Shown: one piece after another, positions 1 to 33,971 of the stretch
Layout: each line of letters starts with the position of its first letter
How positions within the stretch are numbered: position 1 is the stretch's first letter
Assembly (NCBI GenBank): GCA_041746755.1
Contig: JBGTGL010000017.1
Coordinates: 1-33,971, forward strand
Length of the DNA: 33,971 nt
Reading direction: 5' to 3'
Source of the DNA: Acidimicrobiia bacterium
Lineage (GTDB): Bacteria; Actinomycetota; Acidimicrobiia; Spongiisociales; ZC4RG35
Position numbers and translations under genes: made by a program
Notes under the pieces: generated by a model
Told to the model about the DNA's origin: nothing
Seen by the model: only the letters and a program-made list of their open reading frames with translations
The model's database searches: none

Positions 1-78
1 GCTGGGGCGCGGATATTGAGGGTAATCGGGTGGTGTTGCCCCGCAATGTCGCGTTGTCGTTGGGTGACCGTGTTTCGG
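1..78 (+). repeat. Dispersed intergenic repeat, copy 1 (right part; probably continues left of the window, may fade out near 125)
   Basis: Aligns to 7584-7662 at 64/79 by hand count, including exact GGGTGACCGTGTTTCGG (62-78 = 7646-7662). GGGTAATCGGGTGGTGTTG (20-38) is identical to 15211-15229. Confidence 0.85.
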
Positions 79-127
79 GTAGGGGAAAGCCGGGGCCTTG
101 TGATGCTCTGTGTGGGGTGTTTCCGCC

Positions 128-159
128 TTGACCTTCCAGTCGAGTGGAAGGTGTATAAA
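128..159 (+). promoter_or_regulatory. MerR-family metal-responsive promoter/operator for copB
   Basis: TTGACC (128-133), 20-bp spacer, TATAAA (154-159). Near-perfect 22-bp palindrome ACCTTCCAGTC/GAGTGGAAGGT (131-152) overlaps the -35 and spacer, as in CueR/ZntR-type promoters. Confidence 0.8.
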
Positions 160-238
160 TGGTTGTGCGACTTCACCGATGACCGATGAAGTCGTCCGAC
201 CGACACCAACCTGCACGAGGAAGCCAAGTGATGAGCCA

Positions 239-2311
239 ATGACTGATCATCAAAACCACCAGGCGAAGGGCCTGACCGGGACCGGTAGCCATGAGGGAGA
301 CGACAAGAGTTCTGGCTTAACCGGTCACTCCCCTCACGGCGGCCACGACAAGCACGCTGGTCACAGCGTGGCCATGTTTCGTGACCGATTCTGGCTCTCA
401 CTGGCACTGACTCTGCCGGTCGTCTTTTACAGCGAGATGATCCAGGAGTGGTTCGGTTACACCGCTCCGGCCTTTCCCGGCTCAGAATGGGTCGCCCCGG
501 TCCTGGGAACCGTCATCTTTTTCTATGGGGGGTCGCCGTTCCTAAAGGGTGCCGTTCAGGAAGCACGCGACCGTCAGCCAGGAATGATGCTGCTGATTGG
601 GATGGCCATCATCGTGGCCTTCGTCGCTTCGGCGGCCACCACTTTTGGTTGGTTCGACCTCGACTTCTGGTGGGAGCTGGGGGCCCTGATCACCATCATG
701 TTGCTTGGGCATTGGATGGAGATGCGGGCAATCGGCCAGGCCCGGGGAGCATTGGCCGCTCTCGCCGAGCTTTTGCCGGACGAAGCAGAGAGGGTCATCG
801 GCGACGGAACTGAAACGGTATCTCTCGCCGCTCTAGCGGTTGACGATGTCGTCCTGGTCCGTCCGGGTGGGCGCGTCCCCGCCGACGGGGAGATTGTCAG
901 CGGCGAGGTCGAAGTCGACGAGTCGATGGTCACCGGCGAGTCCAAACCGGTAGCGAAGAGTCCAGGCGACAAGGTCGTGGCCGGAACCGTCGCCACCGAC
1001 AACTCGATCAGGGTGCGGATCACTGCCGTAGGTGAGGACACTGCTCTTGCCGGCATCCAGCGTCTGGTAGCGCAAGCCGCAGAGTCTCAGTCCCGGGCCC
1101 AGGTGCTGGCCGACCGAGCAGCTGCCTTGTTGTTCTATGTTGCTGTGACTGCTGCGGTGGTCACATTCGTGGCATGGCTTATCGTTGACCAGCCAAATCA
1201 AGCTGTGGTGCGGACCGTCTCTGTGTTGGTCATTGCTTGCCCCCACGCCCTCGGTTTGGCTATTCCCCTGGTCATCGCGATTTCAACCTCGATGGCTGCC
1301 CGCGACGGGATTCTGGTCAAGGATCGTCTCGCTTTCGAGCGAATGCGCAACATAGATGTCGTCCTGTTCGACAAAACCGGGACCCTCACCAAGGGAAGCC
1401 ACAAAATTACCGGTGTCGTCTCCGTCGACTCCGACAACGACCGGCTCGTCGCCATCACCGCAGCAGTCGAATCTGACTCTGAACATCCGCTGGCCCGGGC
1501 AATTGTCACCGCCGCCAGAGAGCGGGGCACTATTCCTGTCGCCACTGGGTTCAAGGCGATGAGCGGCCGAGGAGTCCAAGCCGACGTCGATGGACAGACA
1601 GTGGCTGTCGGGGGCCCGGCGCTCCTATCGGAGCGCGGTGTTGAAGTCCCGAAGGCGGTAGGGGAAGCGGTGGACGCCTGGAAACAAAGAGGCGCCGCCG
1701 TGCTCTACGTTATCGAGGGCGACCAGGTCACTGGTGCTCTCTCCATGGAGGATGAGATTCGACCCGAATCCAAGAAAGCCGTCGACGAGCTTCATGGTCT
1801 TGGGGTGAAAGTAGCGATGATCACCGGGGACGCCCACCAGGTCGCCGAAGCCGTGGCGGCCGAGTTGGATATCGACTACGTCCTTTCTGAAGTCCTCCCC
1901 GAGGACAAGCATGCCAAGGTCGCCGAGTTACAGCGGCAGGGCCTCAAGGTGGCCATGGTTGGTGACGGCGTCAACGATGCTCCCGCCCTGGCGCAGGCCG
2001 ATGTTGGTATTGCCATCGGAGCCGGCACCGATGTCGCAATCGAATCCGCAGGGATCGTCCTCGCCTCCGACGACCCCCGGGGAGTCGTCGGAATCCGGAG
2101 ACTTTCTCAGGCGGGGTATCGCAAGATGATCCAGAACCTGGTCTGGGCAGCGGGATACAACGTTGCTGCGATCCCCCTCGCTGCGGGTGCCTTTGCCTGG
2201 GCAGGGATCGTCCTCGGACCCGCTCTGGCGGCGGTGCTGATGAGCGCATCAACTGTCATCGTGGCCATTAACGCTCAGCTCCTACGTCGGGTTGAGCTTC
2301 GTCCGTCATGA
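239..2311 (+). CDS. copB: P1B-3 (CopB-type) copper-exporting P-type ATPase
   Basis: His-rich N-terminus, TGES, IACPHALG (CPH motif), DKTGT, SEHPLA, GDGVND, YN and MSAST in the last helices. Start moved from 110 to ATG 239 because the promoter lies at 128-159. Confidence 0.92.
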   Translation: MTDHQNHQAKGLTGTGSHEGDDKSSGLTGHSPHGGHDKHAGHSVAMFRDRFWLSLALTLPVVFYSEMIQEWFGYTAPAFPGSEWVAPVLGTVIFFYGGSPFLKGAVQEARDRQPGMMLLIGMAIIVAFVASAATTFGWFDLDFWWELGALITIMLLGHWMEMRAIGQARGALAALAELLPDEAERVIGDGTETVSLAALAVDDVVLVRPGGRVPADGEIVSGEVEVDESMVTGESKPVAKSPGDKVVAGTVATDNSIRVRITAVGEDTALAGIQRLVAQAAESQSRAQVLADRAAALLFYVAVTAAVVTFVAWLIVDQPNQAVVRTVSVLVIACPHALGLAIPLVIAISTSMAARDGILVKDRLAFERMRNIDVVLFDKTGTLTKGSHKITGVVSVDSDNDRLVAITAAVESDSEHPLARAIVTAARERGTIPVATGFKAMSGRGVQADVDGQTVAVGGPALLSERGVEVPKAVGEAVDAWKQRGAAVLYVIEGDQVTGALSMEDEIRPESKKAVDELHGLGVKVAMITGDAHQVAEAVAAELDIDYVLSEVLPEDKHAKVAELQRQGLKVAMVGDGVNDAPALAQADVGIAIGAGTDVAIESAGIVLASDDPRGVVGIRRLSQAGYRKMIQNLVWAAGYNVAAIPLAAGAFAWAGIVLGPALAAVLMSASTVIVAINAQLLRRVELRPS

Positions 2312-2688
2312 GGAGAACGGCCAGCGTCCTCTTGGCGGTCGCATTAGTGCTGGGCGGATGTGTGGTCGGTTCCGACGAGATCGAGTTACAGGATCCGGCT
2401 CTGGTCGAAGAGGGTGCCGGTCTTTACGCTGCCAATTGCGCCGCATGCCACGGTGACGACCTGCGGGGAACCGACAAAGGTCCATCGCATCTCTCTGTGC
2501 TGTACAAGCCGAGCCACCATGCCGACGGAGCCTTCCTACTTGCTGTCCAGAACGGCTCACGCTCCCATCACTGGTCCTTCGGTGATATGCCCCCAATCGA
2601 CGGCCTCACCCCAGAAAACGTCGAAGCGATCGTCGCCTTCGTCAGAGAGAAACAGCGGACGGAAGGCTTCGAGTCCTACCCGCCCTGA
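2308..2688 (+). CDS. Monoheme cytochrome c, probable lipoprotein, with two His-His motifs
   Basis: Signal peptide with LGGC lipobox, CAACH heme motif, distal GDMP Met, PSHH and SHHW motifs. ATGA overlap with the copB stop. Confidence 0.85.
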   Translation: MRRTASVLLAVALVLGGCVVGSDEIELQDPALVEEGAGLYAANCAACHGDDLRGTDKGPSHLSVLYKPSHHADGAFLLAVQNGSRSHHWSFGDMPPIDGLTPENVEAIVAFVREKQRTEGFESYPP

Positions 2689-2709
2689 AATTGGCGGGCC
2701 ACTTCGAAG

Positions 2710-2759
2710 CCGAACACGGACACCCCTGCATGACCATCCAGACCCACCCGCTAATACCC
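2710..2759 (-). repeat. Dispersed intergenic repeat, copy 2 (inverted, highly degenerate)
   Basis: CCGAACACGGACACCC (2710-2725) matches the reverse complement CCGAAACACGGTCACCC with 1 gap and 1 mismatch. It is followed by CCACCCGCTAATACCC, versus CCACCCGATTACCC in the reverse complement of copy 1. Confidence 0.5.
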
Positions 2760-2761
2760 GT

Positions 2762-3778
2762 TTAGTGGGTGTGGTGAGCGGTGGTGTCGTGTCGGTTGGG
2801 CTGGTCGTGGGGTTCGATGTGGATTGTGACGACGACGGGTGTGCTGAACCGGTGGTGGAGTGCGTGTTCAATGTTGTTGGCTATGTCGTGGCCCTGTCTG
2901 ACGGTCAGGTTCGGGTCGACGGACACGGAAGCTGCGATCCGCAGTTGGTGTCCGTTCCATCGCATCCTTAGGTCATCGACAGTTTTGACTCCTTCAACGT
3001 CGTGAATGGTGTCGGAGGCGATGTCGACCACTTCTGGTTCGATGCCGTCGAGTAGTCGTCGGAAGACTCGACGTCCTGATCTTGCGAGAAGCCACATGAT
3101 CGGCACCGCCACTGCGAGACCAGCGACAGGGTCAACCCAGGCCAAGCCAAACGACGCGCCGACTCCAGCCAGGACCACGGCGAGGGAGGTGAGAGCATCG
3201 GTGCGGGCATGGCCGCCGTCCGTGATCAATGCTTCTGATCTGATCGATTTGCCGACTCTGATCCGGTAGCGGGCAACAATCTCGTTTCCCAGAGCTCCAA
3301 TGAGACCGGCGGCGATTACCCACGGAATCTGACTCATCAGCCGAGGTTCGGCCAGTCGCTGAACCGACTCCCAGATGACGAGGACGGCGGACGCTCCGAT
3401 GGCCAGAACGATGAGCAATCCAGCCCAATCCTCGGCCCTGTTGAACCCGTAGGTGTAACGGCGGCTCGCTGGACGTCGACCCAGCGAGAAGGCGATCCAT
3501 AGAGGAATCGCGGTCAGGGCGTCGGTGACGTTGTGCAACGTGTCGGACAGCAACGCCACCGAGCCGCTTAAAACGAAGATGATGGCTTGAAGCGCGGCGG
3601 TGATGCCAAGGGCAACCAACGACACTTTGGTGGCGCGGATGCCGACTGCACCGGTATCGAGAATGTCGGAGTCTGGTGCGTGATCGTGGTCGAGCATATG
3701 TCCAAGCCGGTTTCCGAATTTGGTAAAACGAGACTCCACGCCACTGGCATCGTGGTTGTGGTCGTGGTCATGGCTCAC
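2762..3778 (-). CDS. Cation diffusion facilitator (CDF) metal efflux transporter
   Basis: His-rich N-terminus (SHDHDHNHD), SGSVALLSDTLHNVTD, TYGFNRAE, HARTD, C-terminal dimerization domain ending IHIEP. GTG 3778 lies 6 nt after a TATCGT -10 (3785-3790). Confidence 0.92.
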   Translation of the reverse strand: MSHDHDHNHDASGVESRFTKFGNRLGHMLDHDHAPDSDILDTGAVGIRATKVSLVALGITAALQAIIFVLSGSVALLSDTLHNVTDALTAIPLWIAFSLGRRPASRRYTYGFNRAEDWAGLLIVLAIGASAVLVIWESVQRLAEPRLMSQIPWVIAAGLIGALGNEIVARYRIRVGKSIRSEALITDGGHARTDALTSLAVVLAGVGASFGLAWVDPVAGLAVAVPIMWLLARSGRRVFRRLLDGIEPEVVDIASDTIHDVEGVKTVDDLRMRWNGHQLRIAASVSVDPNLTVRQGHDIANNIEHALHHRFSTPVVVTIHIEPHDQPNRHDTTAHHTH

Positions 3779-3821
3779 AAGTCCACGATATGACGCTGTC
3801 AAACCCAAGGCGAGTCGCCAA

Positions 3822-3984
3822 CCGATCGCAGTAAGGAGCGGCATCCCGGCAGGGGTGAGTGGGTCGTTGGCCTGGGTCGGTGTTGCGATCAAATCAAGAC
3901 AGCCGCCCGTACCAGTCCGCCTAGAAAAACCCAGCGATCTTGAACGAAACAGTTCACACGCGTTCCGAATTTTCAACGTTCGCG
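3822..3984 (+). repeat. Dispersed intergenic repeat, copy 3 (left part)
   Basis: 3917-3984 aligns to 7483-7553 at 54/71 (CCGCCTAGAA...CACACGC.TTCC...GTTCGCG). Weaker co-linear similarity extends back to CCGATCGC at 3822 and 7383. Confidence 0.7.
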
Positions 3985-4026
3985 CGGGTTTCCAGCCAGC
4001 CCATGAGGGCACGAGGGCGTGATGGG

Positions 4027-4818
4027 TTATTGGCGGCCTTTGGCGAGCCGCGTCCGATCACCAGGAGAGTCGGCAGGGAGGATCATGAGTGCTCGACCTT
4101 GTCGATCGCCAACCATTCGTAGATTGAGCTCAAAAATGTCACTGAGCAATTCCTCGCTCAAGACATCGTCCGGGTGGCCCGCGGAGCGAACCGTTCCGCC
4201 TTTCATGACTACTACATGGTCGGCAAAGCGGACGGCGGCGCTGAGGTCGTGCAGGACAGCGACCACAGTTGACCCATTGGCTGCGGAATCACGCAGCGTG
4301 CCAAGCACTAGTTCTGTGTGGGCGATGTCGAGACCATTGGTGGGTTCGTCGAGAATCATTAGTGGCGCGACTTGGGCCAGGATTCGGGCCATTTGAGTCC
4401 GACGGGCCTCGCCCGTCGAAAGCGAAGAGACCAACCGGTGCGCCAGAGTCCCAAGGTCCATACTGGCGATTGCACGATCAACGAGGGATTCGTTCGGCTT
4501 TACCCATGGATGTTGGCCCATCCGTACAACGTCACGGACTGTGAAGGGTACGTCCGAAGGCAAATTGGTTGACATGTAGGAACGCTTCTCGGCGAGTTGG
4601 GCGAATGACATTGCGTGTGTAGATCGACCGTCGATAGTTATCTCACCGTTCGTCGCGGTTTCGAGGCCGGCAATGACGCGGAGTAGCGTCGTTTTGCCGG
4701 CTCCGTTAGGCCCGAGGATTGTCGTAACTTGGCTTTCCGGAATCTCGAGGTTGATCCGGTCCAGGAGTGTTGCGGTTCCCGACATGAGCGAAACATCGCG
4801 GACTTCGACGGCGATCAT
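4027..4818 (-). CDS. Heme/siderophore/cobalamin-type ABC transporter ATP-binding protein (HmuV-like)
   Basis: Walker A GPNGAGKT, LSTGE signature variant, ILDEPT, VLHDL switch. Confidence 0.88.
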   Translation of the reverse strand: MIAVEVRDVSLMSGTATLLDRINLEIPESQVTTILGPNGAGKTTLLRVIAGLETATNGEITIDGRSTHAMSFAQLAEKRSYMSTNLPSDVPFTVRDVVRMGQHPWVKPNESLVDRAIASMDLGTLAHRLVSSLSTGEARRTQMARILAQVAPLMILDEPTNGLDIAHTELVLGTLRDSAANGSTVVAVLHDLSAAVRFADHVVVMKGGTVRSAGHPDDVLSEELLSDIFELNLRMVGDRQGRALMILPADSPGDRTRLAKGRQ

Positions 4819-5804
4819 AGAACCCTCTTCTTCAGGAGCATTACGACCAGGAGAGGTCCGCCAATCGCCGCGGTGACAACTCCCAGGGGGACCTCTACAT
4901 TTCCTCCGATGCCCCGGATGAGGATATCGGAACCGAGCACGAAAACCGCCCCCACGACCGCAGATGCATGAAGGAGGTGCCGATGGAACGGACCGACGAA
5001 GCGTCTCGCTATGAGGGGTGCCAACAGCCCGACAAATCCAACAACTCCGGCGACCGCTACCGACGCTCCGGTGGCAACCCCTGTGGCGGTGAGGACGAAC
5101 ACCGATACCCGATTCACGTCTACACCAAGACTTATCGCCTCGTCATGGCCAATCGCAAGGAGGTCGAGTGAGCGCGAGAGACGGCCAATCACGATCGTCG
5201 TGATCGCCACCAAGGGGAGAGCCAACCAAACAACCGGCCACGTGACCGTCCCGAGACTTCCAAACACGAAGTAGACAAATGTGGGCAAACGCGGGCTTTG
5301 TAAGGCATAGGTGAGCATGAGGGTCCACGCAAGGAATACGAAATTGAGCGCGACTCCAAGAAGGATCATGCCTTGCCCGATGTCAGCGATTGCCGCCATG
5401 CGCCGGGTGGCGAGTGCAAGGAGGCTACCTGCAAGAGCCGCAAGGACCAGTGGATACACCGGAGCTCCACCCACTGAACCGAACAGTGCTCCGATCAGGA
5501 ATCCGAGTCCGCCTGCGGAGGAAATGCCAAGTAGATATGGCTCTGCGAGGCGAGTTGTGTACACCGCTTGTAGCCCGACCGCGGCCACCCCCAGCGCTAC
5601 TCCGATGAGCACGCCGCCGATCACGCGGGGAAGGCGAATGTTTAGAACGATACCGTCGGTGAGGCGAGCGCCTCCGTCGAGTCCGATACCACTCAGTAGA
5701 CCATTCCAAACTTCGCTGACTGAGAGATTGGCCACCCCGACGAACAAGCTCACAACAACAATAGAGACGAAAACCGCGTAGAGGCCGATCCAGCGGGCAA
5801 CCAC
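4815..5804 (-). CDS. FecCD/BtuC-family ABC permease (HmuU-like)
   Basis: IRLPRV, LAEPYLLGISS, G..EA.SLGV, GFVGLLAP and EVPLGVVTAAIGGP motifs; highly hydrophobic. Confidence 0.9.
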   Translation of the reverse strand: MVARWIGLYAVFVSIVVVSLFVGVANLSVSEVWNGLLSGIGLDGGARLTDGIVLNIRLPRVIGGVLIGVALGVAAVGLQAVYTTRLAEPYLLGISSAGGLGFLIGALFGSVGGAPVYPLVLAALAGSLLALATRRMAAIADIGQGMILLGVALNFVFLAWTLMLTYALQSPRLPTFVYFVFGSLGTVTWPVVWLALPLVAITTIVIGRLSRSLDLLAIGHDEAISLGVDVNRVSVFVLTATGVATGASVAVAGVVGFVGLLAPLIARRFVGPFHRHLLHASAVVGAVFVLGSDILIRGIGGNVEVPLGVVTAAIGGPLLVVMLLKKRVL

Positions 5805-6706
5805 TATTTGAAGTTCTGCAGGCCGGCAATCAGCAGGGTTAGCGATTCAGCTACCCGCGGGCCAAAGGTGAGGAAATCGCCCTCGGGGTAGACGAGAATC
5901 GCTTTGTTGCGCCCAGCCGGGGTTTCCGCGACGCCCGGTATCTTGAGAAAGGCGGAGACTCCGCCCAAGACATCCAACCCCTCTTCGGGCACGATGATGA
6001 CGTCGGGGGCGGCTGCCACCAGGGCCTCGGCGGACACCTGAACCGTCCCGGTGACCCCGGCAGCTGCCCCGGCGTCGATCGCGCCGGCGGCTTCGATCAT
6101 GGGTTGAGTCGACATCCCCTGGCAGAAAAGTAAGACCACATCCGGACCCCTGGTATAGACAAACGCAACCCTCAAACCTGTGTCGGTCGCTTGGGTCTTG
6201 GCTGCTTCGACTTCCGAGGCAATCCTGGCGATGAGTGCCCTTGCTTCGTTCGGTTTGCTTAGTACTGACCCCAGTTTTTCAATCTTGTCGTACATAGCCT
6301 CGAAGGTGGTGGGCACATCCAACACCTCGACAGCCACGCCGGCGCCTCGCATCTGGTCTAAGGATTCGGCTGGTGATGTTTGGGTATCGGCGAGGACCAG
6401 AGTTGGGTCGACTCCTAGGACCCCTTCGGCGGTTATGAAACGACCAACGCCAACAACCGGGAGCTCCAGAGCCTCCCCGGGAAACACAGTGGTGACATCG
6501 ACACCCACGATGCGATCTCCCGCCCCCAGTTCGTAGACAAATTCGGTCAGGTCTCCCGAGAGGGTGACAATGCGCGACGTGTCAGCATTGGCGGGATCCT
6601 CATTGGTGCCTGCGCAAGCGGGCACCACTGTGAGGAGGAGAGTGGTGGCGGCGCAACGCCTTAGCCAGTTGGACAGGCAGACCTCGCTGACGCCATGACG
6701 CTGCAA
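5804..6706 (-). CDS. Class III substrate-binding lipoprotein (HmuT-like); start uncertain
   Basis: VPAC lipobox, RIVTLSGDLTEFVYELG, IVGVD, AEGVL, AEALVAAAPDVI, TPAGRN, FGPR. The 5' end overlaps the upstream lipoprotein gene. Confidence 0.85.
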   Translation of the reverse strand: MQRHGVSEVCLSNWLRRCAATTLLLTVVPACAGTNEDPANADTSRIVTLSGDLTEFVYELGAGDRIVGVDVTTVFPGEALELPVVGVGRFITAEGVLGVDPTLVLADTQTSPAESLDQMRGAGVAVEVLDVPTTFEAMYDKIEKLGSVLSKPNEARALIARIASEVEAAKTQATDTGLRVAFVYTRGPDVVLLFCQGMSTQPMIEAAGAIDAGAAAGVTGTVQVSAEALVAAAPDVIIVPEEGLDVLGGVSAFLKIPGVAETPAGRNKAILVYPEGDFLTFGPRVAESLTLLIAGLQNFK

Positions 6707-7173
6707 AACATCTCACGCGTGACCTGCCAACCATCATCGGTCAGTACGGCCGTGCCGTCCAGATCGGGGTAGGTGGGGTTACCGCTGAAAAAGAGGGTGT
6801 ATACGACATCGGCCATTGCTCCGTTGACTGCCACAGCGGTGGGCTCGGCGGTCACGCCACCGACCGAGGCACCGGTGGCTTCATAGGCGGCCACCGTATC
6901 TTCAAGACCCGCAGGGTCGTCGATCAGAGCCGACTTTTCTTCAAACGAGGTGGTCGAGTCAAATACCACGCTATACACGGCAACGATTGCGTCCACTTCG
7001 GCATTCTCACCGGGGACAATGCCAGAAGTCTCGGTAGAGGTTGTGGTCGATTCTGCTGTTGTTGTGGTTGGCTCGGACTGGGTGGTGGTCGATCCACCGT
7101 CGCCCGTGCCGCAGGCGGCAACAAGGAGCGAGATGCACGCCAACACGGCCAATGTTTTGTTTGAGTTGAACAT
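6661..7173 (-). CDS. Lipoprotein with Thr/Ser-rich linker and a C-terminal domain with two Cys (possibly MTB12-like)
   Basis: VAAC lipobox after a hydrophobic signal, TTTQSEPTTTTAESTTTST linker, C-terminal GWQVTREMFC...C. Start ATG 7173 (7182 also possible). The MTB12-like call is recalled similarity only. Confidence 0.75.
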   Translation of the reverse strand: MFNSNKTLAVLACISLLVAACGTGDGGSTTTQSEPTTTTAESTTTSTETSGIVPGENAEVDAIVAVYSVVFDSTTSFEEKSALIDDPAGLEDTVAAYEATGASVGGVTAEPTAVAVNGAMADVVYTLFFSGNPTYPDLDGTAVLTDDGWQVTREMFCSVMASARSACPTG

Positions 7174-7382
7174 ATCTGGCATCTTGGACTCACGTGACGC
7201 CGACAGCCAGTCGAATCGATTTCGACGGCTTGTCGACTCGCAAAGGCACCATCGCATTCAGGAGGCCATTGAAGGTATTGATAGTGGAAATGCATCCTTG
7301 AGTAAAAGACCCGAGACCAGGGTGTGATCAAGGCGTCTCCGATGACCCACCACAAGCGAACTTGAGAACCTAGCCGACCGGG

Positions 7383-7713
7383 CCGATCGCCGCTCTCTCG
7401 GCCAAGCCGGCTGGTTTCTGTCTTTAATGCTGATGGGATAGTCGCGTTTATCCTCAAGCAAGCGTCACGTCTGGAACCCTGGCCGCCTAGAAGAAACGAC
7501 AGCCAATTTGCTCGAAGTAGTGCACACGCATTCCCAAATTTCCAGAGTTCGCGTTCACGGTTGGAAACTCCGTTTCTTCGGGCGTTGGGACGCGGATGTT
7601 GAGAGTAACCGGGTCGAGTTGGCCTGCAATGTTGCATCGTCGGGCGGGTGACCGTGTTTCGGACCGACCTTCGTCCGTATCGCCGGCACCGGGTTTCCCG
7701 GTGGATGTTTCTG
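7383..7713 (+). repeat. Dispersed intergenic repeat, copy 4 (longest; contains both left and right parts)
   Basis: 7483-7553 matches 3917-3984, 7559-7623 matches 15163-15231, and 7584-7662 matches 1-78. Outer limits are approximate. Confidence 0.8.
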
Positions 7714-7762
7714 TATTCATCTGTCGAATCCGTGCTTAAGTTCTGCCTGATTACTATCAGCC

Positions 7763-7791
7763 AAAGTAAAACCCGCACCGGGTGGTGCGGG
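7763..7791 (-). terminator. Intrinsic terminator downstream of hisD
   Basis: Minus strand CCCGCACC-ACCC-GGTGCGGG followed by TTTTACTTT. Confidence 0.75.
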
Positions 7792-7916
7792 ATCCAAGTG
7801 GCTGAACCTTCGAAATGGTTAGTTCACAGCGAATCCCTGCCACATTTTGAATGTGGTCGTAGCGGTCCGGGTACACATCGCGTTTCTCAAGATCACACGT
7901 CGTACCCGTGCTGTTA

Positions 7917-9170
7917 TCACGCGTCAAAAGTCCGCCGACGGGCAAGGGCAGCCCGGGCGTGGCCTTCCAGCCCTTCGAGCCTTGCAAGCGCCGTCACGTC
8001 TTGCACCATCGGAGCTGCATCTTCGACTTGAAGCCATGTCTGGGGTCGGAGAAATGTCGAGATCGACAATCCCGCATGAAACCTCGCGCTACCTCCCGTA
8101 GGGAGGACATGGTTAGGTCCGGTTCCATAGTCGGCAAACGCCTCGGCAGATTGCGGGCCAAGGAATACTGAACCGTATTCGGTGAATAGGTCAGCCTGAG
8201 CTAGGGCCTCTTCGGTGTGGAGCGCCAGATGCTCGGGAGCGAGCGCGTTGCTGATCATCGCCGCGGATTCGATATCGTCGACTACGACTGACATCCCCGT
8301 TGCGAGCGCATCGGCCGCGATCGTGGCAGTAGGCAGGTCGTAGAGTTGAAGGGCTATTTCGCCGTCCACGCGGTCCATGAACTCGAAGCTGAACGCTACG
8401 AGGATCGGCCGGGCATCGGGGTCGTGTTCCGCTTGCGCGATGAGGTCACGAGCCACCAGCGACGGATCTGAGGTGGAGTCGGCGATCACCATGATCTCGC
8501 TTGGCCCGGCCAAACCGTCAATCCCGATTTCACCAAACAGGTGCTTTTTTGCGGCGGTTATCCACTTGTTGCCAGGCCCGACGATGAGGTCACACCGCGG
8601 TGAGAGGGTCCCGAATGCCATGGCTGCAATAGCCTGTGCGCCGCCGATGGCGAGAAGTCCATCGGCCCCGGCGACGTGGGCCGCCGCGAGAGTGACCTCG
8701 TTAGGGCGAGGAGAAGCAACCCAAACCTGCGTGACGCCAGCCACCCTCGCCGGAACCACCGTCATCAGAACCGTGGAGGGCAGGGGGTAGCGGCCACCCG
8801 GAGCGTAAGCGCCAACCGAGGCAACGGGTCTCAGGATGTGACCCGCCCGGCCACCCGGTACTTCAACGTCCAGGTCTGAAAGGGTTGCCCGCTGTGCCCT
8901 GGCGAAGCGTTCGATTCTCGACGCAGTTCGTTCCAGGAGTTGTCTGGTCACATCAGAAACCGATTCATACGTGTTGCCGAGTTCTTCGGGTCCGAAAACG
9001 AGTTGGTCTCCGGCAGTTAAACGGTCGAACTCGGCCGCATAGCTGCGAACTGCCGACTCTCCGCGGAGACGAACGTCTTCGACAATTGCGATTGCGTCGG
9101 CAAGGGCTGAAGAATCGAGAACTTGGCTTCTCGCCATGGCCGTCATCTCTTCAGGTGTCTTTCGGATCAT
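7917..9170 (-). CDS. hisD: Histidinol dehydrogenase
   Basis: YAPGGRYPLPS, GGAQAIAA, GPGNKW, AGPSE, QAEHD, APEHL, GPNHVLPT. Confidence 0.96.
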   Translation of the reverse strand: MIRKTPEEMTAMARSQVLDSSALADAIAIVEDVRLRGESAVRSYAAEFDRLTAGDQLVFGPEELGNTYESVSDVTRQLLERTASRIERFARAQRATLSDLDVEVPGGRAGHILRPVASVGAYAPGGRYPLPSTVLMTVVPARVAGVTQVWVASPRPNEVTLAAAHVAGADGLLAIGGAQAIAAMAFGTLSPRCDLIVGPGNKWITAAKKHLFGEIGIDGLAGPSEIMVIADSTSDPSLVARDLIAQAEHDPDARPILVAFSFEFMDRVDGEIALQLYDLPTATIAADALATGMSVVVDDIESAAMISNALAPEHLALHTEEALAQADLFTEYGSVFLGPQSAEAFADYGTGPNHVLPTGGSARFHAGLSISTFLRPQTWLQVEDAAPMVQDVTALARLEGLEGHARAALARRRTFDA

Positions 9171-10435
9171 TTCTGGTTACTGCCTTTGGCGAGCATCGGC
9201 CGTCTTGACACGTTGAGTTCCCTGCGGTCCAGGATCCCCGCGATGGCACCGAGGTCCGCCCCTGCGGACACTGCTTTTACCAGCGTGAAGTAGATAAGGT
9301 CGGCCGCCTCTCGTGCAACGGCGTTCTTGTCGGACGATGCTGCCAGCTCGCCTGCTTCCTCAACAAGCTTCGCAGCCAGTAGTGACGGATCTTTCAGTAA
9401 CGACGCGGTGTTCGAATCAGGCTGAGGTTTGTCGGCCATAGTCCTGAGTCGTCTGGCCAATCTGGTGATGCCGCGGTCATCGCCCCAACAGGTTCGACGG
9501 TCCAAGTGACAGAACCCGGGTTCGGCTTGTTCGACCACGAATCGAAGTGTGTCGCGATCACAGTCGGCATCGATCGAAAGCAGCGTCTGAAGAGCTCCAG
9601 AGGTCTCGCCCTTGACCCATGAGCCGCGGGATCGACTGTGATAGACCCCGCGGCCGGTTTCAACCGCAGATCTGACGCTGGCGAGGTTCGACCAGGCCAT
9701 GCCGAGTGCGACGCCATGTTCATCGGTGACAACAGTTGGCCACAGCCCGTCTGCCCGGTCTGACTTCAGCGGAGCGGTCAGTGCTTCGGCCAGGCCAAGC
9801 TGACCCGTGTAAAGCGCCATGCCGACCTGTGCATCGGCGCCCAACTCGTCCAGCGCCGCTATCTCGTCTGCAGTCGTGATTCCGCCGGCGATCGTGACCC
9901 TGGTCTGCCGGGCTGCATCCGCAACACGCGCTGAGCGCATTAGGTCCGTCCCGGCGAGCCGTCCCTCTCGTTCGACAAATGTGATCAGAAAGCCGCCGCA
10001 GAGGCCACGGAACCGATCGATTGAGTCGAAAAGGTTGGTGCCAGTCTCCTCTCGCCAACCATGGGTCACGATCAAAGAGTCGCGTGAATCAAGGGCGACG
10101 ATCACACGATCTCGGGGGAGGGCAGATAGCAACGGTTCATCTGCTGCTGTGCCGATGATCACTTTGTCGGCTCCCGAATCGAGCCAGTGCAGGGCGGTGG
10201 CGCTGTCCCGTATTCCGCCACCAACTCTCACCCTGCCCATGCCGCAGAGTCTCTCGATGAGTTCTGAGTTTTGGCCCACACCTCGTGCCGCATCGAGATC
10301 GATCACCGCGACTTCGCCTACTACCGAGAACTGTTTCATCTTCTCGATCGGGTCGGCCGTGACCAGGGCAGCGCCCTCGCCTCCCTCGAGTTGGACTGCT
10401 CGACCCTCCGTCAAGTCGATAGATGGGACGATCAT
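9167..10435 (-). CDS. HisA-like isomerase / HisI cyclohydrolase / HisE pyrophosphatase three-domain fusion
   Basis: N-terminal IVPSIDL, IDLDAA, VGGGIR, IGTAA, ALD, AGGI (HisA/F barrel). Middle YHSRSR..WVKGETSG, DCDRD, FCH....TCW (HisI). C-terminal KLVEEAGEL...EAADLIYF (HisE). Confidence 0.9.
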   Translation of the reverse strand: MIVPSIDLTEGRAVQLEGGEGAALVTADPIEKMKQFSVVGEVAVIDLDAARGVGQNSELIERLCGMGRVRVGGGIRDSATALHWLDSGADKVIIGTAADEPLLSALPRDRVIVALDSRDSLIVTHGWREETGTNLFDSIDRFRGLCGGFLITFVEREGRLAGTDLMRSARVADAARQTRVTIAGGITTADEIAALDELGADAQVGMALYTGQLGLAEALTAPLKSDRADGLWPTVVTDEHGVALGMAWSNLASVRSAVETGRGVYHSRSRGSWVKGETSGALQTLLSIDADCDRDTLRFVVEQAEPGFCHLDRRTCWGDDRGITRLARRLRTMADKPQPDSNTASLLKDPSLLAAKLVEEAGELAASSDKNAVAREAADLIYFTLVKAVSAGADLGAIAGILDRRELNVSRRPMLAKGSNQK

Positions 10436-11184
10436 GGACGGACCCCGAACCCGGCTCTTGATAGACCCGCCTTGATGTCGCTGACTGTGGTGTGGCGATC
10501 ATGGAGAATCGACGCCGCCAACACGGCCGATGCTCCGGATCTGAAAGCTTCGACCATGTGCTCGACAGATGCCGCCCCGCCCGATGCCACAACAGGAATT
10601 GTGACAGCTGCCGACACGTCGCGAATCAGATCCAATTCATAGCCATCGCCGGTCCCATCCTTGTCCCAACTGGTCAGGAGTATCTCGCCGGCGCCAAGTC
10701 CTTCGGCTGTCTCACACCATTCGACTACGTCGATCCCGGTCGATGACGCTCCGCTTTGGACCACCACCTCCCACGCCGTCTCTTTGAACCTCGCATCAAC
10801 GGCGACAACGACGCACTGGGCGCCGAATTCTCTCGCCAGCTCCTCGATCAGTTGAGGGCGCGCCACTGCTGCGGTGTTGACTCCCACGCGGTCGGCGCCG
10901 GCGTCGAGCAAACGGGCAGCGTCGGACAGAGCGCGCACCCCGCCACCGACGGTCAATGGGATCGACAGTTTTTCGCGAATCCCACGCACCACTTCGAGAT
11001 TGTTGGCACGCCCCTCCGGTGTGGCCGAGATATCGAGTAGGACGATTTCGTCGGCACCTTGTTCTTCGTAGATGAGCGAGTTCTCGACTGGATCACCGGC
11101 ATCCCTCAGATCCTGGAACCTGACGCCTTTGACGACACGGCCGTCAGCGATGTCGAGGCAGGGAATCACCCGCGGCGCCAGCAT
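10432..11184 (-). CDS. hisF: Imidazole glycerol phosphate synthase cyclase subunit
   Basis: MLAPRVIPCLD, VVKGV, GADE, PLTVGGG, GAGEILLTSWDKDGT, ASGGA. Start ATG 11184 overlaps the hisH stop. Confidence 0.96.
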   Translation of the reverse strand: MLAPRVIPCLDIADGRVVKGVRFQDLRDAGDPVENSLIYEEQGADEIVLLDISATPEGRANNLEVVRGIREKLSIPLTVGGGVRALSDAARLLDAGADRVGVNTAAVARPQLIEELAREFGAQCVVVAVDARFKETAWEVVVQSGASSTGIDVVEWCETAEGLGAGEILLTSWDKDGTGDGYELDLIRDVSAAVTIPVVASGGAASVEHMVEAFRSGASAVLAASILHDRHTTVSDIKAGLSRAGFGVRP

Positions 11185-11792
11185 CAGGACACCACCTGTG
11201 ACATCGTCAACCACCTCGTCAAGACTCGAGCACCCCAAGACCCGGACAGCTCGGGATGAAACTGGCATGCGAGGATGTCACCCCTCTCCAGTGCCGACAC
11301 AAATGCGCCCCGGTGGTCGGTAGTTGCCCCAACCCACCCGCCCGGAATAGATGCGAGGCGGTAGGAGTTGGCAAAATACGCCCATCCCGGCTCGATAAAG
11401 CGACATCCGGAAGCCGGTGAAACCAGATTCCATCCCAGCTGGGGCGTCTTGGCCCCGTTCCCAAAACGGGAAACCTGTTCCGCGATGAGGCCCAATCCTT
11501 CGACACCGGGGCTCTCGCTGCTCACCTCGGCCAGCAATTGCATGCCGACACAGATAGCAAGAGTGGCCCGGCCATCGCGCATTCGATCGACTAATGCGCC
11601 GCGCACCCCTTGGCGATCAATGGCGGCTGCCGCGGCCCCAAAGGTTCCTACACCGGGCAAGACAACACGATCGGCCTGCACGATGTCGCTCACATTTCCG
11701 CTGACGGCGGGGTGGGCACCGAGCCGCGAAAAGGCAGCCAGGACCGACGCAGTATTGGCAGTACCGGTGGGCACTATCACCAAACGGCTCAC
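11184..11792 (-). CDS. hisH: Imidazole glycerol phosphate synthase glutaminase subunit
   Basis: LPGVGTF, ICVGMQLL (catalytic Cys), PQLGWN, YFANSY, QFHPELS. Confidence 0.95.
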   Translation of the reverse strand: MSRLVIVPTGTANTASVLAAFSRLGAHPAVSGNVSDIVQADRVVLPGVGTFGAAAAAIDRQGVRGALVDRMRDGRATLAICVGMQLLAEVSSESPGVEGLGLIAEQVSRFGNGAKTPQLGWNLVSPASGCRFIEPGWAYFANSYRLASIPGGWVGATTDHRGAFVSALERGDILACQFHPELSGSWGARVLTRWLTMSQVVS

Positions 11793-12373
11793 TGCAGTGT
11801 GCCTTTCGTGCTGGGCACTCCATCGCCGGTTACGGAGACGGATTGTGCCAGGGCCAGAGCGACTGCCTTGAAGGCTGCTTCGGCCTTGTGATGATCATTG
11901 TCTCCCTTCAAGACGTCGACATGAAGTGCAAACCGGCCCTCCAAGGCGAAACTTCGGAAAAAGTGCACCAGATTTTCGGAAGCAACTTCCCCGATCTTCT
12001 CCCTCTTCAGAGACAACCCTATGTCCGTCCACGGGCGGCCCGAGATATCGACCACCGCCCTGGCGAGCGCTTCATCCAAAGGGGCGTACGCATTGCCGAA
12101 GCGGGCGATCCCTTTTCCCTCGCCGATGCAGTCGAGGAATGCCCGACCCAGGGCGATGCCACAGTCCTCGACGGTGTGGTGGTCGTCGGTTCCCAGATCG
12201 CCGCTAGCGTCCACGCTCAGGTCGAAACGAGAATGCTTGGACAATGTCGTGAGCATGTGATCGAGGAACCCGAGCCCGGTCTCTATCTGTGACTTTCCCG
12301 TTCCGTCGATGGAGAGCGAAACCCTGACCTCGGTTTCTGCCGTGGTCCGATTGAATTCAGAAATGCGTGTCAT
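11789..12373 (-). CDS. hisB: Imidazoleglycerol-phosphate dehydratase (monofunctional)
   Basis: RTTAET, FLDHML, DDHHTVED, PLDEAL, DISGRP, NDHHKAEA, VPSTKG. Start ATG 12373. Confidence 0.96.
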   Translation of the reverse strand: MTRISEFNRTTAETEVRVSLSIDGTGKSQIETGLGFLDHMLTTLSKHSRFDLSVDASGDLGTDDHHTVEDCGIALGRAFLDCIGEGKGIARFGNAYAPLDEALARAVVDISGRPWTDIGLSLKREKIGEVASENLVHFFRSFALEGRFALHVDVLKGDNDHHKAEAAFKAVALALAQSVSVTGDGVPSTKGTLQ

Positions 12374-14024
12374 CGAGGATCTCCTGTAGTTGGGCGGTCG
12401 AATTGAGGACTGCGGCGGCGTCGGCGAGCGCTCGCATAGCGTCGGTCGCACCTGGGCCTGATGCCGAGACCGCGATGGGGAGGACACCAGCCAGCCGTGC
12501 TGCGGCGATGTCATCACGAGTATCGCCCAGCAGCCAGCCATGGTTGGCCCCAAGCTTCTCCAGCGCCAAACGGACCGGTGCTGGGTCGGGTTTCATCGGG
12601 GCGTCGTCGCGGGTGACGACTATGTCGAAGAATTCCGTGAAGCCGAATCTCTCCAGCACCTCCTCGGCGTCTCGTCTCGGTCTCCCTGTGACAATTCCTA
12701 GTGGAAGCTTCGTTTTCCATCTGGCGAGAGTTTCGGCATCAACCAGTGGTTGTTCTCGGACCTTCAGCCCGGGACGGCCAGTGCTCCCCTGGTAGTTCGT
12801 CTCGAAACGGCGTATTACTTCGTCGGAATCGACCCGGACTCCGGAAGCGCCGCACAGGCGCATGGTGATGTCCCAATCGTCATTTGCATTTCCTGCTGTC
12901 TTGAGTGCTGAAATGTCAGCAGGCGTAACTTCCACTCCGAAGGAAGCGGCCGTGGCGATGATCGACTCGTGGTACGACTGGCTCACATCGACGATGACTC
13001 CATCGAGGTCGAAGAGAAGACACTCGGGGACGAGCACGGTGGTCAGCGATTCCACCAAACGCTTGAACTCGGATCGTCGGCCGGGAAGGCTGATCCGCAC
13101 GCTGTCGGCGAGTTCTTCCTGGCCTGGGAAGGTTCTGAGAGCGATACCCAGCGACCCCATGGCCCTGGTAAGCCAATCCGCGTTGCTCGTCGAGACGAGG
13201 AGGAAGTTTCCTTGAGATGAGAGAGCCTTCAGTCCGAAACTCTCGACCAGATCCTGCAGTTGCTTCCGTTCGACGCCCACTTCGTCGATGAAGCGCTTTC
13301 GGGGAGCAGGCTCCGATTTCAAGGCGAGCTCCGCGATATAGGCCGAGATGCCGGAGACAGGATACGGGCTGCCAAAAGCCGAAATCTTCTCGATGAGCTT
13401 CGTCGGTCCGATCAGATACCCGACCCTTAGTCCGGCAAGACCAAATGCTTTGGACAGCGTCCGGATCACGACCACGTTCTCGAGCTCAAGGGCAAGTGTT
13501 GTGAGATCTACATCGCCAAACTCCGCATAAGCGGAGTCGAGGACGACCAGGGGAGAACACCCGGCCAGCTGCCGGAGGTCGCTCGGAGTGATTGCTTGCC
13601 CGGTGGGGTTGTTCGGTGAAACCACGATGGAGAATGAGGATTCGGTGGCGGCGGCAGCGAATTCGTTGAGGGGAAAGGGGCCATCCCACCACGAGATGTC
13701 AATGCGGGTGGAGCGCGATTGCTCCCCGTACCTACGGACCATCTCGAAGGTGGGAGTCGTTGCGATGAAGGTTCCACCGGCCATGGCTAGGAAGCATCGA
13801 GAAAGGGCATCGTCCCCGCCCGCGGTCACCAGGACCTGTCCTTCCTCGATATGGTGCCGCTCTGCTATTGCCGATCGAAGCCGTGAGGTCCGGGGGTAGC
13901 GGTTCGCCAGACCTACGAGGTTCTCGATTGGTCCTACCGAATCGAGAAACCAGGACGAGCCCTCGTTTCTGGAGAGGTCCAGTTCGATTCGAGAGGAAGT
14001 CTTGGGAGGGTCGTATGGTGTCAC
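12357..14024 (-). CDS. hisC: Histidinol-phosphate aminotransferase fused to a C-terminal HAD phosphatase (putative histidinol-phosphatase)
   Basis: SPNNPTG, DSAYAEF, RTLSKAFGLAGLRVGY (PLP Lys). C-terminal FDLDGV, VTGRP, KPDP, GDTRDD (HAD motifs I-IV). Confidence 0.92.
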   Translation of the reverse strand: MTPYDPPKTSSRIELDLSRNEGSSWFLDSVGPIENLVGLANRYPRTSRLRSAIAERHHIEEGQVLVTAGGDDALSRCFLAMAGGTFIATTPTFEMVRRYGEQSRSTRIDISWWDGPFPLNEFAAAATESSFSIVVSPNNPTGQAITPSDLRQLAGCSPLVVLDSAYAEFGDVDLTTLALELENVVVIRTLSKAFGLAGLRVGYLIGPTKLIEKISAFGSPYPVSGISAYIAELALKSEPAPRKRFIDEVGVERKQLQDLVESFGLKALSSQGNFLLVSTSNADWLTRAMGSLGIALRTFPGQEELADSVRISLPGRRSEFKRLVESLTTVLVPECLLFDLDGVIVDVSQSYHESIIATAASFGVEVTPADISALKTAGNANDDWDITMRLCGASGVRVDSDEVIRRFETNYQGSTGRPGLKVREQPLVDAETLARWKTKLPLGIVTGRPRRDAEEVLERFGFTEFFDIVVTRDDAPMKPDPAPVRLALEKLGANHGWLLGDTRDDIAAARLAGVLPIAVSASGPGATDAMRALADAAAVLNSTAQLQEILDDTHF

Positions 14025-14899
14025 GGGACGATCTGCTCCAGTCCTGAAACGACGATGTCGCTGGCTCCGAATTGCTTCAATCTTGGAATCAGCTCGGGAA
14101 GCTCCGACCTCGGAACTGCCGCCTTGATGGCGTAGCCCGACCCACCGTGCAATGCCGATATCGTGGGCTCCCTCATGCTGGGAAGCGCGGCGACCACTCC
14201 CTCTACGTCATCCTCGGAGACATTCAGTTCAACCATCACTCGGCCCCGGGCATCGAGGACCGATCGGACACTCAGGGCGAGGCCATCAATGGCCGTCTTC
14301 TTGCCGGGGTCCGACAGTGCCCCACGGCTGGCGTAGAGGCGTGTGGTTGAGGTCATCAACTCTTCCACAATCACCAGGCCGTTCGCCGAGAGCGTTTCCC
14401 CTGTTGCGGTGATGTCGACTATGACGTCGGCGTCTTCGGGAGGAAAGACTTCCGTCGCCCCGTAGGAGCGGACAAAGACGGCGTCGAGATTCCTTTGTGC
14501 CGCCCAGTTTCGCGAGAGTTGGTCGAGTTCGCTCGCTACCACCAGGGGTCGATTTGGAAGTTTCCCGCCAACAAGGAGCGATTCTGGTGCAGCCGCCACG
14601 ACGCGGACGGGGTCGAGCCCGGTATCGAGCAGCTCCACGAGATCTTCCGCCTTCTCGGCAACCCAGTCGGCACCGACAAAACCGAGGTCGCGAGACCCGG
14701 CCGCAAGCATCTCGACGATGTTCTGAGGTTTGAGCACTTTCACTTCGAGTCCCGCCAGGGACGAGACTGGCCGGTATCCGCGGGGTCCCGACCGAAGCCG
14801 AATGCCCGCGTCGTCGAGTAGCTCTGTAACCGCCCGTTCGGTGCGTCCCTTTGGGATTGCGAGGTGGACTATGTCGTTGTTGTTTCGGGGAATGGTCAC
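14021..14899 (-). CDS. hisG: ATP phosphoribosyltransferase, long form
   Basis: LAIPKGR, DLGFVGADWVAE, GATE, DVIVDITATGETL, and a C-terminal regulatory domain (PTIS...LK..GASDI). Confidence 0.95.
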   Translation of the reverse strand: MTIPRNNNDIVHLAIPKGRTERAVTELLDDAGIRLRSGPRGYRPVSSLAGLEVKVLKPQNIVEMLAAGSRDLGFVGADWVAEKAEDLVELLDTGLDPVRVVAAAPESLLVGGKLPNRPLVVASELDQLSRNWAAQRNLDAVFVRSYGATEVFPPEDADVIVDITATGETLSANGLVIVEELMTSTTRLYASRGALSDPGKKTAIDGLALSVRSVLDARGRVMVELNVSEDDVEGVVAALPSMREPTISALHGGSGYAIKAAVPRSELPELIPRLKQFGASDIVVSGLEQIVP

Positions 14900-14938
14900 T
14901 TCGTGTGCCTTTCCGCCGATCTAGCGATGAGCGCTCCC

Positions 14939-14971
14939 AAAAGAAAAACGCCGACCGCTGGGTCGGCGTTT
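14939..14971 (-). terminator. his attenuator terminator
   Basis: Minus strand AAACGCCGACC-CAGC-GGTCGGCGTTT then TTCTTTT, about 40 nt upstream of the hisG start. Confidence 0.9.
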
Positions 14972-14993
14972 GGATTGGTTTAGCCCGTTTCAG

Positions 14994-15059
14994 CTACCCA
15001 CAACTCAGCCGACCCCTGAAGGGGTGGTGATGAGTGTGATGGGCGTGTACCTGAAACAT
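14994..15059 (-). CDS. hisL: His operon leader peptide MFQVHAHHTHHHPFRGRLSCG (21 aa, 6 His)
   Basis: ATG 15059 to TAG 14994-14996. Six His codons among codons 5-12, and the antiterminator arm GGGTCGGC lies inside the ORF. Too short for the ORF track. Confidence 0.88.
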   Translation of the reverse strand: MFQVHAHHTHHHPFRGRLSCG

Positions 15060-15067
15060 GAAGCAGG

Positions 15068-15097
15068 AACCTAACGCGACATTTGGGCAAATGTCAA
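15068..15097 (-). promoter_or_regulatory. Housekeeping-sigma promoter of the his operon
   Basis: Minus strand TTGACA (15097-15092), 18 nt, TAGGTT (15073-15068), 8 nt, then the leader ATG. Confidence 0.7.
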
Positions 15098-15162
15098 GGT
15101 GGGCTCATTCTCCCTCCACAAGCTTCTCCCCTCCACAACCAAGTGATGGAGGGTTGGAACGG

Positions 15163-15231
15163 GGTCGGAAACTCCATTTATTCGGGCGCCGGGGGGCGGC
15201 AGAGGTTGGGGGGTAATCGGGTGGTGTTGGC
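15163..15231 (+). repeat. Dispersed intergenic repeat, copy 5 (right part)
   Basis: 15163-15188 versus 7559-7584 is 23/26 identical; 15211-15229 is identical to 20-38. Confidence 0.85.
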
Positions 15232-15235
15232 GGGT

Positions 15236-16816
15236 TCAGGCTTCGTGGACCTGCGTGGCCAGACCGGCTAATCGTCTTCGATTGTCCTCGATGGTGTGGA
15301 GCGGGACAAACGCATTGGCTTCGAGCGCCTCCGATACTTCACGCCGCAAACTTGCCGCCATTTGTTTGCCCTTTTTGCGGCTCGAGATCGACGCCAGGAG
15401 TCGTGCTATCCCCCCGATAAGAAAACTGAACACAGCCGACACGACGAGTAGCGCCAATGGCGTGGGCACGGCTCCGAGAATCGGCAGGTCGAAGGTCTCG
15501 ACCGGAACCCCACCGGGCCCAAAGAGGATGATCAGATACCAGGCCACTGCGAAGGCAAACCCCAGCGTCGCTATCCATTGCAACGGAGAGAGCAACCAAG
15601 TCGACCACCCGGGCAGCTCTTCTAAATCCTTAGCGGTTGCCCTGACTGATTTGTCGATGGCACCCGAAATCGAGGTGCGGATCGCTTCCGGGTCGAACTG
15701 ACTGAGTACCGCGGCGCGGGCGGCCGGTCCTAGCGGTTCGGTGTACCGCAGATATGCAGAACGCACCGGGTTCACCGTCTTCCCGAGATCTCCGCGCCGC
15801 CGCCAATTGAGGAGATACATTTTCGGATCAGCGTGGCGCCGACGGTGGCCACCAACGTATCTGGCCAGGGTTCCAAACCGGCTCAGCAGCGAGCCCGCCC
15901 GGGTGCGTGCCTGCTCCAAGTAGAGATTTTTCAACTGAAGCTCTAATCCTTCAGGATCAACAATCTGCAACGCCGCGGTGGTCGCCTGTTTCACAAAAGC
16001 GGCCATCTCCTCATCGCCCACTCCAACAAAGCCCTCTCTTACACCGGCCGCCGCCGCCAATTCATCGAGACGCTTCCTGACTTCGGCCTGAATGTTCCCA
16101 ACAATCGCCTGCTTGGCATCGGCACCGTGCACCAAATCATCCCGAAACTTGTCTATTCCCTCACCGGTACTGGCGGATAGATGCCTGATCCGCGAGTTTT
16201 GTAGCCCCGACAGTTTGAGACGCTCTGCCAGGTGACTTTCCACAGCCTCGACGTCGTCGTCGTGAATCTGGTCGACCTTGTTAAGTATCACCTCGGCGGG
16301 CCGTCCGCCCCGGGAGACGTCCCGCAAGTAATGGTGGAGCCGCTCGTCGTCGTACTTCTCTGGATCGACCACCCACACGACAACATCGATTCGGGGGAGG
16401 AGGTCGTCAACGAGTCGACGGTGCTCAATTGCGATGCTGTCGATATCGGGCATATCGACAATTGCAACACCGGGAAGAGTCTCGTTGTCCCGGGTGGCCA
16501 CTCGGGTTATATCCAACCACTCCAAGAGAGGTTGCAATTCATCGAGAGCCGACTCGGTTACCCACGCCGTCGCTCGGTCTGTTGTAGGGCGGAGCACCGA
16601 GGCTTCCGAAACAGTCTCGCCAGCGAGCGCATTGAGGATGGACGATTTTCCGACCCCGGTCCCACCGACTAGTGCGACGAGGAAGCTGTTGCCGGTGAAG
16701 CTCACCCGCGTCCGCGCTGACTCGAGCGTCGCTTCGGCCGCGTCAACCTCGAGACCGATCGCTCGGCCCCGAGCGACACCGTCCTCGAGGAGTTCGATCA
16801 GGTCTGCCAGGTTCAT
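15236..16816 (-). CDS. Dynamin-like/YfjP-type membrane GTPase (second gene of pair)
   Basis: G1 GGTGVGKS, G2 LRPTT, G3 DMPD, G4 NKVD, helical stalk and two C-terminal TM segments. Confidence 0.8.
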   Translation of the reverse strand: MNLADLIELLEDGVARGRAIGLEVDAAEATLESARTRVSFTGNSFLVALVGGTGVGKSSILNALAGETVSEASVLRPTTDRATAWVTESALDELQPLLEWLDITRVATRDNETLPGVAIVDMPDIDSIAIEHRRLVDDLLPRIDVVVWVVDPEKYDDERLHHYLRDVSRGGRPAEVILNKVDQIHDDDVEAVESHLAERLKLSGLQNSRIRHLSASTGEGIDKFRDDLVHGADAKQAIVGNIQAEVRKRLDELAAAAGVREGFVGVGDEEMAAFVKQATTAALQIVDPEGLELQLKNLYLEQARTRAGSLLSRFGTLARYVGGHRRRHADPKMYLLNWRRRGDLGKTVNPVRSAYLRYTEPLGPAARAAVLSQFDPEAIRTSISGAIDKSVRATAKDLEELPGWSTWLLSPLQWIATLGFAFAVAWYLIILFGPGGVPVETFDLPILGAVPTPLALLVVSAVFSFLIGGIARLLASISSRKKGKQMAASLRREVSEALEANAFVPLHTIEDNRRRLAGLATQVHEA

Positions 16817-18477
16817 GCAGGATCCTGCAGGCTGAGCTCGAGGCCGATCTGTCGCAGCCTCTCGGCGACGGTTGCCGAGTCGGGAGAGATGGCCAGGGCA
16901 GATTCGAAGCGATCCGCCTCGTCTGTCAGTGCACCGTTAACGATCAGGTTGAGTTTCTCCCGGGAGCTGTCCACGAACCTCTGAACATTGCCTTCCCCAA
17001 AGATCGCCTCGAGGAGTGATTGGTTGACAAGAGCGGTAACCGCAGCGATACCAGCTTCGGCCCCGGTCAGTCCTCCGGTGTGGATGAACACGGCCAGGAT
17101 TGCGCCGGTTCCGACAACGTTGACCCCGAGGCTGGCCACTTTGGCAAAACCGCGAAGGTTCTCCCCCATTTCCGCTATCTCACCCGAAATCCCTGCGGCC
17201 CAGCCGTCCAGAGCGCGGTCCAGACTCCCCGCAAGGCCGTCCGATACCCCCCACAGCAACGGATCCCGTTCCAGGGCAGCCACTCCATATGGGCTCGAAG
17301 CCCACGACGAAGCTGTTTCAGCAGCGGCCTCGTCGGCCTGAGACACCACCAGGGCCACCAGGTCGGAGAAAGCAGAGTCCTGAACCTCCCGGTCTGGTGC
17401 GGCCGGGCCGGGGTTGAATGCCGAGCGAATAACGGCCGCGACCTTGCCGACACCTTCCGAAATCACTCTTGCTACCCGGTTGGCCCCGACATAGTCATGC
17501 CACTCGCGGAGGACTTCTGAACGGAGAAATGTGCCCCGATCGATCCGGTCTTTGATGATTGCGGCATGGCGCTCGTACGCGGCGCCTCGCTTGGCCAAGA
17601 GTTGTAAAGCGCTTTCTGCCTCCCGATCTATCCCCGCCGCCATCTCATCGATTGGTCCCCGGAGGCCAGATAGTGCGCGATCCAAGGCATCCCGGGCAAG
17701 ATTCCGGCGATCCTCATCGTCGGCAGCAAGATGGTCGAGTGCGGAAGTGATGGGTGCGACCGCATTCGCGTCGAGACCGTCGACAGCCTCGTCGAGTTCT
17801 TCCTTGGCGATGCCAACGATCTCGAGGCTATCCCCCAAACCAAGGCCTCCAACTCCGTCGGCGGTTAATAGACGCCGGAAGTCTTCTATGACCAGATCCC
17901 GATCAACTTGATCGCGTGGCAAGCGATTTATCACGAAGAGAAGGGGAACACCCCGTTCCCGGGCTCGCCTGAGCACCGCCCAGGGAACATCATCGGCGTA
18001 TCTGGTGTCGGTGGTCACGTAGACCACCAGGTCAGCTGCTTCAAGAAGGCGACGGGCCAGGGCTCGATTGTCAGCTTCGATACTGTCGAAGTCCGGCGCG
18101 TCTATCAACATCAAACCCTGTCGGCCGCGTTCGTGGCGGGTGATCTCCAGGAGTCCTTCGCCTTCCATGGCTTGCAGCGGCGCCGGGAGGGAGTCTCCGG
18201 GGTGGAGAAGGACCTGACCTGTCATCGTGGTCGGGCGGAGCACCCCGACACGGCTCACATTCGCTCTGGCCAGGGTATTGAACAGACTTGACTTGCCGGC
18301 TCCTGTGGAACCAAGGATGACGACTACCAAGGGGGCGGATAGGTCTTGATGGCGGGGGATGACGTATTCCTCGAGGTGAGCACGTAACGTGCGGGCCCGG
18401 GCCTCCTCGTCCGGTCCAGGGGCATGAATAACCCGCTCGGCGAGCACAGCTGACAGCTCGGAAAGAAGGTCTTGCAT
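16813..18477 (-). CDS. Dynamin-like GTPase (first gene of pair)
   Basis: G1 GSTGAGKS, LRPTT, DAPD, VINR, hydrophobic paddle near the C-terminus. Start ATG 18477 (MQDLL); ATGA-type overlap with the partner. Confidence 0.8.
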   Translation of the reverse strand: MQDLLSELSAVLAERVIHAPGPDEEARARTLRAHLEEYVIPRHQDLSAPLVVVILGSTGAGKSSLFNTLARANVSRVGVLRPTTMTGQVLLHPGDSLPAPLQAMEGEGLLEITRHERGRQGLMLIDAPDFDSIEADNRALARRLLEAADLVVYVTTDTRYADDVPWAVLRRARERGVPLLFVINRLPRDQVDRDLVIEDFRRLLTADGVGGLGLGDSLEIVGIAKEELDEAVDGLDANAVAPITSALDHLAADDEDRRNLARDALDRALSGLRGPIDEMAAGIDREAESALQLLAKRGAAYERHAAIIKDRIDRGTFLRSEVLREWHDYVGANRVARVISEGVGKVAAVIRSAFNPGPAAPDREVQDSAFSDLVALVVSQADEAAAETASSWASSPYGVAALERDPLLWGVSDGLAGSLDRALDGWAAGISGEIAEMGENLRGFAKVASLGVNVVGTGAILAVFIHTGGLTGAEAGIAAVTALVNQSLLEAIFGEGNVQRFVDSSREKLNLIVNGALTDEADRFESALAISPDSATVAERLRQIGLELSLQDPA

Positions 18478-18676
18478 TATCGGCCCATTCCTGAGGAGCG
18501 GGGGGAATTGCAGACGAGAAGCGGGGAGGGGTTGGATGCGACGACAGCCCAATTCTATCGGTTGCCTGGGATGTATCCGGCTGGGCCGTCTTCCCCGGCA
18601 TGTCGCCACAACGATTCAAAGTCCCGGTCGAGCGTGTCGAACCATCCGGGGAGGTAGCCGCGACTTGTCCTAAAAG

Positions 18677-18698
18677 TGTCGGACACCTGCTGTACGGT
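18677..18698 (+). promoter_or_regulatory. PafBC-type (RecA-independent DNA damage) promoter
   Basis: TGTCGG-ACACCTGCTG-TA-CGG-T is an exact match to TGTCGG-N10-TA-N3-T, 7 nt upstream of ATG 18706. Confidence 0.75.
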
Positions 18699-18705
18699 CC
18701 GTTCC

Positions 18706-19194
18706 ATGAGTCAATGGCAGGTTCAAGTAATCAGGAGCGAGAAGCGTCGGCGGACCGTGCAGGCATTGTTGAACGACGGCCTCATCGAGGTGAGGGTTCC
18801 GGCAGGGCTCGATGCCAGCGAGGAGGCGCGCTTGGTCGAGGATATGGTGGCGAAGATAGAACGTAAGCACACGTCTTCGGCAACAAACCTGGTCAACCGA
18901 GCCAGATATCTTGCCCGCAAATACGATCTGCCCGAGGCGGACTCCGTTGCATGGAGTAGCCGTCAGCACACGAGATGGGGTTCTTGCACTCCCGGACAAA
19001 GACGGATCCGCATATCTCAGCGGATCGCCGACGCACCGGGTTGGGTCCTCGACTCGGTCATAGTCCACGAGCTCGCCCATATCGTCGAGCCAAACCACGG
19101 GGCCGCATTCCAGCGGCTCGTGGGCCGGTACGAGTTAACCGAACGGGCCCGTGGCTACCTGATGGCAATGGGTGAAGGGCGCTGGATTCCTTAA
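18706..19194 (+). CDS. YgjP-like (DUF45/M48) zinc metalloprotein
   Basis: VIRSEKRRRTV, RWGSCT, IRIS, VIVHELAH (HExxH), NHGAAF, RARGYL. Confidence 0.88.
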   Translation: MSQWQVQVIRSEKRRRTVQALLNDGLIEVRVPAGLDASEEARLVEDMVAKIERKHTSSATNLVNRARYLARKYDLPEADSVAWSSRQHTRWGSCTPGQRRIRISQRIADAPGWVLDSVIVHELAHIVEPNHGAAFQRLVGRYELTERARGYLMAMGEGRWIP

Positions 19195-19286
19195 CTACAT
19201 CGAGAGTTTGAATCGCACCAAGTGTGACTCACCGCGAAAAGCGCGGTCTTGGCCTGGCCTGGCCTGGCGTGCCGGGAGTGAGTGAC

Positions 19287-20063
19287 CTACTGAGGCGCAG
19301 TCACCGGCGTTCTCCGCCGGTAGACCATCAGCGCAAGGCTATAAGACACGATCAGGATGCCGAGGCTCCATGCCAGGGCAATCCAAATGTCAGGACCGGG
19401 TGTGCCCTCTGTCAGTAGCGAGCGAATCGTCTCGATGATCGGTGTCATCGGCTGGTTTTCTGCGAAGCCCCTCAGCAGCGGCGTCATCGACTGGGTCGGC
19501 ACGAACGACGGGCTGATGAAGATCAGCAGAATCAGGATGTACGCGAAAGCGCCGGCCCCTTCGGGTGTCTTCGCCATCAGGGCGAACAGAATTGCCAACC
19601 ATGTAGTCGCCAGAGTGAACAACACCAGAAGACCACCAAACATCAGCCAACCAGCAGTGCCCGCAGCCGGCCGAAACCCGATCAGTAGCGCCACCAGGAT
19701 CACCAGGAAGCACGAGAAGAGATTGGACAATGTCGACGACAGTGCCTGCCCGCTCAACACCGAAGACGGAGCCAATGGCATTGTCCGGAACCGGCTGATG
19801 ATGCCTTGCTGAAGGTCCATGCTCAGGCGTAGCGCGGCATAGGCTACGCCGCTCGCCACAGTCATGATGATTACTCCAGCTGTGATGAAGTCGACGTATC
19901 CGATGGCACCGGTCTGTGTCCCGAGTGCCCCACCGAAGACGTAAACGAATAGCAGCATCATCGCGATTGGCGTCAATACAACGGTGATGATCGTATCCAT
20001 ACTGCGGGTTGTGTGACGGAGACTTCGTTTTGTCATGGTCCATGTGTCAGTGAGAGCTCGCAT
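19287..20063 (-). CDS. ABC-2 type exporter permease (DrrB-like)
   Basis: LLFVYVFGG, D...GIISRFRTMP, FISPSFVP, FAENQPMT; about 6 TM segments. Confidence 0.9.
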   Translation of the reverse strand: MRALTDTWTMTKRSLRHTTRSMDTIITVVLTPIAMMLLFVYVFGGALGTQTGAIGYVDFITAGVIIMTVASGVAYAALRLSMDLQQGIISRFRTMPLAPSSVLSGQALSSTLSNLFSCFLVILVALLIGFRPAAGTAGWLMFGGLLVLFTLATTWLAILFALMAKTPEGAGAFAYILILLIFISPSFVPTQSMTPLLRGFAENQPMTPIIETIRSLLTEGTPGPDIWIALAWSLGILIVSYSLALMVYRRRTPVTAPQ

Positions 20064-21009
20064 TTTGCTCCTCCTTCTGTTCGCCAACGATCTTGAAAAA
20101 CACGTCGTCCAGGGTCGGGTTCTGCGAGGAGAACCCGGTCGGCTCGATCCCGGTATCTTTCAAACGGATGAACAAGTCGGCTATCTCGGCAACAGATCCG
20201 GTGGTTGCGACGACGAGTTTGGAGTCGGTGAGACTGATCTCGTGCTGGTCGCCGAGAGCTTTCTGCGCCGCTACCAATTGTGCCTCGTCGCCGAATTCGA
20301 GTTGTACGAACCCCGCTGGGACCATCTGTTTGAGCTCATCCGGTGTCCCGCTGGCTGCGATCCGGCCGTCGCGGAGAATCGCAATCTCGTCGGCGAGATG
20401 ATCGGCTTCGTCGAGGTACTGCGTGGTCAGGAAGACTGTCGTCCCGTTTTCGGCCAGCTGGCGGATGGTCACCCACATGTCAGTTCGGCCAATAGGGTCG
20501 AGCCCGGTCGTCGGTTCGTCGAAGAAGATTATGGAAGGATCGCCAACCAGGCTCATGGCGATGTCGAGCCGGCGTCGCATTCCTCCCGAGAAGGTCAGGA
20601 GACGGCGGTCCGCAGACTCAATCAGATCGAACTTGTCGAGCAGGTCTCCCGCCGTCTGTTCGGGATCGGGAATGTGGCGCAACTCACCCATGAGGACCAG
20701 GTTCTCCCTTGCGGTGAGGACGTAATCAACTGCGGCAAACTGTCCGCTGAGACTGATCTGTTCGCGGACCTTGGAGGACTGCGTTGTTACATCGAACCCG
20801 GCGACTTTCGCTGTTCCGCCCTCAGCTCTGATCAGCGTCGTCAGAATGTTGATCGTGGTCGTCTTGCCCGAACCGTTCGCCCCGAGGAGGGCGAAGACGG
20901 TTCCCCGTCGGACGGTGAATGAGACGCCTTGCAGCACCGGTGTTCCTTTGTAGCCCTTTTCGAGGGCTTCCACGTCGATGGCGTTGTCAAGCTTGTTCTC
21001 GGTCATCAT
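20047..21009 (-). CDS. ABC exporter ATP-binding protein (DrrA-like)
   Basis: GANGSGKT, FSGGMRRRLDIA, FFDEPTTGLDP, LTTQYLDEAD, PTLDDVF. Confidence 0.93.
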   Translation of the reverse strand: MMTENKLDNAIDVEALEKGYKGTPVLQGVSFTVRRGTVFALLGANGSGKTTTINILTTLIRAEGGTAKVAGFDVTTQSSKVREQISLSGQFAAVDYVLTARENLVLMGELRHIPDPEQTAGDLLDKFDLIESADRRLLTFSGGMRRRLDIAMSLVGDPSIIFFDEPTTGLDPIGRTDMWVTIRQLAENGTTVFLTTQYLDEADHLADEIAILRDGRIAASGTPDELKQMVPAGFVQLEFGDEAQLVAAQKALGDQHEISLTDSKLVVATTGSVAEIADLFIRLKDTGIEPTGFSSQNPTLDDVFFKIVGEQKEEQNASSH

Positions 21010-21881
21010 TTGTCTTCCTGTCGGTGTTGTGATTCCGAGCGTGCTATCAGGACATCCCCAAACCCGGTTCGGGCTCGGACCTCGACAACCTCGCTCTTTT
21101 TGTCCGGATTTTCTGTGGGGGAGAGGGTGTTGCGCACCTGGCCAAATTTGGTGTTGGCGTCGATCCAGGCTGCCGTACCCTTTTTGATCCCGATGTCGAG
21201 CCCGCCAAAAGCGGTCTCGATGGTCGCTGAGCCCCGGGCAACTTCACCGATTCGGATGTCCCCATTGGAGGTCTTCACTGTGAGATCGCTACCCGCATCC
21301 CCGATCGTGACTTCGCCGTTGGCCGATTTGACCTGCACGACGCCACCAACACTGCCAATCGTCGTCTTTCCGGTGCCATTCTTGACCTCAATCGAACCCA
21401 TCACCGAGCCGATCGTGATGTCGCCAGCAGTCTTGACATCGACGTTCCCTGAAGATTCTTCGAGGATGAATCGTCCCGCGCCTATGTGAACCCGAAGCGT
21501 TCCTGTTTTATCCATTCGAACGCTGCCGGCACCAGTCTTGACGTAAACATCGCCGATGCGGCCGTGGCAACGAATGTCGCCAGCTCCAATGTCGGATCTC
21601 AGTGAAGAGCCTTCGGGAAGTTCCACCGTGACGTCAACAGAACCGCCCCGTCCCCATCCGAGCACGGCGAAGCCACGTGGTTTCGGCCCGGTGATGGAAA
21701 GGGTCCCATTGGAGTGGTCGACGACAATCTTCTGTGCCGCCTCAATGTCTTCACGCCGATCCCGGTCGTTGGGATTTACTGCGATTACGGTGTCGGTGCG
21801 ATCGCTGGCGATCACCTGGACCGTGCCCTGGCTGAACTCGACCGACAGAACAATTGGATGAGGCGTTTCGAAAGATGGCAT
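21006..21881 (-). CDS. DUF4097-family beta-strand repeat protein
   Basis: MPSFETPHPI start, repeated V.VKTG.G.V/I units, C-terminal VEVRARTGFGDVLIAR. Confidence 0.85.
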   Translation of the reverse strand: MPSFETPHPIVLSVEFSQGTVQVIASDRTDTVIAVNPNDRDRREDIEAAQKIVVDHSNGTLSITGPKPRGFAVLGWGRGGSVDVTVELPEGSSLRSDIGAGDIRCHGRIGDVYVKTGAGSVRMDKTGTLRVHIGAGRFILEESSGNVDVKTAGDITIGSVMGSIEVKNGTGKTTIGSVGGVVQVKSANGEVTIGDAGSDLTVKTSNGDIRIGEVARGSATIETAFGGLDIGIKKGTAAWIDANTKFGQVRNTLSPTENPDKKSEVVEVRARTGFGDVLIARSESQHRQEDK

Positions 21882-21922
21882 ATGTGCTCCTGGTTGGTTT
21901 GGGGCGTTGGCGGCGCTGACTT

Positions 21923-22426
21923 TCATTCCACCCACCCGGTATATCGCTGGTTGCCGCTGGGAGCCCGCGACATTTGGGCCTGGGGACCGTCGACAGCGGC
22001 GGCGGCGGTGCGTACCAACCAGGCGTTGAGCGAGAGCCCTTCCCTACGCGCCGATTCCTCAATCCTGGTCTTGAGTCCTTCGGGGAGTCGGAGGTTGAGC
22101 CGCGACGTTTCGCCATCTTCGGGTCCCGGGGTCACATCGATGGGTGCCGCGGTTCGGCCCGAGGCAATCTCATTGGTGACATCGAACGGCAAAGTGACCA
22201 CGAAGTCGGGATCACTTCCGCGCAGCCTCAGTTCCACGGATCCGGGAGCGAGTTCGCTCGTGATCTCGTCGGCGGCTGCGGAGAGGGCCTCCAGGAGCAC
22301 GAGCCGTGCCGCTGATTCAAGCGTCGTTGCAAGTTGATCGACCATGGCCTTGGTTTCTTCCCCGGCCAGATCGGCGGCCGCTGCCAACTGCTGATGGAGC
22401 ACGTTCACGTAGTTTGCTAGATTCAT
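21923..22426 (-). CDS. HicB-like ribbon-helix-helix regulator (actinobacterial, no HicA partner)
   Basis: LESAARLVLLEALSAAADEIT, VELRLRG, and RHH segment RLNLRLPEGLKTRIEESARREGLSLNAWLVR. Confidence 0.8.
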   Translation of the reverse strand: MNLANYVNVLHQQLAAAADLAGEETKAMVDQLATTLESAARLVLLEALSAAADEITSELAPGSVELRLRGSDPDFVVTLPFDVTNEIASGRTAAPIDVTPGPEDGETSRLNLRLPEGLKTRIEESARREGLSLNAWLVRTAAAAVDGPQAQMSRAPSGNQRYTGWVE

Positions 22427-22474
22427 GGCACCAAGTTGGCACCAAGTTGGCACCTTGTCAAGCCAGAATGGCAC
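22426..22474 (-). promoter_or_regulatory. Leaderless promoter overlaid by phased TGGCAC(C) direct repeats (putative RHH operator)
   Basis: TGGCACC at 22426, 22437 and 22448, TGGCAC at 22469. Minus strand TTGACA, 17 nt, CAACTT, 6 nt, ATG. Confidence 0.7.
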
Positions 22475-22528
22475 AATTGATGGACACCGATAGATTCGGG
22501 TTGCTATGGCCGCCGGATCGAGCGCCGC

Positions 22529-24184
22529 ATGGATCTCACCGCCGCCTATCCTCCGCCGGTGCCAGTAACCTTCCCCAATCCAGGCTCGTGGTGGCGCGAG
22601 GCCGTCTTTTATCAGATCTATCCGCTGAGTTTCGCCGACGCAAACGGTGACGGCTTCGGCGACATCGATGGGATAATTTCCCGCCTCGACTATCTATCGT
22701 CGACTCTCGGCGTGGATGCCATCTGGGTATCACCGTTTTTCAAGAGCCCGATGAAGGACTGGGGCTACGACATCTCGGACCACACCGCCGTCGATCCTTT
22801 GTTTGGGGATGTCGGATCGGCCGAAACCCTGATCGAAGAAGCCCACAAGAGGGGTCTCAGGGTGATTTTCGATTACATCATGAATCACACCTCCGACCAG
22901 AATCCCTGGTTTCTCGACTCCCGCTCGTCAAGAGATTCGGCGAAGCGAGATTGGTACGTCTGGGAGGATCCGAAGGACAATGGGATGCCCCCGAACAATT
23001 GGGTGAGCGTCTTCAGCGGCCCCGCCTGGTCGTTGGACGAGGCAACCGGGCAGTACTACCGACATACCTATCTAAGCCACCAACCGGACCTCAACTGGCG
23101 TAATCCCGAGTTGGTCGAGGCGATGTTGGGAGTAGCCCGATTTTGGCTCGACCGGGGTGTGGACGGGTTCCGGGTTGACGCCGCCCACCAAATGATGAAG
23201 GACCCGCTCAATCGTGACAATCCACCGACGCCTCCCGACTACGTCCGGCCGTGGAAGGACATGGGTGAGTATGACGATTTCATTCACCTCTACGATTTGG
23301 GGCATCCAGACGTTCATCCGGCTCATCGCGAACTTCGTAGCGTTCTCGACGAGTATCCCCATCATCCGGTAAGTGTTGGCGAGATCCACATTTTCGACCT
23401 CCCCGAGTGGGCTTCCTACTACGGCGAGGATCTCGACCAACTCCATATGCCCTTCAACTTTCACCTGATGGCCACACAGTGGGACCCGGTACGGATTCGG
23501 GCCACCGTCGAATCGGTGCTGTGGAACGTGCCGATTGGGGCTTGGACCAACTGGACCTTGGGGAATCACGACGAGATCCGACTGGAAACCCGGATCGGAA
23601 GCATCCAGTCCCGGTTGGCGGCCATGCTTCTTCTGACTCTCCGGGGCACGCCCTTTCTCTATTACGGAGACGAGATCGGAATGCCAGACGGTGATATCCC
23701 GGCCGAGTCCCGCAGAGATCCTTGGGGTATCAAGATCTATTTTTTGAGCAGGGACGGAGCGCGGACCCCAATGAGGTGGGATCAGACGAACGACGGTGGG
23801 TTCTCGCCTATTCGTGACGCGGATTCCCCGTGGCTTCCGGTGGGTGGAGATGTCGATTCTGTCAATGTTGCTTCCCAACTCGATGACCCAGAATCCATCC
23901 TCAACCTCTATCGACGCCTCCTTGGGTTCCGGAAGAAATCAGTTGCCTTGCGTCGCGGCTCGTTCCTGGCGCATCCGGTTTCCAATGACCAGGTATTCGC
24001 GTATCGGCGAGAGTCGGATGAAGAGACGATCACCGTTATTTTGAATTTCTCGTCCGAGATGCAGTCTGTACCGATTCGGGCAGGGACGGTGGTGGTGTCG
24101 ACCTTCGACTCAGCCCGCAGCGACCATTTCCGCAAGACCGTGGAACTCGCCGCCAGCGAGGGAATAATCGTTGTCCACCACTGA
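22529..24184 (+). CDS. GH13 alpha-glucosidase/oligo-1,6-glucosidase-like glycosidase
   Basis: WWREAVFYQIYP.SF.D, GYD, NHTS, QPDLNW, GFRVDA (nucleophile), GEI (acid/base), LGNHD, RDGARTPM. Confidence 0.93.
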   Translation: MDLTAAYPPPVPVTFPNPGSWWREAVFYQIYPLSFADANGDGFGDIDGIISRLDYLSSTLGVDAIWVSPFFKSPMKDWGYDISDHTAVDPLFGDVGSAETLIEEAHKRGLRVIFDYIMNHTSDQNPWFLDSRSSRDSAKRDWYVWEDPKDNGMPPNNWVSVFSGPAWSLDEATGQYYRHTYLSHQPDLNWRNPELVEAMLGVARFWLDRGVDGFRVDAAHQMMKDPLNRDNPPTPPDYVRPWKDMGEYDDFIHLYDLGHPDVHPAHRELRSVLDEYPHHPVSVGEIHIFDLPEWASYYGEDLDQLHMPFNFHLMATQWDPVRIRATVESVLWNVPIGAWTNWTLGNHDEIRLETRIGSIQSRLAAMLLLTLRGTPFLYYGDEIGMPDGDIPAESRRDPWGIKIYFLSRDGARTPMRWDQTNDGGFSPIRDADSPWLPVGGDVDSVNVASQLDDPESILNLYRRLLGFRKKSVALRRGSFLAHPVSNDQVFAYRRESDEETITVILNFSSEMQSVPIRAGTVVVSTFDSARSDHFRKTVELAASEGIIVVHH

Positions 24185-24351
24185 GCTGAGATCGCGCGAC
24201 CGGTGGTCTCGTTCTGGTTGGGAGTTTCGTGATGAAAGCCGTGGCGTGACCCGGCACTGTAAATATCTATGCTGATACCTCGCAGTCGTCTCGACGGATC
24301 GGAGTGAAGAGTGGTCAGGCTTTGGACGCGCTGGTTCCCCGTGGATAACTC

Positions 24352-26718
24352 TTGAAGACTGTCGCCATTCCGCGTGCGTCATACTTTGTCGCGACCCGCG
24401 GCCAGCCGAGGGTGCGCCGTCCCCGCGACATCCTGGCTGCGGCCATTGGCCTGATCCTGGTGCTCTGGGCGATCGCGACTGTCGACCATGTAGCCAGTTG
24501 GGACTCGTCGTTCATCCAACTCGTACAGGCTGGCCCGGCCTGGTTCAGTTCGTTGCTGTCATTGGGATATCTAGTGAGCATGCTTTATGCGCTGGTCCTC
24601 ATCGGTGCGCTGATCTGGGGTGGCAAGGAACGGCGAGGCGCCCTGAGGGACGTTGGGATCGTCGCGCTAGGCACGACCGGCTTGGTCATCCTGCTGTCCC
24701 GTCTGATCAACGGGACCTGGCCATATTTCGTCCCAGAGTTGGGACTGGAGAATCCGGTAGCTCAGTTTCCCGTGGCCCGGGTAGCCGTGGTCACCGCGAT
24801 CTTGGCTTGCGCAACTCCCTTCGTGACCCGTCCCTTGAGGTTTCTGGGATGGGCTGCAGTGTTTTTGACCTCCATAGCGGCCGTTGGATTGGAATACGGA
24901 ACCGTGCGACACACAGTCGGCTCGTTCGGCGTGGGCCTCTTTTCCGCAGGATTGCTGCTTTTTATCGTTGGTTCTCCGAAGGGCTACCCGGAGCCGGAGT
25001 CGGTGGCCGCCGGGCTGCGCATATTGGGAACCGAGAACAGCGGGATCGAACTGGCCAAGGACCAGTTGTGGGGTGCGTTGCGGTTCAGAGCCCGAGCCGA
25101 GAGTGGACGGCCCCTGGATATCAAGGTGCTGGGGCGAGATACTTCAGATTCCCAGCGCGCAAGCAAGCTGTGGAGGACGCTGTGGTACCGGGAGATGAGT
25201 CGAACGGCGAACCACTCCCGCCTTCAGACCGTTGAACACGAGGCTCTAATCACTGTGATGGCCAAGCGAGCCGGAATCAGAGTGCCCGATCTGGTCGCCG
25301 TGGGTAATCCAACGTCGGAGATCGCCCTTATTGCCCTGGATGTGGGTGGCACCGCCTTGCGCGACGTCGATCCGTCCGTAGTGACGGACGAACTAATGGT
25401 CAGCATTTGGCGCGATGTGAAACGGATGCACGACCACTCGATCAGCCATGGGCGCCTCAGCACCGCCGCGATTCGTGTCGACTCCGATGGCTTCCAGATC
25501 ATTGACTTCGCATTCGGCGACCTAGCTCCTGACGACGCCAACCAGTCCGAGGATGTGATGGAGTTGTTGTTCACCCTCGCCCTTATCGTTGGCCCTGAAC
25601 GCGCCAGTCGCTCCGCCTTTGAGGGGCTCGGCCGTGATGCGCTGGTTGAGAAGCTGCCCTATCTCCAATTGCCCGCGGTCAGTGCCACCAGCCGGCGTCT
25701 CGCCGAGAGTCCCAAAAAAGTCATGTCGGGATTGGTCGAGGCGGTCCTCGATCTGACCCAGACAGAGGCGCCCGAACCCGTCAAGCTTCGACGGGTCACG
25801 GTTCGCAACCTCGTGATGCTCGCGCTCTTGCTGCTCGTGGGCTTTGCCTTGGTCCCACTATTCACCAGTGTCGACTACGCCAAAATTTGGGATGTCCTCC
25901 AAGGTGCCGATTGGACGCTGATGGTGGCGGCCCTCCTTGTGGGCCATACGCAGTTCTTCCCGTCAGCAGCCTCCACCATGTTCGCGGTCAGTGTGAGGCT
26001 TCCTTTCTGGCCGTTGCTAACACTGCAGACCGCAAGCCAATTCGTCAGCTTGGCGATTCCGAGTTCTGCTGGTCGGATCGCAATGAACACGGCATTTCTC
26101 CACAAATTCGGACTTTCCGTAACCGCTGCTCTAACTCAGGGTGCCATCGATGGCTTTTCCGGGTTCGTTGTTCAGGCTGTCATCCTCGTGGTTATTTTCC
26201 TGACCGGGGACATCTCGTTGAGCATCGACACTTCGACCATCCCCTGGCTCCTCATTCTCGGGATCGTCGTGTTGATAATTGTCGGAGCCGCCATAACCGT
26301 CCTCCGGGTCCAAAAGCTGCGCGACCGTATCGTTCCTCTGTTGACCCAGGCGTGGGAAGCATTGGCCGTTGTCATCAGGCAACCGTCCCGCGCCATCGGA
26401 TTGGTCGTGAGCAGCTTTATCTATTGGAACGCGCTGGGTCTGACTCTTTGGCTCCTACTCGAGGCGGTTGGCGCGCCGGTGAGCTATACGTCGGCGCTCT
26501 TTGTCGCCGCAGGAACCAGCCTCTTCGCCGGGTTTATGCCGATTCCCGGTGGCGTTGGCGTCGCCGAAGCAACGATGACGGCCCTCCTCGCGACTTTCGG
26601 AGTGGATAGCTCCGCCGCTTTCGCAGCGACCGCTGCCTATCGGGTGATTACCTTCTATCTTCCCGCCCTCGAAGGTTTCTTTGGTATGAGGTGGCTGGAG
26701 CGCAACGAGTACATCTAG
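24352..26718 (+). CDS. Membrane protein: N-terminal TM block, central kinase-like domain, C-terminal lysylphosphatidylglycerol synthase TM (flippase-like) domain
   Basis: C-terminal PIPGGVGVAEA and YRVITFYLP. Central IKVLGRD, EHEAL, SHGRL, IIDF resemble a degenerate kinase fold. Confidence 0.75.
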   Translation: MKTVAIPRASYFVATRGQPRVRRPRDILAAAIGLILVLWAIATVDHVASWDSSFIQLVQAGPAWFSSLLSLGYLVSMLYALVLIGALIWGGKERRGALRDVGIVALGTTGLVILLSRLINGTWPYFVPELGLENPVAQFPVARVAVVTAILACATPFVTRPLRFLGWAAVFLTSIAAVGLEYGTVRHTVGSFGVGLFSAGLLLFIVGSPKGYPEPESVAAGLRILGTENSGIELAKDQLWGALRFRARAESGRPLDIKVLGRDTSDSQRASKLWRTLWYREMSRTANHSRLQTVEHEALITVMAKRAGIRVPDLVAVGNPTSEIALIALDVGGTALRDVDPSVVTDELMVSIWRDVKRMHDHSISHGRLSTAAIRVDSDGFQIIDFAFGDLAPDDANQSEDVMELLFTLALIVGPERASRSAFEGLGRDALVEKLPYLQLPAVSATSRRLAESPKKVMSGLVEAVLDLTQTEAPEPVKLRRVTVRNLVMLALLLLVGFALVPLFTSVDYAKIWDVLQGADWTLMVAALLVGHTQFFPSAASTMFAVSVRLPFWPLLTLQTASQFVSLAIPSSAGRIAMNTAFLHKFGLSVTAALTQGAIDGFSGFVVQAVILVVIFLTGDISLSIDTSTIPWLLILGIVVLIIVGAAITVLRVQKLRDRIVPLLTQAWEALAVVIRQPSRAIGLVVSSFIYWNALGLTLWLLLEAVGAPVSYTSALFVAAGTSLFAGFMPIPGGVGVAEATMTALLATFGVDSSAAFAATAAYRVITFYLPALEGFFGMRWLERNEYI

Positions 26719-26735
26719 CTGCGTCGGTACAAGGG

Positions 26736-27590
26736 TCAGTCGAAAACGGCGGTGCGATTTCCATAGGGGAGGATGCGTCCTTCGAGATGCAGACGCACGG
26801 CCCGGGCGAGTACAACTTTCTCGAGATCGCGGCCCTTCTGCCTCAACTCAGGGATTCCGTCGCGATGGCTTACCCTCACCACATCTTGGACGATGATCGG
26901 GCCCTCGTCGAGGTCCGTCGTTACATAATGTGCCGTCGCCCCGATTAGCTTCACCCCTCGGGTGTGTGCCTGGTGATACGGCTTGGCCCCGGCGAAGGCC
27001 GGTAAAAAGGAATGGTGGATATTGACTATCCGGTTCTTATAGTCAACGACCATCGACTCGGGGATGATCTGCATGTAGCGGGCCAGGACAACCAGGTCAA
27101 TCGCTTCCTGGTCGCAGATCTCCCTTATCCGATTCGGATGAGAATCACGATCCTCGGGGTCGACCGGCACGTGGTGGAATGGGATTCCGTAATGGTCGGC
27201 GAGAAAACCGTGGTCGGGATGGTTCGAGGCAACCAGGACCAATTCTGAGTTCCGCATCTCGTCGATCGCCCAACGGCTCAACAGGTCGGCCAAACAGTGC
27301 GACTCCCGGGACGTCAGAATGGCGACCCGGACCCTTGAATTTGGAGTCTGCAGGGACCACTCCATATCAAAGGGAAATGCCACGCCGTCGAATTCTCCGG
27401 CCACCCGGGCTATGCCGCTGGCGTCGATTAGAAATTGGATTCTTTGCAGAAACAGGTTCTTCTCGTGGTCGATGTGCTGGTCGGCATGGAGGATGTTCGC
27501 CCCCCTATCGGCAAGAAATTGAGCCACCGCTGCCACCAGGCCGGGACGGTCAGGGCATGTGACGAGGAGAGTGCACGGGTCGAGATCCAT
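26736..27590 (-). CDS. purU: Formyltetrahydrofolate deformylase
   Basis: CPDRPGLVAAV ACT domain, SHCLADLL, SNH, LARYMQI, NIHHSFLPAFAGAKPYHQA, GATAHYVT.DLDEGPII. Confidence 0.97.
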   Translation of the reverse strand: MDLDPCTLLVTCPDRPGLVAAVAQFLADRGANILHADQHIDHEKNLFLQRIQFLIDASGIARVAGEFDGVAFPFDMEWSLQTPNSRVRVAILTSRESHCLADLLSRWAIDEMRNSELVLVASNHPDHGFLADHYGIPFHHVPVDPEDRDSHPNRIREICDQEAIDLVVLARYMQIIPESMVVDYKNRIVNIHHSFLPAFAGAKPYHQAHTRGVKLIGATAHYVTTDLDEGPIIVQDVVRVSHRDGIPELRQKGRDLEKVVLARAVRLHLEGRILPYGNRTAVFD

Positions 27591-27640
27591 TCTCGGGAAG
27601 TTTTAGCAGATACCGAGCGTGGACATATTGCCCAGTGGGT

Positions 27641-28336
27641 CTACGTCGTTGCCAGTGTTACGGCGAAGCCAACAACGGTCCAAACTCCGGCCTGGGCGCC
27701 GGCCTTGTTGAAGGCGTACGGCATCAGAGAGTTTGTCAGCATTGCCAGGAGTCCTCCCGCGGCGAGAGCAGCGGCCCGGTCACCGTCGGCCCCGAGCGCA
27801 GTGCCCAGGAAGTAGCCGATCCCTGCGGTCACTGCACATGCCGCCACGACGCTGCCCCACATCGCTGTCATCTTTCCGGGCTTCCATCCCGATTCGGCCA
27901 GAGATGCAGAGGGTGCCAGCGCTTGGGGTATGTTGGATACCCAAACTGCTCCAAGGAATGCGGCGCTGATTGGTTGGCCCGTGGCGATCTGGATCCCGAA
28001 TATCACTGATTCGGGGACGCCGTCCACGACCGCTCCGACCACTATGCCAAGAGGCCCTGACCCGCCGCCATCGCCAAACTTGGCCTCGACGATCCGGTCG
28101 CTGACGACGAAAATCAAGGCCCCGATCAGAAGCCACAGTGCCAGCTCCTCCTTGGAGAGGCTCGAGCTCTCGGGAATCAGGTCGAATGCCACGGCACTTA
28201 TAAGCGCCCCGGCGCCGAACCCGGCGGTGGCACCGATGACTTTCGACGGTATTTTGATCCCGTAGACAACCAGGCCGCTGAGGATCAGCGATGATTGGGC
28301 CAGGCCACCAAGAAGTAGGGCGTCCCAAAAATTCAA
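27641..28336 (-). CDS. ZIP/GufA-like membrane transporter
   Basis: GFGAGALISAVAFDLIPE, VDGVPES, SNIPQAL, AAGGLLAML...MP.AF; TTG start. Confidence 0.75.
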   Translation of the reverse strand: MNFWDALLLGGLAQSSLILSGLVVYGIKIPSKVIGATAGFGAGALISAVAFDLIPESSSLSKEELALWLLIGALIFVVSDRIVEAKFGDGGGSGPLGIVVGAVVDGVPESVIFGIQIATGQPISAAFLGAVWVSNIPQALAPSASLAESGWKPGKMTAMWGSVVAACAVTAGIGYFLGTALGADGDRAAALAAGGLLAMLTNSLMPYAFNKAGAQAGVWTVVGFAVTLATT

Positions 28337-28485
28337 CTCGGTTTCCCGTCCATTTCGTCGTTGCGGAAGCGTAGCCCCTGGAACTGGAGCCCGGCGCTCG
28401 TGTTCGCGACACCAAAGCGGAGGGGATTCGCACCGTCACGCCCGTCGCACTTCCGGAGTAGGGTCTGCAAAAAAGCGAGGTCTCT

Positions 28486-28851
28486 GTGTTCAACAAAAGT
28501 CCAGCATTCAGTGGATTCTCGGTCGACGATATTGTCGCGGCACATGCCTTCTACGCAGATGTGCTCGGGCTATCGGTAACCGAAGAGAACGGGATGTTGC
28601 GTTTGGCCATCGAGGGCGGCAACCCGATTGTGGTATATCCGAAAGCCGACCATGAACCGGCGACGTTCACCGTTCTCAACTTTCCTGTCGACGATATCGA
28701 TGTCGCAGTCGACGGGTTGACGGCCCGTGGGGTGGATTTCGAGGTGTACGAAGTGGTCGACGAGCGGGGAATCATGCGCGGGTACGGTCCGCCCATTGCG
28801 TGGTTCACCGATCCGGCCGGCAACATATTGTCAGTCATCCAGGTCGACTGA
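28486..28851 (+). CDS. VOC (glyoxalase/bleomycin resistance) family protein
   Basis: [43 protein letters not shown]. Confidence 0.92.
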
Positions 28852-28880
28852 GAAAGCCGCACCACCAAGATCAGTCTGTT

Positions 28881-30992
28881 TCAACTGAGTTGGTCGCGGG
28901 CGGCTCGAAATGCCCTGGTCAATTCATAGCCGGAATGTCCCGATCCCTCGAGCTCAGCGGTGTCGATAACACTTCCGCCTAGTGCTTCTCCTCCAATCGG
29001 ATCGTCCGGCCGCGAAAGGTTGGACCAACCTTTGGGCAACTTCGCTGGAAGGTCGACCACAAGTCCTTCGATCCCGGTGTCGGGGAAGAGCTTTCGATAT
29101 AGGAGTGTGATCGGGCTCCCGTATGTGAGAAGTCCCGTGGGGAGATTGCCTTCCTCGGCAGCGGCTTGCTGTGTGGCGACGGCGGCGATGACTGAACCTT
29201 GGGAGTGCCCGGCGAGAATATCTACACCGCCAGCGCTGATCTGGTCCCGAAGCGCGGTGACCACCTTGGGCCCGTAGGCCGGAGGTGCCAGGGGGTGGAA
29301 CCATCGCGGCCAGAAAGAAGCAACATCCCAGAGCACCCCAACTTTGCGACTGGAGGCTCCCTGGCGGTATGCACCGAGAACACTGCGCCCGATGGCCACC
29401 ACGGGGGCGATGAAGATCAATGTCCGGGAGAGCGGCAAGGCGTGCAGGTACTGGGACGGGTCGAACGAACCGAAGGTTGGTTCGAAGATCCCGATCCAAA
29501 GCACCACCAGCGCCCCCAGCGCCAGGGCAGTGCCCGGTATCCGTTTGAACCTATAGATGCGCAGTGCGATAGCTCCCAGGATCGACGCAATCAAGCCGAC
29601 CACCAGTAGATCGGCACCGGGGAACTCGCTGAGTGCGTCCGGCTGGCACAGGCCCGGCGTGAGGACACATCCGCTCACAATGGCATACCCGCCCACAATG
29701 AGTCCGAATGAGGCTGAAGCGCCTAACAGGAGTCTCGATTTCTTGGTGACGCGGGTAATTAGCTTGTTGGCCAACCCCTCTTCGTCGAGCTCGGGCAGGC
29801 CAAAGAATGTCAAGAGGATCGCTACCAACGCAACGAATAAAAGAAAGATGAGCGATGCTGGCGCCACCCATGCCCCGCCTTGCCCGACGAGATCGCCGAC
29901 GTTGAGGAGGTCTTCGGTGATGAGTCCGACGCCAACTCCGAGGGCACCACCGAAGAAAGTGGCGAACGTCAGGGCGCCGACACCGGGAATCCCTCCGACG
30001 ATGGCAACCGCCCCTGCTAAGCCCAAAGCAATAGCGATGTGGAATGTGGTTCGGTGGACCGCCGCCAGGTCAAGCGCCCCTTGGTCGAACGCGTAGAGGG
30101 CAACGGCCCATAGAGCGACAGCTTCACCGACAACCGAAGTCCAGGAGGTAACTACGAGGGTGATTCGTGACCCGGCCCGATAGGTGGTTGCGACAATTAG
30201 TGCTGCCATCGCTGTCAATCCAACAAGAGAGACAACTTTGATCAGTTCCGATCCGATGATTCTCGCTATGACCAGGGCCACTACCAACTGGCCGGTGGCG
30301 AAATGGATCCGACGGAGTCGATGCAGAATGGTGTGCGGGCCCCACATCACCCCGTCGCTCAGCTTGGCATCGGCCGGGTCCGCCCATGAGGGGTCTTCTA
30401 CGCTGCTCATGGCACCGACACGAGGTGCAAACAGGAGCGAGAAGCGTTCAGAGTAGGGGAGCGGACTGAAATGAGATTGCGTGGAGAGCCTGAGAACAAC
30501 AGCTCCGAATACCAAAACGTACCCGAGTCCGGTTAATGCGCGGACTGCCGCCATGAGGGTCGTATTCCAGCCTGAGGCCTCCGCGTACAGGCCCGGTAGC
30601 GCCACCACTACATATCCGATCTGGGCGATAAACAGCCCGGTGAGGGCTAGTCCGGCCATCCTGACCGCGGCCCGTTGTAGTGGCCCGCGGCGCAACCCCA
30701 TCCAACCGGCCACATTGGCCAGGGCAAATGGGGCAAGGAGGATCCAGAGCGATGTCAGCCAATGGCCCGTTGTCAGCGATCCCCAGTGGAAGGCTTCTGT
30801 CTCGTATGGCCGACCCGAAGGATGGGTCACTTCCAACGACGGGCGTTTCCGGTAGATCCGGGTAAATGGGTCCCCGCCCATCTCGGGAATGGGGTCGGTG
30901 TACAGCATGTCCCTCGGGGGAGTTCCCGAGACTCCGTGAACTCTGAGCTCTCTGATTCGGTCCAGATCCATCCCTTGGCCGGTCGTTGTCAA
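28881..30992 (-). CDS. Polytopic membrane protein with alpha/beta-hydrolase motifs
   Basis: N-terminal ELRVHGVSG, many TM segments, C-terminal AGHSQGS, LLTYGSP, DDPIGG, GHSGY. Start may be 30971. Confidence 0.75.
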   Translation of the reverse strand: MTTTGQGMDLDRIRELRVHGVSGTPPRDMLYTDPIPEMGGDPFTRIYRKRPSLEVTHPSGRPYETEAFHWGSLTTGHWLTSLWILLAPFALANVAGWMGLRRGPLQRAAVRMAGLALTGLFIAQIGYVVVALPGLYAEASGWNTTLMAAVRALTGLGYVLVFGAVVLRLSTQSHFSPLPYSERFSLLFAPRVGAMSSVEDPSWADPADAKLSDGVMWGPHTILHRLRRIHFATGQLVVALVIARIIGSELIKVVSLVGLTAMAALIVATTYRAGSRITLVVTSWTSVVGEAVALWAVALYAFDQGALDLAAVHRTTFHIAIALGLAGAVAIVGGIPGVGALTFATFFGGALGVGVGLITEDLLNVGDLVGQGGAWVAPASLIFLLFVALVAILLTFFGLPELDEEGLANKLITRVTKKSRLLLGASASFGLIVGGYAIVSGCVLTPGLCQPDALSEFPGADLLVVGLIASILGAIALRIYRFKRIPGTALALGALVVLWIGIFEPTFGSFDPSQYLHALPLSRTLIFIAPVVAIGRSVLGAYRQGASSRKVGVLWDVASFWPRWFHPLAPPAYGPKVVTALRDQISAGGVDILAGHSQGSVIAAVATQQAAAEEGNLPTGLLTYGSPITLLYRKLFPDTGIEGLVVDLPAKLPKGWSNLSRPDDPIGGEALGGSVIDTAELEGSGHSGYELTRAFRAARDQLS

Positions 30993-31048
30993 GCTACCCC
31001 ATTTGGCGAGAATTAGAAGGCGGCCGCCACCCCGCTAGATTCACCCTT

Positions 31049-32056
31049 ATGGACGAAGAACGTATTGCTCTGTTTATCGACTTTGAGAACCTGGCGATTG
31101 GAGCACGGGAGGCGCTGGGCGGAATGGAGTTCGACTTCGAGCCGATCGCCAACGCCCTGGCTGAACGGGGCCGGGTAGTCGCCCGAAAGGCCTACGCCGA
31201 CTGGACCATGTTCGATGGGGCGAGGCAGCGCATGACGCGGAGCCATGTCGAACTGATCGAGATCCCACAACGGATGGGTGCGAGTCGGAAGAACGCTGCC
31301 GACATCAAGTTGGTAGTCGACGCGATTGAGTTGGCGTTTGAGCGTGACTACGTAACGACATTCGTCATCTGCACCGGCGACAGCGATTTCACCCCCCTGG
31401 TTCACAAACTGCGCGAATTGAACAAGAAGGTGATTGGAGTGGGAGTAAAAGCCTCGACATCGGCGCTGTTGCCTCCGGCCTGTGACGAGTTCCTCTTCTA
31501 CGAGAATCTCGAGGGTGTTGAGCCGCTTCGGCCGGATACTTCGCCCGATCCCGAGGAGACGCCTGGCGACACTCAACTCCAACTGGAGAGTCTCATCACG
31601 ACCACCCTTGCCGGTCTGAGCCGTTCCACGGGTGGAGAGGTGCTGGCGTCCTCTCTGAAGCGGGCGATGTTGCGGAAGGACTCGACATTCTCCGAGACAG
31701 ACCACGGATATCGGGCGTTTGGAGAGTTGCTACGAGATCTCGAGTCGGAAGGGGTTATCGAATTGTCCGAGGGCCCGGGTCGGGGCGACCCGATCGTCGG
31801 GTTCCCATCCACCGGTAGCGGCGAGGAGGATGCCTTTGCGCTATTAACGCGGGTCGTTGCCGATCTATCCAAGGGAAACGGGAAGGTGGTGCTCTCCGGC
31901 CTGAAAAACCAGCTCAGAAAAGAGGATCCCGAGTTCTCTGAGAAGAAGTTCGGCTATGGCGGTTTTCTCCAGTTCTGCAAGGGTGCAGCCCGCAAGGGAC
32001 TGATCGATCTGAATTGGGATGAGAAGGCCGAGGATTACCAGGTGACCCTGGGATGA
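31049..32056 (+). CDS. NYN (LabA/DUF88) domain protein with two OST-HTH/LOTUS domains
   Basis: ALFIDFEN, AYADW, KNAADI, TGDSDF, CDEF, and two LK...D..FSE...GY..F repeats. ATG 31049 lies 7 nt after TAGATT. Confidence 0.9.
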   Translation: MDEERIALFIDFENLAIGAREALGGMEFDFEPIANALAERGRVVARKAYADWTMFDGARQRMTRSHVELIEIPQRMGASRKNAADIKLVVDAIELAFERDYVTTFVICTGDSDFTPLVHKLRELNKKVIGVGVKASTSALLPPACDEFLFYENLEGVEPLRPDTSPDPEETPGDTQLQLESLITTTLAGLSRSTGGEVLASSLKRAMLRKDSTFSETDHGYRAFGELLRDLESEGVIELSEGPGRGDPIVGFPSTGSGEEDAFALLTRVVADLSKGNGKVVLSGLKNQLRKEDPEFSEKKFGYGGFLQFCKGAARKGLIDLNWDEKAEDYQVTLG

Positions 32057-33285
32057 ACGCCGATGTGGTGGTGGTTGGCGGTGGAATCGTCGGCTCCTCG
32101 ATCGGGTACCAATTGAAGAGACACGGGGTGCCCAGGGTGGTGATTCTGGACAAGGGTCTGGGGCCGGCCGAAGGGTCAACCGGGGCGTCTTCGTCGATCT
32201 GCCGCTGTCGTTACACCAATCCCGAGGTGGTCCGGCTCGCCTTTCACGGCCAGGAGGCGTACGGGAATTGGGGCGAGTTCCTCGATCTCGATGTGACGCG
32301 GTCTGGATTACAGCGGCTGGGCGTTCTCTGGATGATGGGTGAGACCATCGACAAGGTCGAAGCCGATGTGGCCAAGTTGCAAGGCCAGGGGGTTGCAGCC
32401 GAGACGATCTTGCCCGGGCAATTGGCTGATCGCTTTCCATCTCTATCGAATTGCACGGCACCATTCGACATGACAGGGGAGGTCGAGCACGTGTGCAGCA
32501 GTGATGGTGCCTTCCTCTTCGAAACCGAGGGCGGTTATGCCGACCCGGTGGGAGCCAATCAAGACTTGATCGAAGCCGCTCGCCAAGCAGGTGTGGATGT
32601 TCGGTTTGGATCCCGGGTAGTTGATGTCACGAGGTCGGAAAGCGCGGTGACCGGTGTTTCTTTGAGCGACGGAACCGCAATCGAAGCCGATCTCATCATC
32701 AATGCTGCCGGCCCGTGGTGCAACCAGCTCAACCAAATGGCGGGTGTTGATCTTCGTTGGACCTTGACGCCGACCCGGATCCAGACTGTCTACCGGGAGT
32801 GGCCTTCAGAACTTGGCCGGCTACCGGTTGGCGCCGATACCAGCACCGGCATTTATTTTCGGCCCGAGTCCGGGGGCCAGCAGGTGCTGGTCGGTTCGGT
32901 TCTGCCCGAGGACGAGGAAGAGATCGTCGATGACCCCGACATTTTCAAAAGAAGCCCTGATGTCGAATTCACCCAGCTGAAACTGGCAGCGTTTCATCAC
33001 CGCATCCCTGGCCTGGAGCCGCGGGGCAATGTCTCGGGTATCGCAGGCCTGTACACCATCAATCGCGAAGACGTTCATCCGGTCGTCGGACCAACGGAGG
33101 TCGACAACTTCTGGGTCGCCAACGGATTTTCCGGCCATGGATTCAAATTGGCCCCTGCGGTTGGATCTATGGTTGCCCAAGCGGTCTCCGGCATCTCGAT
33201 GGACCTCGACACAGATGTCCCGATGAGCTTCTTCGCTATCGACCGCGATCCGATTGGCGTCGAGACCAAGAGCGTCCTGGCTTGA
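32053..33285 (+). CDS. FAD-dependent oxidoreductase, DAO/sarcosine oxidase beta family
   Basis: VVVGGGIVG dinucleotide fold, GSTGAS, GYADP, INAAGPW, GFSGHGFKLAPAVG. Confidence 0.9.
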   Translation: MNADVVVVGGGIVGSSIGYQLKRHGVPRVVILDKGLGPAEGSTGASSSICRCRYTNPEVVRLAFHGQEAYGNWGEFLDLDVTRSGLQRLGVLWMMGETIDKVEADVAKLQGQGVAAETILPGQLADRFPSLSNCTAPFDMTGEVEHVCSSDGAFLFETEGGYADPVGANQDLIEAARQAGVDVRFGSRVVDVTRSESAVTGVSLSDGTAIEADLIINAAGPWCNQLNQMAGVDLRWTLTPTRIQTVYREWPSELGRLPVGADTSTGIYFRPESGGQQVLVGSVLPEDEEEIVDDPDIFKRSPDVEFTQLKLAAFHHRIPGLEPRGNVSGIAGLYTINREDVHPVVGPTEVDNFWVANGFSGHGFKLAPAVGSMVAQAVSGISMDLDTDVPMSFFAIDRDPIGVETKSVLA

Positions 33286-33971
33286 TCTTTCTCGACGCCA
33301 CCGCAACCAGGCGTGCATTGCCGATGTCTGACGCCATCGAAAGCATGCGGGATGCCTTTGCCGAGGATGTTGAGATGCCATTGCGGACCCAGCTGGGCTC
33401 GTCGCTCTTCATGCCGGGCCGGGTCGGCGATGTGTCCGGGGTGAAAGTAGTGTCGGTAGTGCCTGGCAACCCGGTTGGAATCGTCGCCATTTTTGACGGG
33501 AACGGCAACGCCCTTGGTCTGGTTGACGGCCCCACTCTCACCGGGATCCGGACCGGTGCGGTGGCAGGGCTCGCCACCAGCCTGCTGGCATCAAAATCGG
33601 CTGCCCGATTGGCCATGTTGGGGGCAGGGGCCATGGCATACGATCAGATCGAAGCAATTCGCTGCGTCCGGGAACTCGAGGACATCATGGTTTGGTCGCG
33701 CAACGCCACCCACGCTGCAGCCGTGGCCGAGCGGGTCGGGGGAAGGGTTGTGGACGACCCCGATGTAGCTGTCGCCAATGCCGACATAGTTTCCTGCGCT
33801 ACCCCGGCCACCACCCCTCTGTTCCGCCCTGACTCTGTCGGTTCCGGGACCCACATCAATGCGGTCGGCGCCTTCCGCCCGGACATGGTCGAGGTGCCAT
33901 CCGAGACTGTGAATCGCGCCTTCGTGGTCGTCGACGACTACGAAGCGGCCGCCGCAGAGGCCGGGGACTTG
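33282..33971 (+). CDS. Ornithine cyclodeaminase/mu-crystallin family protein (3' end outside window)
   Basis: Not in the ORF track. Manual translation from TTG 33282 gives MIFLDA...LFMPG...GVKVVSV...LTGIRTGA...LGAGAMA...VWSR...ADIVSCAT...HINAVGAFRPDMVE...EAGDL, open to the window end. Confidence 0.9.
   Translation, partial: MIFLDATATRRALPMSDAIESMRDAFAEDVEMPLRTQLGSSLFMPGRVGDVSGVKVVSVVPGNPVGIVAIFDGNGNALGLVDGPTLTGIRTGAVAGLATSLLASKSAARLAMLGAGAMAYDQIEAIRCVRELEDIMVWSRNATHAAAVAERVGGRVVDDPDVAVANADIVSCATPATTPLFRPDSVGSGTHINAVGAFRPDMVEVPSETVNRAFVVVDDYEAAAAEAGDL

Follow-up and report, generated by a model that had tools for sequence, protein, structure and literature searches.

Four related stretches of non-coding sequence that adjoin gene blocks in the first 15 kb of an Acidimicrobiia contig are probably old duplicates, now decaying, of the promoter region of one tRNA, tRNA-Arg(CCU), left behind at successive block insertions. 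By sequence comparison, the segment that we call Y, carried by three of the four, is homologous to the ~100 nt directly 5′ of tRNA-Arg(CCU) in relatives of the same genus. The boundary repeats would thus be a readable history, in which displaced copies of a single tRNA's promoter region record the order of stacking. If this is true, island finders that need an integrase and a sizeable tRNA fragment probably miss such arrays, whereas Y-like flank homology could delimit them in metagenome-assembled genomes. Core genes could then also land in such a hot spot, as the sole his operon would have done here, and displaced tRNA promoters may change the expression of adjoining genes. If the repeats are plain duplication scars instead, the finding is an ordinary one.

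Copies of the repeat

Within the window (the whole 33,971-nucleotide stretch analysed, on contig C17 of assembly G000), a sequence-only reading had listed five copies of a degenerate repeat. Four of these were significant, all in direct orientation: A (1–78), C (3912–3984 plus 3988–4028), D (7478–7662) and E (15145–15231). In blastn searches of the whole genome, 3–78 matched 7586–7662 (82% identity, E = 1e-13), 3912–3984 matched 7478–7553 (74%, E = 1e-6) and 15163–15231 matched 7559–7623 (75%, E = 1e-5), each in + orientation. Smith–Waterman alignment gave 63 matches and 13 mismatches for A–D, 52 and 13 for E–D, and 57 and 16 for C–D (3912–3984 against 7478–7553), and none of 200 shuffles equalled the real score for the A–D, D–E, C–D or A–E pair. 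The two exact matches reported earlier were recovered, a 19-mer common to A and E (20–38 and 15211–15229) and a 17-mer common to A and D (62–78 and 7646–7662).

The fifth proposed copy, at 2710–2759 and described as inverted and weak, found no blastn match and was equalled by 19 of 200 shuffles. The repeat had been said to mark every module boundary; the gap between the cytochrome c and CDF genes holds no copy. The left part of C as first drawn (3822–3911) is unlike D, its score being equalled by 51 of 500 shuffles and, in a colinear test, by 1727 of 2000, and the supposed element of ~300 bp contracts to a shared unit of at most 185 nt, because no part of D beyond 7478–7662 recurs in the other copies. 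The right half of the window was correctly described as free of the repeat, with none in the seven intergenic gaps tested. Genome-wide model searches confined the copies to C17, and neither nhmmer --max nor model R2 (below) found a further copy elsewhere in the assembly (2.19 Mb, 90.8% complete).

Contigs of sequencing run X1, possibly the source sample, span junctions C, D and E with 0–2 differences, and these junctions are therefore not mis-assemblies; joints between repeat copies were found in none of the contigs of four sequencing runs. As the copies are merely 74–82% alike, the events must be old and the junction details blurred.

The repeat had also been judged non-coding, and this was borne out: mismatches fall evenly over the three phases (4/5/4, 4/6/3 and 8/5/3) and the alignments contain 1, 4 and 3 gap columns, as for sequence evolving as non-coding DNA. 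A coding or pseudogene origin was tried and rejected, as 44 six-frame pieces of the four junctions matched no Pfam family (best match DUF7532, E = 0.021, not significant over 44 queries). A 77-aa ORF on the minus strand (7487–7720) found only itself among 5.8 billion proteins of 42–135 aa; copy A has 63% amino acid similarity to it over 19 aa, lower than the 82% nucleotide identity, and a 213-codon open frame across D was equalled by 18 of 1000 dinucleotide shuffles. Outside the genome, a 21-mer core gave 12 scattered matches in unrelated taxa of a species-genome collection and one chance match in metagenome contigs, and D (7478–7662) gave only 17–33-nt matches in 400 genomes of the order, among them a recurrent short match in ornithine carbamoyltransferase genes.

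The flank of tRNA-Arg(CCU) in relatives

The homology of Y was detected only with profile models. A model built from A, D and E (R1) matched over its full length in the relative G009, 19 nt upstream of tRNA-Arg(CCT), and in Smith–Waterman comparisons with this tRNA locus D was matched in score by 0 of 1000 shuffles and A by 2 of 1000. A second model, R2, was built from relatives only (alignment A6, 13 copies in nine relatives). Its top three matches in the window were D, A and E (17.9, 14.0 and 12.6 bits), the next scoring 7.5 bits (E = 0.13). Whole-genome E-values were modest (0.005 for D and 0.08 for A), and the other four R2 matches in the genome lie within long open frames, far from any tRNA.

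The tRNA with 90–100 nt of its flank is 83–88% conserved in 7 of the 12 genus relatives. Relatives also hold six extra copies of Y that stand without the tRNA and keep only ~8–11 nt of its 5′ end. Three contigs, in G003, G002 and G004, carry both the tRNA and a displaced copy; in each of them the latter is found 2.1–4.6 kb from the tRNA, to its 5′ side and co-oriented with it, and unrelated genes fill the 2.1–2.3 kb between the two in G003 and G002. In the window's own genome, tRNA-Arg(CCT) is missing among the 34 tRNAs of the assembly, and a 47-nt displaced 3′-half fragment of it lies on contig C178. Because the tRNA is off the contig, its adjacency to the copy at the contig start is a prediction.

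Two blocks of alignment A6, GAGGGTAATC and GTGCAATG, are invariant or nearly so, with a variable 16-nt spacer between them; GAGGG.AT shows no variation among the 13 copies, and the second block has its GCA conserved at 90% or more. On the tRNA strand the blocks read TTGCAC-N16-TACCCT, and from this pattern they are a putative tRNA promoter with sigma-70-type hexamers; a generic promoter scan did not have the combination in its list.

All parts of the repeat in the window read on the minus strand. Y_A (1–78) is a tRNA-Arg(CCU) promoter-leader copy cut by the contig start; R1 aligns 1–78 to model positions 26–103, and the R2 match, second best in the window, covers 15–74 (E = 0.0012). Its putative −10 (TACCCT, 24–19) and −35 (TTGCGG, 46–41), with a 16-nt spacer, read leftward off the contig. 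Y_D (7559–7662) is the longest copy in the window and the best R2 match in both window and genome (7559–7653, E = 7.5e-5 in the window); its putative −10 (TACTCT, 7607–7602) and −35 (TTGCAG, 7629–7624), also 16 nt apart, face the neighbouring X_D and the importer operon. The outermost copy, Y_E (15145–15231), ranks third (15145–15236, E = 0.0032). Its leader-proximal end stops at the expected tRNA start, its −35 side has been replaced by the end of a GTPase gene (stop at 15236) and its −10 is degenerate (TACCCC).

A further segment, X, occurs in only two copies, the 73-nt X_C (3912–3984) and X_D (7478–7553), which adjoins Y_D; no counterpart was found among the 400 genomes of the order searched. 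Next to X_C lies a composite piece (3988–4028) made up of an arm, 8 nt left over from the 5′ end of the tRNA (+ strand, ACGAGGGC) and ~10 nt of the start of Y, truncated by the stop of an ABC ATPase gene at 4027. This arm and tRNA remnant are shared with displaced copies in G009, at 88% over 42 nt for C35a (E = 1e-8) and 83% for C35b (E = 2e-5), and with a displaced copy in G002 through a weak, mainly alignment-based match (83% over 29 nt, E = 0.028). Within the window the 8-nt remnant is kept at junction C only, being absent from Y_D and Y_E; in D, both arm and tRNA remnant are deleted.

A proposed history and its rivals

On balance we favour a history in which three blocks (copB/cytochrome c/CDF, the importer and thrL–his) were inserted serially at the 5′ edge of the off-contig tRNA. 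The tRNA-Arg(CCU) gene would be expected on the minus strand, ~40–55 nt beyond base 1 to the left. Each block would enter between the tRNA and its promoter, so that one promoter-leader copy would stay, or come, with the tRNA and its predecessor would be displaced outward. From the outside inward, in minus-strand reading, the order would be GTPase flank, Y_E, thr leader and his operon, Y_D, X_D and importer, followed by the composite of Y stub, 8 nt of tRNA, arm and X_C, then CDF, cytochrome c and copB, and finally Y_A and the tRNA; X plus arm would be the tRNA-distal end common to the two younger blocks.

A site-specific (tyrosine) recombinase may have made the insertions, either in trans or from a gene that has since disappeared. 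No integrase or transposase was found in the window and no window ORF has a PF00589 domain; with no integrase present, the mechanism is one that we infer. The four tyrosine recombinases of the genome all lie on other contigs (C142, C31, C28 and C110), and no overlaps were found between the start of C17 and other contig ends. Among the relatives, only two integrase fragments were found: a C-terminal one 1.6 kb from the displaced copy C35a in G009 and, in G001, an N-terminal one 3′ of the tRNA.

Gene neighbourhoods were compared across the genus. The modules of the window lie on separate contigs or loci, never adjacent, in 12 of 12 relatives, and the Y flank is duplicated beside variable blocks in several of them; to this extent the earlier proposal that the repeat marks module joins is supported. 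The modules are operons in mixed orientation with promoters or operators of their own, the importer having a conserved operator and upstream region (7183–7246) common to G008, G012 and G002. The outer flank of Y_E (GTPases, YgjP and amylase) is also the neighbourhood of the tRNA in G012 and G002. In the same two relatives thrA follows the thr leader; it is absent from the window's genome, where junction D lies at the deletion site, and no thrA or YgjP remnants were found in that junction.

Acquisition of the his block is not supported: the assembly contains no second his operon and G002 shares the thr-leader neighbour, which makes the block a relocated or trapped one, not ordinary island cargo. 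At the old his site, beside a class I tRNA synthetase gene on contig C100, no Y or X was found. Tetranucleotide distance places the first 7.5 kb at the 87–88th percentile and the his operon at the 47–69th, values that are not diagnostic of foreign origin. The idea that C and E are halves of one split GTPases/CDF spacer was rejected, as GTPases and CDF lie apart in the four relatives' loci that were looked at (for the GTPases, G011 and G006; for CDF, G009, G012 and G005).

A possible, if clearly less likely, account is that the repeats are recombinase-independent scars, functionless and decaying, formed when the tRNA flank and X spacer were copied locally by illegitimate or replication-based rearrangement, either through duplicative insertion with 65–76-nt target duplications or as filler DNA at junctions. 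Direct repeats do bracket the importer block (X_C and X_D) and the thr-leader/his block (Y_D and Y_E), the window has no recombinase gene, the substitution pattern is neutral, junction D coincides with the loss of thrA, and low-copy, species-specific repeats of <200 bp are common in prokaryotes according to the available text of PMC3372372. Scars leave unexplained, however, why G003, G002 and G004 all have this flank duplicated beside variable blocks with one and the same geometry, and why an arm and tRNA remnant are common to junction C and the displaced copies of other species. It is improbable that strong tRNA promoter copies were instead kept by selection to drive neighbouring minus-strand operons, as Y_D might drive the importer. 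Y_A and Y_D retain both hexamers at their 16-nt spacing, and Y_D is aimed at X_D and the importer, but the importer has its own conserved control region, Y_E has no −35 and is placed upstream of a putative promoter that belongs to the his operon itself, ~10 nt is all of Y that copy C retains, and the copies differ by 18–25%, with indels.

Two further readings seem to us very improbable, and to the same degree. A miniature transposable element akin to MITEs or REPs, specific to the lineage, would suit the intergenic location and the partial state of some copies, and a non-autonomous mobile element had been among the original suggestions; against it, the copies lack terminal inverted repeats, as had already been seen, and target duplications, their ends differ from copy to copy with no two having both in common, no other real copy exists in the 2.19 Mb searched, no transposase was found, PF01609 has no match in the genome, and the repeat has none in plasmid and phage collections. 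A small structured RNA family, comprising sibling sRNAs or a riboswitch-like leader, was likewise suggested earlier, and one pair in a 4-bp hairpin has indeed changed on both sides (T-A to C-G). Yet ten folds over both strands gave z-scores of −0.57 to +0.86, no better than shuffles; the consensus folds reach no more than −4.1 and −1.1 kcal/mol and their covariation term is positive, and Rfam gave 0 matches at gathering score in the window, 0 at E ≤ 1 over 1–16000, and in 7150–7950 only matches with E = 1.8 or worse.

Serial insertion at the tRNA, the history that we favour, has a bolder and rather doubtful extension: that the genus has a cassette-like accretion system where tRNA-Arg(CCU) begins, at its 5′ boundary. 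A block arriving there would recombine inside the opening ~10 nt of the tRNA and bring its own copy of the promoter-leader; the tRNA would stay expressed while the old promoter moved outward; integrase-less blocks (metal exporters, an importer, even a core his operon) would pile up; and the displaced strong promoters could act on neighbouring genes.

Relation to known systems

The sequence-only reading had supposed an unrecognised system; tRNA-linked island arrays are already a known kind, and the present case would be a variant of them. Integron cassette arrays consist of promoterless single-gene cassettes with hairpin attC sites, with the IntI integrase and attI nearby. They share with the window a repeat at module boundaries; here, unlike in integrons, an integron integrase is lacking, complete operons with promoters of their own take the place of single-gene cassettes, and the repeat has no imperfect-palindrome fold, in agreement with the initial failure to see an attC-like or palindromic structure. 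In tandem accretion of integrative elements, and for the integrase-less, att-flanked elements called 'cis-mobilizable', the repeats are short conserved cores with no difference between copies. As in these systems, the blocks here stand in a row between direct attachment-type repeats without a recombinase of their own; the copies differ in sharing varying parts of a longer region at 74–82% likeness.

The TRIP1 repeat of E. coli resembles the present one in having few copies, of 146–273 bp or less, that lie tens of bases 3′ of stop codons, include one partial copy and are linked to rearrangement (PMC10888264). It differs in that its copies are scattered round the chromosome and conserved throughout one species, and it is not known to derive from a tRNA flank.

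Islander-type islands have an intact tRNA or tmRNA gene at one end, a displaced fragment of it in the same orientation and a tyrosine integrase gene inside; such islands restore what they displace. In the relatives G003, G002 and G004 a tRNA gene stands at one end, with displaced tRNA-adjacent sequence upstream in the same orientation and variable cargo between, and the four copies of the window, all direct, may be comparable. In the available text of PMC4383910, 159 of 3919 islands have a 5′ fragment, and tandem arrays number 125 with at least two members and 4 with at least three. In the window, unlike in Islander islands, the displaced piece consists almost wholly of upstream flank (the promoter-leader, ~100 nt) and its tRNA part does not exceed 11 nt, the blocks carry no integrase and one of them is the native his operon, and the tRNA itself is absent from the assembly, in which the contig starts inside Y_A.

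Repeat copies and the modules they separate

Whole-genome searches (blastn and nhmmer) with the sequence at 7478-7662 (copy D) returned three partner copies only, all direct and each aligning with a stretch within it: 3-78 (copy A, 82%), 3912-3984 (copy C, 74%) and 15163-15231 (copy E, 75%). Every confirmed pair of copies scored above 200 of 200 shuffles, and the independent contigs of run X1 span junctions C, D and E with 0–2 differences and contain no joints linking repeat copies. The repeat that a sequence-only reading had described at module boundaries across the first 15 kb is present, in a smaller form: the inverted copy given for 2710-2759 scores no better than chance (19 of 200 shuffles were as good), and the extensions claimed for 3822-3911 and for D outside 7478-7662 were unsupported. 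Its absence from the right half held, with none of seven gaps sharing repeat sequence. Within D, we refer to 7559-7662 as Y and to 7478-7553 as X.

Pfam annotation agreed with the gene map proposed for the first 19 kb and found no integrase or transposase in the window, which is all of contig C17 from a 2.19-Mb assembly of 210 contigs (90.8% complete). The genes are a copB-type P-type ATPase (110-2311, +), cytochrome c (2308-2688, +), a CDF exporter (2762 to about 3784, −), an ABC importer with lipoprotein (4027 to about 7182, −), the his operon (hisD at 7917 to hisG at 14899, −) and two dynamin-like GTPases (15236-18609, −). A CueR-type operator/promoter, TTGACCTTCCAG-N6-CTGGAAGGTGTATAA, lies before copB (128-158); it was also seen by blastn at five of seven relatives’ copB loci, and a second copy in this genome (contig C5, 7850-7886) precedes another P-type ATPase. 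The palindromic motif (…GTCGAATCGATTTCGAC…) at 7201-7227, directly upstream of the importer lipoprotein gene and kept in the genus relatives G008, G012 and G002, is probably the importer’s own operator. At 3800-3833, directly upstream of the CDF start, lies a short stretch that G009 and G012 share at their CDF loci (82–85% conserved) and that may be the gene’s own control region.

The repeat is non-coding, as had been proposed: mismatches are even over the three phases, gaps are of 1, 4 and 3 columns, and none of 44 six-frame pieces from the junctions gave a Pfam signal, so a coding origin was rejected. No relative was found for the gene-caller’s 77-aa ORF. A stop-free, arginine-rich frame of 213 codons (7185-7823, −) spans the whole D junction; it was matched by 18 of 1000 dinucleotide shuffles, and no family or homologue was found for it. 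The suggestion of a structured RNA failed, as neither strand folds better than shuffles, consensus folds are negligible and Rfam gave no match, even at E ≤ 1. Nor is this an interspersed element: the genome holds no further copy, the copies share no ends, PF01609 was not hit, and searches of plasmids, phages, species genomes and metagenome contigs gave nothing beyond chance. Of the interpretations first offered, those of a new element and of an RNA fall away; what survives of the cassette-like idea is that the repeats mark an insertion site.

Homology of Y to the tRNA-Arg(CCU) flank

A model of the three Y copies that used sequence alone matched at full length in G009, 19 nt 5′ of a tRNA-Arg(CCT) gene, and D aligned with this locus better than 1000 of 1000 shuffles. 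With the G009 tRNA and flank as query against 13 genus genomes, the tRNA plus 90–100 nt of 5′ flank was 83–88% conserved in seven relatives (G001, G003, G007, G012, G008, G002 and G010), and six extra copies of the flank without tRNA (two in G009, one each in G003, G002, G010 and G004) retain just ~8–11 nt of the tRNA 5′ end. The strongest support came from the reverse test: model R2, built from an alignment (A6) of 13 copies, all from relatives and none from the window, gave D, A and E as its best three window hits (17.9, 14.0 and 12.6 bits; the next scored 7.5 bits). Its four other matches in the genome lie within long open frames and away from any tRNA. Junction C, at its right end (3988-4028), matched the displaced copies of G009 across the ‘arm’ (the part beside the tRNA remnant), the remnant itself and the start of Y (E = 1e-8).

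The best-conserved blocks of A6 are GAGGGTAATC and GTGCAATG, with a 16-nt spacer that varies; read along the tRNA strand, they give TTGCAC-N16-TACCCT, and conservation fades directly past the −35 block. By inspection, the Y segment of A keeps TTGCGG-N16-TACCCT and that of D TTGCAG-N16-TACTCT, and in that of E the end of the GTPase gene has taken the place of the −35. Inspection suggests these blocks as a putative promoter of the tRNA; a generic promoter scan did not list them.

Separate copies of the tRNA 3′ half, in G001, G003, G002, G010 and this genome, are classical displaced attachment fragments. Here the piece is a 47-nt copy (94%) reaching up to the anticodon loop, on contig C178 (1089-1135), which itself lacks the tRNA; it is the displaced fragment classically left by an island on the tRNA’s 3′ side. 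Contig C35 of G009 carries two direct repeats of ~573 nt (L078, 2758-3330; L079, 2529-3091; 83% identity), which lie 21.7 kb from each other and both end with the beginning of Y, with an integrase C-terminal fragment at 6078-6221 and cupredoxin, globin and cation-exchanger genes close by; the region may represent another such island, of larger size.

Proposed history of the array and of the his block

On all three relatives’ contigs with both a displaced Y copy and tRNA-Arg(CCU) (G003, G002 and G004), the displaced copy lies 2.1–4.6 kb 5′ of the tRNA in the same orientation, with unrelated genes (for a zf-CGNR regulator and for a PNPOx-like protein) between them in G003 and G002, which points to repeated insertion of DNA between the tRNA and its putative promoter. 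The tRNA’s own flank in G004 is no longer Y-like. The window would fit this geometry if an unassembled tRNA sat about 40–55 nt left of base 1; none of the assembly’s 34 tRNAs has anticodon CCT. The order would be tRNA, Y of A, copB/cytochrome c/CDF, junction C, importer, X and Y of D, thr leader and his, Y of E, GTPases, with X plus arm as the putative distal end common to two younger blocks. The GTPase/YgjP/amylase flank past E is the tRNA neighbourhood in G012 and G002 too, and the modules are adjacent in none of 12 relatives (in G008 the importer adjoins YgjP). Given the relatives’ geometry, the shared flank and the separation of the modules elsewhere, the window copies are most likely displaced promoter-leaders of a tRNA-linked array.

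This reading has weak points, on account of which local duplicative rearrangement, independent of a recombinase, stays a serious if rather unlikely rival. No recombinase gene was found in or beside the array, and the relatives hold recombinase fragments only; the Y segments of D and E lack a tRNA remnant; classical islands have displaced pieces with far more tRNA than those of the window and relatives; and X is confined to this genome, with no counterpart found elsewhere. The his block, moreover, is native, being the sole his operon in the assembly and sharing its junction with the Thr-rich leader with G002.

An orphan threonine attenuator lies within 7772-7920 (−), directly after hisD; it pairs a small Thr-rich ORF, MCTRTATTTFKMWQGFAVN (7878-7822, −), with a terminator hairpin (7791-7772, −). 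Sequence at 7690-7916 is 74–78% conserved in G002 and G012, there before a bifunctional aspartokinase/homoserine dehydrogenase gene; this thrA is absent from our assembly and has been lost. Upstream of hisG, a promoter-like site, TTGACA-N18-TAGGTT (15093-15065, −), precedes a leader peptide rich in His, MFQVHAHHTHHHPFRGRLSCG (15059-14997, −), which a terminator (14971-14946, −) follows; five genus relatives have a leader at this position that ends in FVSLHHHHPSRVG. The hisD query used here had no match in G008, G012 or the two-contig genome G011, and in G002 just the last ~105 codons of hisD are left, beside the thr leader; loss of the his operon that this genome keeps may therefore have occurred in the closest relatives. 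At 12357-14024 (−), Pfam shows a hisC-like aminotransferase and a HAD phosphatase domain in one fusion, of which relatives’ hisC match residues 1-331 only.

Comparison with known systems

Taken descriptively, the phenomenon is ordinary, given low-copy repeats of the TRIP1 type (PMC10888264) and the abundance in general of short repeats confined to one species (PMC3372372). Among known systems, tDNA islands that carry a displaced 5′ fragment come closest, and these at times form tandem arrays: of the 3919 islands in Islander, 159 have a 5′ fragment, and arrays of two or more members number 125, those of three or more 4 (PMC4383910). Compared with Islander’s tDNA islands, the window array lacks the integrase and has the displaced fragment in part; we therefore file it as island-like, an array that works like a tDNA-island array and is unproven as a member.

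Follow-up and report, generated by a model that had tools for sequence, protein, structure and literature searches.

Directly upstream of hisG, on the minus strand of the window (the whole stretch of 33,971 nucleotides that was analysed), lies a short open reading frame crowded with histidine codons and followed by an intrinsic terminator. The locus raises the question of whether this arrangement senses histidine and, if so, how a ribosome would find a reading frame that has no Shine-Dalgarno (SD) sequence. An earlier note, made from the letters alone, had read it as a His-codon attenuator with an apparently leaderless leader peptide. The anatomy described there, i.e. the promoter, an ORF of 21 residues with six His, the hairpin, the complementarity between leader and terminator, the U-tailed terminator and the missing SD, was found in place in every particular (Table 1). 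On the evidence assembled here the element is highly likely to be a ribosome-mediated transcription attenuator of the his operon, with its sensor ORF on a leaderless or nearly leaderless mRNA; the transcription start, the translation and the response to histidine are what we infer.

Table 1. Features of the histidine leader and of the his operon behind it (positions are those of the window)
Feature	Position	Strand	Basis or remark
-35 hexamer TTGACA	15092..15097	(-)	Read directly; relatives with TTGnnn 16-19 nt upstream of the TAnnnT hexamer
-10 hexamer TAGGTT (TAnnnT type)	15068..15073	(-)	Read directly; TAnnnT kept in relatives
Leader (sensor) ORF, 21 codons and TAG, six His, without SD	14994..15059	(-)	Translation MFQVHAHHTHHHPFRGRLSCG, then stop
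Region 1, His-codon stretch CAC GCC CAT CAC ACT CAT CAC CAC	15024..15047	(-)	3' end pairs with region 2
Region 2, GGGGTCGGC	15008..15016	(-)	Partner is region 1 (ACCCC-TTCA-GGGGT hairpin and extension) or region 3 (antiterminator)
Region 3, GCCGACCC	14960..14967	(-)	Strand common to antiterminator (with region 2) and terminator (with region 4)
Intrinsic terminator	14939..14971	(-)	Hairpin 14971..14946, 11 pairs, 4-nt loop CAGC; tail TTTTTCTTTT to 14939
SD-like GGAAAGG, 8 nt 5' of the hisG GTG	14908..14914	(-)	Read directly
hisG, long form (HisG and HisG_C domains), first operon gene, GTG at 14899	14021..14899	(-)	Pfam
hisC fused to HAD phosphatase	12357..14024	(-)	Pfam
hisB/IGPD	11789..12553	(-)	Pfam
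hisH	11184..11792	(-)	Pfam
hisF	10432..11268	(-)	Pfam
hisA-hisI-hisE fusion	9167..10435	(-)	Pfam
hisD	7917..9170	(-)	Pfam
Terminator-like hairpin and U-tract 3' of hisD, likely operon end	7772..7791	(-)	

The two promoter hexamers are separated by a spacer of 18 nt, and the -10 hexamer stands 8 nt from the leader ATG at 15059, across a pyrimidine-rich stretch (CCTGCTTC) in which no purine-rich motif occurs. A scanner for the sigma-70 consensus called no promoter at the leader, TAGGTT failing its rule for a -10 hexamer; the promoter assignment therefore relies on direct reading of the two hexamers and on the fact that relatives conserve them. Directly 3' of the last His codon lies a small hairpin formed by ACCCC (15025..15021) and GGGGT (15016..15012) with TTCA between them. 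Folding of the 172-nt leader gave a z of -4.5, and none of 200 shuffles folded as well. In a scan of the whole genome (2.19 Mb in 210 contigs, with 2,038 combinations of a short ORF and a terminator) the leader of hisG was the sole ORF with at least four His per eight residues; it holds six within eight residues, and the next best ORFs of the same scan hold three. By the shuffled folds and by the genome-wide uniqueness of its His-rich ORF, the element exceeds chance.

The operon that follows is complete and comprises seven genes with hisG first. All of them, hisG through hisD, lie 3' of the leader, so one leader apparently fronts the whole pathway. The SD-like motif of hisG is found about 25 nt past the leader U-tract, and purine-rich motifs resembling GGAAAGG also precede hisG in relatives. 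The HAD domain fused to HisC is presumably the histidinol-phosphate phosphatase.

Occurrence of the element and linkage to hisG

HisG orthologues with 57-75% identity to the window HisG were gathered at 35 loci from five GTDB families of one order. One locus begins at a contig edge, which leaves 34 that could be evaluated, and one further locus, from an unpublished genome, was left out. At about 135-235 nt upstream of hisG, all 34 evaluable loci carry an ORF of 17-22 codons that includes 3-6 His, and the leader peptides mostly end in HHHH(H)PSRVG before the stop. The search upstream of hisG in relatives for His-rich small ORFs with covarying stems, which the earlier note had proposed, yielded the ORF at every evaluable locus; in the larger set of 46 aligned members, both the antiterminator and the terminator covary.

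Among 41 relatives, a HisG 57-100% identical to that of the window was present in 15 genomes, the window's own included, and ten of the 41 hold only another type of HisG, about 30% identical. The ten loci of this other type have no comparable His leader upstream; two ORFs there passed a crude His filter and were set aside as not being leaders, since they are long, have scattered His and lie more than 300 nt upstream. In a class-wide sample the window type of HisG was found in 31 of 401 genomes, all within the window's order (a tally that includes one unpublished genome). The gene upstream of the window element is common to none of the 34 relatives and hisC lies 3' of hisG in 31 of 35 loci, which together indicate that the element belongs to hisG and not to the preceding gene.

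Two further searches were made. An exact-pattern scan of species genomes gave at least 119 matching loci; among the matches listed, at least four His stand just before the stop in 33, with hisG downstream in all 33 and in none of the 86 others. Those 86 of the matches listed, with neither His codons nor hisG, arose by chance or from repeats, e.g. palindromic repeats of Stenotrophomonas. The records of the close matches, among those listed, are titled as uncultured Acidimicrobiia, Acidimicrobiaceae or Acidimicrobiales. A covariance model was built on the 34 sequences found by homology and includes only the 1:2 and 3:4 helices (pairings of the numbered regions). It finds a single copy per genome. 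Across 151 genomes of the order the model gave 23 matches, of which 22 are true, with hisG downstream and a His leader or cut by the contig end, and one is a bare terminator; in 146 sampled Actinomycetota from outside the window's order it gave none. Four of its matches (L188, L203, L204 and L205) consist of a terminator with neither His codons nor hisG and were counted as false.

Members were also found outside the order. The model matches 5 of 31 relatives of one genome labelled Phycisphaerae, several of them on large contigs, and 2 of 31 relatives of a genome labelled Bdellovibrionales, both on small contigs, where the labels are record titles and may be wrong: L095, titled Acidobacteriota and the one label checked, coincides with G303, of the window's GTDB family. 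In 151 genomes of the phylum of that Phycisphaerae-labelled genome there were nine model matches, six with a His leader and three that are bare terminators and count as false, and the HisG of the six second-phylum members is 58-63% identical to that of the window. For L061 the Phycisphaerae label has only indirect support, from genes of the PSD1 family in G042 and G642; we take that family to be linked to Planctomycetota.

In a quick HisG tree, the deep forks of which are without resolution, all leader-linked HisG group in a single clade (SH-aLRT 100) that excludes the other type, and GTDB families are intermixed within this clade. This intermixing fits a possible transfer of the leader and operon as a unit, and a single HisG clade spread patchily over families and phyla suggests that the two may travel together.

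Position of the leader start

A TAnnnT hexamer precedes the leader ATG by 8-11 nt at 33 of the 34 evaluable loci (8 nt at one locus, 9 nt at 12, 10 nt at 18 and 11 nt at two), and only three of the 34 have an SD-like 4-mer before the ATG. In most of the second-phylum members examined by eye, a -10-like hexamer lies 7-9 nt before an ATG or GTG. The spacing in the window is 8 nt, and the first purine in the start range is the A of the ATG. In Corynebacterium the distance from the -10 element to the start is given as 7 +/- 1 nt in the available text of PMC3896937; applied to the 9-10 nt that separate the -10 hexamer from the ATG in most relatives, this rule predicts a 5' UTR of 0-3 nt. For the relatives with that spacing, a 5' UTR of 1-3 nt would be as likely as none. 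Translation of the leader ORF from leaderless mRNA is a plausible reading of these distances. Seven datasets matched the segment 13500-15400 of the window, all of them DNA contigs and none RNA.

The genome of the window has two more leaders: trpE is preceded by one for Trp (WWWQW), and the gene of a PALP-family enzyme by one for Cys (five Cys). In both, a -10 element stands 7-10 nt from the ATG, and the end of the ORF is complementary to the 5' arm of a terminator. Among relatives, 28 trpE loci could be evaluated; 15 have the Trp leader, 14 of these also a terminator, and every one of the 15 belongs to the group of 17 loci whose TrpE is 55% identical or more; the Cys leader was present at all 19 PALP-enzyme loci, 16 of them with a terminator. 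The Cys leader would be a terminator-type cysteine attenuator, of which no description was found in the literature. The strongest case for reading of the sensor ORFs from the 5' end comes from this geometry, fixed from promoter to ATG and shared by three unrelated operons.

A histidine-sensing switch could also be real on an mRNA that is not leaderless, with transcription starting further upstream or several bases 5' of the ATG and translation independent of an SD in some other way. The distance from the -10 hexamer to the ATG is 9-11 nt in 32 of the 34 loci, compared to the usual 6-8 nt to the start, which leaves room for a short 5' UTR, and the sigma-70 scanner called no promoter here. However, the spacing is held within 8-11 nt at all but one of the loci and within 7-9 nt in most second-group members examined, 31 of 34 loci have no SD-like motif, the same fixed geometry recurs at 15 Trp and 19 Cys leader loci, and in the window itself the first purine within range at the 8 nt spacing is the start codon's own. 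We regard such an mRNA as unlikely, and prefer the leaderless or nearly leaderless sensor.

Alternative helices and the predicted switch

Four segments are common to the 46 aligned members. Region 1 comprises the end of the His run and a Pro codon; region 2, GGGTCGGY, includes part of the stop (TGA) in most; region 3 is GCCGACC, and region 4 is GGTCGGC, followed by a U-tract that is interrupted in many relatives (TTTCTCGTT). In all 46 the stop codon lies inside or just after region 2, and the last His codon is 7-11 nt from region 2.

Covariation was examined across these 46 sequences. The antiterminator (2:3), which is outside the covariance model, is paired in 97.5% of 322 cells, compared to 9-48% in slid controls, and three of its pairs, with 10 cells, are changed on both sides, a result that none of 500 shuffles reached. 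The terminator and the 1:2 helix together are 95.9% paired, with seven pairs and 21 cells changed on both sides (again 0 of 500 shuffles), and in the terminator alone 97.1% of cells pair and four pairs have compensatory changes; in these helices and in the antiterminator alike, the compensatory changes represent few events among related sequences, and the shuffles ignore relatedness. The A of GCCGACC illustrates the double constraint on region 3. Against region 2 it gives U-A in 36 sequences, C-G in 8 and U-G in 2, and against region 4 A-U in 36, G-C in 8 and G-U in 2, with no mismatch in any of the 46 and with the C-G state in three or four lineages, so that a single column tracks both partners, as two mutually exclusive helices predict. 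In the first set of 34 homology-found sequences the antiterminator covariation was not above shuffles, and the signal came with the more distant members. A proposed lower extension of the 1:2 helix had only 63.6% of its cells paired and is not claimed.

A ribosome was mimicked by masking part of the RNA in folds of the same 46 sequences. In the free nascent RNA, upstream sequence is predicted to sequester region 2 in 40 of 46, and the antiterminator to form in 5 of 46. With the masked ribosome at the first His of the run the model forms the antiterminator in all 46, at the second His in 45 and at the last His in 34; with the ribosome at the stop codon, the predicted structure is the terminator in every one of the 46.

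Independent +1 shifts in the window and in L158 bear on what is under selection. In each, one extra base in the small hairpin leaves all RNA elements in place but shifts the frame, so that the ORF runs 12 nt longer to another stop and the peptide tail is wholly changed. That the tail was altered twice with the RNA segments intact points to selection on the RNA and not on the peptide. The window ORF, though longer, still stops 26 nt short of region 3; a ribosome that terminates there would therefore cover region 2 and leave the terminator free.

Taken together, linkage to hisG, covariation, masked folding and selection on the RNA rather than the peptide support the attenuator, and the earlier proposal that stalling at His codons frees the antiterminator is consistent with all four (the linkage at 34 of 34 loci; the remainder from sequence comparison and folding models). 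Transcription would start on the leader ATG or no more than about 3 nt from it, and a ribosome would load on the 5' end and read the 21-codon ORF. When histidyl-tRNA is plentiful, the ribosome would reach the stop and cover region 2 (GGGGTCGGC), region 3 (GCCGACCC) would pair with region 4, and the terminator would form, ending the transcript near 14940. If no ribosome is present, region 1 would pair with region 2, again giving the terminator. When histidyl-tRNA is scarce, the ribosome would stall at the early His codons and mask region 1, leaving region 2 free to pair with region 3 once that is made; the terminator would then be blocked and the polymerase would enter hisG-hisC/HAD-hisB-hisH-hisF-hisA/IE-hisD. 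The element thus very probably lets a stalled ribosome switch the his operon on when histidine is short.

With a promoter and a terminator of its own, the leader could in principle be an independent small gene with a transcript of about 120 nt, encoding a His-rich peptide, e.g. a metal binder, or a small RNA, and ending at a constitutive terminator. Yet in every case hisG, and never another gene, stands directly downstream of the unit, the stretch from the terminator to hisG shows no evident second promoter for hisG, the two +1 shifts alter the peptide's C-terminus but leave the RNA elements in place, and region 2 covaries with region 3, for which a plain terminator has no need; such a gene is very improbable.

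Rfam gave no match over the whole window at gathering scores, and at E up to 10 the segment 14850..15120 gave six chance-level matches to unrelated families, neither RF00514 nor a T-box among them. T-box control of Corynebacterium his genes, as described in the accessible parts of PMC9413887 and PMC3896937, would lend some precedent to hairpins switched by a trans-acting factor in the manner of a T-box or TRAP (a His-binding RNA-binding protein or uncharged tRNA-His) instead of a stalled ribosome, but with these null searches and with an in-frame His run, a stop at region 2 in 46 of 46 and a 7-11 nt gap that suit a ribosome sensor and not a factor site, this is barely credible. A further factor acting beside the ribosome would be compatible with these observations.

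Known systems and the place of the element

The ribosome-mediated attenuator proposed here follows the logic of the enterobacterial and gamma-proteobacterial hisL leader (Rfam His_leader, RF00514), which likewise has a short His-codon ORF, mutually exclusive 1:2, 2:3 and 3:4 hairpins, and a terminator before hisG. The parallel that had been drawn with hisL, in which stalling at His codons frees the antiterminator, is supported by the covariation and the folding models. In contrast to hisL, the window family has no sequence or structure match to RF00514 and no SD (the window ATG lying 8 nt after the -10 hexamer), its His run is shorter (3-8 His, mostly 4-6) with the stop in or just after region 2, and the window operon has a different gene order and fusions. 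Candidate His leader-peptide attenuators are also described for the Bacillus cereus group, Peptostreptococcaceae and Erysipelotrichales of the Firmicutes in the available parts of PMC9413887 and PMC2965389. Compared by description, these are similarly lineage-specific predictions from comparative genomics, not found by RF00514, with 3-5 consecutive His codons. They differ in belonging to other phyla and in having hisZ or hisS as the first gene in several cases, and leaderless starts are unmentioned in the accessible portions of those sources.

A leaderless sensor has a precedent within the phylum. The ilvBNC attenuator of Corynebacterium glutamicum (Morbach et al., in 2000) reportedly has a leader peptide made without a ribosome-binding site. 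Like the window element it is an actinobacterial terminator-type attenuator with a sensor peptide lacking an SD. Leader peptides of trp, leuA and aroF in the same species appear in the available text of PMC4046766. The leaders of C. glutamicum sense Val/Ile/Leu and others, however, and none is reported for histidine. The his genes of Corynebacterium, in the portion of PMC3896937 available, have leaderless transcripts and a T-box-like leader without a leader peptide. The leaderless polycysteine ORFs of mycobacteria, brought in earlier as a parallel, are an apt comparison, although the corynebacterial ilvBNC leader is the closer precedent. According to the available text of bioRxiv 10.1101/834739, the mycobacterial ORFs act on translation, the SD of the next gene being sequestered in a very stable duplex with no terminator, whereas the window element has a conserved intrinsic terminator and antiterminator.

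Two sources, as far as their accessible text extends, are in agreement with the remark in the earlier note that attenuation by His leaders is not established in actinobacteria: a comparative study of Actinobacteria describes no conserved RNA structure upstream of his operons (PMC1262725), and a 2022 survey gives T-boxes for Actinobacteria and attenuators for Proteobacteria and three Firmicutes groups (PMC9413887). Full-text literature searches for attenuators or leader peptides in Acidimicrobiia, and for histidine leaders at hisG in Actinobacteria or Actinomycetota, returned no description. A 2015 conference paper whose title announces a search of Actinobacteria for leader peptides that contain His is cited in the available part of PMC4833913 and may bear on priority.

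The window element represents an uncatalogued, conserved sequence family of a textbook mechanism, and for its probably leaderless sensor the phylum offers a precedent that responds to a different amino acid. The finding is solid: annotation can draw on it and experiments can take it as a model, although in kind it holds no surprise. The family fills a gap, as no RNA control element was known from comparative studies of actinobacterial his operons and Rfam misses it. The alignment of 46 members, the covariance model and the three-way covariation define it well enough for RNA databases and for the annotation of metagenome-assembled genomes.

A wider reading, which we offer tentatively and think possible rather than probable, is that the promoter, leaderless His ORF, antiterminator and terminator, and hisG form a unit that moves horizontally between phyla, with ribosome loading at the 5' end integral to the mechanism, and that the leaderless design also governs Trp and Cys synthesis in the order. 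Such a unit would span Acidimicrobiia, the Phycisphaerae-labelled group and perhaps the Bdellovibrionales-labelled one. If true, loading of the first ribosome at the 5' end would be no chance result of where the promoter lies, since it would guarantee that sensing is coupled to the transcribing polymerase. The family offers a clean natural setting in which to study leaderless translation as the sensing step of transcription attenuation.

Cysteine and tryptophan leaders elsewhere in the genome

Two further amino-acid leaders were found in the genome that contains the window, on contigs other than that of the his operon. One leader ORF, which encodes the peptide MNRHFSPCVCGCTCCAASPRG* and starts 7 nt after a -10 element (TACCAT), precedes a gene of the PALP family that resembles cysteine synthase. 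The intrinsic terminator that comes after this ORF has a 5' arm complementary to the ORF's final stretch. All relatives' loci (19/19) have a Cys-rich leader, with its -10 placed 7-11 nt before it, and a simple scan recovered a terminator in 16 of these. In contrast, Cys sensor ORFs of mycobacteria are described in bioRxiv 10.1101/834739 as acting translationally and lacking a terminator. Because of this difference, the Cys element, as predicted from sequence, may be more novel than the His leader.

The leader upstream of trpE encodes MTAQHLTRNAFATWWWQWIAPEVAS*, with a -10 element (TACCGT) 10 nt before its start, and is followed by an antiterminator/terminator pair. Among relatives, a W-rich leader with a -10 was present in 15 of 28 evaluable trpE loci (one unpublished locus is excluded from this count), all of them belonging to the 17 loci whose TrpE shows 55% identity or more; a terminator accompanied the leader in 14 of these 15.

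Features of the window and of two other contigs (C141, C159) of its genome
Feature	Location	Strand	Basis or position
Cys-codon leader and terminator	C159, about 1808-1940 (L190:159-290)	+	sequence
Trp leader and antiterminator/terminator pair	C141, about 13447-13594 (L189:198-345)	+	sequence
Two tandem large-GTPase genes	window 15236-18609	-	weak dynamin-family and MMR_HSR1 matches
HisC aminotransferase with C-terminal HAD hydrolase (fusion)	window 12357-14024	-	domain matches
HisA, HisI and HisE domains (fusion)	window 9167-10435	-	domain matches
Short Thr-rich ORF, MCTRTATTTFKMWQGFAVN*	window about 7800-7915	-	between hisD stop codon and terminator 7791..7772

Fusions and flanks of the his operon

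Both gene fusions in the operon are unusual. The HAD hydrolase domain joined to HisC is possibly a histidinol-phosphate phosphatase. This fusion may not be universal, since the HisC match ends at residue 331 in same-genus relatives. The GTPase genes are the immediate upstream neighbours of the his promoter, and neighbour comparison revealed no conservation of these genes beside the element in relatives. The Thr-rich ORF is probably due to chance, as no obvious regulated gene follows it.

HisG types and taxonomic placement

Record titles of several matches (Acidobacteriota, Armatimonadetes, Bdellovibrionales) may be unreliable, given that one match from the exact-pattern scan (L095, G303:C1:1797663-1798526) is a MAG titled 'uncultured Acidobacteriota bacterium' while its GTDB family is that of the window's genome. 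HisG comes in two alternative types that share about 30% identity, and both are found in a single order and even in a single family (L001-L015 versus L016-L025). Only one type carries the leader, and this type was present in 8/12 genomes of the window's genus. The patchy occurrence of the types, together with GTDB families that are intermixed in the HisG tree, suggests that the leader and hisG were transferred, or repeatedly lost, as a whole unit.
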